IMG/VR virus record: IMGVR_UViG_3300011113_000787
Span: 47,269-111,268 of that record
Direction: 5' to 3' (one strand)
DNA from: a virus
Taxonomy: Duplodnaviria > Heunggongvirae > Uroviricota > Caudoviricetes
Length of the DNA: 64,000 bases
Within the stretch, counting starts at the first letter, position 1; every line of letters begins with the position of its first letter. Both the position numbers and the translations under genes were made by a program. Below, one piece after another: positions 1 through 64,000 of this stretch. The notes under the pieces are model-generated. The model worked only from the letters and a program-made list of their open reading frames with translations, was not told the origin of the DNA and did no database searches.

Positions 1-57
1 ATCTTATAAAGAAGCATTCCCTAAGTTTGTTGAGAAATTTGATTTAAAAGATTTAAT

Positions 58-630
58 TTAAACGTCTTTCAAAATTTTTTCAATTTCCTTCCACTTTCTT
101 GTAATTTCCTTCGGGGTTTTTCCTTCGGTTAATATTAATGTTACACCGTCGTTTTTCTTAAGAGGAACTTTACCTTTGAGTTTTTCGTAAATATTCCCTT
201 CGTCCACCATACCCAAAACACCTTTTGTTTGGTATTTTCTAAGCTTTTTTAAAAAGTCATCTTTTGTGTAGGGGAGTTTATAATTCTGATTTTTATAGAA
301 GAATCTTCTATCTGTCTCAGGATTAATTAACTCGATTCCATCCTTTCTAATTTTATTTTTTGTGTGGGCTAACGTTTTGAATATCTTTTCATAATGGTCG
401 TCATTTTTGATATGACCTGAGCAAGATGGGGTCGTTGGGATTTTTTTTGAATGGAGGCTAATAACAATATCTTTCAAATCTTCATCTAAAGTATTGTAGA
501 AATTTTTGTTGTTTGGTAACTTAAAATCTCTCGGTGATTCATAAAAGAAAAACCACGGGCACTTTTCTGTTTTCAACCAGAAGCCTTTGTGAAAATTTTC
601 ATGTAGTATAAAATCAGAATTTAAAATCAT
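58..630 (-). CDS. hypothetical protein (190 aa)
   Basis: Long ORF in minus-strand operon context; no motif I can name with confidence (SCSGH motif noted). Confidence 0.4.
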   Translation of the reverse strand: MILNSDFILHENFHKGFWLKTEKCPWFFFYESPRDFKLPNNKNFYNTLDEDLKDIVISLHSKKIPTTPSCSGHIKNDDHYEKIFKTLAHTKNKIRKDGIELINPETDRRFFYKNQNYKLPYTKDDFLKKLRKYQTKGVLGMVDEGNIYEKLKGKVPLKKNDGVTLILTEGKTPKEITRKWKEIEKILKDV

Positions 631-935
631 GTTAACTCTTCAATTTCGACAACTAATGTGCCCTTTCCTTTTATAACTCTATGCCAAACAAATTTTGGAA
701 TATAAAGTTGTCTCGCATCTTCTAATTTGCTTGGCAATGAATCTTCAATTTGAAATTCCCATCCACCACCTTCGATAACAGTTACTTTTCTGTCTTTCAA
801 GTCTTGATGCCACTTCAACTCCTCTGACTCAATATCGGGTGTAAAAACTCTTCTTAGTTTATTATCTATTATTTCTTGTTGGAAGGGGTAGTTCATAACT
901 CCATAACTTTTTTCATGTTGGGTGACTTGTTCCAA
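627..935 (-). CDS. hypothetical protein (102 aa)
   Basis: ORF with stop/start overlap to neighbours (translational coupling). Confidence 0.35.
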   Translation of the reverse strand: MEQVTQHEKSYGVMNYPFQQEIIDNKLRRVFTPDIESEELKWHQDLKDRKVTVIEGGGWEFQIEDSLPSKLEDARQLYIPKFVWHRVIKGKGTLVVEIEELT

Positions 936-1198
936 TGTATTTTTACTCTGAATTTTATTGAGAAAATTTGAAAGAAATTACTGATGTCTTTTTCAATACC
1001 ACCCAAAGACATTCTTGGGGTCCAATGTGGTTCCACGTTAATGAATACGTGAATGATTGGAGGTTGGTAACTACCCTTAATTATGTGTTTTACATCCAAT
1101 GTAATTGGTTCTTCTCTCTCAGCATTTGAAGTTGGTAACACTACAGTATCTAAGTAATCCTGAAGAAAGCCCTTTATTCTTTCGAAGTCCATTACCAA
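893..1198 (-). CDS. hypothetical protein (101 aa)
   Basis: ORF in the same operon; start uncertain. Confidence 0.3.
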   Translation of the reverse strand: MVMDFERIKGFLQDYLDTVVLPTSNAEREEPITLDVKHIIKGSYQPPIIHVFINVEPHWTPRMSLGGIEKDISNFFQIFSIKFRVKIHWNKSPNMKKVMEL

Positions 1199-1809
1199 GA
1201 GTTTGAAGACGATAATCCCAACTGCTTAGCATATCTACCTACATTACATGACCAATATCCTGCAGTTGTTCTGTCTTTCTTTTGGTCACATCTGTGTCTT
1301 GCTCTGAAAGATTTTGCCGCTCCTTTATTTCTATTTCTCACTTTTAATTTTGGGTCACCAAAAGTGACTTTTTTTACACCACCACCTTTCGATTTAACAT
1401 ATACTGCAAATTTCTTTGGTCCTCCTGGTGTTCTGAATGGTTTACCTAATTTCACATTTTTACCTCTGTGTTTTGCCTCTTCCAAAACCTCTTCATCATC
1501 CAATTCAAATGGTGCATCCAAGTAAACTATTTCCTCTCCAATTTTAACTCTTTTACCTAAGTCAGATTCAACCATTAAAGTATCCTCTTCATTCAATTTT
1601 ATCTTACCTTGTTCCCAAAGATTTCTTACCTCATTGACCAAGTCAAAATAACCCTTAGAGTACACTCTAAACACATTATCAGTCAATGATAACTCTTCAT
1701 CTATATGATATTTAAGTGCCTCTGAAATCTCCACTTTTTCTGTTAGAATTAAAGTTTTATTCAGCTGTTTTTCTAAAGCCTCTTTAATAATCTGTTTCAA
1801 ATTTCTCAT
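1192..1809 (-). CDS. hypothetical protein with basic C-terminal domain (GGGVKKVTFGDP...FRARHRCD...YWSC motif)
   Basis: 205-aa ORF; N-terminus IIKEALEKQL resembles the shared family helix; conserved-looking Cys/His/Trp basic C-terminal region. Confidence 0.45.
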   Translation of the reverse strand: MRNLKQIIKEALEKQLNKTLILTEKVEISEALKYHIDEELSLTDNVFRVYSKGYFDLVNEVRNLWEQGKIKLNEEDTLMVESDLGKRVKIGEEIVYLDAPFELDDEEVLEEAKHRGKNVKLGKPFRTPGGPKKFAVYVKSKGGGVKKVTFGDPKLKVRNRNKGAAKSFRARHRCDQKKDRTTAGYWSCNVGRYAKQLGLSSSNSW

Positions 1810-1812
1810 ATA

Positions 1813-2919
1813 TTATAAATTTGGTTTGAGTACTGTTAATACCTCAGGGTATTCTTTATCAAGAACGCCTTCATTTTTTCCTTCATAAGGAATATTCTGA
1901 AGTACGTATCTAATTGCATTTAAACCTGATACTCTTTTATCTTCTGCATCAATAATAACCCATGGGTGATTAAGTGTAGATGTTTTATCGAATAATTTTT
2001 CTTTAAACTCAGTGAATCTGTCCCACAAATCTTGCATTTTTGAATCATTGGGTGAATATTTCCAATATTTCAACGGAGATTGTTGTCTCATTTTGAATCT
2101 TCTCGCTTGTGTGTCTTTGTCTATTGAAAACCACAACTTAAAAAGATAATCACCTTCTTTTACTAAATCACTTTCGAAATCCTCTACATTTTCCATAAAG
2201 TCCTCATACTCTTCAGGTGAACCATACCCCATCACAGGTTCGATAAGACCTCTGTTATACCAACTTCTATCAAAAAGGTTAATCATTCCTGGTCTGATTT
2301 GTTTACGATATCTACCCCACCAATCTTTCCTATCTTCAGGTGTAGGTACTCCTAAGGCAATTACGTTATAATATCTTGGATTTAGATTATCAACAAATTT
2401 TTTAATCGTCGAACCCTTACCTGCAGAATCTCTTCCTTCGAAAACAATAATCACCGTCTTATTTGTTTTTTTCAACCACTCTTGGAGTTTGAGTAGTTCT
2501 ACTTGTAGTTCGTAAAGTTCTTTTCTAAAAACTTTCTTTGGCACAATTGATGGTTCCTCTATTTCGAATTCATAGTCTTCGCTTTCGGGTTCAGTACCAT
2601 AACCCGACCTTTCTCTATATTTTAAGGATGTAATTATTTTTCCCAAATATTCTTCAACGTTTTTTTTCTTATCACCTTTTTTGAGAAGTACTTTTCTGAG
2701 ACCTCTATTCATCATATCAAAATCGATAATTTGAGTTGTCGCAAAATGTGTGATGTCCATCAACATTTTTTCAATCTTTGGTGAGTACAGTTTGAGGAAT
2801 TCCAAAGCCTCTACAAATTTTTTCAAATTCGTATTCATACTTGGACCTTCAATCCCCTTTTCTTCTTTCAATATACCCATTACAGAACGGATACGACTTA
2901 ATTCATTGAGAACAGACAT
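1813..2919 (-). CDS. ppk2: polyphosphate kinase 2 (PPK2) family protein with ~130-aa N-terminal extension
   Basis: Motifs VIIVFEGRDSAGKGSTIKK (PPK2 Walker A), FDRSWYNRG, WFSIDKDTQARRF, PWVIIDAEDK match the PPK2 consensus along the whole C-terminal 240 aa. Confidence 0.8.
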   Translation of the reverse strand: MSVLNELSRIRSVMGILKEEKGIEGPSMNTNLKKFVEALEFLKLYSPKIEKMLMDITHFATTQIIDFDMMNRGLRKVLLKKGDKKKNVEEYLGKIITSLKYRERSGYGTEPESEDYEFEIEEPSIVPKKVFRKELYELQVELLKLQEWLKKTNKTVIIVFEGRDSAGKGSTIKKFVDNLNPRYYNVIALGVPTPEDRKDWWGRYRKQIRPGMINLFDRSWYNRGLIEPVMGYGSPEEYEDFMENVEDFESDLVKEGDYLFKLWFSIDKDTQARRFKMRQQSPLKYWKYSPNDSKMQDLWDRFTEFKEKLFDKTSTLNHPWVIIDAEDKRVSGLNAIRYVLQNIPYEGKNEGVLDKEYPEVLTVLKPNL

Positions 2920-3003
2920 GCTAACTTTTCTTTATAAATATTATTTTAATCGGTATTTCTATATTTATCTATACCAAGATACTAAATCAAAAAAATCAAT
3001 AAA

Positions 3004-3306
3004 ATGGCGACAAGAAAAACCGCATTAGACTCTGCTGTTTCGACAGTAAAACCACCAATCACATTTAAGGAATTCTCAAAAGACCCAGTTAAAGGTCTTC
3101 TATTTATTGTGTTAATCGCAATCGGATACCTTTATGTTGATATCAAACTATCAAACAAAGAAATCGTTAGTAAGCAAGATGCTAAAATCGAAGCTTTGGA
3201 AGGTAAGGTCACAGTACTTGTAGACCAACTTCGTAAATCAGATAGTACCTCCGCCTCATTGGCATCAAAAATTTCAGTTCTACAAGAACTGGGTAAAATA
3301 AAATAA
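3004..3306 (+). CDS. lysis-associated membrane protein (i-spanin-like or holin; 1 TM + coiled coil)
   Basis: Single TM (GLLFIVLIAIGYLYV) followed by a coiled-coil-like segment; immediately upstream of lipoprotein and endolysin. Confidence 0.4.
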   Translation: MATRKTALDSAVSTVKPPITFKEFSKDPVKGLLFIVLIAIGYLYVDIKLSNKEIVSKQDAKIEALEGKVTVLVDQLRKSDSTSASLASKISVLQELGKIK

Positions 3307-3307
3307 G

Positions 3308-3640
3308 ATGAAATACTCAATACTACTTCTATTAATAGTGTTGGGATGTACATCACCAACGGAAACTAAAATCGAAAATAATGAAACATATTCAGCAATT
3401 GATTCAATCATTGGTCAAAGTAAAAAAAACCTTGTTGGACTTGATTCAACAATTAAAAGAACTGATTCTACCATCACAGGAAAAGTAGAAAAAACAGTTA
3501 AACAAATCTCAACTTTAAAAGAAGAGAACACAAAATTAAAAAAAGAAAATGAAACTCTTAAAAGCAAGCTTGACGATGCTAATGATGTTGGTCAGCCTTT
3601 CAAGCTACTCCCAGTATCCAACGGTCAAGACAATAGGTAA
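3308..3640 (+). CDS. lipoprotein, o-spanin candidate
   Basis: Lipobox MKYSILLLLIVLGC-TSP; starts 2 nt after previous stop; coiled-coil KLKKENETLKSKL. Confidence 0.4.
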   Translation: MKYSILLLLIVLGCTSPTETKIENNETYSAIDSIIGQSKKNLVGLDSTIKRTDSTITGKVEKTVKQISTLKEENTKLKKENETLKSKLDDANDVGQPFKLLPVSNGQDNR

Positions 3641-3974
3641 AGATACTGTTGTTATTATGACTGTAAAACAAGGCGAAGACATTAACCAAAGATTTATTTT
3701 ACTTAATGATAGTATTAAAAAAGTTAATGTAAGCTTCGATAAATACATGTTAGAAAACGGGATGCGTTTACAAAAAGTCTATTCCGATTATAACATGGAA
3801 TTAAACAATCACAGACAAACTAGAGCGGAAGCGGATAGTATCAAAAATCTCTATCTTCTTAACAAAAAACTTTATATGAACGCCGAAGAAGACCATAGAA
3901 GGGAAGTTAGAAATTTATTTGGTTTCACACTAATATCGTTTTTTCTTACAATATTCGTTTCTTTTAGTAAATAA
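3549..3974 (+). CDS. membrane protein with C-terminal TM (holin candidate); start uncertain (could be Met at about 3658)
   Basis: C-terminal hydrophobic segment LFGFTLISFFLTIFVSF; overlaps previous ORF if long start is used. Confidence 0.3.
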   Translation: MKLLKASLTMLMMLVSLSSYSQYPTVKTIGKDTVVIMTVKQGEDINQRFILLNDSIKKVNVSFDKYMLENGMRLQKVYSDYNMELNNHRQTRAEADSIKNLYLLNKKLYMNAEEDHRREVRNLFGFTLISFFLTIFVSFSK

Positions 3975-4025
3975 ATGTTGTATGTCCTAATATTAAAATA
4001 AAAATATTTATTAAAAAAATTATTT

Positions 4026-4841
4026 ATGTTACTGAAAAAAGGTTCTAAAGGTGACGAGGTAAAACAACTTCAATCAAAGTTAGGTTTGAATGCTGATGGG
4101 GATTTTGGTCTAAAAACAGAAGATGCCGTAAAAGCATATCAATTAAAAAATGGATTAACTCCTGACGGTATTGTTGGTCCAAATACTTGGCAGAAAATAA
4201 TGGGTGAGGGGGTTATTGTTACTCCACAATCTGCCCCTCAAGTAGGTGGTTTGAACTTAGATAAACTCAAAGGTCATATTCCTGATTCAGTAATTTCACA
4301 AATACCCGAAACCGCCGCTAAATTCAAAATAGACACTCCTTTAAAATTGGCACATTTCTTGGCTCAGTGTGGTCACGAATCTGGTGGATTCAAAGTTGTA
4401 AACGAAAACTTGAATTACTCTGCAGACGGTTTGAAAAAGATATTCACAAAATATTTCAAAGATGTACTTGCCGAAGGTTACGCTAGAAATCCTGAGAAAA
4501 TTGCAAACAGGGTTTACGGTGGTAGAATGGGAAATGGTCCAGAATCAACAGGTGAAGGCTTCAAATTCAGAGGTAGAGGATACATCCAATTAACAGGTAA
4601 AGACAACTATACTGCCTTTGGTAAGGCTATCAACGAAGACATCATTGGAAATCCTGATTTAGTATCCACAAAGTATCCGTTGTTATCTGCTGCATGGTTT
4701 TTCAGTAAAAATTGCTTGAGTAAATGTGTGGATGCTAGTGATGCCTCAGTTACCTCAGTTACAAAATGTGTTAATGGTGGAACAATAGGTTTACCAGATA
4801 GACTAAAGCATTTCAAAGAATACTATAAATTGTTATCTTAA
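4026..4841 (+). CDS. endolysin: peptidoglycan-binding domain (PG_binding_1) + GH19 lysozyme/chitinase-like domain
   Basis: N-terminus GSKGDEVKQLQSKLGL...DGIVGPNTWQKI is the PG_binding_1 pattern; HFLAQCGHESGGF and GRGYIQLTGKDNY are GH19 catalytic-region signatures. Confidence 0.8.
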   Translation: MLLKKGSKGDEVKQLQSKLGLNADGDFGLKTEDAVKAYQLKNGLTPDGIVGPNTWQKIMGEGVIVTPQSAPQVGGLNLDKLKGHIPDSVISQIPETAAKFKIDTPLKLAHFLAQCGHESGGFKVVNENLNYSADGLKKIFTKYFKDVLAEGYARNPEKIANRVYGGRMGNGPESTGEGFKFRGRGYIQLTGKDNYTAFGKAINEDIIGNPDLVSTKYPLLSAAWFFSKNCLSKCVDASDASVTSVTKCVNGGTIGLPDRLKHFKEYYKLLS

Positions 4842-4890
4842 GTTTTGGTGATTTTACCTTTGTTTGGTATCTTTGACCAAAATATAAAAT

Positions 4891-5115
4891 ATGAAACTCA
4901 AAGTGAAAGAAACTAAGGTAAATACAGAACTCAATTGGGTTATAAAGATTGTTAACTCAGTAAAAACTAAAGACCAACTTGATGTTGCTCTCAAATGTTT
5001 TTTGCTTTGGGACATCAAGCATAGTTGTGAACCAAGGTGTAAAGAAAAATCTCAATTAAAAGGGGTTTTTTGGTCGATATATAAAAACAAAGAAGCTAAC
5101 TTTTTTTGTCCTTAG
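4891..5115 (+). CDS. hypothetical small protein (74 aa)
   Basis: ORF only; weak. Confidence 0.2.
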   Translation: MKLKVKETKVNTELNWVIKIVNSVKTKDQLDVALKCFLLWDIKHSCEPRCKEKSQLKGVFWSIYKNKEANFFCP

Positions 5116-5202
5116 ACGTATCAAATAAAGATTTTTTTTATTTTTTTGATATATTTATTTCTACATCACTCTACAGAGTGTTCTCATATATCCCTTTTCC
5201 AA

Positions 5203-5240
5203 AAGACCCGTCAAATAATTTTGTCGGGTCTTATTTTTTT
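5203..5240 (+). terminator. rho-independent terminator downstream of lysis cassette
   Basis: Stem AAGACCCG / CGGGTCTT (8 bp) with 14-nt loop followed by ATTTTTTT. Confidence 0.5.
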
Positions 5241-5373
5241 AATATATTTGCTTTATGGACAAGTTATCTCTTTATCAACAAATTGAAACTGCCATCATTA
5301 GATGGTCAAACGATGGAACTAAAACAGCAGGTTCTCTAACAAGAGAAATTATGGAACTCATAAAAGATTTGAA

Positions 5374-5976
5374 ATGAAAATTACATACGCAGACTCATTT
5401 TGGAAATCTTTAAAAAGATTATCAAGACACCAAACTTGGTGGTACAAAACTTACGAAGTCTTTCGTTACAAAATTCCTATGTTCTTTGAAAACCTTTGGT
5501 ATTTCAGAAAAGAACTTTGGAGATTCAGGTCATGGGACTATACTTTTAACCTTAGTCTTTTTGCTCGTTCATTAGAAAAAAGTGCTAACACACTTGAATT
5601 TCATGGTAATGAGGTAGAAATATCAAGGATGAAGAAAGTTCTTAAAATGAAAAGAGTAATCGAAATTATCAGAAATTTGGACGAATCGAATTACATTTCA
5701 TTGGCTGAAAAAGAATTGGGAAAATTGAAAAATTCTGATGGTTGGTTCGACAACAGAGAGGACACACCTGAAGAAAAAGAACATAACAGAAAGGTTTTCG
5801 ATTTATCTACTGAGCTCGAAAAAAGGGATTGGGATGAGTTATGGTCAATCCTAAAAGGGCAAGACCATGAAGAATTCAAAAAGATATACGATAAACTAAC
5901 CGACGAAGAAAAATGGGAACATTCTCATTGGGAAAATTGGTTTGATGGTTCAGGCATAAAAACTTGGTGGGATTAA
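5374..5976 (+). CDS. hypothetical protein (200 aa), Trp-rich
   Basis: Long ORF on plus strand; no recognised motif. Confidence 0.45.
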   Translation: MKITYADSFWKSLKRLSRHQTWWYKTYEVFRYKIPMFFENLWYFRKELWRFRSWDYTFNLSLFARSLEKSANTLEFHGNEVEISRMKKVLKMKRVIEIIRNLDESNYISLAEKELGKLKNSDGWFDNREDTPEEKEHNRKVFDLSTELEKRDWDELWSILKGQDHEEFKKIYDKLTDEEKWEHSHWENWFDGSGIKTWWD

Positions 5977-5988
5977 AAAAATAAAAAT

Positions 5989-6147
5989 ATGATTGCTGGT
6001 ATTATAATTTCGTTTATCTTAGCTTTAATTATTTCAATTTTTTGGGTCAGGGGTATTGATTACATGCACAAAAATCATCCTGATTACAAAGGAGAAGACT
6101 TTTTAAATTGGGACAAAGATGAAGACGATGAAAATAACGTTTATTAG
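5989..6147 (+). CDS. small membrane peptide (52 aa), unannotated in ORF track
   Basis: ATG at 5989, one hydrophobic helix IAGIIISFILALIISIFWV, stop TAG 6145-6147; overlaps MPP start by 20 nt. Confidence 0.25.
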   Translation: MIAGIIISFILALIISIFWVRGIDYMHKNHPDYKGEDFLNWDKDEDDENNVY

Positions 6148-6802
6148 TGATACTCACAACAAACACGAGTATTTGACCTCCAAAGCCTATGGTAATATCT
6201 TAGGAAGTGGCGATGTACTTGTACATGCGGGTGATATTAGTATGATGGGTAAAACAGGTGAAATCAAAAGTTTTTTGGATTGGTTCTCTAATGTTGATTA
6301 CACTCACAAAATCTTCATTGCTGGTAACCACGATTGGGGTTTTGAGTTGGTGAGTGATATTGCTCCTGAATATAAAGAAAAAGGGGTTCATTACCTTTTC
6401 GATAGTGGTATCGAAATTGATGGTGTAAACTTTTACGGTAGTCCTTGGCAACCTGAATTTTTCAATTGGGCATTCAATCTACCAAGAGGAGAAAAACTTG
6501 CAGAAAAGTGGGCGATGATTCCTGGTAACACTGATATTTTGATAACTCATGGACCAGCACATGGAATGTTGGATTGGGTTCCAAATGGTCAAAGAGTAGG
6601 TTGTGAGGATTTGTTTCAAAGAGTTATGGATATCCAACCCAAAATACACGTATGTGGTCACATACACTGTGCTCACGGTCAGAAAAGTTTTAATGGGGTA
6701 GAATTCATCAACGCATCAGTCTTAGGTGAGAGATACACACATGAAAACAAACCTATAACCATTTTATTTGATACCTATACAAAACAAATTGATTACCCAT
6801 GA
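6128..6802 (+). CDS. calcineurin-like metallophosphoesterase
   Basis: MKITFISDTHN, GDVLVHAGDIS, GNHDW, ITHGP, GHIH = MPP motifs; the track start at 6119 is probably too early and the real start is Met 6128. Confidence 0.7.
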   Translation: MKITFISDTHNKHEYLTSKAYGNILGSGDVLVHAGDISMMGKTGEIKSFLDWFSNVDYTHKIFIAGNHDWGFELVSDIAPEYKEKGVHYLFDSGIEIDGVNFYGSPWQPEFFNWAFNLPRGEKLAEKWAMIPGNTDILITHGPAHGMLDWVPNGQRVGCEDLFQRVMDIQPKIHVCGHIHCAHGQKSFNGVEFINASVLGERYTHENKPITILFDTYTKQIDYP

Positions 6803-7281
6803 AAAATGAATCTGTAATTTCAGAACTCAAAAAGTTGAATCCTGATGATTACGTAAAAGTCACCATTGACCTTTATAGAAAGTCGCTACTCGAAATTTGT
6901 TACCACAATGGTTCCAAATTCGATAAAAACTTTTCTTGTGATTCGGAAACTACTTGGAGAGGAGCTAATTTAGTTTGTGAACAATTCAACGTCTCCGAAC
7001 TAATTGAACTCTTAGAATCCAAAGACATAACTGAAATGCAAGACCTTGACTTCCCTGATTTGTCTATAGAGACCTCTACGGACGGCGATGTTGACGTAAC
7101 TAATGTTGAGTGGGACGAACCCTTGACTGAAGAAGAAGAGTCAGAATTCAGTCCTATGGACCTTTATTGGGATTCTGAAATTACAGATTCTGAATTAAAT
7201 TTTGGTACGGGTAGTATTCATACCATGATTATAGAACATAACGATTCAATAATTGCAAAAATTACTGAAAATGAAGATTAA
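6799..7281 (+). CDS. acidic hypothetical protein (160 aa)
   Basis: ATGA overlap with upstream gene; strongly acidic C-terminal half (DEPLTEEEESEF...). Confidence 0.45.
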   Translation: MKNESVISELKKLNPDDYVKVTIDLYRKSLLEICYHNGSKFDKNFSCDSETTWRGANLVCEQFNVSELIELLESKDITEMQDLDFPDLSIETSTDGDVDVTNVEWDEPLTEEEESEFSPMDLYWDSEITDSELNFGTGSIHTMIIEHNDSIIAKITENED

Positions 7282-7522
7282 TGATGGACATTATTTAGAA
7301 TTAATGGATAGATTACACGTACAAACATGTATGATTGAATCTCATTTGGTGGGTCATCCGTTAACCAAAAGAATTAAGAAAGTAAAAAAATTAATAAATT
7401 CAGCACAGTGGGCTCTACTTGAAGCCTATCAAGTTGTTGGAGAAAAAGATTATGAAAGAGAACAAAAAAATAATCCAATTGCCGAAGTTGTACTTGGACG
7501 ACGTAAGAAATCCAAAGACTAA
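7253..7522 (+). CDS. hypothetical protein (89 aa), overlaps both neighbours
   Basis: ORF only; basic C-terminus. Confidence 0.25.
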   Translation: MQKLLKMKINDGHYLELMDRLHVQTCMIESHLVGHPLTKRIKKVKKLINSAQWALLEAYQVVGEKDYEREQKNNPIAEVVLGRRKKSKD

Positions 7523-7778
7523 GGGTTGGACTATTGTAAGAAATTACGAGGAATTCGTTAAACACATTGAAGAAAATGGTCTTCCTGATGAAATATCATT
7601 TGACCATGATTTGGGTGAAGATATCAAAACGGGTTACGATTGTGCAAAATGGTTGTGTAACTACTGTTGGACAAATGGGATTCCAATTCCGACTTATAAT
7701 GTTCACTCAGCTAACCCTGTTGGAAGAGATAACATAATTGGAGTACTCAAATCCTTCGAGCAAAAACTGAATGATTAA
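7419..7778 (+). CDS. receiver (REC)-like domain protein
   Basis: KLYLDDVRNP (beta1 with DD), ISFDHDLG (Asp pocket), VHSANP (Thr/Ser position) in REC-like order; assignment tentative. Confidence 0.35.
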   Translation: MKPIKLLEKKIMKENKKIIQLPKLYLDDVRNPKTKGWTIVRNYEEFVKHIEENGLPDEISFDHDLGEDIKTGYDCAKWLCNYCWTNGIPIPTYNVHSANPVGRDNIIGVLKSFEQKLND

Positions 7779-7807
7779 AAAAGGTGAGTTAATTCTCACC
7801 TTTTTTT
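7775..7807. terminator. bidirectional rho-independent terminator
   Basis: AAAAAA GGTGAG ttaatt CTCACC TTTTTTT. Confidence 0.6.
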
Positions 7808-7819
7808 GTATTTATAAAC

Positions 7820-8437
7820 ATGAGCGTGCTATCTAATCAACCATTAAAAGTTTTACTTGTATTATCAAAACAACTCATTGAAGATGAATTCGAATATAGA
7901 AATCCTTGGGACTATGAACATGATAATATGAAAAAATTAAATACTAGCGGGGCTTGGATTGGGGAAAATTTCGATGAAGACGACATGGAATTTATTGCCG
8001 CATTCATTTTGGAAAATCTCAAGATAATACTTAGTTCAATACATAATGAACTAACAAGCTCGGAAGCAATAGAAGCACTTTCAATCCCAAAAAAGAAAAA
8101 ATATACACTTTACTATGAAATTTGGGGTTCAGCGACTTTGACCGAAAAATATAAAACCACTTGGGAATCTTATTATAAAAATTGGGTCAAAGATTCACTA
8201 AGATACAGTTACAACGAGGGTCATTTTGACTACTATAATGGAGATTATTTAGAGCATGAATCAGACAACTTTGAACCTGATAATTTTGATATAACTTACG
8301 TGAATGAATTGAACGAAAACAAAGTGCCAATTTTAGACAAATTAGTTGTTGAAAACACTGAGGATTTGTTGAACAACTTAGACAGAGATACTCTAGTGAA
8401 ACTCAGAAATTTGATTAATCAGAAACTTTCTTCTTAG
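7820..8437 (+). CDS. hypothetical protein (205 aa)
   Basis: Long ORF following terminator; no recognised motif. Confidence 0.45.
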   Translation: MSVLSNQPLKVLLVLSKQLIEDEFEYRNPWDYEHDNMKKLNTSGAWIGENFDEDDMEFIAAFILENLKIILSSIHNELTSSEAIEALSIPKKKKYTLYYEIWGSATLTEKYKTTWESYYKNWVKDSLRYSYNEGHFDYYNGDYLEHESDNFEPDNFDITYVNELNENKVPILDKLVVENTEDLLNNLDRDTLVKLRNLINQKLSS

Positions 8438-8633
8438 CTTCTTTAGCAAGTTCCCCTAAGGTTTTCTTTTTTGAACCAGGATGAACATACCCCCTCTTAT
8501 ATTTGTATTCTACCTCGACAGGACCGTTTGTCGTAATTTTGGAATTATATTTCCAAATTGAAATACACTCCTCGTCTTCAAACACGTATTCGTATTTTGT
8601 AGGTTTTGGCTCAGGTTTTTTCTCAAAAGGCAT
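8415..8633 (-). CDS. hypothetical small protein (72 aa)
   Basis: ORF convergent with 7820..8437. Confidence 0.3.
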   Translation of the reverse strand: MPFEKKPEPKPTKYEYVFEDEECISIWKYNSKITTNGPVEVEYKYKRGYVHPGSKKKTLGELAKEAKKKVSD

Positions 8634-8642
8634 AGTACAAAA

Positions 8643-9803
8643 TTACTCAGTTTCACAATTCAAACCAAGAAAATCTTCATCAAAAGATTTTGGTAAACCT
8701 TTCCCTGTATCGTAGACCCAATTTCCACAATCTCTTTTTTTCTCCGCAGGATAGACTAAAATCCCTCCGATATCATAGGATAATAATTTTGAGTATTTGG
8801 CTTGTGAGCTCTTTATTTGAATTGGTACCCATTTGTCTTCAAATTTGACCATTAAATCACATTGAAATGTTATGTCTACAAGATTCCCATATGAAGAAAA
8901 AATTCTAATATTTTCTCTTGGAATACCATTATACAATAAATCACTTAAGAAGTCCCTTTCAGCAGATTCACCTTTTTCTGTAGTCTTTTTGATTCTTTCC
9001 AACATTCTTCTATAATCGTAATCGGATTCTGAATCATCCGCACTTATTAGTAAAGAGAGAACATCTCTGTCGGCTAAACTCAATTCAGGAACTTTTAGTT
9101 TTATTAAATCCCTTTGTTGTGGGCCGTATCCAGATAAATCAACTATATTTTCAATAGGTTTTTCTTTGAAGTAGTTTTTTACCTTTTCTGTAACTGTTCT
9201 CCCCTCCAACTCCCCTTCTACGTCGCTCTTTGCTATTAACTTTATCCAATTTGTATAGTTGGTGTTAATTCTATTGAGTATTGACCAATCGTCTTTTTCT
9301 ATAAATCCAAAAAAATCTCTAGCACCTAATTGTCTAATCAACTTATTACATTCATTCGTGATTGTAGATTTATACTCTCTATCAGGGAAATCAAATTTTT
9401 TTCCTGTGTCCTCGATGTTATTTTTGAAGAACACCAAGTCTCTAACGTTTTGTAGAATCCAACTCCTTTCAGGTTGACCAACCTTGATATTTTTGTTGTT
9501 GTTCAGCATGATTTTTTTGTTACTCCTGATTAGGTCGTTATATGTTTTTGTACCTAATTCTTTAATCAAATCATGAATTTTTTGGTTGGTTCTTATAGAA
9601 TCCAGAATCGATGTGGCGTAGTATTCCTTTTTAAATTGTGATACCGCCTTATTATATTCCGCCTTTGTAATTTTTCCGAAAACTCTTAGTTTACGACCAA
9701 TGTCCTGCAAGGTTATATCAGGTCCCTGATAATTCCTTAGCATTTCATATGTGTCGTATTTTTCCTCTTGCTCCTGTAAAAATTTTCGAATAGAACTTTT
9801 CAT
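8643..9803 (-). CDS. hypothetical protein (386 aa); possible PD-(D/E)xK-like C-terminus
   Basis: Start reassigned to ATG 9803 (TATTTATTACAG upstream; track start 9881 runs through a terminator hairpin). C-terminus VDITF..CDLMVKFEDK is weakly nuclease-like. Confidence 0.5.
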   Translation of the reverse strand: MKSSIRKFLQEQEEKYDTYEMLRNYQGPDITLQDIGRKLRVFGKITKAEYNKAVSQFKKEYYATSILDSIRTNQKIHDLIKELGTKTYNDLIRSNKKIMLNNNKNIKVGQPERSWILQNVRDLVFFKNNIEDTGKKFDFPDREYKSTITNECNKLIRQLGARDFFGFIEKDDWSILNRINTNYTNWIKLIAKSDVEGELEGRTVTEKVKNYFKEKPIENIVDLSGYGPQQRDLIKLKVPELSLADRDVLSLLISADDSESDYDYRRMLERIKKTTEKGESAERDFLSDLLYNGIPRENIRIFSSYGNLVDITFQCDLMVKFEDKWVPIQIKSSQAKYSKLLSYDIGGILVYPAEKKRDCGNWVYDTGKGLPKSFDEDFLGLNCETE

Positions 9804-9821
9804 CTGTAATAAATACCAAAA

Positions 9822-9853
9822 TAAAATAAAAATCCCCTCACTGTGGAGGGGAT
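9822..9853 (-). terminator. rho-independent terminator (minus strand)
   Basis: A-run + ATCCCCTC actgt GGAGGGGAT on plus strand = hairpin + U-run on minus strand. Confidence 0.55.
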
Positions 9854-9861
9854 TCAAAATC

Positions 9862-10158
9862 TTACTCTTGTACGGGTTCATCTGAGGACCCTTTGGATTT
9901 GTTAATCCATTTGTCCACAGAACCTATTCCAAACGAACCTAACACCAACCAAAGGAAAGCATTAAAGATAAAATCGTTTATCACAAGGTCCTTTCCAAGT
10001 GAGCCAGTAACGATGTCTGCAATTGCAAATAAAACCATCATCACAAAAGCTAAAAATCCAACGACACTTTTTTCATTAATTGAGTTGTTGTCGTTAAACA
10101 ACTGTCCGAAAAATTTTTTCATAGTATTTGGTAATTTACTTACCAATAAATATTTCAA
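9862..10158 (-). CDS. small membrane protein (98 aa)
   Basis: Two hydrophobic helices. Confidence 0.4.
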   Translation of the reverse strand: MKYLLVSKLPNTMKKFFGQLFNDNNSINEKSVVGFLAFVMMVLFAIADIVTGSLGKDLVINDFIFNAFLWLVLGSFGIGSVDKWINKSKGSSDEPVQE

Positions 10159-10176
10159 AATTTCAACGAATCAGTT

Positions 10177-11157
10177 TTAATTAACGACCAAACTTACATA
10201 AACAGGGAATCCAATTGTATAGTTAGTTGTTGCAGATTGTATAAGAACGGCAGCGCCTGATGGGGTACCACTTGGAGGAAGTCCTATATTAGCACCAAAC
10301 ACAAATCCTGAACCCATTGGTGATTGAATCCATTGTTTAAATGAGTTCGTGTCTCCTGAATAAATTGCAGTATTACCAGTTTGTGAGAATGTTATTGTTA
10401 CACTTTGACCTGTAAATGTAGAGTAGTAGCTTGTTCTATCAATTCCATCAGTATCAAAAGAATTGAAATAGAATCCTCTTCCTCCTGTTGCCAAGACATT
10501 AATTTCAGTACTTCCTGTAATCAAACCACCTGTATTATTCATAATTGAATTACCTGATGATGGGAAGTTATATGGTGTAGCAACTAAGTTGAAGGAATAT
10601 CCCGTTACAGGTTGAGGGGATGTTGAAGGTGTTGGTGTATTTGTTGGAGTACCTGTATTTGTTGGTGTAGGAGTAACTAAGATTTCTGTTGCTGTAGGCG
10701 TTGGAGTCGGTGTTACGACAACTTCTGTTGCTGTTGGGGTCGGTAATGAATCATAAGAAGTCCAAAACCCGTTTGCATTTAACCAAATTTTAGCATCATT
10801 GGGGTTAGTAAAAACCTGTGGGGTTGAATATTTTCCTGAAAGGTACTCCGCAAGATTAATAAATGAGGTATCATCACCAGGTATCTTACTTCTCCAAAAT
10901 TGTACAAATCCTGTTCCCGACAAAGGTAAAGGTTGTGTACCTCCTGATTGAGGATAACCGATAACATATCCTAAATCTTCATCAGGTCCGTTTTTCCATG
11001 TAAGTCCACCATACCCTTCCGATACAGGTAATTCATTTGTTCCAATTGCTAAATCACCAACTTGTGTTGTTGCTGAAACGGTGGAACCCGTATTATATGC
11101 GAAAGGTCTTGATGTTGCCATGATTGTATGTTCTTGGTAATTTTGATTTACTCTCAA
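10177..11157 (-). CDS. tail fibre / receptor-binding-like protein (N-terminal anchor domain + PT-rich linker + C-terminal domain)
   Basis: N-terminal ~110 aa ~80% identical to 11181..12227; PTPTATE(V/I)(V/L)VTPTPT repeats; no signal peptide. Confidence 0.5.
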   Translation of the reverse strand: MRVNQNYQEHTIMATSRPFAYNTGSTVSATTQVGDLAIGTNELPVSEGYGGLTWKNGPDEDLGYVIGYPQSGGTQPLPLSGTGFVQFWRSKIPGDDTSFINLAEYLSGKYSTPQVFTNPNDAKIWLNANGFWTSYDSLPTPTATEVVVTPTPTPTATEILVTPTPTNTGTPTNTPTPSTSPQPVTGYSFNLVATPYNFPSSGNSIMNNTGGLITGSTEINVLATGGRGFYFNSFDTDGIDRTSYYSTFTGQSVTITFSQTGNTAIYSGDTNSFKQWIQSPMGSGFVFGANIGLPPSGTPSGAAVLIQSATTNYTIGFPVYVSLVVN

Positions 11158-11180
11158 TAAATACCCTCAGTAAATTAAAA

Positions 11181-12227
11181 TTATATACCGTACAAAGATT
11201 TTCTAGAATTAAAGAAATTAGTTACTTGAGTTTGACTAATTGCACCATTCCAAACTCTCCATTGTCCAATGTAACCTTTGAAATAACCGTTTGCGCCACC
11301 CAAATATGAATTTGCTGTATCAGGTCTTCCTAATGTTAAAGTTGTTGCTGAAGGATTGGCTTTAACTCCGTTTGTTGTCGAAATTAGTGAACCGTTTACA
11401 TACAACTTGAGATTTCCACTAATAGGGTCGTATGTTAGTACAATATAATACCATGTGTTAACTGAAAAATTTGGTCCTTGAATATATGGGTTAGGTGAGA
11501 AATTATCAGGGTAAACACCACCATTTATTTTTCCTCCAACAAATGCGAGTTGAGCATCATTCCATCCTGTTGGTGGGAATCCACTCCATTCTGCAATCAA
11601 AGTACCGTTCTGTGTTTTAGTTGGATAAGCCCATATCTCATATGTTAGTCCACATGTATCCATATCATTACCGAAACCAGATATTGGTATTACAAATGAA
11701 GTTGTTCCACTCAAGGCAACAACTTGATTTCCATTAAATGTTGCTAACGCATAATCGTTATATAATGTGGCGTTTCTTCCATTACCTGAGATATCCGCCC
11801 AAATGTTACTTGTGATTCCTGTTGTAGAATCTAACTCCATCAGTTTGGATGCCGCACCACAACCAATCCCAAATGAAGTCCAATAACCGTTTGACTCTAA
11901 CCATGTTTTAGCGTCATTTCCTGTGGCAAAAGTTTGAGAAAAATTTGCAATATATTCAGCTAAACTTATGAATGTACCTTCGGTCAAATCCTCAGACCTC
12001 CAAAATTGAACGAATCCTGTTCCTGAAACGGGTAATGGTTGTGTACCTGCAAAGTTCGGATAACCAATCACATAACCCAAGTCTTCATCTGCACCATTTT
12101 TCCAAATCACACCACCATATCCTTCAGATACAGGTAAGTCATTTGTTCCGATTGCTAAATCTCCTATTTGTGTTGTTGCGGATATTGTTGAGCCTGTGTT
12201 ATAGGCGAAAGGTCTTGTTGTTGCCAT
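11181..12227 (-). CDS. tail fibre / receptor-binding-like protein with LamG/concanavalin-like C-terminal domain
   Basis: Shares N-terminal domain MAT(S/T)RPFAYNTGST..FVQFWRS with 10177..11157; C-terminus LKLYVNGSLI...YFKGYIGQWRVWNGAISQTQV is LamG-like. Confidence 0.55.
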   Translation of the reverse strand: MATTRPFAYNTGSTISATTQIGDLAIGTNDLPVSEGYGGVIWKNGADEDLGYVIGYPNFAGTQPLPVSGTGFVQFWRSEDLTEGTFISLAEYIANFSQTFATGNDAKTWLESNGYWTSFGIGCGAASKLMELDSTTGITSNIWADISGNGRNATLYNDYALATFNGNQVVALSGTTSFVIPISGFGNDMDTCGLTYEIWAYPTKTQNGTLIAEWSGFPPTGWNDAQLAFVGGKINGGVYPDNFSPNPYIQGPNFSVNTWYYIVLTYDPISGNLKLYVNGSLISTTNGVKANPSATTLTLGRPDTANSYLGGANGYFKGYIGQWRVWNGAISQTQVTNFFNSRKSLYGI

Positions 12228-12256
12228 TTTTTTTTATTTATAAATATCAAGTTTTT

Positions 12257-12823
12257 TTATCCACACTGACCCCAATTTATCACAAGGGTTCCAGTAACTT
12301 GAATAAAGGTTGCTCCATCAGTAATTGTAAATTTTGCACCTACAGGGGGTATTGTGAAAAGTCTATCCCCATAGACATTATCACCTGGTCTCAGTAAATG
12401 AAATGGTTTTGGTGCGTATATTTTTACGTTACTTGGAGTTCCATAATCAATTGACTCACATACATCTTGATACCAATTACCTGTAACTAAATTTTCTATA
12501 AAAACAGGTGTTGGTGTTAATGTTGGAGTTGGTGTATAGGTTGGTGTGGGGGTTGGCGTATGTACTGTTGGGGTTGGTGTAAGTGTTGGGGTTACTGAAG
12601 GCGTTAATGTTGCAGTTGGCGTAGCTGAAGGACACGGTCCAATGATTTCTATTGTTAGAGGGGAACTATATTCTTCTTGTATTAAGTTTTCTGCACAAAC
12701 ATATGCTCTATCTAAAGGATTCAAAGGAGAAACACTTATGATTCCTCCTGTACATCCAGTCCATCTATAATACCCCTCTTCAACGCTGTTATAATTGGTA
12801 ATTTCGTAGTAGTTACACGCCAT
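12257..12823 (-). CDS. PT-linker protein, probable fibre-associated
   Basis: Start reassigned to ATG 12823 (track start 12877 lies inside a terminator hairpin); PTPT repeats; TATTTATAGTT box upstream. Confidence 0.45.
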   Translation of the reverse strand: MACNYYEITNYNSVEEGYYRWTGCTGGIISVSPLNPLDRAYVCAENLIQEEYSSPLTIEIIGPCPSATPTATLTPSVTPTLTPTPTVHTPTPTPTYTPTPTLTPTPVFIENLVTGNWYQDVCESIDYGTPSNVKIYAPKPFHLLRPGDNVYGDRLFTIPPVGAKFTITDGATFIQVTGTLVINWGQCG

Positions 12824-12846
12824 AACTATAAATAGAATGGGTATAT

Positions 12847-12875
12847 AAAAAAAAAGGGGAAGCCGTCGCTTCCCC
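12847..12875 (-). terminator. rho-independent terminator (minus strand)
   Basis: A9 + GGGGAAGC cgtc GCTTCCCC perfect 8-bp stem. Confidence 0.6.
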
Positions 12876-13228
12876 AAATCTCCGTCGAGATAATTTTGGT
12901 CTAATTTTTTTTGGACTGTGGGCGAAAGACCGATAAACCCGAGGAAGTGGACAACTTCTGTTTCAAATTTTACGCCCGAAACATCCAGAAAAGGCAGTGG
13001 TTGTTAGTTTCTTAAGGTAAACTAGAATTTCCTTTCGTCTAAACCTCCCGTGTTTTGATTGACCTTCTATATCTAATTTATAGAGCGGAGAAGAAAGAGG
13101 GTCGGGTGAGTATGGGGAACCACCACGATAACAAACATTCCGCTGTCCATTTGTTTTACAAAGATAAGAAAGATTTTAATGCCTTCCAAATCTTTTCAAA
13201 AAATTCAGATAAAAATCTGAAAATTTCG

Positions 13229-13316
13229 TGGTTGGGAGTGGAGTCGAACCACTGGCTCACGGTTTTCACCCGCTGCTCTACCATAAACCCCGAAGAGTCA
13301 CTGAGCTACCTCAACC
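13229..13316 (-). tRNA. tRNA-Phe(GAA)-like with 17-nt D-loop insertion and bulged acceptor stem (possibly a pseudo-tRNA)
   Basis: Reverse complement reads GGTTG(A)GG-TA-GCTC-AGT[GACTCTTCGGGGTTTAT]GGTA-GAGC-A-..CGG-GTGAAAA-CCG..-AGTGG-TTCGACT-CCACT-CCCAACC-A. T-arm, D-stem, U33-GAA-A37 anticodon loop all present; CCA not encoded. Confidence 0.5.
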
Positions 13317-13476
13317 AATTGTCTTACAAAGATAAGTTATCTGTGCCTGACTTCCAAATTTTGTAAGAACTTTTTTTTGTTCGAATACCGAGTATCTTTC
13401 ATCACCTGTGAGTTCCGAACAGAATACAAAGTTATATTATTCTACTTGAATCGTCAAACTTTTTATATTTATTTTT

Positions 13477-14112
13477 ATGAAAATTTTTCTAACTACCATA
13501 GTTTTATTCTTGAGCCTGAACACTTATTCTCAAGATACTATTCGTATCAAACACACCAACTACTCAACAGTGTTTTCAATCTCAAAAAAATATCCCGTTC
13601 TTGTTGAATGGTGGGTTACTAAGTCTATGGTAACTTGTCCTACTCCTCTCAAAAGAAAAGACAATTTCAAACCTGACCCTAAACTGATTGAACATACCGA
13701 CATTGCAAAGGATTACGTGGGAAGTGGGTTTGATAGGGGTCATATGATGCCTGCCGCAGATAACTTATGCCAAACACCTCAAGTTCAAGACGAGTGTTTT
13801 TATTTTTCAAATATGTCCGCGCAATATCACAGTCTGAATGCTGGTGATTGGAAATCTTTAGAAACCTATGTTAGAGAAGAGGTAAAAAAAACAGATTCAA
13901 TACGTGTATGGACAGGTAATGTAGGTGAGATTCAAAAAATCGGCAAAGTGTCCGTACCAAAATATTGTTGGAAAGTAATATACATTAAGAGTTCGAATGT
14001 TTGGAAGTCTTTTTTGTTTGAAAATAACAAAAACAAACCAGATGGTTTTCAAAACAACGAGGTGAAATTAAGTGAAATAGAAAAGTTGACGGGTTTTATG
14101 TTCAAGAATTGA
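13477..14112 (+). CDS. secreted DNA/RNA non-specific endonuclease (EndoG/Serratia nuclease family)
   Basis: Signal peptide MKIFLTTIVLFLSLNTYSQ; active-site motif GFDRGHMMPAADN (DRGH beta-beta-alpha-Me). Confidence 0.7.
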   Translation: MKIFLTTIVLFLSLNTYSQDTIRIKHTNYSTVFSISKKYPVLVEWWVTKSMVTCPTPLKRKDNFKPDPKLIEHTDIAKDYVGSGFDRGHMMPAADNLCQTPQVQDECFYFSNMSAQYHSLNAGDWKSLETYVREEVKKTDSIRVWTGNVGEIQKIGKVSVPKYCWKVIYIKSSNVWKSFLFENNKNKPDGFQNNEVKLSEIEKLTGFMFKN

Positions 14113-14404
14113 TAACCCCATCAAGATATTTTTTTATTGTCCTTCTGATTTTTTGTTCTCCTAATGCAACCCACTCATCTTCAATCATCTGAAAAATTTT
14201 CCCCACAAGATATTTTTTGTTACCCAAAAGTGGTCTAGTTTTATCATCTATTTGTATAAATTTTGCAGGAGTTTTCATCCAATCAAAATTTATTTCGTGT
14301 GTCGGAAAATGTCTTTTGAGATAAGTCAAAAGCTCATCTGAAGTATCATCATTATATTTTGATAAAATTTCTTTTCTTTCTTCTTCTGTGATACGCATAT
14401 TCAT
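14102..14404 (-). CDS. small protein with family N-terminal motif (MRITEEERKEIL)
   Basis: TATTTATGAAT box directly upstream of second ATG (14398). Confidence 0.4.
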   Translation of the reverse strand: MNMRITEEERKEILSKYNDDTSDELLTYLKRHFPTHEINFDWMKTPAKFIQIDDKTRPLLGNKKYLVGKIFQMIEDEWVALGEQKIRRTIKKYLDGVINS

Positions 14405-14436
14405 AAATATAAGTCTATTTATTTGAAAATCTAACT

Positions 14437-14568
14437 ATGGCAAAAGCAAAAGGCGGTGCAAGTGTATCAAGAAAAATTTCCTTCGGTAAAAGAAAAGGGG
14501 GAGTTGCTAAAAAATCTTATAACAAACACAATCCGAAACCAAAACCTTATAGAGGTCAAGGACGCTAA
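14437..14568 (+). CDS. small highly basic protein (43 aa), not in ORF track
   Basis: MAKAKGGASVSRKISFGKRKGGVAKKSYNKHNPKPKPYRGQGR; ATG 14437, TAA 14566-14568; preceded by TATTTATTTG box. Confidence 0.3.
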   Translation: MAKAKGGASVSRKISFGKRKGGVAKKSYNKHNPKPKPYRGQGR

Positions 14569-14604
14569 CTTTAGTTTTACGATAATTCAATTATAATTTT
14601 TATC

Positions 14605-14892
14605 ATGTTAGATAAGAAAAGAAGACTTTTCCGCCTAATAGAAACCTACATCAATGACTACCAAAAAGAAGCGGTGGAGGAAATGTATGGTGTGGGCACC
14701 AAAATCAAAATTCACAATATCGCAGAATCTCAAACACAAAATTCAATTTTGTTTGAGGCAATCATTGTTTTGGGGGATACTATAACCGAACAAGTTATGG
14801 ATAGAAAATTAGCAGACATTTTAATTCAAGACGCTGTTGTCTATTTTTTCCCTGACCAATCTATTAAAACTTATGTAAGATGGGATGTTTAG
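14605..14892 (+). CDS. hypothetical protein (95 aa)
   Basis: ORF on plus strand in a short plus-strand island. Confidence 0.35.
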   Translation: MLDKKRRLFRLIETYINDYQKEAVEEMYGVGTKIKIHNIAESQTQNSILFEAIIVLGDTITEQVMDRKLADILIQDAVVYFFPDQSIKTYVRWDV

Positions 14893-15197
14893 AGAGTTCT
14901 TTTTCTCATTTCCTCAAGTAATTCACTATTTTCTTTTTGGAGGAATTCTACTTTTACAGTCAGAGCCGAAACCTTTTCTGTAAGTGATAAAATTGTTGTT
15001 CTCATGTCGTCTTTTTCTTTTGAGCTCAACTGAAGAAGGGCTTCTAATTTAGCGATTCTGTCTCTGCAGTCATCACGAACAAAATCCTCGTCTCTTTCTT
15101 TTCTCATTGCTCTTTTTTCGTAAAATCTCCAAGCACTTGTTGAACCCAAAACTGTGACGATGGTTATTAACACCGTCCAAACTGAATCACTCGTCAT
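14889..15197 (-). CDS. membrane-anchored coiled-coil protein (102 aa)
   Basis: N-terminal TM WTVLITIVTVLG then charged coiled coil. Confidence 0.4.
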   Translation of the reverse strand: MTSDSVWTVLITIVTVLGSTSAWRFYEKRAMRKERDEDFVRDDCRDRIAKLEALLQLSSKEKDDMRTTILSLTEKVSALTVKVEFLQKENSELLEEMRKRTL

Positions 15198-15210
15198 ATT
15201 TTAATTTTCT

Positions 15211-15347
15211 TGTATTTTCATAAATACACAAAAGTCAAGAAAAGAATATTTTTTTTAATTAAAAATTTCTGAAGGGAGGGAAATAATTATTATTCTTATA
15301 GAATAATAATATAAATTAAAATATATAAAAAACTAGTAATACTAGTT
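15211..15347. promoter_or_regulatory. AT-rich control region with three perfect palindromes (operator candidates)
   Basis: TGTATTT tcat AAATACA (15211-15228); ATTATTATTC ttata GAATAATAAT (15286-15310); AACTAGTA a TACTAGTT (15331-15347). Confidence 0.35.
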
Positions 15348-15357
15348 CTAGGTGATT

Positions 15358-15627
15358 TTAAACAAAATCAACACAGCATTCCAAATTCAAAAGACTTTCC
15401 AAAAAATTTGTAACTTCGTTAATTGTAAAATTTGACTCCAAGTAAGGGGAACCCGATTTATTTTTGATGGATAAAAAAATGGTGTGGGAATCAGGTAACC
15501 ATTGGTCACTAACTTGGTCGTACTTTTGTGTTGGTAGTATCACCATCTCTCTGATTTGTAAACTATCACCATATGAAAGTTCAAAAGAGGATTCAACTAA
15601 TCTTTTTATGCGTTTAATTTTGTCCAC
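15358..15627 (-). CDS. hypothetical protein (89 aa)
   Basis: ORF in minus operon. Confidence 0.35.
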   Translation of the reverse strand: MDKIKRIKRLVESSFELSYGDSLQIREMVILPTQKYDQVSDQWLPDSHTIFLSIKNKSGSPYLESNFTINEVTNFLESLLNLECCVDFV

Positions 15628-15992
15628 GTCATATCAGAATTTAAAACGACCGAGTATAAGTATTTTTTATTCCATTCTTTGGGTCCAATTAAAGATAGTG
15701 TGCGTCCACCATCACTTTCCTCATATAAGTGATATATCTCCCCTATAATCGGTTCAAATTTGTATCTTGACTCGTAGACCTCTTGTTGTAAAAGGATTGA
15801 ATTTTGAAGGGTTTCTGCGTCTCTAATGAGTTCTTCATACCGTCTCTTGATAACCCTATCTACTTTATTTAGACCGTGACTTTTGAATGCGGTCAAATCG
15901 GTGGGCTCAATCTTTGGAGCACCAACATGTGTAGGGTATGGAATACTCTTTGGCTGTAGATTTACCTTATCGATATGAGATTGTGTCGACAT
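15606..15992 (-). CDS. hypothetical protein (128 aa)
   Basis: ORF in minus operon. Confidence 0.4.
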   Translation of the reverse strand: MSTQSHIDKVNLQPKSIPYPTHVGAPKIEPTDLTAFKSHGLNKVDRVIKRRYEELIRDAETLQNSILLQQEVYESRYKFEPIIGEIYHLYEESDGGRTLSLIGPKEWNKKYLYSVVLNSDMTWTKLNA

Positions 15993-15995
15993 TTT

Positions 15996-16625
15996 TTATA
16001 AAACTTCTAAAATTGTTTCGGAATGTGAAGGAGAAAATATAATCAAAGGATTTCCTCGACTATTCTCATACATACATGTTAATAACGGTAAAAGGAATAG
16101 ATAAAGTTTATCTCTAACTAATTTTTCAATATTTGGGTTCATAAGCTCACTGTGATGAGTTGGTGAGACCGTGATATGAATTTCTAATGGTCCGAAATAT
16201 ATTACTCCCTCAAGATTTGGGTCAATCCTTCCTTTTGGTTTAATTCTAACTTCAGTAACATCAATTATCCATGGAAATGTTTTCATGAGTAACCTTTTGA
16301 GAGGTTTTTCATCAAGCTTCAAAGGGTCTTTTTTTTCATAGGTTGATGATGCAACATAATTCAAGGTGGAACCACACCATTGAACAAAATATTCTACGGG
16401 CATAGAGGTTGGACTAGGTGTTTTTTCTTGATATGTGTTGGTTTTATTAGTTAAAATAGATGCAGTCATCGGGGTATCGTGTGCGAGTGGTAGATTTGTC
16501 GGCACAAAAAGTAATTGGTTCAAAACATGTGGGTCTTGTTGGTTGTTGAATCTCACTTGAGTTTCCTCAACTTCCCTGTTTTCTTCTTTAGTGAAAAATG
16601 AGATTAAAGTCTTAAGTACGGTCAT
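15996..16625 (-). CDS. hypothetical protein (209 aa) with FPWIIDV motif
   Basis: Shares KxFPWIIDV block with 39158..39661. Confidence 0.45.
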   Translation of the reverse strand: MTVLKTLISFFTKEENREVEETQVRFNNQQDPHVLNQLLFVPTNLPLAHDTPMTASILTNKTNTYQEKTPSPTSMPVEYFVQWCGSTLNYVASSTYEKKDPLKLDEKPLKRLLMKTFPWIIDVTEVRIKPKGRIDPNLEGVIYFGPLEIHITVSPTHHSELMNPNIEKLVRDKLYLFLLPLLTCMYENSRGNPLIIFSPSHSETILEVL

Positions 16626-16627
16626 AA

Positions 16628-16651
16628 ATAAAAAAGTCCCTTTATAGGGAC
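16628..16651 (-). terminator. rho-independent terminator (minus strand)
   Basis: A-run + GTCCCTTTATAGGGAC hairpin. Confidence 0.5.
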
Positions 16652-16681
16652 AATTTTAAAAAATATATTTCAAAAAAACAA

Positions 16682-17179
16682 TTACTGACCTTTAATCATT
16701 CCAATACCATGTTTCAAGAATTCCTTAGCTCTTGGTGAAATGTGTTGCATCGCATAAACTTTTTCGATGTCTTTAACAAGTTCCTCACCATGTTCGTTTT
16801 CCTTGTACAGTTCGATGATTTTGTCCATTGCCTTGGTACATTCTTTCTTAGTTTCATCAAAATAATTGTAAGGTTTAAAACCTTTTAGATGATTCATAAT
16901 CTCGTAAGCCAAGTGTTCCCCACCATCCGAAACCTTCGGGTGTAGTCTAAGGGTTTTAAGTAATTCAAGTTTATCAACTAAACCTCTAACCCCATTTTTT
17001 CTCATCTTAACCCCTTCGATATAATCATCATCTTCGTCATCACCCACAATTTCCTCTAATGATTTTGTATTTCCTGCGTGGCAAAATTTTCTATCTTCAG
17101 TTTTTTCCGATTCACTGACTTGATAGATTCCTCTAATTCTTTGTTTTTCTTCTTCAGTTAAAATAAATCTTTTACCCAT
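16682..17179 (-). CDS. hypothetical protein (165 aa) with family N-terminal motif (FILTEEEKQRIRGIY)
   Basis: TATTTATAGTC box 4 nt upstream of ATG. Confidence 0.45.
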   Translation of the reverse strand: MGKRFILTEEEKQRIRGIYQVSESEKTEDRKFCHAGNTKSLEEIVGDDEDDDYIEGVKMRKNGVRGLVDKLELLKTLRLHPKVSDGGEHLAYEIMNHLKGFKPYNYFDETKKECTKAMDKIIELYKENEHGEELVKDIEKVYAMQHISPRAKEFLKHGIGMIKGQ

Positions 17180-17212
17180 GACTATAAATACTGCACTTTC
17201 GTTAAAATTTAA

Positions 17213-17914
17213 TTACTCCAAATCCTGATGTAAAAATAAAATTCTATCGTTATCTGTAAGTTTTTCGGTTGTAAAAGAAAATGGTGAATAGTCAAACTTA
17301 TAAAAACAAGGTTTGAAAAATTCGTAAACTAAAACAGCAGACTTAAAATCATAAACATCCTGATAGGAAAAATGTCTTTCATTTATGAATCGATTATCTT
17401 CCAAAAGAGAACTTATTCTCGATATTTCATTTTCAGTTTTTGTAATAAAAGGGAGATTCAGTATGTCTTCTTCGAGATTTTCAAATCTTATATAAAAGTC
17501 GACATCAATAGTATCATAAGTCCATTTCTGAAAAAAATTGTTTTTATCATCATACCATGGACTTAGAAAAACGTGAGGACCATTGTGCCAAAAATTTTCA
17601 GAAACCCATTTGGTAAATTTTGATTTGTAATCTTTTGAGTTTCTATATATAGGTTTTTCCAGAATGAATTTCTGATAGCAGGCAAACACTCTATCATAAG
17701 GATTTCTAACATTGGCAACAATTTGGAAATCTAAAAAGTCCTCTTCAATATGATTTTCTTGTGAATGGGTATCATTACGAAAATTCACCAATTTGAATTT
17801 GTTTTTTTTCTTTTTGGTGAAAAAATGATAATTTTCTAAGATTTTTTTCGTGATTGAACTTGCGGTTCTTTCAGGTGCCAACCATATTACTTGGTTTTCA
17901 ATGGAAACATTCAT
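17213..17914 (-). CDS. sulfotransferase-like protein
   Basis: IWLAPERTASS (5'-PSB-like) and RNPYDRVFACY (3'-PB-like RNPxDR..S/C.Y) in correct order and spacing; tentative. Confidence 0.35.
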   Translation of the reverse strand: MNVSIENQVIWLAPERTASSITKKILENYHFFTKKKKNKFKLVNFRNDTHSQENHIEEDFLDFQIVANVRNPYDRVFACYQKFILEKPIYRNSKDYKSKFTKWVSENFWHNGPHVFLSPWYDDKNNFFQKWTYDTIDVDFYIRFENLEEDILNLPFITKTENEISRISSLLEDNRFINERHFSYQDVYDFKSAVLVYEFFKPCFYKFDYSPFSFTTEKLTDNDRILFLHQDLE

Positions 17915-18162
17915 ATTTTAATGAAATTATTAACATTTTGGATAGTGTAAACAGACTCTATCTTGTCTTCACAATAATCCCAAAGCGTTTTTAAATTCAT
18001 ATACGGGTGTTTTTGAGTTTTGGACCATTTTTTTGCATATTTGTAGTCTTCGACTGTCCATGTAAGTTTTCTGGTGGGTTTTTCTACGAAAAAACCACGA
18101 ATTTTCAATAAAATTGAAAAAAAGAATAATTTCAAACTATAAATAAAGTCTTGATGTTTCAT
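17911..18162 (-). CDS. hypothetical small protein (83 aa)
   Basis: ORF coupled to upstream gene (overlap ATGA). Confidence 0.3.
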   Translation of the reverse strand: MKHQDFIYSLKLFFFSILLKIRGFFVEKPTRKLTWTVEDYKYAKKWSKTQKHPYMNLKTLWDYCEDKIESVYTIQNVNNFIKI

Positions 18163-18331
18163 TGAAGATTTTTTTTGCGATGATTTCTAATCTATCAATT
18201 TCTTTTTGGTCGTTTTCTGAAATCTCAAAGTTTTTACCTTTTATTTCCCTAATTTGTTCCTGTATTCTTTGATATTGGAACAAATATTTGTTGTAAAGCT
18301 CGGCTTTTTGGTCGTTTGTTAGTCTTTGCAT
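18137..18331 (-). CDS. hypothetical small protein (64 aa)
   Basis: ORF; coiled-coil-like. Confidence 0.3.
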   Translation of the reverse strand: MQRLTNDQKAELYNKYLFQYQRIQEQIREIKGKNFEISENDQKEIDRLEIIAKKIFNETSRLYL

Positions 18332-18351
18332 TTTTCTGTTTTAATAAAAAT

Positions 18352-18384
18352 AAAAAAAGGGTACTAAATGTAAATCAAGTACCC
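18352..18384 (-). terminator. rho-independent terminator (minus strand)
   Basis: A7 + GGGTACT..AGTACCC hairpin. Confidence 0.45.
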
Positions 18385-18659
18385 TCTTTAGTTTTGTTAT
18401 ATATTGAATTTAGGTCATCGACCACCTTAAAAACATCGTTTTTGGTATTATGTTCAATTTTTTTTCCAACTTTGAATAAAGAATTCAATTCTTTAAGTTT
18501 TCCAATGATATCCTCAATAGAATCCTCTAAATTTTCATTACCTGTACTTGTATCGTATTCCACTGGTTGTACATAAATGTCCAAATCCATTGCAGCACTA
18601 TTTGAACCAGTCTCAACAAGTCTTTTGTATTGTTTTTCGGTTATAAGAATTGTCTTCAC
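18375..18659 (-). CDS. small protein with family N-terminal motif (MKTILITEKQYKRLVE)
   Basis: ORF; N-terminal helix motif. Confidence 0.4.
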   Translation of the reverse strand: MKTILITEKQYKRLVETGSNSAAMDLDIYVQPVEYDTSTGNENLEDSIEDIIGKLKELNSLFKVGKKIEHNTKNDVFKVVDDLNSIYNKTKEGT

Positions 18660-18667
18660 AAAAAGTA

Positions 18668-19030
18668 TTACTTAGATAAAGTAATGTTGATAATAGAAGA
18701 AGGAATAACGTTAGCCCAATCCGCTAATTTTATCTCACTATCTGCTAAAACCTCAATATTTCCATTGAAATTCAAGTCAGCTTGAATTTTAGTGCCAGGA
18801 ATATTAGCTAAGTTCAAATATACTCCGTCATTATCTCTGAAAATAACTTTCATGATACCCAAAAAAGTGGAACATGATTCTTCAGCATATACATTGAATA
18901 TTTTATCTGAGGACACATCCAATAATTGTACTGTAACATCCTCCGTTTCTCCTGATGGTTTATGAACAAAACTATCATTGAATAGTTTGATGAATCTATC
19001 TGATTCGTTTCTTACATTAAGTGTTGCCAT
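18668..19030 (-). CDS. hypothetical protein (120 aa)
   Basis: ORF in minus operon. Confidence 0.4.
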   Translation of the reverse strand: MATLNVRNESDRFIKLFNDSFVHKPSGETEDVTVQLLDVSSDKIFNVYAEESCSTFLGIMKVIFRDNDGVYLNLANIPGTKIQADLNFNGNIEVLADSEIKLADWANVIPSSIINITLSK

Positions 19031-19083
19031 GGTTTTATTTTCTATATAAATAGTCTTATTTTTGTTTAGAAATATTTATTGAT

Positions 19084-19899
19084 ATGAAAATAGCACTATA
19101 TCTACTCCTTTTTTTACCTATTTTAGGGTTTTCACAAACAAGTTCGTGGAGAACACAGCCTCCATCAAACACTCAATCCAAAACCACTACGAATACAACC
19201 CCCTCAACCCAATCCAACAACTCAATTAGTTCATGGAGAAATGAGAGTCCAAGAGAATTTAACAAACCGAGAACAAATCCAACTGTTTTAGTTAGAGACC
19301 CTTGGTTTGATATGGGTTGGAATAGATGGGGAATGTGGGGGGCACCTCGATTCGGATGGAATAGTTATCTTCCCACTTGGTATTACAATGATTGGGGTTA
19401 CAGACAACCTGCAAGAGTCTATTATTACAATGATGGGAAAGTAGATACTGTAAGAGGTAAAAGACCGATTTATAGTTTCGGTTTACATCATACTTCTAAC
19501 CGACAGATGGGTGCATTTTTCACAATTGGTAATAAAGGATATTTTATTTTTGATTTCAACACAACTTACGAAAGGGACCGTTCCACCTTTTTTCCATACG
19601 GAACGATAGACCAAGTAGATTTTCCCTTAATTTCAGATTTAGTTAAACAAAATAGTTTCTACTTAGGTGCGGGTAAGAGGATAAATAGATTTGGAGTTCA
19701 CGCAATGGTCGGTTTCGCAAACGAGAGAATCCTTTGGAGAGGTAAAGACGATGTGGGTGAAATAACATTTCCTAAATCCCAACAAAATTTTGTTACGTTC
19801 AAGTTTGGAGCAATGAAAGACTTCAAAAATTTTACATTTAAGATGGATTATGACCCTGTTGTAAGATACGGGCAGATAGGTGCGGGTCTTAACTTTTGA
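19084..19899 (+). CDS. secreted outer-membrane beta-barrel-like protein
   Basis: Signal peptide ...LGFSQ; Thr/Ser/Asn-rich linker; alternating beta-strand pattern; C-terminal ...GAGLNF (terminal Phe typical of OMPs). Confidence 0.45.
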   Translation: MKIALYLLLFLPILGFSQTSSWRTQPPSNTQSKTTTNTTPSTQSNNSISSWRNESPREFNKPRTNPTVLVRDPWFDMGWNRWGMWGAPRFGWNSYLPTWYYNDWGYRQPARVYYYNDGKVDTVRGKRPIYSFGLHHTSNRQMGAFFTIGNKGYFIFDFNTTYERDRSTFFPYGTIDQVDFPLISDLVKQNSFYLGAGKRINRFGVHAMVGFANERILWRGKDDVGEITFPKSQQNFVTFKFGAMKDFKNFTFKMDYDPVVRYGQIGAGLNF

Positions 19900-20092
19900 T
19901 TTTTTTCTTTTCCTCCTGCCATTCATACCAAAAAGCAAGAAGTACGACCAAATTAATTCCGAGAGACATCATAATTTCTTTAAAATCATCATATACACTC
20001 ATTGTTAGGTGAATATGTCCAACCACCCAAAACGGCACCGCTAACTTGGATGCAACATACCTTATAAAAAATTTGAAAAATTCCATTATCAA
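19889..20092 (-). CDS. small membrane protein (67 aa)
   Basis: Two hydrophobic helices. Confidence 0.3.
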   Translation of the reverse strand: MIMEFFKFFIRYVASKLAVPFWVVGHIHLTMSVYDDFKEIMMSLGINLVVLLAFWYEWQEEKKKIKS

Positions 20093-20097
20093 TAAGT

Positions 20098-21171
20098 ATG
20101 GTATTTATAGTTAGAGTTATGAAGAAAAATATTATAGAAGCTGTAGGTGTTCCTGCAAACATTCACGAAACATCTGAAAAGATATTCAAAAAGGTTTTCA
20201 GTTGGGTCAAAAATCTCCAAGAAGAAGATTTAGAACCAGGTGTCGGTGCCCAAAAAGACTTCAGAGGACAATTTCAAATTGCAGATTATCCTTTTTCAAC
20301 AGTAAGAGTAAAACTTGGTGTAGAGCCTCACAAAAAAGTCACTGAACCTGAGTTGATGTCGATGAGTGTACAAACACAATCCAAGAAAACTGAAGATTTC
20401 AAACTACAGACAATGAAAAGTAAGACAATCAATATTCTTATTCTGATTGTTGTACCGAAAGGTTGGGACTACAGTGAATTACCTTCATTTTTTGAAAAAA
20501 ACAAAAATGAAATATTAGAGAACTTTAGTCATGAGTTAAAACACGCATACGACCATCATAAGAAAGAGTATGATAGTATGGAAAATAGAGCGATTTATCA
20601 AGGTGCTGTTGGCTCAGGTATTGGAATTGACGCTGTTGATAGATTTATTCATGATATCTACTTCACTTCTGCAAATGAAAATTTAGTCAGACCGAGTGAG
20701 ATGTTAAGTGCAATCAAAGCCAACAAAATTTCACAAAAAGATTTTTTAAATTTCTTAACAAATCACGCAACATATCAAAATTTTAAAAGAATACAGAATT
20801 TCAATTATGAACAGTTTGTTCAGGAAATTCTTTCCAAACCAAAACAAGTAGACAAATTCTTAAGAAAACTCGGTTTGGACCCAACTACCATGATGGATAA
20901 AACCAAAGTTAGAAGAGTGTTGGAAGCGACCTATAACTACATTGTAAACACAACAATTTCGAATTACAGTGATATGTTAAAACAATCAATTTTAGACGAA
21001 CTCATCGGTTTCCAAGGTGAACAACAAGTTATGTTTACTAATTTCATAAAGAAAGTAACTAGATTCAAAAAACCTGAAGATTTTTACAAATATTATGAAA
21101 AACAGTTCAAATATGTGGCAGATGAAATGATTAGGAAAATTTCTAAAGTATATTCTTTAGTTGATAAGTAG
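20098..21171 (+). CDS. hypothetical protein (357 aa)
   Basis: Long plus-strand ORF; no recognised motif. Confidence 0.5.
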   Translation: MVFIVRVMKKNIIEAVGVPANIHETSEKIFKKVFSWVKNLQEEDLEPGVGAQKDFRGQFQIADYPFSTVRVKLGVEPHKKVTEPELMSMSVQTQSKKTEDFKLQTMKSKTINILILIVVPKGWDYSELPSFFEKNKNEILENFSHELKHAYDHHKKEYDSMENRAIYQGAVGSGIGIDAVDRFIHDIYFTSANENLVRPSEMLSAIKANKISQKDFLNFLTNHATYQNFKRIQNFNYEQFVQEILSKPKQVDKFLRKLGLDPTTMMDKTKVRRVLEATYNYIVNTTISNYSDMLKQSILDELIGFQGEQQVMFTNFIKKVTRFKKPEDFYKYYEKQFKYVADEMIRKISKVYSLVDK

Positions 21172-21690
21172 GTAATCCTCAACAAAAACTTTACCCTTCC
21201 CTTGTTTCAAAGTAAGATATTTCTTGGTGAATCCGTAAGTGAATCCGTATCTGTTATTATATTCTAAAAGTCCTTTTTTCTTTTTCAAAAAGTCTGAAAT
21301 ATAATACTCCTGTGAACCTCCCCTCCTATGAACTGTTCTCAGAGGTAAATCAAAGTTTTTTTCGAACCATTCACGAATTAAATTGGATAATTCTTTTGAC
21401 TCTAATGAAAATAAACTTTTATAAGGTTTAAAAAATGCCTGATTATAGAAGAGTTCTCCATTGGAAGTAGCTTTTAAAAACCATTCACGAGTATCTTCTT
21501 CGATTATCCAAAAATCACTTTCGTTTGTAAAAATTCCTTTGTCTGCAATGTCTTCTACAAGCTTATTAAAAACAAACTTTTTAAGATTTGGGTGAATTTC
21601 AGACATACTTTTAGTTATCAACAGTTTTAACTGGTTCGTCAAAATTGTGAATGAACCATTTTCTGAATGGTTCTTTCCACATATCACCAA
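21157..21690 (-). CDS. hypothetical protein (177 aa) carrying the family C-terminal WFEKNFDLPLRTV block internally
   Basis: Shares REWFxxNFDxPxxTV with 21611..21982 C-terminus. Confidence 0.4.
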   Translation of the reverse strand: MVICGKNHSENGSFTILTNQLKLLITKSMSEIHPNLKKFVFNKLVEDIADKGIFTNESDFWIIEEDTREWFLKATSNGELFYNQAFFKPYKSLFSLESKELSNLIREWFEKNFDLPLRTVHRRGGSQEYYISDFLKKKKGLLEYNNRYGFTYGFTKKYLTLKQGKGKVFVEDYLLIN

Positions 21691-21982
21691 AATATCCGTT
21701 CAAAATGTTTTCATATTTATACTCTACGGTTACCGTAGGACAAATATCTCTTACATAACTACCAGGACTGAAATATTCACAATCATACCATCTGAAACAA
21801 GTATCATCGTTTTCATAATCCCCAATGTAAAACTCCATCCTCGTTAAATCATCACCCTCTTCCCCTGTCTCGTCATTATATTCATAAGGTACAGTGTAGT
21901 GAATATTATCCACATCGAAAAGTAGGTCCAAATAATTTGTTATTGTCTTTTCTAACTTAGACTCAGAGATTATATATTTCAT
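21611..21982 (-). CDS. MKYIISE-family small protein (group A)
   Basis: N-terminus MKYIISESKLEKTITNYL; C-terminus FRKWFIHNFDEPVKTV. Confidence 0.5.
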   Translation of the reverse strand: MKYIISESKLEKTITNYLDLLFDVDNIHYTVPYEYNDETGEEGDDLTRMEFYIGDYENDDTCFRWYDCEYFSPGSYVRDICPTVTVEYKYENILNGYFGDMWKEPFRKWFIHNFDEPVKTVDN

Positions 21983-22683
21983 TATGCTAAATTGGAATCT
22001 TGTTTTTTGATGGAAGCGAATATAGGTTGACTCATATTTTTGACTTGGTTAGCAATCTGAGATACAGGACCTTCGTATTTTGAAGTTGCATACCTTAATC
22101 CATTCTTATTTACAAAATTATTTAAAAGGTCTGAGGCTGTTTTATCTCCAACCAAATAGTCTCTCGCTATCAAGTCATAATATCTTTGAATACCGCTCTG
22201 AACACTTGAATGAAATTCATTTTTTCCACTATCGGTATTACCTACATTGTAAGGGTTTTTTGTTCTAATAGGTCTTGAATTTGGGTCCTTAGAGAATCCT
22301 CCCTCCGCAGCAAGTTGTGCTAAAGAAAGTTCCACAGGAACATATTTCCCATATTTGTTTTGGGTCTTTTTTGCTGCATCCGCTAACATGGAACCTGTAA
22401 TCCCTAAAAGATTGGAAGACCTTGATGAAATAAAATTGTTTGCAACTTTTTCATATGCTTGGAAGTCTTCAGGCTTATTTAAATCCAACTGTTGAAATTC
22501 CCCAGCAGTATTTGACGAACTTTTAGTCGTTCCGTCACTTGAATCTTCTGTCGATTTTTTATCCCCTTTCAAGTCTTTAAGAATATCACCGATAACATCT
22601 TTTCCTTTCCCACCGAAGACATTTCTAACCAACAAGTCAGTAAAATCTTGTTCTGAAATTATTACTTTAAATTTTTTTCCCAT
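21982..22683 (-). CDS. GH73-type N-acetylglucosaminidase (FlgJ-like) with family N-terminal helix motif
   Basis: AQLAAEGGF, NPYNVG, RYATSKYE resemble GH73 blocks; N-terminus KFKVIISEQDFTDLL then Ser/Thr/Gly linker. Confidence 0.5.
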   Translation of the reverse strand: MGKKFKVIISEQDFTDLLVRNVFGGKGKDVIGDILKDLKGDKKSTEDSSDGTTKSSSNTAGEFQQLDLNKPEDFQAYEKVANNFISSRSSNLLGITGSMLADAAKKTQNKYGKYVPVELSLAQLAAEGGFSKDPNSRPIRTKNPYNVGNTDSGKNEFHSSVQSGIQRYYDLIARDYLVGDKTASDLLNNFVNKNGLRYATSKYEGPVSQIANQVKNMSQPIFASIKKQDSNLA

Positions 22684-22697
22684 ACAAATAAATACAA

Positions 22698-22720
22698 CAA
22701 AAAACCCTCTTTTCAGAGGG
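22698..22720 (-). terminator. rho-independent terminator (bidirectional-capable)
   Basis: AAAAAA CCCTC ttttca GAGGG TTTTATTT. Confidence 0.55.
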
Positions 22721-22726
22721 TTTTAT

Positions 22727-23137
22727 TTAATCGATTACTTCAGTTAGAAAATATCTCAAATTGTACCCTTCTGAAACATTAATGATTGAAATAACAGCAG
22801 TTTTGGACTCTTTATGTGATAAGACATCAATTTTAACCATTTGGTCTTCTCTTAAATCTTTCGCAGTATATCTATACCCTGAAAGACTTTTAGTATTCAT
22901 TTCCTCTTTGCTATTCTCATAAACCTTAAACATAGAAGGTTTTTTAGCTTGGAAACTAATAAACTGAGGTTCAACAACTACAGTGATACTAACATCAGAA
23001 TTTTTTGTATATAACTCCCATGATTTGTTAACGTTGTCGTAAGTGTACATCTCAGTTAGAGTTGCTTTGTAATAAGTTTGTGCGGTTAGCATTAATGTCG
23101 ATACAACCAAAATGAGAGTTAAAAAAAGTTTTTTCAT
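22727..23137 (-). CDS. secreted hypothetical protein (136 aa)
   Basis: Signal peptide MKKLFLTLILVVSTLMLTAQ. Confidence 0.45.
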   Translation of the reverse strand: MKKLFLTLILVVSTLMLTAQTYYKATLTEMYTYDNVNKSWELYTKNSDVSITVVVEPQFISFQAKKPSMFKVYENSKEEMNTKSLSGYRYTAKDLREDQMVKIDVLSHKESKTAVISIINVSEGYNLRYFLTEVID

Positions 23138-23139
23138 TA

Positions 23140-23571
23140 TTAAAGTATTGTAATTGAATTGATTTTGTCTCCTGCTTGGATTCTGTCTACGATATCAACA
23201 CCTTCGGTTACCTTACCAAAACAAGTATGGTTTCTATCCAAGTGTTGGGTATTTTGTCTATTGTGGCAAATGAAGAATTGAGAACCACCTGTGTTTCTAC
23301 CAGCATGTGCCATAGATAAAACACCTCTATCGTGAAATTGATTAGGTCTGTCCACCTCACAAGGGATTTGATAACCAGGACCACCCGTTCCCGTACCAAG
23401 AGGACATCCACCCTGAATCATAAACCCAGGTATTACTCTGTGAAAGTTTAATCCATCATAGAATTTTTTTTCAATCAACTCTATAAAGTTTTTTACTGTT
23501 ACTGGTGTTGCGTCATCATATAAGTCCGCAATCATATCACCTTTGTCTGTTGAAATTTTTACTTTAGTCAT
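23140..23571 (-). CDS. cyclophilin-type peptidyl-prolyl cis-trans isomerase
   Basis: FHRVIPGFMIQGGCP, LSMAHAGRNTGGSQFFI, cyclophilin signature blocks. Confidence 0.8.
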   Translation of the reverse strand: MTKVKISTDKGDMIADLYDDATPVTVKNFIELIEKKFYDGLNFHRVIPGFMIQGGCPLGTGTGGPGYQIPCEVDRPNQFHDRGVLSMAHAGRNTGGSQFFICHNRQNTQHLDRNHTCFGKVTEGVDIVDRIQAGDKINSITIL

Positions 23572-23574
23572 AAT

Positions 23575-23910
23575 TTAAAAAATATATGCTCTTTTTTTCA
23601 AAACGTCAACATCTGGTTTTGGATTTGGGGCACTCTCCCATTCAACTATAAAAAGTTGATTCATAAAATAATCAAATTTGACTTTGTCTATGGATAGATA
23701 TTGGAGTGCAGAATATAACTCCTCAGTTATAGTGTTATTAAATTCTCTTATGACTACTCCAGTCATCTTTTTTTCTAAAAAGAAATCCTTTTTAGTGGAA
23801 TAGATTTGTATGGAACCTAAAATGTTACCATCAACGTGAAACGGAGATATGATTGTGGGTCCAATTTTTATGCCCCCAACAGAGAAAAATTTTTCAAATA
23901 ATGGATTCAT
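23575..23910 (-). CDS. hypothetical protein (111 aa)
   Basis: ORF 3 nt from cyclophilin gene. Confidence 0.4.
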   Translation of the reverse strand: MNPLFEKFFSVGGIKIGPTIISPFHVDGNILGSIQIYSTKKDFFLEKKMTGVVIREFNNTITEELYSALQYLSIDKVKFDYFMNQLFIVEWESAPNPKPDVDVLKKRAYIF

Positions 23911-23936
23911 ATAAAATCCAATTTAAAAATAAAGTT

Positions 23937-24953
23937 TTATTTTCTCAAGTGATTGAATTTAAATTCAATTACCGACTTCTCGGGTAATGGTTCATGGTAT
24001 CTGTATCTCGGTCCGATAAATTCTCTAAAATCACCTTTTAGTTTTTTTGTTATAGACTTTTCAACTCTTTCTTTAGTTACGCCTTCCATTTCTCCTTTCA
24101 AATAATTTTCGGGTGTTTTCACTCCTTTGTTGGTCATGGTGTCTAGCTTAAGAACGTCTACAACATCAACATTTATAATAACTTTGTCTCCTGTATCATC
24201 TATGGAGTTAATTCTGTATTTCGCCTTAAATCCTTGTTGATTATCTTGTGGCTCTCCCCAAGTGTATCTGTTTTGAGTAAGGGTTGCAAGTCTTTTGTTT
24301 TGTAATTCTTGTTCTTTTGATTTAAGAGATTTTCTTTTGTGTTTGATAATGTCTTCGTGAGTTGCACCCATTTCTAACATTTCCATCTCTTTTCTTGTTA
24401 CAATATAAACTCTATCGTCCAACACATCACTCCACTCAACGGGGTTTGTATTTCTCATCTGACGACCTGTTGAAGATGAGTAGTGTTCAAATATCTCATA
24501 CCATCTATCGTTTTTGAAAATGTATATTGGATACCATCCGTATGATTTAACAACATAATAAGGTACTCCTTTTGCATCTTTGGACCAATATCCATGCAAG
24601 TTTGAACCTTTAAATGGTAGTTGAGCAACTGTATATAAATCGGCTTGAGTATTAGGAGTTGTTTTCCCTTTCATTTCTCTTGGGTCCACAAAGTTTTCCT
24701 TTGTTATTGAACTATAATCTCCGTCTTTTCTATAATTTAATAGGTATAATTCAAGGAGATAAAGCTCATGTCCTTTTGGTAAGTTCATATAGTCTGTTAA
24801 ACTCTTGATTACGTCCAAAAGTTGTGCTCTCGTTTTTTTGGTTTTTTTCTCTTCATTAAGGAAACGGAATAACTTTACAATACGAGGTTCTATAACTTTC
24901 TCGTCTTGTTCAAAAATGAACTTATATTTCTCTAATAAATCGACTAATCCCAT
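23937..24953 (-). CDS. hypothetical protein (338 aa)
   Basis: Long ORF; no recognised motif. Confidence 0.5.
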   Translation of the reverse strand: MGLVDLLEKYKFIFEQDEKVIEPRIVKLFRFLNEEKKTKKTRAQLLDVIKSLTDYMNLPKGHELYLLELYLLNYRKDGDYSSITKENFVDPREMKGKTTPNTQADLYTVAQLPFKGSNLHGYWSKDAKGVPYYVVKSYGWYPIYIFKNDRWYEIFEHYSSSTGRQMRNTNPVEWSDVLDDRVYIVTRKEMEMLEMGATHEDIIKHKRKSLKSKEQELQNKRLATLTQNRYTWGEPQDNQQGFKAKYRINSIDDTGDKVIINVDVVDVLKLDTMTNKGVKTPENYLKGEMEGVTKERVEKSITKKLKGDFREFIGPRYRYHEPLPEKSVIEFKFNHLRK

Positions 24954-24962
24954 TCTAAACTA

Positions 24963-25382
24963 TTATTGTGTTTTACATTTTTCAGTCGCCATGTCCGACA
25001 AAACCTTTGAATAATATTTTACATTTCCTTTTGAAAAAGCACCATCAGTTGGTAAAGTGCTACAGTTAGCAGTTAAGTTGAAATTGACGGTTCCCTTCAA
25101 ACTAACATCAAGTTTACCTCCATTGTTAGTCATAGATTCAAATTGATAGGTTGCATACTTATTTCTCAATTCTTTATCAGTAAACAAATCTATATTTTGT
25201 CCTGCACCTACGTTAGCTGCAACTGTTTGTGCTTCAGGTGTTGAACTTCTTGTGATATCTCCATATGCTGCAAATCCTGATGAAGGTGTTGTTGAGGTAG
25301 CTGTTGTTGCACCCTCTTCGCCCTGCTCGGAGATAAGTTTAATTAGTTTTTGGTACTGTGTTTCTTTGATAATGTATCTCAT
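24963..25382 (-). CDS. MRYIIKE-family protein (139 aa)
   Basis: N-terminus MRYIIKETQYQKLIKLISEQ. Confidence 0.45.
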   Translation of the reverse strand: MRYIIKETQYQKLIKLISEQGEEGATTATSTTPSSGFAAYGDITRSSTPEAQTVAANVGAGQNIDLFTDKELRNKYATYQFESMTNNGGKLDVSLKGTVNFNLTANCSTLPTDGAFSKGNVKYYSKVLSDMATEKCKTQ

Positions 25383-25490
25383 GATTGGTATTTTTTTAAA
25401 ACGAGATGATTTTCGGCAATTCTCTTTGCCGTTTTTATTCCCGATTTCTTACTTCTCATCGGTTTTGGTTTTTTTGATTTCTTAGCCATC

Positions 25491-26357
25491 TTAAATATCT
25501 ATTCTTATTTTATTATCAGGGAATCCCAGTTTTGAAAAATATGACTTAACTTTATCTTTAAGAGCACTTCTACTCTGATACGATGGGTAACCCTTAAAAA
25601 TGAATTTCATATTAGCACCTGTTGTGTTCGGTTCAAACCTTATACTTTTTAAATCTCTTGCTTCAGGGAAAGTACGAATTTCTTTTTTTATAACTTTATT
25701 CAAAACGTCTTTGACCCACGGCTCTAAACCGACAAGTTTTGGCTCTTCTACTTGTATATTTAATTCTCCATGAGCAGGATTACCTAATTCCAATCCCAAA
25801 TAATTTTTCACAAAATCTTCAATCTTTCTTGAAATGGTATATGTGCTTATTGATTTGGTGCTTGGAGAAAGTAACATAGTGGCAAATGGAACGTCAACGA
25901 ATACTTTAACGAATTTTGGGTCATCCTCCACAAATCGTATACTTGCATATTCAGGTAATTCCAATTGCTCAATTATCTCGGGTAATATTTTATTATATTT
26001 TTCTGTGAATTTTTCCTCAGAATACAAACTAGGTAATTGATATCCTCCCCTTTTAACAACTGACTTAACGATTTTTTCAATATCCCACTTACTAATTTCA
26101 TAATCATTGTAATCGTCCATATTACGATAATCGGTACCAGTCATATCTATCAAAAATTGTTTGGAATATTTTTTTACTAAAAATCCAAAAGGATATGACC
26201 AAAATTTTTCAGGGGTGTTTTTTCTAATCCAATCCATGAATATATGGACGAATGCTGCCATGTAATCAAGCTCATCGTATTCAAGGTTAACTTGTTCTAC
26301 GATGTTCTTGATTACTGAAATTAGTTCTGATTCTTTTAAAAATATCTTGGACGCCAT
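25491..26357 (-). CDS. hypothetical protein (288 aa) with family N-terminal helix (KIFLKESELISVIKNIVEQ)
   Basis: Long ORF; N-terminal motif. Confidence 0.5.
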   Translation of the reverse strand: MASKIFLKESELISVIKNIVEQVNLEYDELDYMAAFVHIFMDWIRKNTPEKFWSYPFGFLVKKYSKQFLIDMTGTDYRNMDDYNDYEISKWDIEKIVKSVVKRGGYQLPSLYSEEKFTEKYNKILPEIIEQLELPEYASIRFVEDDPKFVKVFVDVPFATMLLSPSTKSISTYTISRKIEDFVKNYLGLELGNPAHGELNIQVEEPKLVGLEPWVKDVLNKVIKKEIRTFPEARDLKSIRFEPNTTGANMKFIFKGYPSYQSRSALKDKVKSYFSKLGFPDNKIRIDI

Positions 26358-26378
26358 ATAGAATAAATATGAAGAAAT

Positions 26379-26672
26379 TTAATCTTCTTCTTCACAGGTG
26401 TCCCTATAAAGTTCCAATAGTTCAAACCCAAATGTTTCTTTGATGTAATCGTATACTAAACTATAAATTTCGTCGTAATCTTCACCTAATGAAAGATTTT
26501 CTTCTACAGTTAGAAAGTCGTCACAAGCCCATGAAATTATATTATCGGCATATTCAAATTCATCACTAAAATCAGAACAAGGTGTGGGCTGTTGTTGAAT
26601 TGATTGGTCAACAAATGTTTTGAGATTATTTTCTCCAATTCTTCTTTTTAACCATAAAGGAATATTGTTCAT
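26379..26672 (-). CDS. acidic small protein (97 aa)
   Basis: Very acidic (DEFEYADN...EEED C-terminus). Confidence 0.4.
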   Translation of the reverse strand: MNNIPLWLKRRIGENNLKTFVDQSIQQQPTPCSDFSDEFEYADNIISWACDDFLTVEENLSLGEDYDEIYSLVYDYIKETFGFELLELYRDTCEEED

Positions 26673-26953
26673 AGTATCATATATTTAATACTTCTTGAAA
26701 ATAATTCGGGGAATCCAAAAACTGAAATAATCTGTCTGATAGTTTCTGTGTGTTTATCCAAAATTAAGTCAGTATCAAAGTCATATTTTCTTTTGATTTT
26801 TGCAGGTATTGCCAACATGATTGTAACCAAAGGTCTTCTCCCACTCAAATGGTCAATTATGAAATCAAAGTCAACTATTTCCCCTTTAGTTGCATCACTA
26901 ATTGCTTTTGAAATTTTCTCTCTATTCTTCAGTAAATCGTCAAAAGTATTCAT
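26669..26953 (-). CDS. hypothetical protein (94 aa)
   Basis: ATGA overlap coupling. Confidence 0.4.
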   Translation of the reverse strand: MNTFDDLLKNREKISKAISDATKGEIVDFDFIIDHLSGRRPLVTIMLAIPAKIKRKYDFDTDLILDKHTETIRQIISVFGFPELFSRSIKYMIL

Positions 26954-26955
26954 GG

Positions 26956-27363
26956 TTAATCATTTGTCTTAGCGTCAATTGTCCCTCCAGCATCAAATGT
27001 ACTGAACTTAAGTCCAGCATATTGTGATAACTCAACCATTTTTACTCTTAAATCATGAAAATAGAGTTCACCATAACATTTATCCACCATTTCTTTATTA
27101 ATCGGACCACCATCCCACCCATTTTCAATCAAAGGAGTTTTATCTATAATAACATCACAATCATAATCAATAAAGTTCTCACTCATAGTGTATGGTCCCA
27201 TTTTTCTTTTTACTAAAACTTCAACAGATTTGTTTGTTTTAAATTCGAGAACATAGGGATATGATAGAGGCATAAGATTATCCCAAACCTTACTAAGAGT
27301 TTTAGTGTAGTCTTTGACTATATCCTTTTCCTCATATTCAGAAGTCCATCCCATACTATGCAC
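26956..27363 (-). CDS. hypothetical protein (135 aa)
   Basis: ORF coupled to upstream gene. Confidence 0.4.
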   Translation of the reverse strand: MHSMGWTSEYEEKDIVKDYTKTLSKVWDNLMPLSYPYVLEFKTNKSVEVLVKRKMGPYTMSENFIDYDCDVIIDKTPLIENGWDGGPINKEMVDKCYGELYFHDLRVKMVELSQYAGLKFSTFDAGGTIDAKTND

Positions 27364-28783
27364 CTACTTTCTTTACAACACCTGAGGTCCCTTGCTGCAC
27401 ATCTCTTGCCTTGGCACCTTGATAATCAAATTCACCTCTGGCGGTGTTAGCTCCTACATCCGCTACTTTCAGATACTTACCCTCATTATTATATTTGAAT
27501 AGTTTTTTTCCACCTAAGTACGCCAAATATAAATCACCATACGCTGTACCAAAATTCGAATCTACCCATCTCAAAAATTCTTCAGTAGGTCGTTCTTTAA
27601 ACCTACTGTTAGACTCTTTCTCAATATACTTTAATGTTGTTTTTTCTAATTCTTTTCCGACATATTCTCCAATTTCTTGTTCAGTCAATGCTGCAACTTT
27701 AGAAAAAACAGCAGGTTCAAATTTAGTTGCAAGAATTGTTGAAGTTCTGAGTAGTGTTGGTGATAATATTGAAGAAATTAATGAACCTACTTTTTGAGCA
27801 CTACCTTGTAAGTTTTTTGAAAACCACGCAACTATTTGAGTATAATAAGGTTCAATTTTAGAAATTAAGTTTGATACCCAATTAATCCCCATCCTGTCTT
27901 TCATAAATTTAGCAGCTTGTCCAAACCAGTACATGAGAGTTTTAAAACCTCCAATAATAATTTGAATAAATGGTTTTACTGAAGTTCCCGCATTACTTTT
28001 CATTAATGCAGCTAAGAAACCTTCAACAGAAGTGAAAACCTTGCCAGCAAAGGCGGATAAAGGTTTTCCTAAATAACCTGAACTTACACAACAAATAATA
28101 TCAATTAATAAATTACCTAAATAACCTGTGTTACCATTAACAACAACTTGATATAAATCATAAAGGCCCATTATACCCCAAACAATCGTAACCGCAACAG
28201 CACCCGCACCTGTAAAAGACAAAGCAATTTGTATTGCAGTTCCAACACCACTGAAAAGTGCCTGTCTGATGTTTTCCATCACATAAGTAAGACCTTTTTC
28301 TTTGATGTAGTTAATTGCATCCATTAAACCTGAGGTTGCTTGTTGATTATAAGTCTTCATAGCATTTCTTTCACTTTGAGACATAAACCTCGATTCAGGT
28401 TGTTCAACAAGGGTAACTTTCAAGGATTCTAATATGAAGTTATGGAGTCTTTCCAATTCTTTCGAAAAATCGTCTATGGATTCGTTAAGTACATTTAAAA
28501 ATTTGTTGTTAAAATTTTCTAAAATATTTGAGTTATTTCCAAACAACCCTAAAGCATAATCATTTTGAACATTTCTGAGGTAAATGTTCTTATCAACGCC
28601 AACAAGCATAGAGATTCTATGTAAGTGTACTCCCTTTTGAAACTCAAATTCTTCTTGTATGAATGAAAATTGTTCTGATAATTTTGTGGGACAGGCTTTT
28701 TTATATCTTTTTGGAACGAATTTATCGTGTAATCCTAAAATTCTATCTTTTTCGGACTCAGATATGATAAGTGAATTATTCAT
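27356..28783 (-). CDS. large membrane protein (475 aa) with Gly-zipper TM region and family N-terminal helix
   Basis: MNNSLIISESEKDRILGLH N-terminus; central GVGTAIQIALSFTGAGAVAVTIVWGIMG hydrophobic region; adjacent to the M23 peptidase gene. Confidence 0.5.
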   Translation of the reverse strand: MNNSLIISESEKDRILGLHDKFVPKRYKKACPTKLSEQFSFIQEEFEFQKGVHLHRISMLVGVDKNIYLRNVQNDYALGLFGNNSNILENFNNKFLNVLNESIDDFSKELERLHNFILESLKVTLVEQPESRFMSQSERNAMKTYNQQATSGLMDAINYIKEKGLTYVMENIRQALFSGVGTAIQIALSFTGAGAVAVTIVWGIMGLYDLYQVVVNGNTGYLGNLLIDIICCVSSGYLGKPLSAFAGKVFTSVEGFLAALMKSNAGTSVKPFIQIIIGGFKTLMYWFGQAAKFMKDRMGINWVSNLISKIEPYYTQIVAWFSKNLQGSAQKVGSLISSILSPTLLRTSTILATKFEPAVFSKVAALTEQEIGEYVGKELEKTTLKYIEKESNSRFKERPTEEFLRWVDSNFGTAYGDLYLAYLGGKKLFKYNNEGKYLKVADVGANTARGEFDYQGAKARDVQQGTSGVVKKVGA

Positions 28784-28801
28784 TGAATATAAATACCTCT
28801 A

Positions 28802-29419
28802 TTAAAATTTAAAATTGAATATAGACCCGAAGCCTGTGTCTTTGGTTAAATCTTCCTCATCATTGTCTACATCATCCGACGGTTGTGCTGTGCCTATGTT
28901 TACTTTATTGAGATTTATATTACCTCCGCATTTGATAGTACCATCATCGTTAATAAGTTCTCTGATGTTATGGCCCGACTCAATCCCAATATGTAAGTGG
29001 TCGTATGAACTTCCTGGGAAATCCATAACATAACCTAAGAGTTGACCACACTCAATCTTGTCTCCTTTGTTTACCTGTGGGTCTTTCAAGTGTGTATAAT
29101 AAACATCAGGTAAACCCTCATCACTTTTCACTGTGAATCCTGCACCAAATAATTTCTTTCCGTTTGTTTTGATTACCTTAGGACCATAGTCTTTGAATGT
29201 TACTACAGTTCCTGGTGCAACTGCATAAACAGGGTCCCCTATATCTGCTTTAATATCCCAAGCATTGTTACTTTGCCATCCTGATTGTCCTGCGTGAGCT
29301 CCATCTCTTGGTATTTTGATGTCGTTATCTCCCATTATTTTATCTGAGGCGTTTGGGGCTTCATTAATTCCTGACTTAATCAACCTTAATAGTTGTGACT
29401 CTGTTAAAATGTACTTCAT
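28802..29419 (-). CDS. M23 (LytM-type) metallopeptidase with family N-terminal helix motif
   Basis: MKYILTESQLLRLIKSGINE N-terminus; HAGQSGWQ..D..IGDPVYAVAPGTV...YYTHL...GQLLGYV...HLHIGIE = M23 HxxxD / HxH blocks. Confidence 0.65.
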   Translation of the reverse strand: MKYILTESQLLRLIKSGINEAPNASDKIMGDNDIKIPRDGAHAGQSGWQSNNAWDIKADIGDPVYAVAPGTVVTFKDYGPKVIKTNGKKLFGAGFTVKSDEGLPDVYYTHLKDPQVNKGDKIECGQLLGYVMDFPGSSYDHLHIGIESGHNIRELINDDGTIKCGGNINLNKVNIGTAQPSDDVDNDEEDLTKDTGFGSIFNFKF

Positions 29420-29421
29420 AA

Positions 29422-29751
29422 TTAAAATGATTTTTCAAAAAATTTCTTTGCTTCATATCTTGCGAGACTCTCTAAATAATTCTCTACGTCTCTATTATTA
29501 CCAAGGTAAGCCAAAATTCCCTCTTCAACACCCATTTCTTTATTACCCTCAGAATAAGCAATCTTATCATTTCTTAATTCATAGCAATGATATGAGATAT
29601 ATTCTTTTCTATCTTTATAGTGGACAATTACTTTAACACAAACACTTTTTCTGCCGTTGTGATTCCTGTAAGACCTAGCGATATCAACGGATACTCTCAT
29701 ACCCATCTGATTCATAAATTTTATGATTGATATTACAAAATCTCTGTCCAT
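29422..29751 (-). CDS. hypothetical protein (109 aa)
   Basis: ORF 3 nt upstream of M23 gene. Confidence 0.4.
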   Translation of the reverse strand: MDRDFVISIIKFMNQMGMRVSVDIARSYRNHNGRKSVCVKVIVHYKDRKEYISYHCYELRNDKIAYSEGNKEMGVEEGILAYLGNNRDVENYLESLARYEAKKFFEKSF

Positions 29752-29792
29752 ATCATATAAATACTCAAATAAAATTATGTTTTCTATAAAAT

Positions 29793-29816
29793 AAAAAAAG
29801 GGTCTTGTAAGACCCT
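29793..29816 (-). terminator. rho-independent terminator (minus strand)
   Basis: A7 + GGGTCTTGTAAGACCC. Confidence 0.55.
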
Positions 29817-29838
29817 TTCTTAATAATATTCTTTTGAA

Positions 29839-30246
29839 TTACAATCCCCAAGCTGGGTTAGCAATTATCAATTTTCCGTCTTCTACTCTTGGTAAATCAC
29901 CTAAGTCTTGATAACCTGCATATTCAATCTCATGAGGGAAGAATTTTTGACCATTAAACATGATATAATTGTCCCCTTCTTCTTCTTTTCCAATATGACT
30001 ATATCCGTGTTTTTTTAAATGTGTTTTTGCCGCGTCATCTACAGTTGGTCTACCAAAGTTCAAATCCCAAAAACTTTCTTTAGTTTCTTTTTTCTCAACT
30101 TTTTGTTCTACTAATGTTTTAACGTCACCGAGTCTTGATTTCACAAGTTTATTGAACTTCTCATTTGAAAGTTTCATTCCACCTGTATGCTGTTCGCGGA
30201 TTGCATTTTTCTCTTGCTCCGACAAATTATTTAAAAGATGCTTCAT
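29839..30246 (-). CDS. hypothetical protein (135 aa)
   Basis: N-terminus LSEQEKNAIREQH weakly family-like. Confidence 0.4.
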   Translation of the reverse strand: MKHLLNNLSEQEKNAIREQHTGGMKLSNEKFNKLVKSRLGDVKTLVEQKVEKKETKESFWDLNFGRPTVDDAAKTHLKKHGYSHIGKEEEGDNYIMFNGQKFFPHEIEYAGYQDLGDLPRVEDGKLIIANPAWGL

Positions 30247-30294
30247 AAAAATGTTTTTTTATATAAATAGTCAAATATCTTACAATATTTCGTT

Positions 30295-30669
30295 TTAATT
30301 CATCCACTTACTAATAACCTGACCATCAGGTCTTACTACCGCAAAACCAGTTTTTTTGTTTGGTTCGATACCGATATAAGGTAAAAACTTTTTGAAGTGA
30401 TAATCAACCAAGTAATGGGGGTCTAGCTCCTTATCATACATATTTTCTTCATCCATCTCGGGGTCATTCACATAAATTCTCAAAATAAAATAATTAATAT
30501 CCTCGAGTTCATAAACATCAATATGGTCTACCATAGGGTAGATATCTTTGATACTACTTTGGTTGACGTATTTTGTTAATGGTTTATTGATGTATTTGGC
30601 AACTTCATCCAATTTAGAATTTGCTATCTGATAATGTTTAACTGTAGGATATGTTATAGTTTCCTTCAC
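30295..30669 (-). CDS. hypothetical protein (124 aa)
   Basis: ORF in minus operon. Confidence 0.4.
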   Translation of the reverse strand: MKETITYPTVKHYQIANSKLDEVAKYINKPLTKYVNQSSIKDIYPMVDHIDVYELEDINYFILRIYVNDPEMDEENMYDKELDPHYLVDYHFKKFLPYIGIEPNKKTGFAVVRPDGQVISKWMN

Positions 30670-30672
30670 GTT

Positions 30673-31194
30673 TTATTTTGTTTCAGTTTTTTTCAGTTTG
30701 ATTTGGTTTCCCAAAATAGCCAATATTACACCTAAAACAATTGAAATCTGATTGTCCAAAAACCCACCTGCAATTTGAGGATATAATGTATCAATTAAAT
30801 AAGATATCGGTGCACCAAAAAGGGCAAGGTTTAAAAAACCAATTGATGCAAGAGTTCCGAATACGCCATTTTTGATTTTATCTTTAACACTAAGCTTTTC
30901 ATCATCTTCGGTCATTTCTAAAGAATTTTCCGAAGAAGTTGAATCAACTAAGTCATCAGCAATTGCTATTGCAGTCAATGGGTTAGTATTTGAACTTATT
31001 CCAATTGAACTTAGTCTATTTTGGACATTCGATAGTTCTTTAGGTGTTAACATGTCCAAGGCTTTATCTACCATTCTATTCAATTTTGGGGAATTAACGA
31101 TTTCAGATGCAAGTTCGAGTTGTTCTTGTTCTTTGATGACTCTTTTTACAAGTCTTGTTAAATCTGATTCAGTAAGTCTTATTATTCTACTCAT
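30673..31194 (-). CDS. family-B protein (RLTESDLTRLVKRVIKE) with C-terminal TM segments
   Basis: N-terminal motif; C-terminal hydrophobic helices. Confidence 0.45.
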   Translation of the reverse strand: MSRIIRLTESDLTRLVKRVIKEQEQLELASEIVNSPKLNRMVDKALDMLTPKELSNVQNRLSSIGISSNTNPLTAIAIADDLVDSTSSENSLEMTEDDEKLSVKDKIKNGVFGTLASIGFLNLALFGAPISYLIDTLYPQIAGGFLDNQISIVLGVILAILGNQIKLKKTETK

Positions 31195-31204
31195 AAAATA
31201 TTGA

Positions 31205-31492
31205 TTACATTCTATGTTTTATATACAAAATAACATCTCCGAGTCTATTCCAATCCTCGTCTTGAATAATATCTTTTAACCATGAAATAAGATAATCCTT
31301 TTTCTTCATCACTTCACCTCTCAGGTCACCAGAATAATCAGTAAGTCTTACATCTTCATCACCAGCTAAATCTTTTTGCAAATTACGTATTTGCTGAGTA
31401 CCATAACCGATTCTACGTTCGTCATCCTCTTTTATAATTCTCTTAACCAATTTTTGTAGGTCAGACTCGTTTAATTTCACAATTTTTGGCAT
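31205..31492 (-). CDS. family-B small protein (KLNESDLQKLVKRIIKE)
   Basis: N-terminal motif nearly identical to 30673 and 38698 proteins. Confidence 0.45.
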   Translation of the reverse strand: MPKIVKLNESDLQKLVKRIIKEDDERRIGYGTQQIRNLQKDLAGDEDVRLTDYSGDLRGEVMKKKDYLISWLKDIIQDEDWNRLGDVILYIKHRM

Positions 31493-31525
31493 AATAGTTC
31501 TTTTGTAATAAATACAACATATAAC

Positions 31526-31548
31526 AAAAAACCCTCCGAGTGGAGGGT
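31526..31548 (-). terminator. rho-independent terminator (minus strand)
   Basis: A6 + ACCCTCC gagt GGAGGGT. Confidence 0.55.
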
Positions 31549-31552
31549 TTAA

Positions 31553-31906
31553 TTAGTTTTGATAGGATTTGGGTGAAGGTAGGTCTGAATATTCACACCA
31601 TAACTCCTCACGTTTCTTTCTAAGGTCTTCTTTCACATCATCAGGAAAATATACTCCGTCAGATTCCATGTCTGCAATGGTCTTACTAACGGCCTTATAA
31701 AGGGTACGTTTTTCTTTTACTGGAATCTTCTCATCTTCAAATAACTTAGCCATCAAGTTGAAAAGGTAAACACGCGGCCCACCTTCCCTATGAATTTTGT
31801 AAGAGTTTTCATCAACACTACTAAGTTCTCTGTATACGACAACTCCGAACACAATGAACAAAGTGCTAATGATAGATGTAAGGATGAATATTTCTAAATT
31901 CTCCAT
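31553..31906 (-). CDS. membrane-anchored protein (117 aa)
   Basis: N-terminal TM IFILTSIISTLFIVFGVVVY. Confidence 0.4.
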   Translation of the reverse strand: MENLEIFILTSIISTLFIVFGVVVYRELSSVDENSYKIHREGGPRVYLFNLMAKLFEDEKIPVKEKRTLYKAVSKTIADMESDGVYFPDDVKEDLRKKREELWCEYSDLPSPKSYQN

Positions 31907-31909
31907 TTT

Positions 31910-32083
31910 TTATTTTCTTTTTGAATTGATAAAGTTGAGAAGTCCGAGGATTGTTGGTGGCCATAGACCAATAAAAATTGCTTTAAGTGGGTCACCATGA
32001 GATAGATAGATATATTCTGAGACGAAGATACATACCACACACAAAATTAAGATTCCGAGTTCGGAAATTGAGAATTTTTTCAT
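31910..32083 (-). CDS. small membrane protein (57 aa), not in ORF track
   Basis: ATG at 32083; two hydrophobic helices; stop TAA at 31910-31912. Confidence 0.3.
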   Translation of the reverse strand: MKKFSISELGILILCVVCIFVSEYIYLSHGDPLKAIFIGLWPPTILGLLNFINSKRK

Positions 32084-32190
32084 TTTTTTTAGTTTTTTAA
32101 TGAGTTGTTTACGTTTTCAATTGTGACCAAACCCAAATAGATAACAATCAAAATCACGAAAAGTTTTGTAAGACCGATACCTATCATATA

Positions 32191-32364
32191 TTATTTTTTT
32201 TCTTGTAGAGCCTCAACTAATACCCAACCAAAAAACATAATTCCTATTGGGAGATTCAAAGATACTGCAAAAGAAACAGATAATCCAATTCCGATTATAG
32301 TTTTTATATAACGGAGTCCATCACTAATAATTCGTTTTGCCCAAAAGTTATAAAAGTTATTCAT
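32191..32364 (-). CDS. small membrane protein (57 aa), not in ORF track
   Basis: ATG at 32364; two hydrophobic helices; ends ...EALQEKK. Confidence 0.3.
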   Translation of the reverse strand: MNNFYNFWAKRIISDGLRYIKTIIGIGLSVSFAVSLNLPIGIMFFGWVLVEALQEKK

Positions 32365-32374
32365 AATTGCACAC

Positions 32375-33319
32375 TTATTTCAAATTAAGTAATACGTTTC
32401 CATTTGAACCTAGCACGGTGGTTGGAACATCTCCTTTCCACTTTTGAACTTTGAGATAGTCAATGTAAAGTGGTGTAAGATATTGTTGTTCTTTCCTAAC
32501 AGCTTCCGCTCTACCTGAGGCAGCGATTACAGCTTGTGCCGAATCACCCTTAGCTCTGGCAATCTTTTCAAATGCCTCAGCTTCCGCAACTGCTTTACGT
32601 TGCATTGCCGCTTGGGCTTCTTGTACGGCTTTAGTTTTTTCTTCAATAGCTTTGGTAATCGCTGGTGGAGGGGCAATGTTTGTTCTCAATTGAGACACAG
32701 TGAACCACTTACCAACACGCTTATTACATTCAACAATGATGGCAGATTCAAATTCAGCTCTATGATTAAAAATTGAATCAACTGTGAATAAGTTTGCAAC
32801 ATCATTAACTGATGAAACAATTGCATTTCTTAACCAACCTTGTTCAACCGTTTTAATATCAACACGCAAGTTTTGAAACATTTGGTCTACTGCGGTTGGG
32901 TTTAATGAATAGTTGAAACTTGGTTTAATAGTTACTTGGAATCCACCCTTAGTGATTATGGTATTCTCTTCATAATCAATGTGTTGTTGGTAAACAGGGA
33001 ATTCATAGTACTGCTGAGTAAATGAGTTATATAAAACCCATCCACGTTTGTATTCAACCTTTGCCATACCACGGCTGTCTCCAATATTATCAACAAGAAT
33101 TGCAACTTTACCTGAGTCTACTCTTTCAACTTCATAAGGGTTTAAAATTGCAATGGTGAAGGCCGCAACCAAAGTGAGAACCGATTTGATTACTTGAGAG
33201 GTGTTTGTTTTTCTGTCTCCCCATTTATCTACTTCACCCAAGTAGTTTTTCATGTTAAATACTCCGAGGAATAGTCCCATTATTCCGAATACCAAAAGGA
33301 ACGTGATTAGTCCAATCAT
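32375..33319 (-). CDS. SPFH / band-7 (stomatin-prohibitin-HflK/C-like) membrane protein
   Basis: N-terminal TM, central SPFH-like region, Ala/Glu-rich coiled coil (AQAAMQRKAVAEAEAFEKIARAKG) typical of the family. Confidence 0.55.
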   Translation of the reverse strand: MIGLITFLLVFGIMGLFLGVFNMKNYLGEVDKWGDRKTNTSQVIKSVLTLVAAFTIAILNPYEVERVDSGKVAILVDNIGDSRGMAKVEYKRGWVLYNSFTQQYYEFPVYQQHIDYEENTIITKGGFQVTIKPSFNYSLNPTAVDQMFQNLRVDIKTVEQGWLRNAIVSSVNDVANLFTVDSIFNHRAEFESAIIVECNKRVGKWFTVSQLRTNIAPPPAITKAIEEKTKAVQEAQAAMQRKAVAEAEAFEKIARAKGDSAQAVIAASGRAEAVRKEQQYLTPLYIDYLKVQKWKGDVPTTVLGSNGNVLLNLK

Positions 33320-33573
33320 AATTTTTCTTTTTTATTGTTTTTTGATTTGTTTTCCAAAGTTGAGAAAATTTCTTGATAAAGTCCAATTGATATGACCATT
33401 ACCAAAGCACTTATGAGTAAAACTCCAATGAATTGAGCGTTCCTCAAGAATCCATATACACCGACTGCTGCAACAATCCATATGAAAATCGTGATAAGAA
33501 CGGCTTTGAATTTGTTTTCCATTTGATTTTTTTTATTTAACCAAAGAATAAAAAAAAAATTCTGAACAAACAA
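33316..33573 (-). CDS. small 2-TM membrane protein, NfeD-like partner candidate
   Basis: Stop overlaps SPFH start (ATGA); two hydrophobic helices; SPFH genes are typically paired with a small membrane partner. Confidence 0.35.
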   Translation of the reverse strand: MFVQNFFFILWLNKKNQMENKFKAVLITIFIWIVAAVGVYGFLRNAQFIGVLLISALVMVISIGLYQEIFSTLENKSKNNKKEKL

Positions 33574-33590
33574 AATTAGACGACCACTTT

Positions 33591-33770
33591 TTATTCCACA
33601 TCATTTATTTTATGAATTCCTATATTTCCCCCATGTTCATCCCTTTCAAGTTTAATATTATAGTCCATCATTCGTTTCAAAAAATCATCAAGTTTTTCTG
33701 GTTTAATTCCATACATCTTGGCAAGTTCCACATGATACTCAACATTAAAATTATCACCAAACTCTTTCAT
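33591..33770 (-). CDS. hypothetical small protein (59 aa), not in ORF track
   Basis: ATG 33770 to TAA 33591; fills gap between flanking genes. Confidence 0.3.
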   Translation of the reverse strand: MKEFGDNFNVEYHVELAKMYGIKPEKLDDFLKRMMDYNIKLERDEHGGNIGIHKINDVE

Positions 33771-33771
33771 A

Positions 33772-33957
33772 TTAATTTGTTAAATGTATCCCTTTAGCTC
33801 CACCCATTGCGGAACGAATCAGATGGATACGATATATTTCTTTGTAGTTCTCCATCGCGATTTCTTCTTCTTTAGTTAAAGGTGGACCTGTAGGAATCTT
33901 CCGAGTTTCAATTCGGATTAATTCAACAGGATATGAATTATTTTCATTCATATCCAA
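33772..33957 (-). CDS. hypothetical small protein (61 aa)
   Basis: ORF. Confidence 0.3.
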   Translation of the reverse strand: MDMNENNSYPVELIRIETRKIPTGPPLTKEEEIAMENYKEIYRIHLIRSAMGGAKGIHLTN

Positions 33958-33983
33958 AAAATAATGAAAAGAAATTAAAAAAC

Positions 33984-34010
33984 AAAAAAGGGTCTCACGG
34001 GACCCTTTTT
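33984..34010. terminator. bidirectional rho-independent terminator
   Basis: AAAAAA GGGTC tcacg GGACCC TTTTT. Confidence 0.55.
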
Positions 34011-34013
34011 CAT

Positions 34014-34826
34014 TTATATCTTATTTCCACAAGATGGACAGAACTTATAATTCTTTTTGACTTTAACACCACATTCCGTGCAGTATTGTCTTATTTCTTC
34101 AACGGTGGTATTTTTTGTTGAAATTGGTAAAATTTTATACTCAATAACATTTGTGGTATAGTATTCAAAGTTCTGATATGAATTTGTAAAAGTTTGGTTG
34201 GACTTTTCACCCTTTTCAACTCTACCTGTATCAATAGAATTTTTTGATTTCAGGTTTCTTGGTTTCCCGCTCAATAAAGTGTTGGATGTATCAAATTTAC
34301 TTCTAATATTTGGACCTGTAGGAGTGGTGTTGGAATAAAAACTTGTAGAGGTGTTAGACGCACCCATACTTGTTGTTACAAACATATTTCCTCCCATATA
34401 AGGTGTTCCCGTGTTTATTGTGCTCCAACCAGTGTTCCAACTACCGTTTGTAAGATGGATAGGATTAAATGATGGTGTTTGTTCATCATAAAACTCAATT
34501 CTCACATCTCCGTTCAAATCAATTGCACGTTTGTTTTCTGCAGTGTTTGCAACTTGATATACCGAAAACTTAAATTTATTTTGGGTATCCAAAAATCTTT
34601 CCAAAAATATTCTCTGACCTGGTTTTATTACAATACCACTTTGTGATATATAAAAACCATCAAGTTTGATTTTAACAAGAACCGATTTTTGTTTTGGATT
34701 GTAGAGTTCTAACTCAAAATTATCACCGTCGTTTAAGAAAACATTATGTCCCTTATAGATTTTTAGACGGGACTTCTTTTTGGTGATGTGCGCTGTGGGA
34801 TTACCCACTTGTGTTGTGTAATTCAT
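34014..34826 (-). CDS. hypothetical protein (270 aa) with C-terminal zinc ribbon
   Basis: C-terminus CTECGVKVKKNYKFCPSCGNKI (CxxC..CxxC). Confidence 0.5.
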   Translation of the reverse strand: MNYTTQVGNPTAHITKKKSRLKIYKGHNVFLNDGDNFELELYNPKQKSVLVKIKLDGFYISQSGIVIKPGQRIFLERFLDTQNKFKFSVYQVANTAENKRAIDLNGDVRIEFYDEQTPSFNPIHLTNGSWNTGWSTINTGTPYMGGNMFVTTSMGASNTSTSFYSNTTPTGPNIRSKFDTSNTLLSGKPRNLKSKNSIDTGRVEKGEKSNQTFTNSYQNFEYYTTNVIEYKILPISTKNTTVEEIRQYCTECGVKVKKNYKFCPSCGNKI

Positions 34827-34965
34827 TTTTTTTAATTTTACAATAGTTTAATTGACTATGTTACCAATCCCTTTGCATCCGTGAATACTCTACAGTCATT
34901 TAGACTGGGGACTAATAAACTAAAATCTACCAATAAATATCATGAATTATTTTTCAAAGACAATA

Positions 34966-35090
34966 GAAGACGACCCCTTTTTCTGAGATGGTTTCTACGA
35001 CGGGGGATATTCGGTCCGACGAAGTCGGTCGGGGACGGCGGTCGGAGGATTTCGGGGGAAAATACCGACGGAGTCGGTTTCGGTTTGCGA
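34966..35090. other. GC-rich intergenic island with two copies of hairpin CCGAC-NNA-GTCGG (possible structured RNA or protein-binding site)
   Basis: CCGACgaaGTCGG at 35016-35028 and CCGACggaGTCGG at 35065-35077 within a ~120-bp >60% GC patch in a ~33% GC genome. Confidence 0.35.
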
Positions 35091-35119
35091 ATACAGACCA
35101 AAAAGAAGAATAAAAGATA

Positions 35120-35452
35120 CTAATCCATATCCCAATTATAAATTATTTTTTTAACAGGAAGTCCCGAATTATCTTCAAACCATTTTACAAATACAGGTCT
35201 CCATCTATCACCAAATAAAGTATCAAGTTTGTTTTCAACCCATGTTCTAATTAATAGTTCCCCTCTTCCTTGTCCACGGTAAGCATATGCTCTTCTATCA
35301 TTAATTGCAAAATCATAAAACCCAAACTTTGCAATATCCTTTTTATAAAAGTCATGAAGCTCAGGTCCCCAATTATAATCGGGGTGATAATTTGTTGTTA
35401 GATATTCATAAATGAAATCATTAAGACGAGACTCGGATATAAGATATTTCAT
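35120..35452 (-). CDS. MKYLISE-family small protein (group A)
   Basis: MKYLISESRLNDFIYEYL N-terminus; C-terminus KWFEDNSGLPVKKI family block; TATTTATAATTA box upstream. Confidence 0.5.
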   Translation of the reverse strand: MKYLISESRLNDFIYEYLTTNYHPDYNWGPELHDFYKKDIAKFGFYDFAINDRRAYAYRGQGRGELLIRTWVENKLDTLFGDRWRPVFVKWFEDNSGLPVKKIIYNWDMD

Positions 35453-35478
35453 TAATTATAAATACCCTGACCCCCACT

Positions 35479-35646
35479 TCTAAAATTTGTGGGCATAAGA
35501 ATTAGTTATTAGTTTTTCGGCTCTATACTTTATACTATCGTGTTTTTTATACTCACGGTCCATGACCTCCTCAATCTCATCTTTCGGAACATTTGCAGCT
35601 TCAAGAAGTCTTCTTATAATTTCAATATCAATATGTTGCGTGGACA
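35479..35646 (-). CDS. small protein (55 aa), paralog of 35803..36000; not in ORF track
   Basis: MSTQHIDIEIIRRLLEAANVPKDEIEEV vs IDIEILTEVLRTANVSEEEIQV in neighbour. Confidence 0.35.
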
Positions 35647-35876
35647 TTTTTATTTGTTAAGTCATTTAATTCTCTATGTAATATATCAACTTGCTCCCTA
35701 CCCACTCTGATGTACATATACTTCATAAGGTCAGACATATCTGAGAGTTTTTTTATAGCATCTTCATACTTTTCCATAAACCCCTCGGGGAGACAATATG
35801 TATTATTTTTCGGTTCCATGTATTTGTTTTGTTCCTCCCATAAACTGTCTTTCAAATTCAGTGTCCTGTGAATCAA
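35628..35876 (-). CDS. hypothetical small protein (82 aa)
   Basis: ORF. Confidence 0.35.
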   Translation of the reverse strand: MIHRTLNLKDSLWEEQNKYMEPKNNTYCLPEGFMEKYEDAIKKLSDMSDLMKYMYIRVGREQVDILHRELNDLTNKNVHATY

Positions 35877-36000
35877 TTAGTTTTTCAATATTAACTTGAA
35901 TCTCTTCTTCTGAGACATTTGCAGTTCTTAATACTTCAGTTAATATCTCAATATCAATTTCGTTGGAGAGTTTTTTTGCGAGTAATTCTTCTACGGTCAT
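35803..36000 (-). CDS. small protein (65 aa), paralog of 35479..35646
   Basis: Shared IDIEI..L..ANV..EEI motif. Confidence 0.35.
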   Translation of the reverse strand: MTVEELLAKKLSNEIDIEILTEVLRTANVSEEEIQVNIEKLIDSQDTEFERQFMGGTKQIHGTEK

Positions 36001-36338
36001 TTAATTATTAATTTCAAAAGGTCACTTAAAACTTTAATATTATTCCTCTCACCAAACCAATCTCTAATATATTTCCATGATTCGTTGGGGTCGATAGAAA
36101 AATACCCTTCAATCTTATCACATAACTCCTCTGACCTATAAACTTTGACCATATCTTGTCTGATAGAAAACCATATAATTAAGGTTCCATTGGATGACCT
36201 AACGTCATAGTTTTCTGACCATGTTCTAAAAAGTCCTGAAGGTCTTGGTTCACATAAAGTGCCATCACCAACATACTCATCCAAAAAATTATAAATCTTG
36301 TCTTTCATATACCAAATGTATTTTTTCAATTCCTCCAA
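35997..36338 (-). CDS. hypothetical protein (113 aa)
   Basis: ORF with ATGA coupling. Confidence 0.4.
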   Translation of the reverse strand: MEELKKYIWYMKDKIYNFLDEYVGDGTLCEPRPSGLFRTWSENYDVRSSNGTLIIWFSIRQDMVKVYRSEELCDKIEGYFSIDPNESWKYIRDWFGERNNIKVLSDLLKLIIK

Positions 36339-36525
36339 TCTTATACCTCTCCTTCCACGTATCCATTACATCACTATACTCATTATCAACCTGATTTTGA
36401 TGTCCCTTCAAATATTGCCTACCCTCAGGTGTGTAATCCCTTCCCAATCTTTGAAACTCAAACATGTGAGGGAATTTATTTTTAGGATAATCCATATCTT
36501 TTGTGTATTTGTGCGTTGGAACCAA
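36289..36525 (-). CDS. small protein, tandem paralog 1 of 3 (FPHMFEFQRLGRDY)
   Basis: Shares (K/R)FP(H/Y)xxxLxxxxxxY(T/C/K) N-terminal block and IHK/IHL C-terminal block with next two ORFs. Confidence 0.4.
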   Translation of the reverse strand: MVPTHKYTKDMDYPKNKFPHMFEFQRLGRDYTPEGRQYLKGHQNQVDNEYSDVMDTWKERYKIGGIEKIHLVYERQDL

Positions 36526-36691
36526 ATTTTATTCTTTCCGATATTGCTTCCATTATTTCTGTATACTCACATTGAAGTTCCTCCTCATGGTCCTCATAAT
36601 ACTCCTCCCCTTTCGCACAATATCTTCCACCAAGAATTTTTAATTTATAAACATGGGGAAACCTCTCTTTATTGTGTATTGTTAACTGCAT
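36482..36691 (-). CDS. small protein, tandem paralog 2 of 3 (RFPHVYKLKILGGRY)
   Basis: See paralog 1. Confidence 0.4.
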   Translation of the reverse strand: MQLTIHNKERFPHVYKLKILGGRYCAKGEEYYEDHEEELQCEYTEIMEAISERIKFGSNAQIHKRYGLS

Positions 36692-36884
36692 CCAATTTAT
36701 GAATTTTATTATTACCCCCCAAAATTAAAACTCTATGTTCAATAAGGTCAAGTCTATCTCGATACTCCTTCCATAGTTCATGCTTATAATCCCTTCGAAA
36801 CAACCAACTATCTTGCCTTGGAATTTCAAATTCCATTCTCTCAAGTTCATAAAGATAAGGAAACATTTTCTTTGGAAATTTCAT
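36669..36884 (-). CDS. small protein, tandem paralog 3 of 3 (MFPYLYELERMEFEI)
   Basis: See paralog 1. Confidence 0.4.
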   Translation of the reverse strand: MKFPKKMFPYLYELERMEFEIPRQDSWLFRRDYKHELWKEYRDRLDLIEHRVLILGGNNKIHKLDAVNNTQ

Positions 36885-37104
36885 TACTCCTCATCTTTTT
36901 TATCAAACAAATACTCATGTAAAATTGTACCCCCAAATATCAGAAGAGTTACACCAAAGAAAATTATAATTGAATAGTCCATGTCTTACCTTTTCATGCA
37001 AACTTAGGTCTTTTAGAAAAATTTTCCAAAAATTTTTTTTTGAGTATAAAGGGGTATTTTGAAATGGGGGGTCTTGTCTATGGAACGTAGTGGAATACTT
37101 GTTT

Positions 37105-37179
37105 TGGAAATATATTTCCATTTGTGTGAATATGGGTGGACTTTTACCCCACCATTATTTGAAATAAGAAATATATTTC
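37105..37179. promoter_or_regulatory. pair of perfect palindromes TGGAAATATATTTCCA / GAAATATATTTC, 63 bp apart (operator candidates)
   Basis: 16-bp perfect palindrome at 37105-37120 and 12-bp copy at 37168-37179, upstream of the 36289-36884 paralog array. Confidence 0.35.
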
Positions 37180-37192
37180 CAATTCCCACAAA

Positions 37193-37220
37193 TAAAAAAC
37201 CCCTCTTGTTGGGGAGGGGG
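37193..37220 (-). terminator. rho-independent terminator (minus strand)
   Basis: A-run + CCCCTC ttgttggg GAGGGG. Confidence 0.5.
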
Positions 37221-37224
37221 TGAA

Positions 37225-37542
37225 TTAATAATATATTGAACAATATGCGTGGAGGATAAGCTCATCGGGAAACCTATATTCAAACCATTTCCTAAATAGG
37301 ATTCCAGTTTCAGCCTGATTCAGGTTTAAATAATTCATAATGGTTAAGAATAGTTGTTGTTTAATTCCCAAGCTATGGTCCACAAATTCAAAGACAAGGT
37401 CTTCATTTTCATCAATCATTTCAAAGTCCCCTTCTTTAGCATTCACATTGGTTGAATCAACAACCTGAAGTTCCCCCACCGTATCAGTGATATACTTATC
37501 AATTATTTTTACAAGTCTACTTTCTGCAATGATATAATCCAT
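37225..37542 (-). CDS. MDYIIAE-family small protein (group A)
   Basis: MDYIIAESRLVKIIDKYI N-terminus; C-terminus FRKWFEYRFPDEL. Confidence 0.5.
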   Translation of the reverse strand: MDYIIAESRLVKIIDKYITDTVGELQVVDSTNVNAKEGDFEMIDENEDLVFEFVDHSLGIKQQLFLTIMNYLNLNQAETGILFRKWFEYRFPDELILHAYCSIYY

Positions 37543-37544
37543 AA

Positions 37545-37790
37545 TTAAAAATTGTGAACCAACTTATAAGTCCATCTAGGATTGGATGGTTTATATATCT
37601 TTCCGTGAAAATTGAACAGGGTTTCTATTGTCTCAGCCAATTCCCTAACTTGCTCAGAAGAAGGAACAGGATATTTTAAATAAATAATCACCTCCCCATC
37701 CTCTATTTGAGCATCATCAACAAAACGTTTTTGTTCCAAAAAACTCAAAACAAGTTTCTCCAATCTGCTCTCACTTATAATATATTTCAT
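37545..37790 (-). CDS. MKYIISE-family small protein (group A); start reassigned to ATG 37790
   Basis: MKYIISESRLEKLVLSFL; GGTATTTATTTTT box immediately upstream of this ATG (track start 37817 lies upstream of the box). Confidence 0.5.
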   Translation of the reverse strand: MKYIISESRLEKLVLSFLEQKRFVDDAQIEDGEVIIYLKYPVPSSEQVRELAETIETLFNFHGKIYKPSNPRWTYKLVHNF

Positions 37791-37869
37791 AAAAATAAAT
37801 ACCCAAAAAAGGGACAATTTTTTCCCAAAAATTTTTAAATGAAAAAACCCCCTTCTTTTCAGAAGAGGG
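37791..37869. repeat. intergenic terminator-promoter cassette, copy 1 (~75 bp)
   Basis: AAATAAATACC...AAAAGGGACAATTTTTTCCCAAAAATTTTTAAATGAAAAAACCCCCTTCTTTTCAGAAGAGGGTC. Confidence 0.6.
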
Positions 37870-37875
37870 TCGTGT

Positions 37876-38172
37876 TTAAACTTCTTTATTCAATTTCATT
37901 TCTTCCCATTCCTCCCTACTGAAAGGGTTATTATAAACCCCACAAATTTCAACGTCCATATATTTTGCAAGATTTCTAACAAATTCATTAACATCCTCAT
38001 AGTTTACGTTTTCCAAATTTTCATCTAAGATACCAAGAAATACTTCATAACATTTGTTACGAGGAGTATAGACATACCCTATACCTGAATCTTCCTTAAC
38101 TCTGAAATCCAAATACATTGGGAATTTATCGAAAAACATTTGTCTTAAAAAGTTCTCAAAACCTTTTTTCAT
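37876..38172 (-). CDS. hypothetical small protein; start reassigned to ATG 38172 (MKKGFENF...)
   Basis: GGTATTTATTTTAT box directly upstream of 38172. Confidence 0.45.
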   Translation of the reverse strand: MKKGFENFLRQMFFDKFPMYLDFRVKEDSGIGYVYTPRNKCYEVFLGILDENLENVNYEDVNEFVRNLAKYMDVEICGVYNNPFSREEWEEMKLNKEV

Positions 38173-38252
38173 ATAAAATAAATACCACCCCGAAAGGACA
38201 ATTTTTTCCAAAAATTTTTAAATGAAAAAACCCCCTTCTTTTCAGAAGAGGG
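38166..38252. repeat. intergenic terminator-promoter cassette, copy 2
   Basis: Near-identical to copy 1 including hairpin CCCCCTTCTTTTCAGAAGAGGG. Confidence 0.6.
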
Positions 38253-38266
38253 TCTTGTTTTAGAAA

Positions 38267-38605
38267 TTACATTTTTGGACTTGTGTCTTGGAGTTGTTCA
38301 AAGGTTGGAAGAGTTACCCCCGTTATTTTCTTTGCTGTTAAATCATCTTGAACAAGCTTGACCACTTGAGGATATAACTGAGCTGCGTCTTTTCCTTCTG
38401 CACCTTTACTTGTGATAATTTGACTTGTTGTCTTATCAATAACTTTTATATCAACTCTACATGAACCATAGAAACAAAACTTTGTTCCCGCAGCCATGTA
38501 CTGTGTATTAGGAGCAGGTTGTTGCGGTTGAGTCTGCTCAGAAAGATTATGCATCCCCAAGATACTTCTTCTTTCTTCTTCTGTAATTATTACTAAGTTT
38601 TTCAT
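38267..38605 (-). CDS. family-B small protein (MKNLVIITEEERRSILGMH); start ATG 38605
   Basis: TATTTATTGAAT box directly upstream. Confidence 0.45.
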   Translation of the reverse strand: MKNLVIITEEERRSILGMHNLSEQTQPQQPAPNTQYMAAGTKFCFYGSCRVDIKVIDKTTSQIITSKGAEGKDAAQLYPQVVKLVQDDLTAKKITGVTLPTFEQLQDTSPKM

Positions 38606-38610
38606 ATTCA

Positions 38611-38672
38611 ATAAATACCAAAATTTTCCAAAAATTTTTAAATGAAAAAACCCCCTTCATTTCTGAAGAGGG
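38611..38672. repeat. intergenic terminator-promoter cassette, copy 3
   Basis: ATAAATACCAAAATTTTCCAAAAATTTTTAAATGAAAAAACCCCCTTCATTTCTGAAGAGGGTC. Confidence 0.6.
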
Positions 38673-38697
38673 TCTTATTTCTAAAATATTTTTTAAT

Positions 38698-38931
38698 TTA
38701 TTTTACAGGTGAACCTTGTGAAGGTGCTGAACAATCCAATCCTATTTTTTGACCGTTAATGATGAAAACCAAATCATCACCCTCAACAACTACTTGAGCT
38801 GTTTTGTTAGGTAATGTATTTAATTTAGCAACTAAATCAGCAGGATTCAAATCCATTCTAAAACCTTCTTTTAAAATTTTTTTGGTTAATCTAACCAAAT
38901 CAGATTCTCTCAATTTTATAGTCTTTGCCAT
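38698..38931 (-). CDS. family-B small protein (KLRESDLVRLTKKILKEG)
   Basis: N-terminal motif; preceded by partial copy 4 of cassette (38945-38992). Confidence 0.45.
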   Translation of the reverse strand: MAKTIKLRESDLVRLTKKILKEGFRMDLNPADLVAKLNTLPNKTAQVVVEGDDLVFIINGQKIGLDCSAPSQGSPVK

Positions 38932-39157
38932 GTTTAAATGTTTTCAATAAATACCTCAAAAAAGGACAATTTTTTCCCAAAAATTTTTTTTGCGTTACTC
39001 AAGGTATTATCCCCCCCAAACTGACGTTTTGTCCTATAGTAAGGGGGGATACGGGGGGAGGGGCCCCCACCTAGGGGGTATACCCCCATGCCGAAGGGGG
39101 GTTATGTGGATAAATAGTTATCCCCACCTCCCCTGTGGATAAATAAATTTGGTTTTG

Positions 39158-39661
39158 TTAAAATGTCGTTTTGTCTTTTCTTGCAAACACGGCGTCTTCA
39201 GGGACCTCCATCTTAGGAGCGAGCCATGACCCCACCACGAACTGTCTATCTTTGCCGAGCTTAAGGTCTTCGGGAATGGCGGGGGACTTAGCAATTTGTT
39301 TCATTGTCTTTTCTATATCCTCTTGTATGTAGTTACTATCTTCACGGGGTACATCATACATGGTTGTGAGATATGCTGTCGAGTAGGCGTATGGGTCGTG
39401 GGTGTGAAGGAATGTATTCTCGGTCCCGAAATAGAATTTCATGTATGAGTTAAGTGGCCACCCCGTCTCACGTTGTAACATGTATGGGTCAATTAGCACA
39501 TTAACAAATATTAAGGCGTATTGGTTTATCTCCTCATCTGAGGGGAGAAGGACATCTATAATCCATGGGAACTCACGTTTAAGAATTTTCTTAATTAGCT
39601 TAAACTCATAGGAGTTTTCCACCTCTTCTTTTGTGACGAATCTTTGGGGGTCATTAAACAT
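39158..39661 (-). CDS. hypothetical protein (167 aa) with FPWIIDV motif; higher GC than surroundings
   Basis: KREFPWIIDVLLP block shared with 15996..16625. Confidence 0.45.
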   Translation of the reverse strand: MFNDPQRFVTKEEVENSYEFKLIKKILKREFPWIIDVLLPSDEEINQYALIFVNVLIDPYMLQRETGWPLNSYMKFYFGTENTFLHTHDPYAYSTAYLTTMYDVPREDSNYIQEDIEKTMKQIAKSPAIPEDLKLGKDRQFVVGSWLAPKMEVPEDAVFARKDKTTF

Positions 39662-39724
39662 GAAAAATAAATTTGTTTAATTGATAAATAGTTTGGACCT
39701 TTGATAATCTAAATCTTAACTAAT

Positions 39725-39859
39725 ATGAAGAAGTTTATTAAAGCTGTGATTATCGGGTACGTTGTATTGTGGGGGGTTCAGTGGATGAAAGACCTTTTCC
39801 GTGATGAGAACATTAACACTTTGGATGACGTGAAGCGTCTGTTGAAGGAGAAGTTATAA
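39725..39859 (+). CDS. small membrane peptide (44 aa), not in ORF track
   Basis: MKKFIKAVIIGYVVLWGVQWM...; ATG 39725 to TAA 39857-39859. Confidence 0.3.
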   Translation: MKKFIKAVIIGYVVLWGVQWMKDLFRDENINTLDDVKRLLKEKL

Positions 39860-40279
39860 CCCCGACATTAGTATTCTGTTTCTACACTCACTTATAATCT
39901 GAGCTGGGGTGATGGACTCGTCTTTTGTATAGAGTCCTTCCACCTTGGCATCTACGCATGCCCATGAGTTAAGACCTATGGGTTTTCTCACATAACCTCT
40001 TTTTGCTTTCTCGAAGTATAGTATACCGAGACTCTCTGTGAGCTCCCCCACCTTGAAGAGTACCTCCACAGATATTCGCTCAGGCGTGATTAGTGTTATA
40101 TCATACGACAGTTTGGCGGATGTATCGACGTTAGTTGATTCCATATACGGTAAAACATAGTTATGGAACATATAAAAATAAAGGGTCCCACTCACACGAT
40201 ATCCACCTGACGATATGTCTGTGTGGATAAAAAAGTTTTCCACACGAGGTTTGGGGATAACTTTTTTTGGAAAAGACAA
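39854..40279 (-). CDS. hypothetical protein (141 aa); N-terminal part overlaps DnaA-box cluster so true start may be internal Met
   Basis: ORF; first ~35 codons coincide with DnaA boxes at 40198-40245. Confidence 0.35.
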   Translation of the reverse strand: MSFPKKVIPKPRVENFFIHTDISSGGYRVSGTLYFYMFHNYVLPYMESTNVDTSAKLSYDITLITPERISVEVLFKVGELTESLGILYFEKAKRGYVRKPIGLNSWACVDAKVEGLYTKDESITPAQIISECRNRILMSGL

Positions 40280-40587
40280 AAAGTCAGGGGAGCTTTAGAT
40301 GGGGGATAATCCCCTCGACCCATTTTCCCCCACTTTTCCCCACCACTCATTCCCACTTTCTCCCACCCATTATGGTCATGGCATACCCTAAAACCCCACT
40401 TTTTCCCTTCTGACGGTATCAGGAGGACCAGTTTTTTACTATGTATATTTCTTAGCAAAAAAAGGAAGATTAAGTATAATGAGCGGGGAGTGAGTGTAAC
40501 GAACCTTTAATATGATTAAATTACCTTCAACGAGATGGACATGTAGTGTCCCATAGTATGGACAATTCATATATGGTGGGTAAATGT

Positions 40588-40740
40588 GGGAGTTAATTAT
40601 ACGATATTTCATTTAATCGTGTGAATACACGATACTCTATTTTATCGTTTCATTTGACGATACTATGGTCATGTCGAAAATATCGTTTCGTTTCATCACG
40701 AAGTGTTGTCTAATGACGATATGATATACATGACCATTAT
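40588..40740. repeat. iteron-like direct repeats (ACGATAyT / TTTCATTT) and inverted TATGGTCATG copies
   Basis: ACGATA at 40591, 40618, 40648, 40705; TTTCATTT at 40597, 40638, 40681; TATGGTCATG at 40371 and 40654, inverted copy at 40719-40729. Confidence 0.45.
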
Positions 40741-40810
40741 ATCACCATCTCACGAGTCCCCTCACTTATGCGGGGGGATAATTAGGGTGGGGTAAGTTTT
40801 ACATTATAAT

Positions 40811-41203
40811 GTGTTTTATGGTGGACATTTTACTACATCTTTATCCTTTTTACGACACATTTGGAAGAATATAGAGTTGTTATATTTCTCCAAAACCCCT
40901 AAAAAAAGTGAGATTTGGAGAAATATAAATGATATATTTATGAGTATGGAAGAAGCTTTCGAAAAGATATTAAATAGTATAGTTGTACCTATGAACCACA
41001 GACTATCAGGTGTGAGGGTAAATAAACATAATCGACTTAAGGGTACTTATGATGTAACTTATTTCTTTAATGATAGAGTTGATTTTCATGATGGTCAGAA
41101 AATACAGATAGAAACAGATAACATGTTTAGATTATTAGGACTTAAGGGAAAGGAAACTTTCATTATTTCATTTGAAAAAGCAGACGATTTCGTAAACATA
41201 TAA
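40811..41203 (+). CDS. hypothetical protein (130 aa), first gene of plus-strand module
   Basis: ORF downstream of origin-like region; start uncertain. Confidence 0.4.
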   Translation: MFYGGHFTTSLSFLRHIWKNIELLYFSKTPKKSEIWRNINDIFMSMEEAFEKILNSIVVPMNHRLSGVRVNKHNRLKGTYDVTYFFNDRVDFHDGQKIQIETDNMFRLLGLKGKETFIISFEKADDFVNI

Positions 41204-41442
41204 TGGTACAGTTAGAAAGAATATTAGAACAGATTATTATCCCCCGATATAAAGAACTTGTGGGTGTTAACGTAACCACTATGGGATTGGATAGTACATG
41301 GTTTAAAGTTGTATATTATTTCAGACCCCCTTTAGATAGAAGTGATGCTATTGAGATTATGGAAGAGACCACATCACTCTATAAGATGCTTGGAGTCAGA
41401 GGTGGAGATATTGTCGTATCATTTGAACCATATATAGGGTAG
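41203..41442 (+). CDS. hypothetical small protein (79 aa)
   Basis: TAATG overlap with upstream ORF. Confidence 0.4.
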   Translation: MVQLERILEQIIIPRYKELVGVNVTTMGLDSTWFKVVYYFRPPLDRSDAIEIMEETTSLYKMLGVRGGDIVVSFEPYIG

Positions 41443-41557
41443 ATTATACAATTAAAGAGAGAAGTGAGGGACATCCACGGAACGTAGTGTAGTGGATTGT
41501 ATTTGTCCCGAACTGAACGAATTAATTGGATAATCTAATAGAATTATATTTATTTAC

Positions 41558-41938
41558 ATGAGATACATTATAACACAGACGCAGCTTCATACACTTATAT
41601 ACAAGTATTTGGATGAGATGTTCTCTTCACAAGACTTTAGAAAAGAAATTAATCCATACGTTAAAGACGGTAATACTTGGAGGATTAATATGTTTGATAA
41701 TGAAGGTAATGAACTCATGAACTATTTTTGGTTTGGACCAGGTAATTCTTGGGACGACGATGAAGACACTCCTCCACACAATGGTGTTGGTAATCTTCAT
41801 ATCCACCACAAAGTTGTTGATACGTTAAAGAAGACATTCTCCATTAGGGAGAGCAAAGTTCTTGATATTGTTGCTGATTGGGTTAGTGAGACTTTGGGTG
41901 CAGATATTGATGATATTGATATCTACCCTGAAAAATAA
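41558..41938 (+). CDS. MRYIITQ-family small protein (group A, plus strand)
   Basis: MRYIITQTQLHTLIYKYLDEMF. Confidence 0.45.
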   Translation: MRYIITQTQLHTLIYKYLDEMFSSQDFRKEINPYVKDGNTWRINMFDNEGNELMNYFWFGPGNSWDDDEDTPPHNGVGNLHIHHKVVDTLKKTFSIRESKVLDIVADWVSETLGADIDDIDIYPEK

Positions 41939-41996
41939 AACCCCCACCATTTCTGATGAGGGTCTCCCTTCGGTAGCGTTCCGTTAGGAAAGAATG

Positions 41997-42371
41997 TTAT
42001 TGTTTGTCGAAGGTTAGTGAAATATCTCCACCATTTTCGAATAGATTCCACGCTAATAGTGTTGCCCCACCGTTTGCGGTTTGTACCCACTGTATACCAT
42101 TTGCAACTGCGGTCATCTTAATTGTTTGGTCATTATCTGCCATCCATCCACGGTCCACATATACTCCTGCTTCAGGACCAAAAGATAGATTACCTTGCAT
42201 GTACCATACGTTTGGTGTTACCCAAAATAGTAATGACTTTGTATTATGTACTTCTTCAGAGGACCACTGCGTCTGAGAGTTTGGTCCTATGGTTGTGTTG
42301 CCAGGACCTACACCGTCAACTGTTAAGTTGTATTCAGTGTTGTTTTGAATTGTGATGTTTGCTTGCCACAT
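41997..42371 (-). CDS. hypothetical beta-rich protein (124 aa)
   Basis: ORF; Gly/Asn/Thr/Trp-rich, lectin-like composition. Confidence 0.4.
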   Translation of the reverse strand: MWQANITIQNNTEYNLTVDGVGPGNTTIGPNSQTQWSSEEVHNTKSLLFWVTPNVWYMQGNLSFGPEAGVYVDRGWMADNDQTIKMTAVANGIQWVQTANGGATLLAWNLFENGGDISLTFDKQ

Positions 42372-42435
42372 ATTTTTTTTATCTATAAATATAAGTTGGT
42401 TGTCCTACTTAAATTTTATTTATATCTTTGATAAC

Positions 42436-42747
42436 ATGGAAAGAATTTATTCTGCGGCAATTTGGTATAAAGATATGCCAACACCAAAATATAAACCAAC
42501 AAATGTTGAAGTGGGTCTCGTTGTTGAAGGACATAGACATGCCGATATTATTAGAACTATGGTTAATCTTCTCGGCAAACGCACTTGCACAAATGGTGAA
42601 GACTGCACTGGTGAATCTGTACAGGGTTTTGTGACCAATAAGAATCGATTTGTTGATAGAGTTGAAGCACTCAAAATCGCTCGTGAAGCAAATCAATTAA
42701 TTTCAGAAACATCATTCTCTGAGCTTTACTCTGAAGACCTATATTAA
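42436..42747 (+). CDS. hypothetical protein (103 aa); start reassigned to ATG 42436
   Basis: MERIYSAAIWYKDM...GLVVEGHRHADII; possible small hydrolase, not assigned. Confidence 0.35.
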   Translation: MERIYSAAIWYKDMPTPKYKPTNVEVGLVVEGHRHADIIRTMVNLLGKRTCTNGEDCTGESVQGFVTNKNRFVDRVEALKIAREANQLISETSFSELYSEDLY

Positions 42748-42773
42748 TTGAGAAAATTAATGTATTTATCGTT

Positions 42774-43025
42774 ATGAAGTACATCATAACAGAACAACAA
42801 GCCTCAGAGATTTTTGCTCTCTATAGAAAACTAATTCAGGATGTCTTGGAACAAAAAGATATCTATGTGAAAGATGTTGAAATCACTCCTATATATTTCC
42901 CGAGAGGGTTGAAAGTGATTGTTAAATTGGAAAAAGGTCAAGATAAGGAGCTCGCAAGGAAACTTATTAAAGGTATAGTTGGAAGTCTTTCAGGTTTTGG
43001 TCAAAGAGAAGTTAGTCTCCCTTAA
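42774..43025 (+). CDS. MKYIITE-family small protein (plus strand)
   Basis: MKYIITEQQASEIFALYRKLIQ. Confidence 0.45.
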   Translation: MKYIITEQQASEIFALYRKLIQDVLEQKDIYVKDVEITPIYFPRGLKVIVKLEKGQDKELARKLIKGIVGSLSGFGQREVSLP

Positions 43026-43309
43026 TTTTTATTGAAATCTAAAACGGTTGATATTTCTCCTGTCCGTCCATCAGCTAAGTAACCGTTCTGTAAGTTTTTA
43101 ATTGCGTATATTGCTTCTGATTCTGATTTAAATACTATAGCTGTTTTATAACAGTCTCCGATTCCACATACCATTTCTTTTATTGTATACCACCTCTCCC
43201 AAAAGAATAAGAATTTCTTTTTAACTTGTATTGTATACTGTTCTGTTTTGATATCACACCTTTCGAAGTAAGTGTGTTTGATTACTCTAAATAATGGAAG
43301 TTTTTTCAT
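43022..43309 (-). CDS. hypothetical small protein (95 aa)
   Basis: ORF convergent with 42774..43025. Confidence 0.35.
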   Translation of the reverse strand: MKKLPLFRVIKHTYFERCDIKTEQYTIQVKKKFLFFWERWYTIKEMVCGIGDCYKTAIVFKSESEAIYAIKNLQNGYLADGRTGEISTVLDFNKN

Positions 43310-43375
43310 AATACGATATGTAATTTTTTTGATATATCAAAAAGTTATTTTACTTTTGAAACAAATTCAAATTAT

Positions 43376-44104
43376 ATGAAAAAAATAACCTTGATTATTC
43401 TTTTGTCCACCCTATTTGTGGCATGTCGAAAGAAAAACTACGTGCAACCCATCTCGAGTTTGTATAACGGTTTGGTTGCCTATTATCCTATGGATGGTAA
43501 TACCAATGACCTTACTCGTTACTCAAATCACGGTGTATCTACAGCTTCATTCACCACTGACCGAAATGGAATACCAAACAAAGCATCTGATTTTATCAGT
43601 GACGAATTTCAATCAACCAATATTCCCATCAATCTTAAATCACAATATACTTTTTCATTTTGGGTTAAAATGAATGCTTATGACGATGGTATGGCAGTGA
43701 TGGAGTTAACCAAAAATAAATCTTGTGAACTTAATCCTCAGATTTGGCAATGGCAAGACACCATCTTTCTATCCACATCATCTAATGTTAACGGTAGAAT
43801 GCCAATAATGTCTATGCAAAGAATCAAAGGTGGAGCTACACCAACTTGGAGTCATGTTCTGTGGACGGTAAAAAATGAAATAACCAAACTCTATGTGAAT
43901 GGTATTTTGATAAATCAAAAAGTTATTAATTGGCCTGACCTCACTAATGTCGATTTGACCTTGGGTAACTCAGGTAATCAGTGTACAGGAGACTTAGGTG
44001 CATCAAATTATCATAATCAACCGTCCAAGGTTTCAATTGATGAGGTCAGAGTATATAATCGTGTGTTATCTGATAGTGAGATATTGAACCTATCAAGAAA
44101 ATAG
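43376..44104 (+). CDS. lipoprotein with LamG / concanavalin-A-like lectin domain
   Basis: Lipobox LSTLFVAC; KLYVNGILINQKVI...SIDEVRVYNRVLSDSEILNL is the LamG_3 pattern. Confidence 0.55.
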   Translation: MKKITLIILLSTLFVACRKKNYVQPISSLYNGLVAYYPMDGNTNDLTRYSNHGVSTASFTTDRNGIPNKASDFISDEFQSTNIPINLKSQYTFSFWVKMNAYDDGMAVMELTKNKSCELNPQIWQWQDTIFLSTSSNVNGRMPIMSMQRIKGGATPTWSHVLWTVKNEITKLYVNGILINQKVINWPDLTNVDLTLGNSGNQCTGDLGASNYHNQPSKVSIDEVRVYNRVLSDSEILNLSRK

Positions 44105-44111
44105 AATTGAA

Positions 44112-44148
44112 GGGTTATTTGGAAATTGAATCTAAATAACCCTTTTTT
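44112..44148. terminator. bidirectional rho-independent terminator
   Basis: GGGTTATTT (13-nt loop) AAATAACCC + TTTTTTATTT. Confidence 0.55.
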
Positions 44149-44162
44149 ATTTCATATTAAAT

Positions 44163-44837
44163 TCATTTTTTCTTTTTCACACAGTTCGGATATCTTTTAC
44201 CAAACATAGTTTTCATGCCCTTTTGAGTGTATCCTTTCCAGCATCTCTCTTTGAGTTCACCCTCGGTCTGTTCCATCTTTTTCTCACCTCCAGGTCTGAT
44301 AACAATTATCTGACCAACATATAGGTTTTGTGGCGTTATTGGAGTTTCATAAAAATCAAACCAACATCTTCTGAAGTCGTACTTACTCACAACTCTCATC
44401 TCTTCTAAGTAAGGGTCTAAGATAAATAAGTTTTCATCATTATACCCTATGACTACTGATGAATGTCCCTCGGGTGGGTCACCACAGAACCAATCGACAA
44501 TCACAGGAACGTTGGCATCAATCAAACGAACAACTTCTTCGATTGTTGAGTTGTTTTTCATATAAACTTTGAAACCTAAAGACTCAGCTGCACAAGCCAT
44601 GTCTTCACTCTTACATCCTAATTCATATGTGTGGTCACAAATTTCAGCAATATCTTTCTCACTCAACATTGTACCATAGTATCCGAAAACCATTCTTAGT
44701 GAAGCAGGTCCGCAAGTTGAATCATCTGATTGTAGAAAATGAGGAACATCCAAAATCTTTGTTGGAGTTTGGTTAGTTTCCTCAATTATCAGAGAAACCA
44801 ATTCGATAAGTTGTGTTTCAGTTAATCTACGTATCAT
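44163..44837 (-). CDS. C39-like papain-fold cysteine peptidase with family N-terminal helix
   Basis: MIRRLTETQLIELVSLIIEE N-terminus; FLQSDDSTCGPASLRMVFGYYG (Q..CG.ASL.M) and GHSSVVIGY...DP blocks as in peptidase C39. Confidence 0.55.
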   Translation of the reverse strand: MIRRLTETQLIELVSLIIEETNQTPTKILDVPHFLQSDDSTCGPASLRMVFGYYGTMLSEKDIAEICDHTYELGCKSEDMACAAESLGFKVYMKNNSTIEEVVRLIDANVPVIVDWFCGDPPEGHSSVVIGYNDENLFILDPYLEEMRVVSKYDFRRCWFDFYETPITPQNLYVGQIIVIRPGGEKKMEQTEGELKERCWKGYTQKGMKTMFGKRYPNCVKKKK

Positions 44838-45400
44838 GCTCTTGAAAATATAAATTCAATGTCTCTTGGGAAACCATCTTTTTGATGAGGACTATCTATA
44901 CCACCCATTCTTATAAAATCTTTGAAGTTTGACCTAAAGACTTCTAAATCGTCGTGAAACTTTTGGTTTTTAACCCAATTGAACCAATCATCAGTCACAG
45001 GTGTTAGTACAACAATCCATTTATCAGATTGAGGCGTTACTTTATTAACTTTGAGTCCTTTGAGACGCTCGAAGTTGTTCATTTTCCTGGTTTTTCTGAA
45101 AACAAAGTCTACAAGTTTTTGGAACTCTTCCTCATACGGTTCCCACTGAGGGTCCTTAATATATTTTGGTTCCCCATCAATCTTATTTTTCAGATAATAT
45201 AATGGGTCGAAATATTCTTTTAAGTCCTCATGAGTTCCACAGTGAGGACATATTGGCTTAGATTTCTTTCCTTTATGTATAGTTTGGGTGTACTTCTTTT
45301 TACAATTTCTACATTTGATAAATTTTGCAGTCTCATCTTTTTCTTCCATGAGTTTTTTCATCAAATCAAGATGTTGTTTTTCAGAAATTAAAATGTTCAT
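44834..45400 (-). CDS. zinc-ribbon protein (188 aa) with family N-terminal helix (MNILISEKQHLDLMKKLMEE)
   Basis: CRNCKKK...CPHCG zinc ribbon. Confidence 0.45.
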   Translation of the reverse strand: MNILISEKQHLDLMKKLMEEKDETAKFIKCRNCKKKYTQTIHKGKKSKPICPHCGTHEDLKEYFDPLYYLKNKIDGEPKYIKDPQWEPYEEEFQKLVDFVFRKTRKMNNFERLKGLKVNKVTPQSDKWIVVLTPVTDDWFNWVKNQKFHDDLEVFRSNFKDFIRMGGIDSPHQKDGFPRDIEFIFSRA

Positions 45401-45449
45401 ATTGATAAATATTCTGAATTACGTAACTTGCATCAAAGTATTTATTGTT

Positions 45450-45722
45450 ATGATATCGAACACAGTTTCATTATTAGAGAAGTTTTTAGAAGAGTATGAA
45501 GTACCAGGTATTTGTGGGTATTGGGTTGATGACGAACCCGATGACCACGATAAGTTTTGGGTGTATATAATCTTGGACTTGGATATGTTAGAGGACCATC
45601 CGACTAAACCTGGCTTTGTTGCGGATAGATATAGGAGAGGAATACAGCAGGAAATAAAAAAATTCTTAGGGATTGATGTTATGGTTGGTAGTACATCAAG
45701 AAGGTGTTCGGAACTTAACTAA
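45450..45722 (+). CDS. hypothetical small protein (90 aa); start reassigned to ATG 45450
   Basis: TATTTATTGTT box immediately upstream; the track's 5' extension has low-complexity hydrophobic codons. Confidence 0.35.
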   Translation: MISNTVSLLEKFLEEYEVPGICGYWVDDEPDDHDKFWVYIILDLDMLEDHPTKPGFVADRYRRGIQQEIKKFLGIDVMVGSTSRRCSELN

Positions 45723-45904
45723 TCCTTTTTTTCTTTAGGTATCAACCTAAATGTACAAGCTCTCTTTCCATTTATTGTTGGCATTCCGTACTCATCAACA
45801 CCAATTGTTTTAACTGTAGTCTTCTTGTTTTTGAATCTACCTGTGTAGATTATGTCCCCCACTTTTAGAGGGACATAAATTCCACTGAATTTCTTTTCAC
45901 TCAT
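45719..45904 (-). CDS. hypothetical small protein (61 aa)
   Basis: Overlaps umuC start (ATGA coupling). Confidence 0.35.
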   Translation of the reverse strand: MSEKKFSGIYVPLKVGDIIYTGRFKNKKTTVKTIGVDEYGMPTINGKRACTFRLIPKEKKD

Positions 45905-47109
45905 ACAAATACTTTTGGTATTTCATCCCACGAAGTTGTATACTTTTGAGACATGAAATCTTGTTTCATTTCCCACTCCTTGGTTTTATTTACAGGCGCC
46001 TGAACAAGTTGTATTGAACTTGAAAATAGTGTTGGTTGTTCGATGTTCTCAGGCATAAGGTCGTTAAAGATTATACCACACTTTTTATAGTTTTTCTTTG
46101 AGTTATACATCTTTCTAAGGTGTGGATATACTTGTGACCATATTTGGTCTATATCACGGGTTTGTGATTCAAATTTAATCTGTTTTGAACTATAATGTTT
46201 CTCACCTTTGTGTACATTACCACTCAGAAAGATTGTTGCCCTGTTTGGTGATATCTCATTATCAATAAGTTTCTTTACACCGTTTTTGATGTATGTGTAC
46301 ATCGCTTCAGCAAGTTGGTCAAAGTCATTCACATCTTTACCAAATGAACGAGTTGATGCCACGTTTTTCTTTAACTTCGGGATTGGTTTTACAGGGTGGC
46401 AGTACATTCCGAGTAGTTCGCATTTGGTTCTCAAACCATTCACATTCATCATTCCTCTAACAATAGAATCAGACATCATAACAAACTGTCCAATACTTTC
46501 TACCCCTTGAAGTTTTAACTTCTTTGTCCACTTTCTTCCTACACCCCAAACTTCATCGACAGGTATTGTATAAAGTGAATCTCTGAAATTTTGTAAACCC
46601 CAATACGAACAAACACCATCATAAGATGGTTGTTGTTTTGCCATGTATGACGTAAGTTTGGCGAGTGTCTTGTTTGGACCAACACCAATTGATACAGGAA
46701 TACCAGTAAGTCTTTTGACTTCGTTTCTGATTAGATGTAATCTGTCTTGAAGTTCTTCGTCAGGTATGTTAGAGAAGTCAACGAAACATTCATCGATTGA
46801 ATACACCTCCACTTCGTTCGCATACTTTTTGATTGTGGTCATAACCCTGTCGGACATATCACCATAAAGATTATAGTTGGAAGAGTATACACAGAATCTA
46901 TGTTCGTCCATGAATTCCTTTTTCATAAAGAATGGTTCCCCCATCTTTATTCCGAGGTCTTTGGCTTCTTGTGAGCGAGCAATAACACAACCGTCGTTAT
47001 TTGATAACACGACAGTTGGCCTTCCTATGGAAATAGGATTAAACACTCTCTCACAACTTACATAGAAATTGTTACAGTCAACAATACCAATCTTCTTATT
47101 GGACTTCAT
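45901..47109 (-). CDS. umuC: Y-family DNA polymerase (UmuC/DinB-like)
   Basis: IGIVDCNNFYVSCERVF (D.D.FY.S.E), SIDECFVD, IPVSIGVGPNKTLAKL blocks of the IMS/UmuC family. Confidence 0.75.
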   Translation of the reverse strand: MKSNKKIGIVDCNNFYVSCERVFNPISIGRPTVVLSNNDGCVIARSQEAKDLGIKMGEPFFMKKEFMDEHRFCVYSSNYNLYGDMSDRVMTTIKKYANEVEVYSIDECFVDFSNIPDEELQDRLHLIRNEVKRLTGIPVSIGVGPNKTLAKLTSYMAKQQPSYDGVCSYWGLQNFRDSLYTIPVDEVWGVGRKWTKKLKLQGVESIGQFVMMSDSIVRGMMNVNGLRTKCELLGMYCHPVKPIPKLKKNVASTRSFGKDVNDFDQLAEAMYTYIKNGVKKLIDNEISPNRATIFLSGNVHKGEKHYSSKQIKFESQTRDIDQIWSQVYPHLRKMYNSKKNYKKCGIIFNDLMPENIEQPTLFSSSIQLVQAPVNKTKEWEMKQDFMSQKYTTSWDEIPKVFV

Positions 47110-47476
47110 CTTTATCTAATTTAGGTTTTCCGTGTGGTTTTGGTTTTCCGTTTTCATCAAGTAATACAAACACAATCTTGTCTATTCTAACAATAGATTG
47201 TTTTGTAATTTTATTCCTAACGTCACACGCTATCGTAATTGAACTCGTACCCACTTTAACCATATCCATCCCGAACTCTATGATATCACCAAGAACTGCG
47301 GTTGATACAAAGTTAATCTCAGACATCGCTTTTGTTACAATGTTCGGACTACCGAGTTGGCAGATTGCAAATATCGCAGCCTCTTCATCAATCCATTTTA
47401 GGACCTGTCCTCCAAACAAAGTTCTTCTTGGATTTAGGTCACCTGGCTTTACCAATTTTCTTGTTCTATATTTCAT
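47096..47476 (-). CDS. hotdog-fold acyl-CoA thioesterase-like protein
   Basis: LVKPGDLNPRRTLFGGQVLKWIDEEAAIFA resembles the 4HBT/YciA thioesterase N-terminal block; inserted between umuD-like and umuC. Confidence 0.45.
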   Translation of the reverse strand: MKYRTRKLVKPGDLNPRRTLFGGQVLKWIDEEAAIFAICQLGSPNIVTKAMSEINFVSTAVLGDIIEFGMDMVKVGTSSITIACDVRNKITKQSIVRIDKIVFVLLDENGKPKPHGKPKLDKDEVQ

Positions 47477-47790
47477 ACCTTATTCAATATCCACGAAACT
47501 CTCCCCCATAAATTGGTTTGACCTTCGTACTTTCTTATTTTAAAATGATTAGTTTCGGTTAACACTACAAGGTCACCTTCGACAGGGTCAATAGAACGGT
47601 CTATAACGAGGATATTTCCCGTCTTGACTCCAAGAGTACTTGGACCCATATAACGGAAATAAAACGTCGTATAAGTGTTCTGAATGATTAATTCGTTGAG
47701 GTCTAACCTCTTGTCCACGTACGATTCGGCAGGAGATGCGAATCCTGTGGTTCTTGATTTAATATTTAATTCCTTTGTAGTAGTTTCCAC
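47473..47790 (-). CDS. umuD: UmuD-like (LexA/S24 peptidase family) protein
   Basis: GFASPAESYVDKRLDLNELIIQ closely parallels UmuD GFPSPAADYVEQRIDLNQLLIQ; Ser and Lys of the dyad present (GPST ... FKIRKY). Confidence 0.6.
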   Translation of the reverse strand: METTTKELNIKSRTTGFASPAESYVDKRLDLNELIIQNTYTTFYFRYMGPSTLGVKTGNILVIDRSIDPVEGDLVVLTETNHFKIRKYEGQTNLWGRVSWILNKV

Positions 47791-47831
47791 ACTACAAAAA
47801 TAAGAAAATATTTCCTATCTTCAAATGTATT

Positions 47832-48446
47832 TTAGATTTCCCCGATTAAAACTTTGGGTTTCATTCCCATTGCACTTGCAGTACAGAGTCTCGTGTTACC
47901 AGCAACAAGGTGATACCTATCACCAAATTTGAGAATTAGTGGTCTTTTGTAATCACCACTTTCTAAGGCTTTTTTCAACACTAATGGGTTTTCTTTGTTG
48001 TATTTCTTGGCAATTGCAATGACCTTTTTCATTTCCCCTTTCTTAACTTTATTTGCTTCAGTGTTTTCTAATTTTTCCAACACTTTGGTTGGTAGTGTAA
48101 CTTCGCTAGCATCATCAAATGCATTATAAACATCCTCTACAGAAACATCTATTCCTTCTTCTCTGTTAAGATATTGAACAACTCTTTCAATCTCTTCCAT
48201 CTCGGCTTTGAGATATCTTTTTCTCCTGTTTATAAAAAACTCAACTTCATTTTTTATTTGTTGGAACTCGGAATAATCTGCATCTAAAAGGTATTCTTTG
48301 AGACTTTTCATGGAACCAAAATTCAGATGTGCAAGTACTTCGGGGTAGTGCGTCACAAGGTCATATAACTCTTGAAATCCGCTTGAATCGGGGGACAACT
48401 CGTTAATTAATTTTTTAATTCTTGTTATTTGTTCGTTAATTCTCAT
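47832..48446 (-). CDS. ParB/Srx-like nuclease-domain protein (204 aa)
   Basis: C-terminus PLILKFGDRYHLVAGNTRLCTA resembles ParB N-terminal domain core; tentative. Confidence 0.35.
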   Translation of the reverse strand: MRINEQITRIKKLINELSPDSSGFQELYDLVTHYPEVLAHLNFGSMKSLKEYLLDADYSEFQQIKNEVEFFINRRKRYLKAEMEEIERVVQYLNREEGIDVSVEDVYNAFDDASEVTLPTKVLEKLENTEANKVKKGEMKKVIAIAKKYNKENPLVLKKALESGDYKRPLILKFGDRYHLVAGNTRLCTASAMGMKPKVLIGEI

Positions 48447-48844
48447 TCGCCAAATAGTTTTTTTTCAAATTGAGGATATTTTTTCTGAAACTTTTTCAAG
48501 AATATCGATGATAAAACACTTGCCATGTTCTCCTCAGGTCCCCCGATATCTTGAATTGGTTCCTCATCTGAAACCCCCATCTTTTGAACTTGGTATTCGT
48601 GTACCCATTCATGAGACAGAGTCCTCAATACGTCTATCAACATTCTATCACCTGATAGTATGAAAATTTCATGATGAGGCATTCTAACACCCGTAGTCAT
48701 TGGTCTGTTTCTTTCTGATACAAAATTGATGTGAACGTCATCAGACAATTTCAATTCGTTTTGTAACATTTCACAGAATTTTTTGATTACAGAAATGTTA
48801 TCTTGTAAATTATTTTTTTGAATGTTTTTTAAACAAACTCTCAT
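48443..48844 (-). CDS. hypothetical protein (133 aa)
   Basis: TATTTATTAAC box upstream of ATG; HEWVHEY motif. Confidence 0.4.
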   Translation of the reverse strand: MRVCLKNIQKNNLQDNISVIKKFCEMLQNELKLSDDVHINFVSERNRPMTTGVRMPHHEIFILSGDRMLIDVLRTLSHEWVHEYQVQKMGVSDEEPIQDIGGPEENMASVLSSIFLKKFQKKYPQFEKKLFGE

Positions 48845-49041
48845 GTTAATAAATATACATGAAAGAGGAAGGTCAGAGAAAAGTCAGAAAATAATAAACT
48901 AAATGAGTTTTGATAAAAAGAATTTCTGAAGTTTGAAACAGTTGAGTTTTGAATTTTGAAATTCATATCATTATCTGCAGAAGCATTTTCTAGGTGCTAA
49001 TATTGTTTGTCTATTAATTCCTTCTTAACCCGACCCTCCAA

Positions 49042-49479
49042 TTAGATATGAGTTGTAGCGTTGTGAACGTCTAACTCATCTTGAATTTTTTCTACAAGTT
49101 CCTCTAACTTACTAATCATCGCATCTTTCTCAACCACAGAAATTACTGAAGTTTTTTCAACTGATGCGCTTTCAGAGAAACGATATTTGTCTTTAGTTTT
49201 ACCCTCAGAACAATCTAACTCTTTCAACTTTGAAATCTGAGATTTCAATTCCGACATCTCAAAAATCTTACTGTAAACAGCTGCGTTAGCAGTGTGTATT
49301 TTTGTTTTCAAATCTACTAATTCACGGGTGAGTTTGAAGTACTCATCCAATAAATCTTCAACATTATATGGTCTAACTTGACCTTCTTCAACAGAATTAT
49401 ATAACGCAACTTTGGCGTAGGCTTCGTTGATTTTCTTTGTTAACTTGTTTTTGTACTTAAGTGCTTGCTTGATAGTCAT
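49042..49479 (-). CDS. coiled-coil hypothetical protein (145 aa)
   Basis: ORF, heptad-like pattern. Confidence 0.4.
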   Translation of the reverse strand: MTIKQALKYKNKLTKKINEAYAKVALYNSVEEGQVRPYNVEDLLDEYFKLTRELVDLKTKIHTANAAVYSKIFEMSELKSQISKLKELDCSEGKTKDKYRFSESASVEKTSVISVVEKDAMISKLEELVEKIQDELDVHNATTHI

Positions 49480-49510
49480 AAAATAAAAATTGTTTTGAAA
49501 GTGTAATAAA

Positions 49511-50626
49511 TTAATTCTCTAAGTCAAGTTGCTTAACCAAATTAAGTGCTTGAGCAATAATTTGATGCATATCATAATAAACATATGTTGCAAGTCTTCC
49601 ACCAAAATAATAGTTTGGTAAACTCTCGGTCATTTTTTTGTATTGTTCGTACACCTCAGTATTTTTATCATCTCTGATTGGATAGTAAGGTTCGTTATTT
49701 CCGTTGTAATCAACAGGATATTCGTGACTTATGATTGTACCTTTTTGGCCTTGATGGTCGAACCATTTGTGTTCTAAAATTCTTGTGAACTTAGTTTCAC
49801 GGTCTGTGTAATTTACTACTGGTACTCCTTGGAAGTTGTCGATGGGTAAAACTTGAGTTTCCCAATCCAAACTTCTGTATTCTAATTGACCGTGTTCGTA
49901 GTTAAAAAATTTATCAATTGGTCCCGTGTAAATTACTTTGTTAGCCAAACCATCGAAATACTTTTTATTATCGAAGTAATCCACACCAAGTTCCACATCA
50001 GAACTCTCTAACATTTTTTCGAATATTTGAGTATAACCTCCAATCGGCATACCTGTGTACTTGTCGTTGAAATAATTACTATCCCAAGTAAACCTCACAG
50101 GTAGTCTTTTAATTATTGATGGTGGAAGTTCTTCACAGGTTTTGTTCCATTGTTTTTCAGTATAACCCTTAATCAACCTTTCATAAATCTCTTCTCCGAC
50201 CATAGACTTAGCTTGCTCTTCGAGATTAGAGATTTTTCCTTTATACTTAACCTTTTCAAGTTTTTCTTTTGCTTGTTCAGGTTCATTAACATCCCATAGT
50301 TGATTGAAGGTCCACATGTTGAAGGGTAAGGTATACATATCTCCCTTATAATTTGCAATAACATTGTGTGTATATTGCTTAAATTCAGCGAACTGATTCA
50401 CATAATCCCATATGTTCTTGTCGTTGGTATGAAAAATGTGAGCACCATATCTATGTACGTGTATACCGTTAACATTTTCTGTATAACAATTACCACCAAT
50501 CACTTTTCTTTTATCTATTACAAGACATTTAAATCCTTTCTTGGTTAACTCGTAAGCACAAACCGAACCGAAAGGACCTGCCCCTACAATAAGATAATCA
50601 TACTTTGGTTTTTCTAATAATATCAT
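49511..50626 (-). CDS. glf: UDP-galactopyranose mutase
   Basis: YDYLIVGAGPFGSV FAD-binding Rossmann motif; HRYGAHIFHT and overall length match Glf. Confidence 0.8.
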   Translation of the reverse strand: MILLEKPKYDYLIVGAGPFGSVCAYELTKKGFKCLVIDKRKVIGGNCYTENVNGIHVHRYGAHIFHTNDKNIWDYVNQFAEFKQYTHNVIANYKGDMYTLPFNMWTFNQLWDVNEPEQAKEKLEKVKYKGKISNLEEQAKSMVGEEIYERLIKGYTEKQWNKTCEELPPSIIKRLPVRFTWDSNYFNDKYTGMPIGGYTQIFEKMLESSDVELGVDYFDNKKYFDGLANKVIYTGPIDKFFNYEHGQLEYRSLDWETQVLPIDNFQGVPVVNYTDRETKFTRILEHKWFDHQGQKGTIISHEYPVDYNGNNEPYYPIRDDKNTEVYEQYKKMTESLPNYYFGGRLATYVYYDMHQIIAQALNLVKQLDLEN

Positions 50627-51777
50627 TTGAAATCAAATGTAAAACTTTCACTATCGATGAAGTGTTCCCCCATCTTATTGGTTATCTTTTCTCTAAATTC
50701 GTTTAAGAAATTGCTCGTGTTGAGATAACATCTATCTTCAATTAAGAAAGCTAAATCAGGGAAAGGATTTGTTCTCTCAGGTTTAGCCATCAAATCGATA
50801 GTTTCCAAAACCTTATCAAACATTCCAAGACGTTCATAATAAAAAGCCAAATACATAAAATGTTCATTTCTTCTTAATGAGAACTGTCCTGCTAACATGT
50901 AAGTTTCCTCAGCCTTTTGATGGTCACCAATAAACTCATAAGCCCATCCCATTACAATCAGTCCGAAATAAGCCATTTCGTCGCTATACTTAGCAGTCTT
51001 GGACTCATTCCACTTATGTGTAAGTTCTAAGAATCTTTCGTAATACCAAATAGACCTTCTTGCATATTCTTCTGAGTGTTTTCTACCAAAAGGTAATTCA
51101 CTTGAATTACCGTAGCAGTCCGCATAACTTTTAGCAATATACCAAAGGTGGTAATAATCTTCATTAACTTTGTCTCCAACGACTTTATCAATTTCAAGTT
51201 CCAAAGCATCTCTAAGAAACTTTCTTGGTGCTAACCATGTGTTACCATCTTGAGAAACCAAATGTCTAAACCCATAAGGCATTGAAAGTCTCTGAAACTC
51301 TTCTCCAACTTCAGGAAGATGGATTGTTTCGTGTCTTTTATCGTGAGCGAAATAGAATGGTAATTTAGCATTCCAAAACCAACATCTGAAATATCTCATC
51401 CCACCTGTGTCTGCAGTAATGTTATAACTCTGAACTGATGTGTCGTTTAAAATTGACCAATCAAAGTCTTCATCTACCTGAAGTCTTTCATCGGCATCCA
51501 TTCTGAGTATCCAATCACAACCATGGTCCGCCTGTAAACACTTTTGGAGTGTGTGGTCACGGTTCCAACCTGGGAAATTCCACTCAACCTGATAGGTGAA
51601 TCCAGGTATGTTCTTTTCCTTAAAGAAGTTATCAATCTTTTGTTGAGTATCGTCATTTCCGTTACATTGAATAACATAGTAGTCAACATAAGGTGCAACA
51701 GATTCTAACATTCTTGTAATGGTGGCAGATTCGTTACCGACCATTGAGTTTACACAAATTTTTGTAGTTTTATTCAT
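50623..51777 (-). CDS. glycosyltransferase (GT2-like N-terminal domain) with TPR-like C-terminal region
   Basis: ICVNSMVGNESATITRMLESV...RMDADERL (DxD) ; overlaps glf start by 4 nt. Confidence 0.5.
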   Translation of the reverse strand: MNKTTKICVNSMVGNESATITRMLESVAPYVDYYVIQCNGNDDTQQKIDNFFKEKNIPGFTYQVEWNFPGWNRDHTLQKCLQADHGCDWILRMDADERLQVDEDFDWSILNDTSVQSYNITADTGGMRYFRCWFWNAKLPFYFAHDKRHETIHLPEVGEEFQRLSMPYGFRHLVSQDGNTWLAPRKFLRDALELEIDKVVGDKVNEDYYHLWYIAKSYADCYGNSSELPFGRKHSEEYARRSIWYYERFLELTHKWNESKTAKYSDEMAYFGLIVMGWAYEFIGDHQKAEETYMLAGQFSLRRNEHFMYLAFYYERLGMFDKVLETIDLMAKPERTNPFPDLAFLIEDRCYLNTSNFLNEFREKITNKMGEHFIDSESFTFDFK

Positions 51778-53017
51778 AAATGTAATTCATTACTCCCTCT
51801 TCTTCGAAGAATTTCTTTACGGGAGTGTGTTTTTGAAATTTATGGGAATGTCCCAACTCTTCGTCCCAATACCAATCATCATATCCGAGTTCTTTAATTC
51901 TTTCATGGATTCTTGTATCGTAATGGTCTCTTATTAATCTAGCTCTTCTGTTGATATCAATTGCGTTGTTATCAACTGTACTATTTCTGTTGTTGTATTG
52001 TAAGTATAACATTTTTTTCACATGAATAAATCTTGTATGAAGAAATGACCTTACAATAATTTCAAAATCATCAGCCACAGGAGTGGACTTATTATGACCA
52101 CCGATATCGTGGTAGAAGTTTCTTTCCCACATCCTTATGTGATTTGGCATTGATATGTTAAATCTGATGGTAAGAGGGTTGATATCAGGGTACCAATGTG
52201 CTAAGTACCTTTTACCATCCGCAACCACCCAACTATGTCCAGCATAACCAAAATCAAAGTAGTTATCGGGTCTTGCATACCAATTACCACTCCAATCGTG
52301 GTCGTAAGATTTCATTTCACCATCTTCATAAACCTCACAACTGTCGGTATATAAAAACTTACCATCAGGGTATTTCTGAATCGCACTCAAACATGTTTCC
52401 AAACAGTTTGAAATCAAAGCGTCGTCATGGTCTAATTCACAAACCCAATCTCCATCACAAAGCATTGCTGCTCTATGTTTAGACAAACCCACATTACCAC
52501 CAGTAAGAGGGTAAATTTTATGTATTTTTACTCTAAAGTCTTGGTTTGAAATTAGTTGGAGTTTTTTCCAAGTATCATCATCAGGGGAGTCATCAACAAC
52601 TACCCATTCCCAATCTCTAAAGGTCTGATTTTTGAGACTTTCATACGTTCTGAATATTCTATCACCCGTTTTATATGTTGGAGTGAATATGGAGAACTTA
52701 GGACGACGGTATTTACAATTTCTAAAAACCGATTGGCATACAATTATGTTAGCCAAAACGTTATCCCCCAAAACCTCGTCAAGGTGAACGTGAATATCGT
52801 GTAATTTTGAATCATTAATTTCTATAGGTTCAACGATAGAAACAATTAAATCGGGTTCATATTTCGAATAGTCTGAGAATACATCGTCAGTATAGGGTAA
52901 TGATATAAGTTGAACCTCATCTTCCAAACCTTCCTCAAAATAAACATCCGACTGTAAAATGTGGTGACCTTGAAAATGCCATCCATAAACTATTGCACTA
53001 GGTTTCTTTGTCTTCAT
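51770..53017 (-). CDS. family 2 glycosyltransferase
   Basis: FSIFTPTYKTGDRIFRTYESLKNQTFRDWEWVVVDDSPDD and ELDHDD (DxD). Confidence 0.55.
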   Translation of the reverse strand: MKTKKPSAIVYGWHFQGHHILQSDVYFEEGLEDEVQLISLPYTDDVFSDYSKYEPDLIVSIVEPIEINDSKLHDIHVHLDEVLGDNVLANIIVCQSVFRNCKYRRPKFSIFTPTYKTGDRIFRTYESLKNQTFRDWEWVVVDDSPDDDTWKKLQLISNQDFRVKIHKIYPLTGGNVGLSKHRAAMLCDGDWVCELDHDDALISNCLETCLSAIQKYPDGKFLYTDSCEVYEDGEMKSYDHDWSGNWYARPDNYFDFGYAGHSWVVADGKRYLAHWYPDINPLTIRFNISMPNHIRMWERNFYHDIGGHNKSTPVADDFEIIVRSFLHTRFIHVKKMLYLQYNNRNSTVDNNAIDINRRARLIRDHYDTRIHERIKELGYDDWYWDEELGHSHKFQKHTPVKKFFEEEGVMNYIYE

Positions 53018-53318
53018 CGGTTAAGTGAACTTTTTTATTTGATGGTCTATGTTTTTTATTTTTTAGTTTTTTGAAATTATGTTCCAAGGTTTTTGCTTGT
53101 GACTCTTCCAACTCCGCATCTATTTTATAGATTCTTCCATCACTCCCGTCTAAATCTAATCTTACTCCATTAGTTGTAAAGATGGAAACAGATTGATATC
53201 TACATAAATTCTTGGTATCCCACACAGTTGTATAATGAAGTTCTGAAACTTCACCTTTATTTACACCACTGTGTTTTGTGAATTGAATAAACTTGTCTCC
53301 TTTTTTAAACATCTCCAT
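52998..53318 (-). CDS. hypothetical protein (106 aa)
   Basis: ORF coupled to GT genes. Confidence 0.35.
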   Translation of the reverse strand: MEMFKKGDKFIQFTKHSGVNKGEVSELHYTTVWDTKNLCRYQSVSIFTTNGVRLDLDGSDGRIYKIDAELEESQAKTLEHNFKKLKNKKHRPSNKKVHLTDEDKET

Positions 53319-53637
53319 CTGAATCCCATTCTGTTAATACAAATTCTAATCTTAATCCTTCAATATGTCCATACCTGTTAATCCAAGCATTACCTTTGAG
53401 ACCACCACTTGAACTGAAGTAGGTCGCCTTTGAACACTTTTGTTCTTTAGCGAGTTCAATCGCAGCTTTAAGTCTACTCCTTGCAGCATCTTTCAATCTT
53501 TCAATTGAAGGTGTTTGTTCTTGGAATCCCCAGGTCCATCCGAGTGCAATCATGGTGAGTTCACATTTTCCGAAATCAAAATTTTCAATGATTTCTTCAA
53601 TCATTTTGTTTTCTTGTTCTAATACTCTATTTGCCAT
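53305..53637 (-). CDS. hypothetical protein (110 aa)
   Basis: N-terminus MANRVLEQENKMIEEII family-like. Confidence 0.4.
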   Translation of the reverse strand: MANRVLEQENKMIEEIIENFDFGKCELTMIALGWTWGFQEQTPSIERLKDAARSRLKAAIELAKEQKCSKATYFSSSGGLKGNAWINRYGHIEGLRLEFVLTEWDSDGDV

Positions 53638-53646
53638 ATGTTAAAG

Positions 53647-53672
53647 ATAAAAAAAATCCCACAAAGTGGGAT
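53647..53672 (-). terminator. rho-independent terminator (minus strand)
   Basis: A8 + ATCCCAC aaa GTGGGAT. Confidence 0.55.
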
Positions 53673-53678
53673 TTAAGA

Positions 53679-53894
53679 TTAACCATTCATTTCAGATAAG
53701 AACTCATGAATCACTTCTTGAGCTTCATCTTCAGAACCCCCTTCATCATCCCACATTATCTCGGATGCGTCAGCGGCCCAGTCATACCATTCGTCCCATA
53801 TAGCAACGATGGTGAATTTTCTTCCGTCTGAGGTTTCGCCAGGAAACCATACGGTTTTGGAGGTTGTTTTTGGTGATTCGTAGTCGATGAACAT
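53679..53894 (-). CDS. acidic small protein (71 aa)
   Basis: ORF; acidic C-terminus. Confidence 0.35.
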   Translation of the reverse strand: MFIDYESPKTTSKTVWFPGETSDGRKFTIVAIWDEWYDWAADASEIMWDDEGGSEDEAQEVIHEFLSEMNG

Positions 53895-53898
53895 AGAA

Positions 53899-54237
53899 TT
53901 AGATTGTTCTCAAAATATAAGAAACAATAGCTAAAATTCCAACAATCACAGGCATATATGTTTTTGAACCATTCATCAAAGACAAATGAAGCACTGCCGC
54001 CGCACTCATAAATGATGTAATAAGAACCATACCATAAAGAGAAGTCATTGGGATTGCCAAAAGCACAACTCCGAGAATTTCTCCTACACCTGTTGGGACT
54101 CTGTATTTTTCCAATTTCATGTAGGCAAAATTTCCTACCATTTCTTGAGTTCCGATGATTTTTTCAATCGCACCTTTACCCAAAAAGATTGCAACAATAC
54201 CTGTAAACAACCAACCGATTAGTGATAATGTAATCAT
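53899..54237 (-). CDS. polytopic small membrane protein (112 aa)
   Basis: 3-4 hydrophobic helices. Confidence 0.4.
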   Translation of the reverse strand: MITLSLIGWLFTGIVAIFLGKGAIEKIIGTQEMVGNFAYMKLEKYRVPTGVGEILGVVLLAIPMTSLYGMVLITSFMSAAAVLHLSLMNGSKTYMPVIVGILAIVSYILRTI

Positions 54238-54286
54238 AATTTATAGATTTTTTTTATAATGATAACACTTAAATCTATAATATCAA

Positions 54287-54311
54287 TAAAAAACCCCTCA
54301 CGTTGGAGGGG
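54287..54311 (-). terminator. rho-independent terminator (minus strand)
   Basis: A7 + CCCCTC acgttg GAGGGG. Confidence 0.55.
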
Positions 54312-54319
54312 TAAGATTG

Positions 54320-54631
54320 TTACGACCTTTTTCTGTGGGGTTTACCGTGGTGTCTTTTACATTTGGAACATGTAAGTTGAGGTCTGTGATTGGCCAGTCT
54401 ATATATTTGAGCCGCTCTCATTTGTTTCATTCTGTTGAATTGTTCCTCGGACATTGTGATTATCACCTTACCGTCTTTTTTTTCAATGTGAGGTCTTTGT
54501 CTTTCAAGGGCTTGTTGATGGTCCAAAAAGTCCCTAAATTGATTTGGCAAAGGTCTTTGACCTCTTGGTTGTTGTGCAACGAGCGAAAGTGTAGCAAATA
54601 GGCTCATTACGATTAGCATCATTTTTTTCAT
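54320..54631 (-). CDS. secreted basic small protein (103 aa)
   Basis: Signal peptide ...LSLVAQQ; His/Arg-rich C-terminus. Confidence 0.4.
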   Translation of the reverse strand: MKKMMLIVMSLFATLSLVAQQPRGQRPLPNQFRDFLDHQQALERQRPHIEKKDGKVIITMSEEQFNRMKQMRAAQIYRLANHRPQLTCSKCKRHHGKPHRKRS

Positions 54632-54632
54632 A

Positions 54633-56276
54633 TTATTCTATTGTAAATTTATCTGTATTAAAATAATTATTTTCCCAATAAGGAGGTTCAATTTTTTTAG
54701 CACTTATTTTCTTCAAAAACTGACCATCCTTATCATAGACCTTTACTTTATCCGATGGCATACCTCCAATGAAATCCGCTTCAAAAATATATCTATTCCC
54801 ATCCTTTGATTTAACAACATCCGTCCAAGTACCATTTCTATAACCTTTTAGAAAACTACCTTCGGAACGAATACTACCATCAGGGAAATAATAAGTCCAT
54901 TTACCCAAATAGTTTCTTGAAGCACCGATTTTACCAATGGCCTCAACTTTCCCTGTTCTTCCGTAGAAAATAGTTTTACCAAATGGGTAAGAATCCGATT
55001 GGTTTTTTATCTGAGAAACATACCTTATCCTACCTGTACTAGTATAACCAGTTTGAGTCATATCTGAAAAATTCATTTTCTTATAAACTCCGTCATAATC
55101 ACCCAAAGTCCAAAGTCCTTCAGGTTTTCCACTTTTATCGTAAGTGCCTTTTTTATAGGTTCTTCCGTTTTTGAAATTCTCTTCAAATTCACCTATTAAT
55201 TCGTCATATTTTGTACGAATTCCTTTTTTTTCAATCTTTCCATCTGAATAATATTGAACAAAAGGTCCTTCAAGTTTACCCTTATTATATGTCTGAATTC
55301 CAGCAAGTTGACCTCCCCCGTAAAAATACTTCCAAAGACCCTCTTTTTTGCCTTTGTCGTCTTCAAAACCTTTATCTTTAACAGGAATTTCAAATTGACT
55401 TGGGAAATTTTCAGCCTCAATACTGTATTTAGGTACCCTATCACCAACAAATTTGAAAAAATCAATTTGTTTTATATTATGAAGTTCACGGTCATTTTTG
55501 TCCATAAATTGACCTGATTCATGATGTAGTTGATAAGGAGACCTTGTATCATCCAAATTGAAAAGTAAAAAATAACTTGAACCCTTTGGGTCGGTAAGGT
55601 AATTTTTGAAGAAACTATATTGACCTATGGTACATATATCAATTTTGGCACCTTTGTCCCTTCCCTTACATCTTCCGAGTATGTCTCTATATAACTTCCA
55701 AACGTCCTTGTTAACACCAAAAACTTCGAATACCTGATACTTGTAGTCACCGTTATCGTATATCCCCAAGTATTTTATACCACCCGATGATTCGAGCTTC
55801 TCGATATCATTTTGTGAAACAAAGTTGTCTTTACCCTGAATTTCATCATAGACAATATTTCCCTCTCTGAGTTTAATAACCTCTTGTAAAAACTTTTTAA
55901 CGTCCTCAGCTGTTTTGTATAGGTGAATGTCTCTATGTTCGAACTTTTTCTTGTTCTTCTCGTAAAGGTCAAAGTATTCTTTGTATTTGTAGATGTCTTC
56001 GGCTTTGATAATACCAGTCCCAACCTTTTTTGTAAGCCAACTCAGTAAGTAAAATTTGTCTCCTGTAACCTCAGCCAATTTGTTGAAGTCTTCTTCAGAA
56101 ATAGGCTTACCTTCACCAACATATTTGTTTTTCAAATTGATGGTGTTTTGGTCTACTTGTTCTCTAAGAAGTTTCAAAATGAGTGAGCGTAATTCCATAC
56201 CCATAAATACTTTAGAGGAACAGTTTGTGAACGCTGTCCTGTTGGAACTTAAGACATAGGTAGGAACCACCGTCAT
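54633..56276 (-). CDS. large protein (547 aa) with C-terminal MORN-like repeats
   Basis: Repeated G..(E/D)G.w..yY.nGk motifs (e.g. EGLWKYFYGGGQL, EGPFVQYYSDGKI, GKWTYYFPDGSI) in C-terminal half. Confidence 0.45.
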   Translation of the reverse strand: MTVVPTYVLSSNRTAFTNCSSKVFMGMELRSLILKLLREQVDQNTINLKNKYVGEGKPISEEDFNKLAEVTGDKFYLLSWLTKKVGTGIIKAEDIYKYKEYFDLYEKNKKKFEHRDIHLYKTAEDVKKFLQEVIKLREGNIVYDEIQGKDNFVSQNDIEKLESSGGIKYLGIYDNGDYKYQVFEVFGVNKDVWKLYRDILGRCKGRDKGAKIDICTIGQYSFFKNYLTDPKGSSYFLLFNLDDTRSPYQLHHESGQFMDKNDRELHNIKQIDFFKFVGDRVPKYSIEAENFPSQFEIPVKDKGFEDDKGKKEGLWKYFYGGGQLAGIQTYNKGKLEGPFVQYYSDGKIEKKGIRTKYDELIGEFEENFKNGRTYKKGTYDKSGKPEGLWTLGDYDGVYKKMNFSDMTQTGYTSTGRIRYVSQIKNQSDSYPFGKTIFYGRTGKVEAIGKIGASRNYLGKWTYYFPDGSIRSEGSFLKGYRNGTWTDVVKSKDGNRYIFEADFIGGMPSDKVKVYDKDGQFLKKISAKKIEPPYWENNYFNTDKFTIE

Positions 56277-56925
56277 CTTTGTTTATGAGTTTTGTTATAC
56301 CGTTGTTAAGGTGAACTCTTACTCTTAGACCTAAGTCAAGTTTATTTCCATCAGGGGAAACACATAATACTTTCCAAGAGGTTTTACCTTTTGTGTTGTC
56401 TGATAGGACTAACTTGTAACCTTCAGTTATAAGTCTGAAGATTTTGGGATTTAATAGGTGGAGAGTCTTTGTACTTTCTTCCAAAAGAATAAGTTTCAAT
56501 GACTGACCTTTGTATTTTTCAATCACTTTGGACTTGAAGAGTTCCGTAAGAGTTTCAGGTGTTGTTTTAGATAACTCCTCATGAATCTTGGATTTGATGG
56601 ACTCAGCCCCAATTCGGTTACCCGATTTTCTGAACGTATCAATTAGGTGAATACTATCTTTGAATAGGTGTTTGTCGAAGTTTGCTGTGTTTACATAATC
56701 GAAAGACCCAGTCTTAATTTGTTTTTTTCTTTTGAGTGAGAAAACCGATAACGTGTCGTCCTCAAATAATATTTGGAAGTCTATGGTTGTTTTAGTCCCA
56801 CCAAGGTGAGTTATTTGTTTAACCGACTTACCAAATTTATCCTCGAACCAAGGAGTATACTCGTGGATGTTCTTTTCAGAATCAACCGCCGCCCAATGAT
56901 TTCTACCGTCTGAAGGAAATGCCAT
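56212..56925 (-). CDS. hypothetical protein (237 aa)
   Basis: ORF; overlaps upstream gene 5' end. Confidence 0.4.
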   Translation of the reverse strand: MAFPSDGRNHWAAVDSEKNIHEYTPWFEDKFGKSVKQITHLGGTKTTIDFQILFEDDTLSVFSLKRKKQIKTGSFDYVNTANFDKHLFKDSIHLIDTFRKSGNRIGAESIKSKIHEELSKTTPETLTELFKSKVIEKYKGQSLKLILLEESTKTLHLLNPKIFRLITEGYKLVLSDNTKGKTSWKVLCVSPDGNKLDLGLRVRVHLNNGITKLINKDDGGSYLCLKFQQDSVHKLFL

Positions 56926-56951
56926 AAGGCAAAGATAAGGGAAATATGTTA

Positions 56952-56979
56952 AAAATAAAAACCCCCGATTTCTCGGGGG
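56952..56979 (-). terminator. rho-independent terminator (minus strand)
   Basis: A-run + CCCCCGA tttc TCGGGGG. Confidence 0.55.
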
Positions 56980-57123
56980 CTTTACTTATTTCTTTATTTT
57001 AGAAACAAGCTTTAGAATATGTGGTCCCACCACAAATCCGACAACTACACCCAATAAAAAGTGCCAGTGCCATAAAAATTCTAATTGTTCCATAGTTTTT
57101 AAAAAGGTTTAATTTTGTTTAGA

Positions 57124-57576
57124 CTATAAATGATAGTTTAGACCCAAACCTACAAGGTTAGAGTGCTTACCATCTTTTACAGTTCTTAGAATTGATTGTT
57201 CTAAGCACCATTTCTTGTTTATCTTGTATCCAATGGTTGGGACATAAGTAAATTGTCCTTTTTGACCATTGAACAAAGTAACACCCCCATCAAGACCAAC
57301 ATATAGGTTCTTTTTAAGGTGCTTACGGTACCCAACTAACACAGGCATTCTTACAAAAGACGCCTTGTCTTGCATGAACTGAAAAGATACATTCAAATTC
57401 TTTTTATGAAAGTTAACTTTCTGACCCCATGCTTTTGAGTCCCAACCAACATTTCCTGCTAACGGTGCGTTCACAGTTGCCCCCACAGAGATGTCCCATC
57501 CCTTTTTGTCGTGTTTTTGTGCAAATGTTACTAGCGAACATGTGATAGCAAGAAATAACAAAAATTGTTTCTTCAT
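57124..57576 (-). CDS. small outer-membrane beta-barrel protein (OmpA/OmpW-like 8-strand type)
   Basis: Signal peptide ...LVTFAQ; alternating hydrophobic beta pattern; aromatic-rich C-terminal strand. Confidence 0.45.
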   Translation of the reverse strand: MKKQFLLFLAITCSLVTFAQKHDKKGWDISVGATVNAPLAGNVGWDSKAWGQKVNFHKKNLNVSFQFMQDKASFVRMPVLVGYRKHLKKNLYVGLDGGVTLFNGQKGQFTYVPTIGYKINKKWCLEQSILRTVKDGKHSNLVGLGLNYHL

Positions 57577-57602
57577 TTTCGTTTTATTTAACGGTTTATA
57601 AA

Positions 57603-57641
57603 TAAAAATCCCATCTTCACCTGCAACGTAGTTGAGATGGG
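57603..57641 (-). terminator. rho-independent terminator (minus strand), long hairpin
   Basis: CCCATCT...AGATGGG with nested CAAC gta GTTG. Confidence 0.4.
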
Positions 57642-57690
57642 ATGGGACTTATATTCTCTTATAAATATCTTTGAGTTTCTAAAAATCGAC

Positions 57691-58014
57691 TTACATGAAC
57701 CTTTTGACTCTCATTCCCTTAGATGCAAAGTAATCTTTAAACACCTTTTTTGTAGATTCTGCATTCAAATTAAACATATCTTGTATCTTATGATAAAGTT
57801 CATCTAAAACAAATAAAAGTTGTTCCCCTTTGTCGTAAGCTATTTGATTTCGCTTTCCTCTACCGTAAACAATAAGGTTATCATTTTCCTCAGGAGTATA
57901 GTCTTTTAGATATGAATCCAAAAATAAAAAAATAATTTTATCAACTTTGGATTCACTGATGTAATTCACTTTCAAAAAGTCTTTAATCCTATTTTCAGTT
58001 ATAATGTATCTCAT
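57691..58014 (-). CDS. MRYIITE-family small protein (array member 1)
   Basis: MRYIITENRIKDFLKVNYI. Confidence 0.5.
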   Translation of the reverse strand: MRYIITENRIKDFLKVNYISESKVDKIIFLFLDSYLKDYTPEENDNLIVYGRGKRNQIAYDKGEQLLFVLDELYHKIQDMFNLNAESTKKVFKDYFASKGMRVKRFM

Positions 58015-58319
58015 GGCTCTACGAATTCTATTTTAACATTGAATTTATTTTCAAACCATAACTTGATTAAAACTTTCATTCTTCCTTGACTCAAAGCAAA
58101 CATGTCGGTCAACATTTTTTGGAAATTACGGTTAACCCATAATCTTCCATCTGAGTGGTCAAACTCCATAATATCCTCCCAATCATCCTCATCATCCCCA
58201 ACTTTTTGAGATACAACAATGTAAGGATGGAGTCTGTTAACAACCTTTCTTCCAACCAAATCCTCAAGGTAATCGAGTATAAACTGATTTAATCTATTTT
58301 CTGATATTACGTACTTCAT
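58011..58319 (-). CDS. MKYVISE-family small protein (array member 2)
   Basis: MKYVISENRLNQFILDYL; C-terminus LWFENKFNVK. Confidence 0.5.
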   Translation of the reverse strand: MKYVISENRLNQFILDYLEDLVGRKVVNRLHPYIVVSQKVGDDEDDWEDIMEFDHSDGRLWVNRNFQKMLTDMFALSQGRMKVLIKLWFENKFNVKIEFVEP

Positions 58320-58605
58320 GGTTAATATTTCTTATTGTTGCGGTGGCTGAATGAACGGGAACTCCAACCATATCCTCAACGAACTGTGCAAGTTCGTGTT
58401 TAAACAAATGAAAATCAGGACCCATAGTTCTTTCGGTAACATAAAATATTGGATGAAGAATATAATAGGTTCCACCCATCATTGCTTTACCTTCTTCAAT
58501 CGCAACCTCAGTTTTCATAACAGAGTTGTTTGTGAAAGTCTCAGCAACCTGTTTGATAATTTCTTTTATCCTATCGTTTTGTTCCTCAGTTATAATGTAT
58601 CTCAT
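58294..58605 (-). CDS. MRYIITE-family small protein (array member 3)
   Basis: MRYIITEEQNDRIKEIIKQ. Confidence 0.5.
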   Translation of the reverse strand: MRYIITEEQNDRIKEIIKQVAETFTNNSVMKTEVAIEEGKAMMGGTYYILHPIFYVTERTMGPDFHLFKHELAQFVEDMVGVPVHSATATIRNINHEVRNIRK

Positions 58606-59012
58606 AAGTTTCCTTGGTTACCCCAGCCAAAGTTATCAACTTTTTTTACTTTCAAACCCGTATTATTTTGGAACCATTCAATAAAGATAGGTTTCCAACC
58701 TTCACCAAAATATGCAGACAGAGAGTTTACAATACCATCAGGTAACAAAACTAATGGACAATCTTCTTTTTTCAAACTCACATTGGGATTGGTATAAACT
58801 GAATACCACATATGACTTCCATCATCGGGTGTATCAACATCATCGATGAAGATGAAAACCTCACCGTCATTTTCCTTTAACTCACTTTTGTACTTTTTGG
58901 GAGATTGCCAACCATCAAATGGCGTTAGATTTTTGTCGAAATACTCGATAATTTGGTCTACCAACCTTCTGTTTTGTTCCTCTGTTATAATATAAATCAT
59001 ACTTTTGTCCAA
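58602..59012 (-). CDS. MIYIITE-family small protein (array member 4)
   Basis: MIYIITEEQNRRLVDQII; C-terminus IEWFQNNTGLKVKKV. Confidence 0.5.
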   Translation of the reverse strand: MDKSMIYIITEEQNRRLVDQIIEYFDKNLTPFDGWQSPKKYKSELKENDGEVFIFIDDVDTPDDGSHMWYSVYTNPNVSLKKEDCPLVLLPDGIVNSLSAYFGEGWKPIFIEWFQNNTGLKVKKVDNFGWGNQGNL

Positions 59013-59452
59013 TTTAATGAATAGACATCCACATCAAGAGGTGTCCCATAATATGTTACATCAATATTGAAAAAGGATTTTAGGTCTTTGAATATTTCCC
59101 TTTTGGTTACAGCAGCCCAATTTCTATCATTTTCCATATTATTGAAATCAAAATAAAACTTCAGATTTGGTTTCTGAATTGAAAAGTTTTCATGTCCATA
59201 GTGAGAGGGTTTCTCCTTAATCTCAATCTTTACCAATAAGTCACCGTACTTAGATTCGAAGTAATCAACTATCCTTGGAATAATACTTTCAATATGACTT
59301 TTATATTCTTTAATGAACTCAATTCTGCCTTCCGTCGGTAGGTTGTGAAACTTCACCACCCAATCTGGTGTATTAGGTTCAACTTTGAGTGCTTCCTTTA
59401 AAACCTTTCTAATGAGTTCTTTCATCGTCCCCTTTCTGTTTTTTTGTTCCAA
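58997..59452 (-). CDS. hypothetical protein (151 aa), family-like N-terminus (MKELIRKVLKEALK)
   Basis: ORF, array member 5. Confidence 0.45.
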   Translation of the reverse strand: MEQKNRKGTMKELIRKVLKEALKVEPNTPDWVVKFHNLPTEGRIEFIKEYKSHIESIIPRIVDYFESKYGDLLVKIEIKEKPSHYGHENFSIQKPNLKFYFDFNNMENDRNWAAVTKREIFKDLKSFFNIDVTYYGTPLDVDVYSLNWTKV

Positions 59453-59723
59453 AATAATATGAGAATATCATCAGAGTCAATGTTTTTATAAGGTCAAAAA
59501 GTTCAGCATTTTGTTCTTCATCAACAAGTTTTATCTTAAATGCAATTACCTTATCAACAATAAAGAGTGCCACAAGAGCGGTAAAAACCATCAGAATAAA
59601 CCTTACCAATACCTCTTGAGTGGAATCTTTGAATAACTTACTTACATACCATATCGACCCCATGATGAAACCAAGGGCTAATAGTATACCAAAAATCATT
59701 ACAATTCCACCTTCGCTAAACAT
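59409..59723 (-). CDS. small membrane protein (104 aa)
   Basis: Two hydrophobic helices; TATTTATTGTT box upstream. Confidence 0.4.
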   Translation of the reverse strand: MFSEGGIVMIFGILLALGFIMGSIWYVSKLFKDSTQEVLVRFILMVFTALVALFIVDKVIAFKIKLVDEEQNAELFDLIKTLTLMIFSYYFGTKKQKGDDERTH

Positions 59724-59745
59724 AACAATAAATACAAAAGAAAAT

Positions 59746-59771
59746 AAAAAACCCCTCCGTTTCTGAAGGGG
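59746..59771 (-). terminator. rho-independent terminator (minus strand)
   Basis: A-run + CCCCT..AGGGG hairpin. Confidence 0.5.
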
Positions 59772-59777
59772 TTTAAA

Positions 59778-60980
59778 TTAGTTTCCTTTTGTTGGGAATC
59801 TTGTCCAACCGTTGGTCCAAGTTGGTTTGGATAACAAATCCATTTCCCCTTTGGTGTATTGTTTTTCTGAATTACCTTCGGATAGTGCCTTGGTTTTCAT
59901 GTCTGTTGCTGTAAACACTGTAGAGGTAGATTTAAAATTGAGAAGTGGGTCAAATGCCTGAATCTCATTATTCAAAAATTTAGAGACCCTGTCCTTGTAA
60001 GACTGAGCAGTTTCATTACTTTCAATTGAAAATGAACCCTTTTGATATCCAAGTATTTTTGAGTTTGTTATTGTGAATTGAGTTGCTCTTCTCCATCTCA
60101 AACCTAGATTATGGTTTGATAAAGAAGTGTTGCTAAATGGTCCAATCAAAATCATTTGGTTTAACTTTGGATGTGTAAATGGTTGTGCAGATGAACCTGT
60201 TCCATCATTATCACATTCAACACCATTTCCTGCATCTCCGTTATCAACAAATAAAGGGTCTCTTTTGGAAACACCGTAATTAAGTTCACCTGTGTAACCA
60301 AAGTCAAAGTCATAATCATCATCTGCTGTTGCGAATGCATAAAGATATCTTGGTGATACAGTTCCACCGAAGAATTCAAATGCGTCGTCGTTAGCATAAA
60401 TTGTTTGGACATATTGGATAATTGTTCCTCTGCCAACTGCACCTAACGTCAAAGCATTTATCTCAGAATTTGGAAGTGCTGCAATTCCAGCGTACTCAAT
60501 TCTAACATACTTGATTATACCACTGTTGTCTTCATCATTTGTTCCACCATAAGGTCTCCCGATTCCACCTTCAATTGTTGGTTCAGAACTTCTGTTTGTT
60601 TTTGCTCTACCAAGGATTACAATCCCACCCCAATCACCAGGACTTCTTTGTCCTTCAGGTTGACCTGATGTGAAAACAATTGGTCTATCAGGTGTGCCTT
60701 CAGCAATTATCTTTGCACCCCTCTCAATACATAGTGCACCTTTTTCTGCAACATCTGATTTGATTACAGTTCCTGGTTGGATTATTAATGAAGCCCCATC
60801 TGTAACATACACATAGCCCTTCAATGTCCATACTTTGTCTGAAGTCAAAGTTGTTGTTGCGTTAATGTTACCTGATAGAGTAGTTGATGATGGTACGTTT
60901 ATTGGTCCCTCATCACCTCCAAGGTCTTTAGTACAACTGATAAATGATAATAAAGTCAGAGACAATAATAATTTTTTCAT
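59778..60980 (-). CDS. surface lipoprotein (400 aa), partner of the TonB-dependent receptor
   Basis: Lipobox LLSFISC; overlaps upstream TBDR stop (ATGA). Confidence 0.5.
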   Translation of the reverse strand: MKKLLLSLTLLSFISCTKDLGGDEGPINVPSSTTLSGNINATTTLTSDKVWTLKGYVYVTDGASLIIQPGTVIKSDVAEKGALCIERGAKIIAEGTPDRPIVFTSGQPEGQRSPGDWGGIVILGRAKTNRSSEPTIEGGIGRPYGGTNDEDNSGIIKYVRIEYAGIAALPNSEINALTLGAVGRGTIIQYVQTIYANDDAFEFFGGTVSPRYLYAFATADDDYDFDFGYTGELNYGVSKRDPLFVDNGDAGNGVECDNDGTGSSAQPFTHPKLNQMILIGPFSNTSLSNHNLGLRWRRATQFTITNSKILGYQKGSFSIESNETAQSYKDRVSKFLNNEIQAFDPLLNFKSTSTVFTATDMKTKALSEGNSEKQYTKGEMDLLSKPTWTNGWTRFPTKGN

Positions 60981-63508
60981 AGATTTAAATTAATTGATAG
61001 AGAGATTGATTGTTCGTTGTTTGTTTTAATCAAATCCCTATTGTTTATTTTTTGATAAAATCTTGTTGGTTGTGCTAGCAAATCCCCAACAGATAATTTT
61101 ATTTCTCCTTTTTTTAATTTTCTTAATATAACCATGTCTACAACATCTCTTGAGTTTTCGAAGATATCAGGATATCCTTGAAATCCAACTGCAGATATTC
61201 TTTCTCCGATTCTATTATATGTTATTGAAACAGAGTTGTTGTTCTTGTGGAAATTCAATCCACCATTGATAATATAATTTGATTGTCCTTGTAATTGTCT
61301 TTTGATTTGACCGACATTCACATTTGAATTGATAAGTGCTGAGTTTGTGTAAACATCAAGCCAGTCGCTCATCTTTTTTCTAAATTCAAATTCAATTCCA
61401 ATTACAGATGCTTGATTTGGATTTGTATATGTTAGAAGAAGATTTGATGGTACTGAACCGTCAGCAACTATTTGTTCAATTGGTCTGATAAAGTTTTTTG
61501 AGAAAACTCCAATTGAAAAGTTTTCACCAAGTTTTGGATAATGTTCCCACTTCAAATCGAAGTTGTAGATATCAGTTTTCTCAAGGTTTGGATTACCTAA
61601 AAGTTGTGCGTTTCTAACGAAGTCATAGTATGCAAAGTTTGCTACTTCTCTGAACTCAGGTCTTGCAAGTGTCTTAGACATCGAGAATCTAAACTTATCT
61701 TTCTCCAAGTTATATGATAGGTTAACTGATGGTAAGAAGTCCAAGTATTCTCTGTTAACTCTCACTCTTGTACCACTGAAATCTGATGTGTTAACTTGAA
61801 ATACATTGTACTCTGTTCTAAGACCACCATTAAATTTCCATTTGTTCCATGTCTTATCGTATTGGACATAACCATTCGAAAGGTCGAAGTCTGCGGAATA
61901 TCTATCAGCGTTGTTTGTGATTTCGTTCAACAGGTCTGCCGCATCATATCTGAATATTCTTGCTTGAAAGTTTCTGAACTTTTTTAGGTGTCCTACACCT
62001 ACTTTAAAGTCACCAAAGTCTTTGTCTACCGAACCATTAAATTGGTTTTCATCCATCACAGACCAGAATCTATAAGTGTCTCTCCAAGCAACTGAGAAGT
62101 TATCATTTGTTCCCAATGACTTTGTTATTGGATTAACTCTATAATCAGGTTGGTCTCTTAACATCAAGTTATAACCCAAGATGAAATCCCATGTCTTTAT
62201 CTTACCTTCGAATTGAGAGTTGAAGATTGTTTTAACCACCGTGTTTGATGAATTACTTTTAACATATTGAACGTTATCATAATTCTCACCGTTTCTTTGT
62301 AGATAAGAACGTTCAACCTGATGATTCAAAATTGACTTCCAAGAGAATTTATTATCACCAATATAAGTTAGGTTGAATAATCCACTCACAGAACTGTTAT
62401 CAGTAAACAAAGTGTCTCTGTATTTGTAAGCAAGCTCTGTTGAACTTTGATAGTCCAATCTATCTGTGTAGTTAAGACCAAATGATTTTCTTGCGTTTGA
62501 GCTAAACAAATAATTCCACTTGGAATTTTTCAAACCAAATGAAAGACCTCCATTAAAGTTTGGCGTGGATAGGAAGTTACGTTCATTTCCATCAACCATT
62601 AGTTTTGTGTATGCCCTTCTGTCTCCGATTGTTCCAACTCTGAATTTGTATGTTGACGGAAACTTGGTGGGGAAGGTTATATTTTCCACCAATCTGAAAT
62701 CTCTTAAACTCGAAACCGTTCCATAACTTGTTCCGAGTGATAAGGACAAAAAATTGTCGTTTACCTCCTTTGTTGTAACTTGAACAACTCCACCAGCGAA
62801 GTCACCAGGAAGTGATGGAGAAGCCGATTTCAATACCATCACGTTATCTATAAGACCCGCTGGTATGATATCAAAAGAAAATGACCTTCTATCTGGTTCT
62901 GTCGAAGGTAAAATTGTTTTATTTAAAAATGAAAGGTTATATCTATCAGAAAGTCCTCTTACCAAAACAAACTTATCGTTTTGGATTGTAACCCCATTAA
63001 CCCTTTTCAATACGTCACCAACTGTTCTATCAGGAGTCTTCTCAATGTATTCAATCGATACTCCATCAGATACAACATTATTGTTTCTTATTGTTCTGAT
63101 AACAGAAACTTCAGTAACTTTCTGTGGGACACTCCTTACTACAACCTCATTTAATTGAGTTGTATTGTCTTCAAATACGATATCATAATTCATATCACCC
63201 TGAACCAATAAGTCCTGTAGATACTCCTTATATCCAACGTAGGTTGCTTTAATCTGGTACTTACCCTCGGCTAAAGTGATTGAGTAAATTCCGTCCTTGT
63301 CTGATAATGTGGTGAAGACCTCACCTTTTTCGTTCTTAAAAGTAATGTGCGAAAAATAGATTGTCTCAGTCTTTGATTTTGTTACCCCTTTGATGTTCAC
63401 TTGAGAGAACAAAAAGTTTGGTAAAATTAGAAATAAAAATAAAAGTTGTTTCATGTCCACAATAATTATGAACTCAACTTTACATGCCCATAGTTTTTGT
63501 ATTAACAA
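60977..63508 (-). CDS. TonB-dependent outer-membrane receptor (CarboxypepD_reg-like N-domain + plug + barrel)
   Basis: Signal peptide ...FLFSQ; VNIKGVTKSK...YQIKATYVGYKEY carboxypeptidase-regulatory-like domain; plug block DNVMVLKSASPSLPGDFAGGVVQVTTK. Confidence 0.65.
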   Translation of the reverse strand: MLIQKLWACKVEFIIIVDMKQLLFLFLILPNFLFSQVNIKGVTKSKTETIYFSHITFKNEKGEVFTTLSDKDGIYSITLAEGKYQIKATYVGYKEYLQDLLVQGDMNYDIVFEDNTTQLNEVVVRSVPQKVTEVSVIRTIRNNNVVSDGVSIEYIEKTPDRTVGDVLKRVNGVTIQNDKFVLVRGLSDRYNLSFLNKTILPSTEPDRRSFSFDIIPAGLIDNVMVLKSASPSLPGDFAGGVVQVTTKEVNDNFLSLSLGTSYGTVSSLRDFRLVENITFPTKFPSTYKFRVGTIGDRRAYTKLMVDGNERNFLSTPNFNGGLSFGLKNSKWNYLFSSNARKSFGLNYTDRLDYQSSTELAYKYRDTLFTDNSSVSGLFNLTYIGDNKFSWKSILNHQVERSYLQRNGENYDNVQYVKSNSSNTVVKTIFNSQFEGKIKTWDFILGYNLMLRDQPDYRVNPITKSLGTNDNFSVAWRDTYRFWSVMDENQFNGSVDKDFGDFKVGVGHLKKFRNFQARIFRYDAADLLNEITNNADRYSADFDLSNGYVQYDKTWNKWKFNGGLRTEYNVFQVNTSDFSGTRVRVNREYLDFLPSVNLSYNLEKDKFRFSMSKTLARPEFREVANFAYYDFVRNAQLLGNPNLEKTDIYNFDLKWEHYPKLGENFSIGVFSKNFIRPIEQIVADGSVPSNLLLTYTNPNQASVIGIEFEFRKKMSDWLDVYTNSALINSNVNVGQIKRQLQGQSNYIINGGLNFHKNNNSVSITYNRIGERISAVGFQGYPDIFENSRDVVDMVILRKLKKGEIKLSVGDLLAQPTRFYQKINNRDLIKTNNEQSISLSINLNL

Positions 63509-63529
63509 ATGGTTAAGATATCAATAAGT

Positions 63530-63556
63530 AAAAAACCCCTCCGTTTCGGGAGGGGT
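63530..63556 (-). terminator. rho-independent terminator (minus strand)
   Basis: A6 + CCCCTCC gtttcg GGAGGGG. Confidence 0.6.
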
Positions 63557-63562
63557 TGGCTC

Positions 63563-64000
63563 TTAGATTGTTTCAACAATCGAAGCGGTTACGCCATCCC
63601 ACTTCTTAATCTGAGTCTTGGGAACCCAAAACTCCATTTCACCAATTTCATCCACACGCTTCAGATATTCCTCACGGAAACGCTGAGTCTGTGATTTGTC
63701 GGTGATGTACTCCACACCCACATGTTTAGCACAAATCTTACCAAACCCAGTCAACATTGAAAACTCATCAGTCAAAGTCTTCAAACAACAAGTACAAACA
63801 TCACCACGCTTGATAGTCAACTTACCAGTGAAAAGAACCGCCTTTGGAGACACAGCTTTAAGAGCTGTGATGTCGATAAGGATTGGGTTGAACTTCAGAC
63901 CGTATTTCTCATTAAGTTCGATACCCTTCTTACGACCAAGTTTGATGGTCTCTCCGATTGTCGGCCAGTTCATACGAACTGTCTTTTCTTTGTCCTCCTC
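63563..64000 (-). CDS. C-terminal part of a larger protein running off the window; distinctly higher GC and codon bias (likely highly expressed)
   Basis: Reading frame stays open upstream of the listed Met to the window edge (..EEDKEKTVR-MNWPT..); GC ~42% versus ~33% average. Confidence 0.45.
   Translation of the reverse strand, partial: EEDKEKTVRMNWPTIGETIKLGRKKGIELNEKYGLKFNPILIDITALKAVSPKAVLFTGKLTIKRGDVCTCCLKTLTDEFSMLTGFGKICAKHVGVEYITDKSQTQRFREEYLKRVDEIGEMEFWVPKTQIKKWDGVTASIVETI

Follow-up and report, generated by a model that had tools for sequence, protein, structure and literature searches.

Why should a virus carry genes for a transporter of the bacterial outer membrane? The question is raised by a viral stretch of DNA of 64,000 nucleotides (IMGVR_UViG_3300011113_000787:47269-111268, here called the window), which encodes a TonB-dependent transporter together with a lipoprotein. 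These two genes are viral auxiliary gene cargo, that is, host-derived transport genes with viral genes on both sides, and what is new here is that their origin has been traced to a Pho-linked two-gene cassette of the Bacteroidota. The cassette and its edges are made up of the following elements.

59426-63529, minus strand: cassette segment of 4.1 kb containing the transporter gene, the lipoprotein gene and a 104-aa two-TM ORF (59409-59723); missing in relatives of 317-321 kb
60977-63454, minus strand: TonB-dependent transporter with signal peptide, CarboxypepD_reg-like domain, TonB-box-like motif LNEVVV, plug and beta-barrel
59778-60980, minus strand: Beta_helix_4 (PF28492) lipoprotein, lipobox FISC
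63534-63557, minus strand: intrinsic terminator at the end of the upstream gene, forming the upstream edge of the cassette
59749-59774, minus strand: intrinsic terminator directly 3' of the lipoprotein gene
63500-63516, minus strand: Pho-box-like dyad TTAACCATTTGTTAATA made up of two half-sites in direct repeat, 11 bp apart, and lying about 47-63 nt before the transporter ATG

The transporter reading frame is present as the initial annotation had described it, apart from its start. The TTG listed at 63508 lies too far upstream because the signal peptide MKQLLFLFLILPNFLFSQ, found by a heuristic scan and present solely with the ATG at 63454, requires the latter codon, which is thereby favoured. 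Within Pfam the protein matches CarbopepD_reg_2, PF07715 Plug (2.7e-9) and PF14905 OMP_b-brl_3 (2.7e-25), and its best NCBIfam match is TIGR01782 TonB-Xanth-Caul at 163 bits, which is under the cut-off of 310. The LNEVVV motif aligns with EVVV/EVVI of the cellular homologues and the plug is likewise conserved. There was no NCBIfam match of the transporter to the SusC/RagA model, and no SusD-type partner is found beside it, the partner being a Beta_helix_4 protein; on these grounds a SusC/RagA-SusD pair was rejected.

The start of the lipoprotein gene overlaps the stop codon of the transporter gene by 4 nt (ATGA). Its product is a predicted beta-helix lipoprotein of the Beta_helix_4 family, an assignment that is drawn from a precomputed PF28492 match on 99%-identical proteins and on the gene of one further locus (L021), and from an AlphaFold2 model that adopts a right-handed beta-helix (pTM 0.79). 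The pair is under purifying selection (dN/dS 0.04-0.22), with values among phage copies of 0.05-0.17 for the transporter and 0.04-0.22 for the lipoprotein, the latter being 72-99% identical among related phages.

The window is best read as part of a jumbo phage genome with a freshwater Bacteroidota host, a viral identity that is based on membership of IMG/VR and on gene content. The pair has the genes of large phages as its neighbours, namely those for a SegE homing endonuclease, primase, DnaB, UvsX, RNR, clamp loader, thymidylate synthase, dUTPase, endolysins and a virion structural protein. The transporter was found at 20 IMG/VR loci and the lipoprotein gene on at least 137 IMG/VR contigs, some of them of up to 326 kb with the gene in mid-contig; the two are adjacent in all 18 of the phage loci with enough sequence, and the pair also occurs in a 635-kb megaphage genome. 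This distribution and these neighbours run against the view of the initial annotation that a TonB-dependent receptor favours a phage-plasmid or conjugative element. Moreover, no integrase, relaxase, partition or conjugation family is among the Pfam/PHROG matches listed for the window, nor any replication-initiator or type IV secretion family among the matches listed, and the window has no tRNA genes. The search for virion genes, which had been proposed along with that for an integrase, had a mixed outcome in the window and flanks: there were matches to a virion structural protein, tail fibre and tape measure, and the parts examined yielded no gene for a capsid, portal or terminase. The latter result and the ORFans that form the majority of genes are what favour a phage-plasmid or a conjugative/integrative element over a strictly viral genome, but given a gene content of the large lytic phage type, the virion and tail matches and three independent syntenic contigs of 317-321 kb within IMG/VR, such an element is very improbable.

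A further question is whether the region from 59.7 to 63.5 kb is a host-chromosome junction, which the initial annotation had named as the finding that would overturn its view of the envelope genes as cargo, or an assembly chimera. Homologous cassettes are indeed present in cellular genomes, and a phage-type copy lies on one MAG contig (L031). Viral contigs, however, conserve the genes on both sides, that past the cassette (63563-63973) as well as those before it, and phage-like genes carry on for 10 kb past the window (locus L001). The nearest cellular copies are merely 66%/50% identical and reside in DNA with a mean GC of 43%, as against 33-35% here. In the syntenic 317-321 kb viral contigs it is precisely the 4.1-kb cassette that is absent, so that the flanks adjoin each other without the pair, and the terminators on both edges are common to all. 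When L196 is compared with the window by blastn, the aligned flanks are 76% and 69% identical, and its syntenic site has 253 bp with a 52-aa ORF in place of the 4.1-kb segment. The terminators on either side of the pair are of the type proper to the element (CCCCTCC..GGAGGGGTTTTTT), and the comparison with neighbouring genes that had been proposed found the GC, GC3 and codon usage of the envelope genes to be no more than 1.5 SD from those of the remaining genes in the window. A junction or chimera thus has next to no probability, and the claim that the envelope genes are cargo of the element and not flanking host DNA stands.

The cellular homologues show where the pair came from. Transporter and Beta_helix_4 genes are adjacent, in that order, in 67 of 71 assessable GTDB loci, and form a conserved cassette in the Bacteroidota. 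In neighbour-joining trees without bootstrap the phage copies are monophyletic for each protein, and in that of the lipoprotein the phage clade falls inside the Chitinophagales beside L032, L033 and L050. The closest cellular copy, that of L032 (66%/50% identity), is flanked on one side by PHO4-PhoU-Metallophos and on the other by porin O/P and a PhoR/PhoB-like pair. Pho-type neighbours lie within 8 kb of the cassette in 18 of 81 cellular loci, about a fifth, and these include the closest cellular relatives (L029, L032, L043-47, L050-54 and L096). The pair is therefore of cellular origin and Pho-linked in its source, and it is probably a copy of a host phosphate-starvation module. Beside the phage pair itself Pho genes are absent; at four phage loci a Metallophos gene, 40% homologous to that of the cellular Pho loci, adjoins the pair. 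PPK2, an exported nuclease and a metallophosphoesterase (Metallophos) are encoded elsewhere in the window, which is circumstantial support for a role in phosphorus acquisition.

The upstream regions provide a second line of evidence. Upstream of the cellular cassettes TAAYA repeats recur every 11 bp in arrays, with TAnnTTTG 3' of the repeats. A TAAYA-N6-TAAYA pair is present in 37 of the 62 upstream regions from cellular loci as against 0.7% of random windows, an enrichment of about 80-fold, and of the 30 arrays with at least three units found in 1.1 Mb, 24 precede the cassette or PhoU/PHO4/Metallophos. Judged by sequence, these repeats conform to the Pho box pattern of direct repeats with an 11-bp period upstream of Pho genes, and they are candidate PhoB sites in Bacteroidota. 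The dyad at 63500-63516 is the sole match in the window, with an imperfect first half-site (TAACC), and 14 of the 19 distinct upstream regions from phages have a dyad at the same place, where the background is 0.005 per 90 nt. The phage lineage without the N-terminal domain (L003, L024, L111, L112 and L209) has no dyad. The retention of the dyad suggests that the operon may come under the control of host PhoB when phosphate is scarce.

The pair is accompanied by other genes for exported proteins, ten such proteins being encoded in the 64 kb. Export signals were called by a scan for hydrophobicity, charge and lipobox, a heuristic and not SignalP. When N-termini were scanned in this way, all seven of the envelope proteins in the initial annotation, the reading frames of which do lie at the coordinates it gave, had a signal peptide or lipobox, and three that it did not list were added. 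Apart from the pair, the genes and one separate terminator are as follows.

19084-19899, plus strand: 8-stranded OmpA/OmpX-like outer-membrane protein, with signal peptide MKIALYLLLFLPILGFSQ, disordered region and a barrel ending in F
57124-57576, minus strand: probable small outer-membrane beta-barrel, about 8-stranded, with signal peptide MKKQFLLFLAITCSLVTFAQ
56958-56983: terminator 3' of 57124
43376-44104, plus strand: LamG (Laminin_G_3) lipoprotein, lipobox LFVAC; terminator at 44109-44145
22727-23137, minus strand: exported ORFan of 136 aa, signal peptide MKKLFLTLILVVSTLMLTAQ; terminator at about 22699-22724
54320-54631, minus strand: exported ORFan of 103 aa, signal peptide MKKMMLIVMSLFATLSLVAQ; terminator at 54293-54312
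13477-14112, plus strand: exported non-specific nuclease, signal peptide and Endonuclease_NS (E = 2.4e-38); newly added
12257-12877, minus strand: predicted lipoprotein, lipobox FIVMAC, no Pfam match; newly added
3549-3974, plus strand: predicted exported protein of 141 aa, no Pfam/NCBIfam match; newly added

Two beta-barrels had been claimed, and one is well supported by its modelled fold. In the AlphaFold2 model of 19084, residues 129-271 form eight antiparallel strands (pLDDT >90), preceded by a disordered N-terminal extension of 110 residues that is S/T/N/Q-rich and W-rich, and Foldseek matched the barrel to the OmpA transmembrane domain (1qjp, E = 3.6e-5), OprF and OmpX, the other entries matched being 4rlc and 2m06. 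The predicted structure is thus that of an 8-stranded OmpA/OmpX-like barrel. The second, 57124, is a probable though not proven small barrel from its sequence: it has about eight amphipathic segments and a C-terminal L, eight of the 34 members of its family weakly match PF13505 OMP_b-brl (6e-4 or weaker), and it gave no PDB match. The small barrels had no detectable homologue in the 81 cellular loci. The reading of 43376 as a LamG lipoprotein is borne out by its lipobox and by Laminin_G_3 (E = 3e-17); it has no close relatives in IMG/VR. The proteins of 22727 and 54320, described before as secreted, are small exported ORFans by the heuristic scan, and together they are conserved at 69-93% in related viral contigs. 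The former has homologues at 89-93% on viral contigs that include those of 317-321 kb, and the latter has homologues at 55-82% identity that adjoin 57124 homologues.

These genes often cluster physically around the pair in related phages. The 19084 family lies directly downstream of transporter and lipoprotein in 14 of 80 loci, a 57124 homologue adjoins a 54320 homologue and a transporter in L208/L209, and homologues of the nuclease lie near the cassette or a 19084-family gene in L112 and L148. Strong intrinsic terminators are found 3' of 43376, 22727, 54320, 57124 and 59778 and one 5' of the transporter, in agreement with the earlier description of the genes as bracketed by the element's terminators, and terminator-like sites between 44 and 64 kb number 26 as against 10.5 +/- 3.4 in shuffles. 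The small barrels, exported ORFans and nuclease are best read as further envelope or secreted cargo. Lambda Lom and Ail-type proteins are phage-encoded 8-stranded outer-membrane barrels, and 19084 and probably 57124 resemble them as small barrels in terminator-bounded morons. They differ in having no sequence similarity to them and, in the case of 19084, in the 110-residue extension and the tie to the transporter cassette in many relatives.

The closest known system is 'PUSIV' of F. johnsoniae, in which the transporter Fjoh_0545 and FII Fjoh_0546, a lipoprotein of pectin-lyase fold, are encoded in the phoBR operon and are induced by log2 8-10 at phosphate depletion (Lidbury et al. 2021, PMC8115612). 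Fjoh_0545 has the identical Pfam set (PF07715, PF13715 and PF14905), the order of transporter and then pectin-lyase/beta-helix lipoprotein is the same, and PUSIV has phoBR, OprP and PitA-type genes linked to it, as have the cellular relatives L032, L052 and L096. The phage copy differs in being viral and without phoBR, in its 4-nt gene overlap and in having one Pho-box-like dyad left. In Caulobacter crescentus, phosphate starvation induces the surface lipoprotein ElpS (Le Blastier et al. 2010, PMC2996285), the gene for which co-occurs across genomes with that of the adjacent TonB-dependent receptor CC0171. Homology is reported solely via the F. johnsoniae FI-FIII proteins, at 31-36% identity. 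The phage lipoprotein is linked to Fjoh_0546 and ElpS via domain architecture, fold and gene context. As with the phage pair, ElpS/CC0171 combines a lipoprotein with a TonB-dependent receptor, and the best NCBIfam match of the phage transporter is to the Xanthomonas/Caulobacter subfamily, whereas ElpS belongs to another phylum and is freed by a protease dependent on type II secretion, a system absent from Bacteroidota.

Among viruses, a TonB-dependent receptor inside a very large Bacteroidota phage genome has been noted before, as 'SusC' of the megaphages Mar_Mega_1 and LR745206 (Michniewski et al. 2021, PMC9723777), the transporter of the 635-kb genome included. LR745206 also has a Beta_helix_4 gene adjoining the receptor gene, as found in this analysis, although its pair is only 27% (transporter) and 40% (lipoprotein) identical and has the gene order reversed; the published description mentions neither the partner nor the Pho context nor the regulatory motif. 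Host Pho-regulon genes are also carried by lytic phages of phosphorus-limited waters in the case of cyanophage pstS and phoA, where a retained Pho box drives the viral copy. These reportedly come under host PhoBR control, a finding attributed to Zeng and Chisholm in 2012. In that cyanobacterial case the products are a periplasmic binding protein and a phosphatase, as opposed to an outer-membrane transporter and surface lipoprotein in Bacteroidota phages, for which we infer the regulation.

What, then, might the pair do? It is likely to be a phosphorus-acquisition auxiliary gene module that aids phosphorus uptake by the infected cell, so that nutrient uptake is the proposal of the initial annotation that is favoured, by the Pho linkage, the motif and the conserved plug and TonB-box-like region. 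The reading as carbohydrate uptake (PMC9723777) would make the transporter a SusC-like glycan importer, with the beta-helix lipoprotein binding or cleaving polysaccharide, in keeping with the likeness of its fold to pectate lyases, polygalacturonases and tailspikes. That likeness is a generic one (best E = 3.8e-3, TM ~0.3). TIGR01782 members are often tied to carbohydrate uptake, but neither the SusC/RagA model nor a SusD-type partner applies here, no CAZyme genes were seen adjoining the cellular cassettes, which have Pho genes and Pho-box-like arrays instead, and the F. johnsoniae counterpart responds to phosphate and not to nitrogen or iron limitation. Glycan import is accordingly quite unlikely. 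The remaining alternative, that transporter, lipoprotein and small barrels mask or displace host surface receptors on which competing phages rely, either for superinfection exclusion or so that progeny do not adsorb to doomed cells, would account for the abundance and clustering of exported proteins and for barrels without cellular counterparts, and 8-stranded barrels are known among phage morons, lambda Lom being one. A mask would need neither a conserved plug and TonB-box-like region nor a Pho-box-like element, and the conservation of the lipoprotein is above that expected of an arms race, which leaves surface remodelling unlikely.

Phosphorus acquisition could be brought about as follows. 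The phage carries 'moron' genes, set off by terminators, with products that are predicted to go to the host envelope, and its lineage may have taken the pair once from the Pho regulon of a Chitinophagales-like bacterium and kept it by purifying selection. In the infected cell the transporter would enter the outer membrane and be energised by host TonB-ExbBD, and the lipoprotein would sit at the cell surface as its partner, like ElpS with CC0171 and FII with Fjoh_0545. The pair would then raise the uptake of a phosphorus-containing substrate and so help a very large genome to replicate in lakes poor in phosphorus, with host PhoB turning the operon on at low phosphate via the retained dyad. The substrate, the surface exposure, the control by PhoB and the benefit to the phage are all putative.

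In its widest form, which is put forward tentatively, widespread jumbo phages of freshwater Bacteroidota may have captured a whole outer-membrane phosphorus-uptake operon of the Pho regulon along with a candidate PhoB site, with a phage-specific small barrel protein recruited as a third component in many relatives. As the predicted PhoB-binding site is kept, the virus would plug into the phosphate-starvation circuit of its host and would draw on the host TonB system to bring in phosphorus for its own replication. If true, it would be the first case of an auxiliary gene for an outer-membrane transporter that retains its host regulatory wiring, and it would open a natural way to the substrate of the ElpS/FII systems.

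All seven of the cell-envelope ORFs picked out in the initial annotation are present in the window, and the N-terminus of each is of the Bacteroidota type, with K/R and a hydrophobic core and then ...FSQ/FAQ or a lipobox, as called by a heuristic scan and not by SignalP. Three more exported proteins can be added to them, namely 3549, a lipoprotein at 12257 and a nuclease at 13477. The principal envelope and exported features are as follows.

60977-63454 (-): TonB-dependent transporter with CarbopepD_reg_2, Plug and OMP_b-brl_3 domains
59778-60980 (-): lipoprotein partner of the transporter
43376: lipoprotein with a Laminin_G_3 domain
19084: signal peptide, then a disordered Trp-rich stretch, then an 8-stranded barrel modelled with confidence
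57124: probable small barrel
22727: small exported ORFan
54320: small exported ORFan
13477-14112 (+): non-specific nuclease with a signal peptide, Endonuclease_NS

The transporter has a signal peptide only when its start is placed at ATG 63454, and the TTG at 63508 falls within its promoter region. Its best NCBIfam match is the TonB-Xanth-Caul subfamily. The lipoprotein has no match in the Pfam copy searched, although the newer family PF28492, Beta_helix_4, is assigned to proteins with 99% identity to it. Its AlphaFold2 model (pTM 0.79) is a right-handed beta-helix whose structural neighbours are generic only, and hence an enzymatic activity cannot be assigned. The barrel of 19084 matches, as a predicted structure, the OmpA transmembrane domain, OprF and OmpX. 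The 57124 protein has about eight amphipathic segments, and several members of its family give weak OMP_b-brl matches. Kinship between the two barrel families was considered, but profile-profile comparison matched their signal peptides only, so the two are not demonstrably related. Sequence searches of the PDB with the lipoprotein, 19084 and 57124 returned nothing meaningful, and the LamG lipoprotein has neither a close relative in IMG/VR nor a paralogue in the window by blastp. Homologues of the exported nuclease, an enzyme that might free phosphorus from nucleic acids outside the cell, lie close to the transporter pair or to a 19084-type barrel in two related phage loci (L112, 3705-4346; L148, 1006-1629).

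The window has a GC content of 33-35% and about 119 ORFs, which are mostly ORFans, and no tRNA genes were found in it. Its recognisable functions comprise PPK2, a PG_binding plus GH19 endolysin, an M23 peptidase, a metallophosphoesterase, UmuC/UmuD, a cyclophilin, a UDP-galactopyranose mutase with glycosyltransferases and the exported Endonuclease_NS, together with proteins that resemble tail fibres, tape measure and virion structural proteins. No nucleotide match to GenBank phages was found by megablast with 24 kb of the window, and eight of its large proteins, when concatenated, match GenBank phages via PPK2 only. Exact-sequence look-up of the proteins at the window edges retrieved no contig. 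Genes of the window are nevertheless found again, 57-96% identical and similarly ordered, on three IMG/VR contigs (317,210, 321,139 and 321,283 bp), which makes a portion of a jumbo phage genome of about 320 kb the best reading of the window. Sample identifiers that also appear in MAG titles suggest Lake Mendota and other freshwater metagenomes as the setting. Several other genes and modules were recorded.

1813-2919 (-): PPK2 (PF03976, E = 9e-70), phosphorus metabolism
10177-11157 and 11181-12227 (-): tandem paralogues with a common N-terminus of about 130 aa (MATTRPFAYNTGST...) and differing C-termini
23140-23571 (-): cyclophilin-type peptidyl-prolyl isomerase
32375-33319 (-): SPFH/Band-7 membrane protein (PHROG 200)
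44163-44837 (-): C39-like papain-fold peptidase
45901-47790 (-): UmuC-type Y-family DNA polymerase (PHROG 1268, E = 1.5e-111), thioesterase-like ORF and UmuD/S24-like ORF
49511-53017 (-): UDP-galactopyranose mutase and two glycosyltransferase-like genes

The PPK2 is 50-53% identical to genes of 'uncultured phage' LR756502, LR745206 and LR756501 (635-735 kb) and, judged by sequence, is another phosphorus-metabolism gene common to the window and the megaphages. One of the tandem paralogues has a Thr/Pro-rich linker and the other has LamG and a match to PHROG 8510 'virion structural protein', a layout that is that of exchangeable receptor-binding proteins. The polymerase region is a putative phage-borne error-prone polymerase module, and the products of the mutase region, copies of which are 63-75% identical in the related locus L004, may modify host surface glycans. 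In addition, nine ORFs within 24963-58319 (e.g. 28802, 35120, 37545, 41558, 57691 and 58011) encode small paralogues with the N-terminal signature MKYIISESRL / LTESDLxRLVKR, and one window ORF has a cREC_REC domain match (PF20274, E = 2.3e-28).

The proposal that the envelope genes are true cargo and not flanking host DNA is favoured by several lines of evidence. The GC, GC3 and codon usage of all seven lie no more than 1.5 SD from those of the other window genes; the loci with cellular homologues have a mean GC of 43%. The transporter was found in 20 IMG/VR loci and the lipoprotein in at least 137, on contigs of up to 326 kb and often mid-contig, and the two are adjacent in all 18 viral loci with enough sequence. 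Their neighbours are of the large-phage type, and include SegE homing endonuclease, primase, PDDEXK nuclease, DnaB, UvsX, RNR, clamp loader, dUTPase, dCMP deaminase, thymidylate synthase, GH19 and a virion structural protein. Moreover, the 317-321 kb relatives are collinear with the window over 53.6-64 kb but lack 59426-63529, a stretch with the transporter and lipoprotein genes and a membrane ORF of 104 aa, and have in its place a 253-bp segment with a 52-aa ORF. A junction with the host chromosome at 59.7-63.5 kb, which had been named as the finding that would overturn the proposal, was looked for, and this combined evidence speaks against one. A 17-kb contig from a Spirosomataceae MAG (JBILRJ010000032.1; 36% GC, other genes unmatched) also carries a phage-type transporter and lipoprotein, 72% and 59% identical to those of the window and 79% and 72% to those of other phage loci, and is probably of phage origin and mis-binned.

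Of the terminator and promoter modules by which the envelope genes were suggested to be bracketed, terminator-like sites follow five of the seven (22727, 43376, 54320, 57124 and 59778). Sigma-70-type promoter matches in the window are at chance (69 versus 71.5), and counts of the Bacteroidota -7 motif TAnnTTTG are only slightly raised (112 versus about 89). Terminator-like sites are enriched in window 44-64 kb, and one type, CCCCTCC...GGAGGGGTTTTTT, is over-represented in the window (10 matches versus 2.6 expected) and flanks both the cassette-plus and the cassette-minus versions.

Window 63534-63557, 59749-59774, 54293-54312 and 37195-37205: terminators of the CCCCTCC-loop-GGAGGGGTTTTTT family
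L196 (syntenic 321-kb viral contig without the cassette) 910-940 and 1160-1190: terminators of the same family

These sites mark the borders of exchangeable cassettes in the window and its 321-kb relative, and may be recombination hot spots for moron swapping.

Beta_helix_4 occurs in about 7,000 clusters in a set of 1.8 billion representative proteins, and many of these clusters are of large multi-repeat proteins. The single-domain cellular relatives of the lipoprotein (41-57% identity) are encoded immediately after a transporter that has the same domains. This order is found in 67 of 80 GTDB species-genome loci, or 67 of the 71 where the upstream sequence suffices, and ranges over Chitinophagales, Sphingobacteriales, Cytophagales, Flavobacteriales, Bacteroidales and Ignavibacteria-type MAGs. 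The phage copies, with the Spirosomataceae MAG contig among them, form one clade in the neighbour-joining tree of each protein (no bootstrap), and in the lipoprotein tree (likewise no bootstrap) this clade is nested in Chitinophagales beside the cellular loci L032, L033 and L050. The dN/dS values among phage copies of the pair are 0.04-0.22, and the plug and EVVV TonB-box region aligns closely with the cellular proteins. Monophyly, nesting, low dN/dS and the conserved plug and TonB box together fit one capture, long ago, with vertical inheritance under selection ever since. An interruption of the lipoprotein gene in LR745206 was suspected and then dropped, as translation gave an intact frame; about 10 kb from the transporter in this 635-kb megaphage lies a 178-aa protein (9-545 of the locus) with 66% identity to a window protein.

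The closest cellular copy, L032 (66% identity for the lipoprotein and 50% for the transporter), has PHO4 and PhoU in divergent orientation, followed by Metallophos, a 130-aa ORF, the transporter, Beta_helix_4 and a porin O/P homologue, beyond which a PhoR/PhoB-like pair lies on the opposite strand. Pho-type neighbours of this kind occur in 18 of 81 cellular loci and are concentrated in the clade nearest the phages, and in the Chryseobacterium locus L096 PhoR-PhoB is immediately upstream of the transporter. The same arrangement has been published for the 'PhoBR operon' (PUSIV) of F. johnsoniae, which comprises OprP, PhoR, PhoB, the transporter Fjoh_0545 (PF07715, PF13715 and PF14905) and the lipoprotein FII, Fjoh_0546, which has a pectin-lyase fold; Fjoh_0545 and Fjoh_0546 are induced by log2 8-10 when phosphate is depleted and are abundant members of the exoproteome (PMC8115612). 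FI-FIII are reported to be related to Caulobacter ElpS (PMC8115612), a surface lipoprotein that is made only under phosphate starvation and raises extracellular phosphatase activity, and whose gene co-occurs with that of the TonB-dependent receptor CC0171 (PMC2996285). From architecture, fold and context, we infer that the pair is homologous to Fjoh_0545/0546 and to ElpS/CC0171. In four phage loci there is also a Metallophos gene 40% identical to that of the cellular Pho loci.

Direct repeats at a period of 11 bp are the general plan of PhoB/PhoP sites. The cellular transporters are preceded by arrays of 2-6 [C/G]TTAACA/GTAACA units with an 11-bp period, followed by the Bacteroidota -7 box, TAnnTTTG. 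The pattern TAAYA-N6-TAAYA is present in 37 of 62 cellular 200-nt upstream regions, compared with 0.7% of windows drawn at random from these loci and 1.2% of shuffled sequences, and 24 of the 30 arrays of at least three units in 1.1 Mb lie upstream of the cassette or of PhoU/PHO4/Metallophos genes. Within the phages, a dyad of two such half-sites is kept in 14 of 19 distinct upstream regions, 46-93 nt ahead of the start (background expectation 0.005). The window dyad, TTAACCATTTGTTAATA at 63500-63516, is the sole match in 64 kb, and as the strict pattern is not enriched across the window (1 found versus 0.78 expected) its weight comes from position and from conservation across loci. In one phage lineage (L003, L024, L111, L112 and L209) the transporter lacks both the CarboxypepD_reg-like N-terminal domain and the dyad and starts within about 50 nt after a PDDEXK nuclease gene, which suggests rewiring into a phage operon. 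Searches of the open-access literature turned up no account of a Pho-type transporter cassette carried by a phage, nor of a Pho box in Bacteroidota.

A phosphorus-acquisition auxiliary module is the best-supported reading of the pair, and one that we regard as moderately probable. The infected cell would express the pair, possibly under the control of host PhoB, and the transporter would rely on host TonB. The rival reading of glycan uptake has precedent, as a carbohydrate role is the published one for the megaphage 'SusC' (PMC9723777); the SusC/RagA models of NCBIfam give no match to the transporter of the window.

Surface remodelling to exclude competing phages is a further rival. Of 80 loci retrieved with the 19084 family, 14 have the order transporter, lipoprotein, 19084-type barrel, with gaps of 100-200 bp, whilst L208 and L209 have a 57124-type barrel, a 54320-type protein and then the transporter. 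Ahead of the pair, the L008-L020 group encodes at least six signal-peptide proteins and a class-3 lipase.

L008, L010, L014, L016, L019 and L020, positions 500-9900: conserved exported block plus class-3 lipase upstream of the transporter, the block encoding proteins of 541 aa, 644 aa (with a C-type lectin domain), about 299 aa and 239 aa and two small lipoproteins

The small barrels and ORFans have no homologue in 81 cellular loci, and this absence and the varied gene orders point to a shuffled envelope/secretome module specific to this phage group. A non-viral element is much less likely. No capsid or terminase gene was seen in the sequence examined, and PHROG and Pfam scans of the large flanking ORFs of L016, L024 and L007 found no capsid, portal or terminase; integrase, relaxase, partition and conjugation families are absent from the window matches listed.

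The textbook case of phosphate auxiliary genes is that of the marine cyanophages, whose products are periplasmic or cytoplasmic. Should phosphorus acquisition prove to be the role of the pair, the idea would be extended to heterotrophic Bacteroidota and to the outer membrane, the novelty being an energy-coupled importer with a surface partner on more than 100 lake viral contigs under strong purifying selection, and the megaphage 'SusC' would be reinterpreted. The TAAYA units with an 11-bp period provide a candidate Bacteroidota Pho-box consensus, and cassette-plus and cassette-minus sister phages make possible an ecological contrast against lake phosphorus levels. Finally, ElpS/CC0171, Flavobacterium FI-FIII and Pfam Beta_helix_4, each of them poorly understood, would be joined as one family, and its strong conservation in viruses is an argument that it is central to phosphorus scavenging.

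Follow-up and report, generated by a model that had tools for sequence, protein, structure and literature searches.

An SPFH (band-7) gene in a phage genome and the small membrane-protein gene that overlaps its start: comparison with an annotated but little-studied phage gene pair

To our knowledge, every full-length SPFH (band-7) protein with a solved structure forms a ring or a cage. The HflK/C assembly is a hetero-oligomer of two paralogues, and in Escherichia coli QmcA-YbbJ and Bacillus subtilis NfeD2-FloT and YqeZ-FloA the SPFH gene lies beside a small gene for a multi-TM protein, this small partner being expected beneath the SPFH cage. Phages also carry SPFH genes. In coliphage N4, gp19, a membrane protein (phrog_1130), is encoded before gp20, an SPFH lipoprotein (phrog_200), and comparable pairs, with a 2-TM hairpin gene, an overlap and then the SPFH gene, are found in N4-like, crAss-like, rV5-like (PVP-SE1) and Pootjesviridae (OLIVR5) phages. 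In Kayvirus (Staphylococcus phage K-like), the SPFH protein MbpS and the holin-like MbpV are encoded between lysK and tgl, and the authors suggest that MbpS may aid the secretion of Tgl (PMC7150955). In literature searches we found no experimental work on any phage SPFH protein, only genome-annotation remarks, and a 2026 paper states that the role of the SPFH protein in phages "remains unclear" (PMC13239085).

We analysed a 64,000-nucleotide window of phage DNA that carries a pair laid out like that of N4, and all the features located below are on its minus strand. The SPFH/band-7 gene (32375..33319) encodes a protein of 314 amino acids that is a member of phrog_200. The first-pass annotation had taken it for a genuine SPFH/band-7 protein, a proposal that would have fallen with the lack of a Band_7 match. 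Such a match was found: the Pfam profile PF01145 yielded E=8.2e-21 and 75.3 bits (cut-off 23.6), and residues 66-248 (32576..33124) covered positions 2-175 of the 176 in the profile. The match with phrog_200 (E=1.7e-46, 160 bits) extended over residues 7-309, corresponding to positions 53-353 of the 379 in that profile. Using the protein as a tblastn query, we found relatives in 452 phage records, a number that is a lower bound for sequenced phages. Their hosts are both Gram-negative and Gram-positive, a breadth suggestive of a universal target in the host. The best match in an isolated phage was that of Flavobacterium phage FL-1, and other relatives were present on IMG/VR viral contigs, in keeping with the phage-like context proposed before. 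When 12 kb of DNA spanning the locus was compared with phage records, no near-identical sequence was found, so that no cultured close relative is at hand; the host probably belongs to the Bacteroidota. Within the window, tblastn with a 98% identical SPFH protein matched positions 32417-33319 only, that is, there was no second SPFH gene.

Neither the SPFH protein itself nor a profile of 40 sequences had a match in sequence searches of the PDB, and the link to solved SPFH structures is therefore through fold comparison only. The AF2 model, which is of moderate confidence (mean pLDDT 66, pTM 0.40), displayed two helices (residues 4-18 and 40-59), an SPFH domain at residues 62-216 with beta-rich and alpha/beta subdomains, and a long C-terminal helix at residues 219-293 (32441..32665), which corresponds to the coiled coil that forms the wall of SPFH cages and has a conserved K-W-x-G-x-x-P motif after it. 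Among the Foldseek matches of this model, the best 30 were without exception protomers of SPFH cages, with alignments of 240-310 columns; they included prohibitin (8rrh, E=6e-11), HflK/C (7vhq, 7wi3), stomatin, erlin and QmcA-YbbJ (8z5g; E=3e-9 for chain 8z5g_A). At a pLDDT of 66, AF2 and Foldseek together gave the layout of a full-length protomer, with membrane anchor, SPFH1/SPFH2 subdomains and long coiled-coil helix. The protein is like those of E. coli HflK/HflC-FtsH (7vhq, 7wi3, 9cz2) in its N-terminal anchor, its coiled coil and a probably periplasmic SPFH domain, and its model was structurally close to HflK/HflC over about 290 columns, at a sequence identity of 14-17%. The HflK/C- or stomatin-like architecture suggested earlier was thus borne out as regards the fold, but not as HflK/HflC orthology, because the window has a single SPFH gene instead of two paralogues and no NCBIfam model matched its protein at E<=1e-3. 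The SPFH homologues of N4 and crAss phages reach about 20 bits, against the 134-bit cut-off of the NCBIfam hflK/hflC models (TIGR01932/01933-type).

The N-terminal anchor (33143..33316) consists of two hydrophobic helices (residues 2-20 and 41-59) and a connecting loop that holds five Lys or Arg residues. The SPFH proteins of the window and of the N4 gp20-type pairs belong to the same family, phrog_200, and can be aligned from the anchor to the KWxGxxP motif. In this alignment, the second anchor helix plus 'PYEVERVDSG' corresponded to the N4 gp20 signal peptide plus lipobox Cys ('LTSC/YDRVEPG', the slash following the Cys), and the same helix also aligned with the lipoprotein signal peptide of the crAss-like homologues. 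The two anchors are different: N4 gp20 has a lipobox signal peptide, whereas the N-terminal 65 residues of the window protein contain no Cys that could serve as a lipobox cysteine and form a TM hairpin instead. Such a hairpin was present in all 66 SPFH relatives at >=40% identity, and a signal peptide with lipobox in 28 of the 34 at <40% identity. The existence of homologues in which a lipoprotein signal peptide replaces the TM hairpin suggests that the SPFH domain lies in the periplasm, and we infer that the domain of the window protein faces this compartment, the orientation that is also predicted for the N4 gp20-type pairs. In contrast, the SPFH domains of QmcA and the flotillins face the cytoplasm.

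The small gene had been described as lying downstream of the SPFH gene, but on the coding strand it is upstream. Its mechanical ORF (33316..33573) has a TTG start at 33573 and 85 codons for amino acids. The likely start is the ATG at 33522, which delimits a gene at 33316..33522 and a protein of 68 amino acids, since this is the length obtained in gene calls on three other assemblies and in three out of three database homologues. The protein is a 2-TM hairpin (hydropathy 2.5) with hydrophobic segments at residues 8-26 and 31-49, an RNAQ loop between them and a Lys-rich C-terminal tail, and it stops 19 residues past the second TM helix. There are two Lys or Arg residues at the N-terminus and five in the tail, and the predicted topology is N-in/C-in. 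At the junction (AAA TTA TGA / ATG ATT GG), the ATG of the SPFH gene overlaps the TGA of the small gene, making an ATGA stop/start overlap of 4 nt in ORF coordinates (33316..33319) that is consistent with translational coupling. The coupling to a small membrane protein with two hydrophobic segments, as first proposed, was accordingly retained.

The NfeD-like arrangement proposed for the pair held as an analogy between adjacent, co-oriented genes, an SPFH gene beside a small multi-TM gene being what is seen in the E. coli and B. subtilis systems mentioned above. It did not hold for the protein. NfeD proteins have a C-terminal OB-fold domain (PF01957), for which the 68-aa protein displayed no match at E<=1, and its NfeD identity is ruled out on this ground and by its being too short. 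No Pfam family was matched above threshold, and no sequence relationship was found between NfeD partners and the small phage partners. The 68-aa protein did not match phrog_1130 either, and no holin family of Pfam or PHROGs had a threshold match at the locus. A database of 5.8 billion proteins held only three homologues, 65-99% identical, in which the frame, the length and the two TM helices were kept.

Phage SPFH genes usually come with a 2-TM hairpin gene upstream. In a set of 96 non-redundant IMG/VR loci, a conserved 2-TM partner of 58-83 amino acids precedes the SPFH gene in 78; it overlaps the SPFH start in 51 cases and lies within 30 nt of it in another 21. The same partner family precedes the SPFH gene in N4 (gp19-gp20), Klebsiella phage Tribble and the crAss-like IAS virus, likewise in PVP-SE1, OLIVR5 and phi1026b, and also in chromosomes of Chitinophagaceae, where the pair is flanked by a histidine kinase gene and queA. 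The best-conserved columns of the family fall in the loop between the two helices (Ser, 3.5 bits; N/D, 2.8 bits), where the motif is [VI]-S-[RK]-x-x-[ND]-[TG]. The distance matrices of SPFH proteins and partners are correlated (Spearman 0.64, Mantel p=0.001), with the partner evolving about three times faster than the SPFH protein. The profile of the partner family found nothing relevant in the PDB, YbbJ of 8z5g included, and no family in Pfam, the holin families appearing only below threshold; two members carry the JGI pipeline label 'membrane protein implicated in regulation of membrane protease activity'.

The 68-aa protein of the window has the size, architecture and position of this partner family (two TM helices, a basic C-tail and an overlap with the SPFH gene), and its homology to the family is unsupported. 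BLAST was negative, and the family HMM yielded E=0.013 (13 bits), a borderline value just above the background of 3220 ORFs. After profile iteration the protein fell to E=0.4-4, within the background of TM proteins, while N4 gp19 and the partner of Tribble were drawn into the iterated profile at E~1e-10. Moreover, the loop of the window protein is 'RNAQ' and the loop motif of the family is missing. Because homology is not demonstrable, the 68-aa protein could be an unrelated occupant of the partner slot; since the partner evolves about three times faster than the SPFH protein, it is also possible that it is a member of the family that has diverged beyond detection.

The window pair is inherited as a unit. 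In 17 other contigs, a small gene 88-90% identical to that of the window overlaps a 98% identical SPFH gene by the same 4 nt while the flanking genes differ or are rearranged, a persistence which shows that the pairing is not a chance adjacency. The same overlap was present in the loci L074-L076 and L168-L172. The canonical partner was found in none of the nine IMG/VR loci in which the SPFH protein is >=65% identical to that of the window, seven of these nine had no small TM ORF upstream, and Flavobacterium phage FL-1 carries an SPFH homologue without a small partner. Judging from these genomes, the small partner is not obligatory for phage SPFH genes.

The genes around the pair make up a putative seven-gene unit between two terminator-like hairpins, in which five of the seven genes encode membrane proteins. 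The first hairpin, with a T-run (33980..34015), is the likely upstream boundary, and two small soluble ORFs of 59 and 61 amino acids with no Pfam family (33591..33957) are at the head of the unit. Downstream of the pair, and 10 nt past the SPFH stop, there is a gene for a 57-aa membrane protein (32191..32364) that is accessory and missing from L168-type relatives. It is followed by two genes for small membrane proteins of 57 and 117 amino acids (31553..32083) and, directly after the latter, by the second hairpin (31529..31550; 9-bp stem with five GC pairs, T-run), the likely end of the unit. A sigma-70 promoter scan was uninformative, with 9 sites against 10.5 expected; promoters of the Bacteroidota, the probable host group, are of a different type. 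A link to defence had also been raised, and was not upheld: no PADLOC model was matched when six proteins of the locus were compared with PADLOC-DB 2.0 at E<=0.01.

On balance, we think it likely, by a modest degree, that the pair is a two-gene membrane module made up of a phage SPFH scaffold on the periplasmic face and a co-translated hairpin partner. The SPFH protein would be anchored in the host cytoplasmic membrane by its N-terminal helical hairpin, with the SPFH domain and the coiled coil of the 314-aa protein on the periplasmic face. It would oligomerise, probably into a ring or cage by which a membrane patch is fenced off, because all the solved full-length SPFH proteins do so (HflK/C, prohibitin, stomatin, erlin, flotillin and QmcA). 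The 68-aa hairpin protein, made from the same mRNA, would be in contact with it and probably lie in the fenced patch as a co-anchor or a client, with its termini toward the cytoplasm and its short loop toward the SPFH domain. Here HflK/HflC-FtsH is a plausible model, by analogy, of a periplasmic cage enclosing an inner-membrane protease. That the SPFH cage of the phage corrals an inner-membrane machine with an extracytoplasmic domain is a tentative proposal. The quality-control protease FtsH would be the leading candidate for such a machine because of the analogy with HflK/C-FtsH and prohibitin-m-AAA, and its corralling would shield both the membrane of the infected cell and the phage's numerous small membrane proteins, five of them encoded in this unit. 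Modulation of an FtsH-like host membrane protease by the pair is, on the same analogy, possible.

Equally tentative is a wider version of this proposal, in which an SPFH gene plus an upstream hairpin gene would be an ancient portable phage device whose periplasm-facing cage on the host cytoplasmic membrane captures or shields a universal inner-membrane machine such as FtsH. It would represent a previously undescribed general means of host takeover, in which the partner was replaced or diverged in the lineage of the window. The range of this device would comprise N4-like, crAss-like, rV5-like, Pootjesviridae, temperate Burkholderia and Bacteroidota phages, with 1-TM versions in Firmicutes phages.

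Instead of enclosing a host machine, the pair could act as an envelope-barrier moron in superinfection exclusion, the periplasm-facing SPFH assembly and its hairpin changing the surface of the inner membrane and thereby blocking the entry of DNA from a second phage, or as a defence encoded by a prophage or by the host. We consider this unlikely. It is true that N4 gp19-gp20 belong to the early/middle region, where they come immediately after gp18 ('similar to P22 gp17 superinfection exclusion') and that PHROGs assigns gp19 to the class 'moron, auxiliary metabolic gene and host takeover', but the gp18 label is annotation only and gp18 has no TM segment. The homologues in temperate phages (phi1026b and an Stx2-converting phage) and the solitary two-gene inserts in Chitinophagaceae chromosomes would also suit an exclusion function. 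However, neither protein of the pair matched a PADLOC model, and exclusion genes are usually lineage-specific and fast-evolving, whereas this SPFH family, with its 452 records, spans Gram-negative and Gram-positive hosts.

It is quite improbable that the pair has to do with the timing of lysis, the hairpin protein being a holin or antiholin that the SPFH scaffold clusters or restrains, or the scaffold aiding the export of a lytic enzyme. This reading finds its model in Kayvirus MbpV-MbpS, a phage SPFH protein encoded beside a small charged-tail membrane protein between lysK and tgl (PMC7150955); in a relative, Mammaliicoccus phage phi6255, a 101-aa 1-TM gene abuts the SPFH gene. Nevertheless, Kayvirus has a Gram-positive host, its partner has one TM plus a long charged helix and its genes are in the lysis region (lysK...tgl), whereas no lytic enzyme adjoins the window pair, the nearest candidates being an M23 peptidase 3 kb away and an endolysin-like ORF 11 kb away. 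The 68-aa protein does show traits of class-II holins (two TM helices, predicted N-in/C-in topology, charged C-tail), but these are not holin-specific, and, although members of the partner family have sub-threshold matches to holin families, no holin HMM was matched at threshold. N4 has its complete lysis cassette at gp60-gp63, with gp19 and gp20 outside it (bioRxiv 10.1101/2025.11.12.688109), and the chromosomal copies of Chitinophagaceae have no lysis genes around them. The reading as a holin or lysis cassette is thus weakened by N4 genetics as well as by the lack of an adjacent lysin.

We give very little credit to the idea that the two proteins are a pair of HflK/C or NfeD-stomatin type, homologous to the bacterial systems, that tunes FtsH for the lysis-lysogeny choice, following the lambda CII/CIII logic. 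As a general role, the lambda-CII-type control put forward in the first-pass annotation is improbable, given how common the module is in phages that are strictly lytic (N4, crAss-like and PVP-SE1), and lysogeny control is not a likely purpose of the pair. Although the fold is that of HflK/C and QmcA, and the probable periplasmic orientation fits HflK/C, there was no match with the NCBIfam HflC/HflK equivalogs and there is one SPFH gene rather than a K/C pair. Similarly, the operon of an SPFH gene and a small membrane-protein gene recalls the nfeD-SPFH operons, and the JGI label of two partner-family members mentions protease regulation, but the partner lacks the NfeD OB-fold and has no YbbJ match in the PDB. 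No integrase or repressor was found among those window ORFs that were scanned.

Least credible of all is that the small ORF is spurious or an unrelated neighbour whose overlap has no functional meaning: 4-nt overlaps are frequent in compact phage genomes, its homologues are few, homology to the canonical partner family was not detected and the closest SPFH relatives in IMG/VR lack a small gene, but the ORF was called independently on other assemblies, its frame, length and TM helices are conserved among its homologues, the overlap that joins it to the SPFH gene persists in the 17 contigs although both flanks change, and in about 80% of relatives a protein matching it in size and architecture occupies the slot.

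For the window itself, these results are mostly confirmatory, since they support the domain call, correct the gene order and remove the NfeD, HflK/C and defence labels. The window pair belongs to an annotated but little-studied phage module. SPFH cages are structurally well understood, and phage SPFH genes are present in at least 452 sequenced phages, including the model or medically relevant N4, crAss-like and Kayvirus phages. What has been annotated as a 'lipoprotein' beside a 'membrane protein' becomes a defined two-component module with a co-diverging hairpin partner, and N4 gp19-gp20 in E. coli is a tractable system for the pair.

All genes around the SPFH locus of the window lie on the minus strand. 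The SPFH gene itself (32375..33319, -) encodes a protein of 314 aa that matched Pfam Band_7 (PF01145; E=8.2e-21, 75.3 bits against a cut-off of 23.6, residues 66-248), which confirmed the SPFH (band-7) call of the first-pass annotation, as well as phrog_200, a PHROGs family that includes N4 gp20 and is annotated 'lipoprotein' (E=1.7e-46, residues 7-309). Judged by this profile match, the protein belongs to an already catalogued phage family. For the small neighbouring gene, a mechanical call gave a TTG-initiated ORF of 85 aa (33316..33573, -), but the true gene is almost certainly the ATG form of 68 aa (33316..33522, -), since gene calling done independently on three other assemblies gave this length and the three homologues in the database all share it. 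A hydropathy scan disclosed two strongly hydrophobic segments in the 68-aa protein, at 8-26 and 31-49 with an average hydropathy near 2.5, separated by the four-residue loop RNAQ and followed by a Lys-rich tail. The junction of the small and SPFH genes reads AAA TTA TGA / ATG ATT GG, an ATGA stop/start overlap. Hence, the overlapping two-TM partner noticed at first sight is real, but it had been placed downstream, whereas on the coding strand it is upstream of the SPFH gene. Two terminator-like hairpins, at 34015-33980 (-) and 31550-31529 (-), bound a seven-gene unit upstream and downstream, respectively, in which transcription would run from a pair of small soluble ORFs through the hairpin and SPFH proteins to three more small membrane proteins of 57, 57 and 117 aa; its accessory genes matched no Pfam or PHROG family. 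Immediately upstream of the opening terminator of this operon lies the gene of a 270-aa protein (34014-34826, -) whose sole recognisable part is a C-terminal zinc-ribbon (PF13240). Two adjacent ORFs (30673-31194, -, and 31205-31492, -) have the N-terminal motif 'L(T/N)ESDL..LVKR.IKE' in common; the 173-aa member of the two carries two C-terminal TM helices, and its homologue in the comparison contig L168 (55% identical) is upstream of the SPFH pair, not downstream as in the window.

The SPFH protein displayed N-terminal hydrophobic segments at residues 2-20 and 41-59 by hydropathy. An AlphaFold2 model of moderate confidence (40-sequence alignment input; mean pLDDT 66, pTM 0.40) placed a helix at each of 4-18 and 40-59, followed by an SPFH region (62-216) that is first beta-rich and then alpha/beta, and by one long helix (219-293). 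When this model was compared with the PDB using Foldseek, the top matches were only protomers of SPFH cages, over about 240-310 aligned columns: human prohibitin (8rrh, E=6e-11), HflK/C (7vhq, 7wi3 and 9cz2), stomatin, erlin1/2, QmcA-YbbJ (8z5g) and flotillin, followed by major vault protein. Sequence-only searches of the PDB yielded no match, indicating that the family is distant from all solved members.

A tblastn search with the window SPFH protein found relatives in 452 phage records, with hosts that include Pseudomonas, Staphylococcus, Klebsiella, Bacillus, Erwinia, Escherichia, Burkholderia, Caulobacter and Prevotella; the top match in a cultured phage was Flavobacterium phage FL-1 (45% identity). 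We analysed the ORFs of IMG/VR loci, 72 of them close and 58 more remote, and most presented a two-TM ORF of 58-83 aa immediately upstream of the SPFH gene. BLAST single-linkage joined 67 of the 80 unique upstream proteins, a protein of the crAss-like IAS virus among them, and a profile search brought in the remaining sub-groups and the N4-like proteins; by these similarities, the upstream proteins (canonical partners) are one homologous family. The canonical partner was found upstream of SPFH in 78 of 96 non-redundant evaluable IMG/VR loci, overlapping the SPFH start by 4-20 nt in 51 and lying within 30 nt in 21, while three of the remaining loci had another small TM ORF and 15 had no such ORF. 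The pair is already present in reference annotations as N4 gp19 ('membrane protein', phrog_1130) and gp20 ('lipoprotein'), which overlap by 8 nt and come after the RNAPII genes and gp18, and it also occurs in Klebsiella phage Tribble, the crAss-like IAS virus, Agrobacterium phage OLIVR5 and Burkholderia phage phi1026b. Not all phages keep the coupling, as a 54-aa ORF lies between the two genes in Salmonella phage PVP-SE1 (L163 575-1809) and an extra small soluble ORF of 78 aa does so in the comparison loci L117/L118. In two other loci (L051 and L053), the partner hairpin is fused to a C-terminal extension of 90-110 aa. The Firmicutes phages Mammaliicoccus phi6255 and Bacillus BillyBob carry a one-TM small gene in the partner's place, an arrangement that agrees with the MbpV-MbpS pair described for Kayvirus (PMC7150955). 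Within the canonical family, conservation is highest in columns of the inter-helix loop (Ser 3.5 bits, N/D 2.8, R/K and V/I about 2.5), which is predicted to face the SPFH domain. Distances among SPFH proteins and among their partners co-vary (matrix comparison: Spearman 0.64, Mantel p=0.001), and among close pairs, partner divergence was about three times that of SPFH (0.32 vs 0.10). Profile searches found no Pfam model and no PDB match for the family, which comprises at least 371 clusters in a 5.8-billion-protein database. Two members, P0132 and P0143, bear the JGI pipeline name 'membrane protein implicated in regulation of membrane protease activity', which we take to be the COG term for proteins of the NfeD type; a relationship to NfeD was not reproduced with Pfam or PDB profile searches.

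The window pair differs from the canonical ones in that its partner is not recognisably homologous. Against the partner profile, the 68-aa protein reached 13 bits (E=0.013 in a set of 3220 ORFs), slightly over the TM background, and upon iteration it sank into that background while N4 gp19 rose to E=5e-10; on this evidence, it is not demonstrably a member of the canonical family. When the loci were grouped by the identity of their SPFH protein to that of the window, the canonical partner was present in 0/9 at 65% or more, 48/48 at 50-65%, 1/7 at 40-50% (the FL-1 group) and 29/32 below 40%. On these counts, the window sub-lineage has lost the canonical partner or altered it past recognition, and the small protein could be either a fast-diverged orthologue or an analogue that replaced it. 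The 68-aa gene is tied to its SPFH gene: 17 contigs (L168-L172) carry a small gene 88-90% identical, with the same 4-nt overlap, ahead of an SPFH gene 98% identical. In these contigs, the upstream neighbour of the pair is a homologue of a gene located 1.2 kb downstream in the window, and its neighbours on the downstream side lack a window counterpart. In the comparison locus L005, a weak small-protein homologue is instead encoded on the downstream side of the SPFH gene, at a distance of about 1 kb.

In an alignment of SPFH homologues (A1), the second helix of the window protein plus 'NPYEVERVDSG' aligned with the signal peptide and lipobox of N4-like homologues, where N4 gp20 reads '...LIIALSLTSC-YDRVEPGNVG' and Tribble '...LTGC-YERVEPG' (hyphen after the lipobox Cys); the annotated CDS of IAS virus starts at 'MSSCGYERVDAG', with the Cys aligned. 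The window protein differs from gp20-like proteins in having a TM-hairpin anchor and not a lipobox. This two-helix anchor was present in 66/66 non-redundant relatives with at least 40% identity to it, and a signal peptide with lipobox Cys in 28/34 of those below 40%. A lipoprotein signal peptide places the downstream SPFH domain outside the cytoplasmic membrane, so that the helix replacing it in the window protein would have to run from inside to outside, and the five K/R in the loop ahead of this helix fit an N-out first helix and a loop on the cytoplasmic side. Accordingly, a periplasmic position is most likely for the SPFH and coiled-coil part, an orientation like that of HflK/C and unlike that of QmcA or flotillins. 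The 68-aa protein is predicted to be an N-in/C-in hairpin, since it has K/R at both ends (two at the N-terminus and five in the tail). By the +2 rule of E. coli, N4 gp20 (L159 2757-3593), with a mature N-terminus Cys-Tyr-Asp, would go to the outer membrane, at odds with its 2-TM partner, which must sit in the inner membrane and might hold gp20 back there.

Near relatives of the window SPFH gene were found in Chitinophagaceae MAGs, and two long chromosomal contigs of this family carry the canonical partner and SPFH pair alone among ordinary genes, between a histidine kinase gene and queA in L176 (2822-3809) and downstream of a gene with a CarboxypepD_reg domain in L175 (2793-3885). Together, these occurrences indicate that the host of the window phage is probably a member of Bacteroidota and that the module's two genes travel as one unit between the genomes of phages and hosts. 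The SPFH gene of L176 is split into two ORFs, which makes it a frameshifted pseudogene unless the split is an error of nanopore assembly. Elsewhere, the window encodes a TonB-dependent receptor-like protein of 843 aa (60977-63508, -; CarboxypepD_reg, TonB Plug and outer-membrane beta-barrel domains) and a polyphosphate kinase 2 (PPK2; 1813-2919, -; E=9e-70), unusual phage cargo that may represent auxiliary genes of a large phage or indicate a stretch of host chromosome in the window. There are also a sulfotransferase-like ORF (17213-17914) and a glycan-modification cluster (49511-53017, -) with a UDP-galactopyranose mutase gene (glf; phrog_9677, E=4e-135) that shares 57% identity with the glf located at the termini of Streptococcus suis phage records, a GtrB-like glycosyltransferase and a 384-aa ORF without an assignment.

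With domain identity, fold class, overlap, co-inheritance and the generality of the pair established, we propose that the SPFH protein would form a ring or cage enclosing a membrane patch in which the co-translated hairpin protein would reside, touching the membrane-proximal face of SPFH via the conserved loop or the SPFH anchor via helix-helix packing. The proposal, contacts included, is drawn from the structural biology of HflK/C-FtsH, QmcA-YbbJ, prohibitin, stomatin, erlin and flotillin cages. Such a cage might sequester or shield inner-membrane proteins, and a corral of host FtsH is our leading, if tentative, candidate. AAA+ membrane proteases are recurrent clients of SPFH cages, and the universality of FtsH would explain a module common to phages of very different hosts and lifestyles. 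A function in superinfection exclusion or as an envelope barrier seems rather unlikely to us, and lysis timing still less probable, as the N4 lysis cassette was mapped to gp60-gp63 and includes neither gp19 nor gp20 (bioRxiv 10.1101/2025.11.12.688109). The window has two candidate cell-wall hydrolases, neither of which adjoins the pair: an endolysin-like ORF (44163-44837, -; phrog_10051, E=2e-8) lies 11 kb upstream of the SPFH gene, and a Peptidase_M23 protein (28802-29419, -) 3 kb downstream. HflK/C or NfeD homology with lysogeny control, the reading raised by the first-pass annotation, is in our view improbable: the window protein matched no NCBIfam model, its N4 and crAss homologues reached about 20 bits against the 134-bit cut-off of the hflC equivalog, and the partner family lacks Pfam and PDB matches. 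We have dropped both labels, as well as that of a defence island. The least credible reading is a meaningless adjacency of small ORF and SPFH gene.

In the literature available, we found no functional study of any phage SPFH protein, papers merely remarking on the domain, and no account of the SPFH and hairpin pair as a conserved module; a 2026 paper states that SPFH presence in phages 'remains unclear' (PMC13239085). The finding in the window is largely confirmatory, and the parent two-gene module is widespread, unstudied and directly testable in N4.
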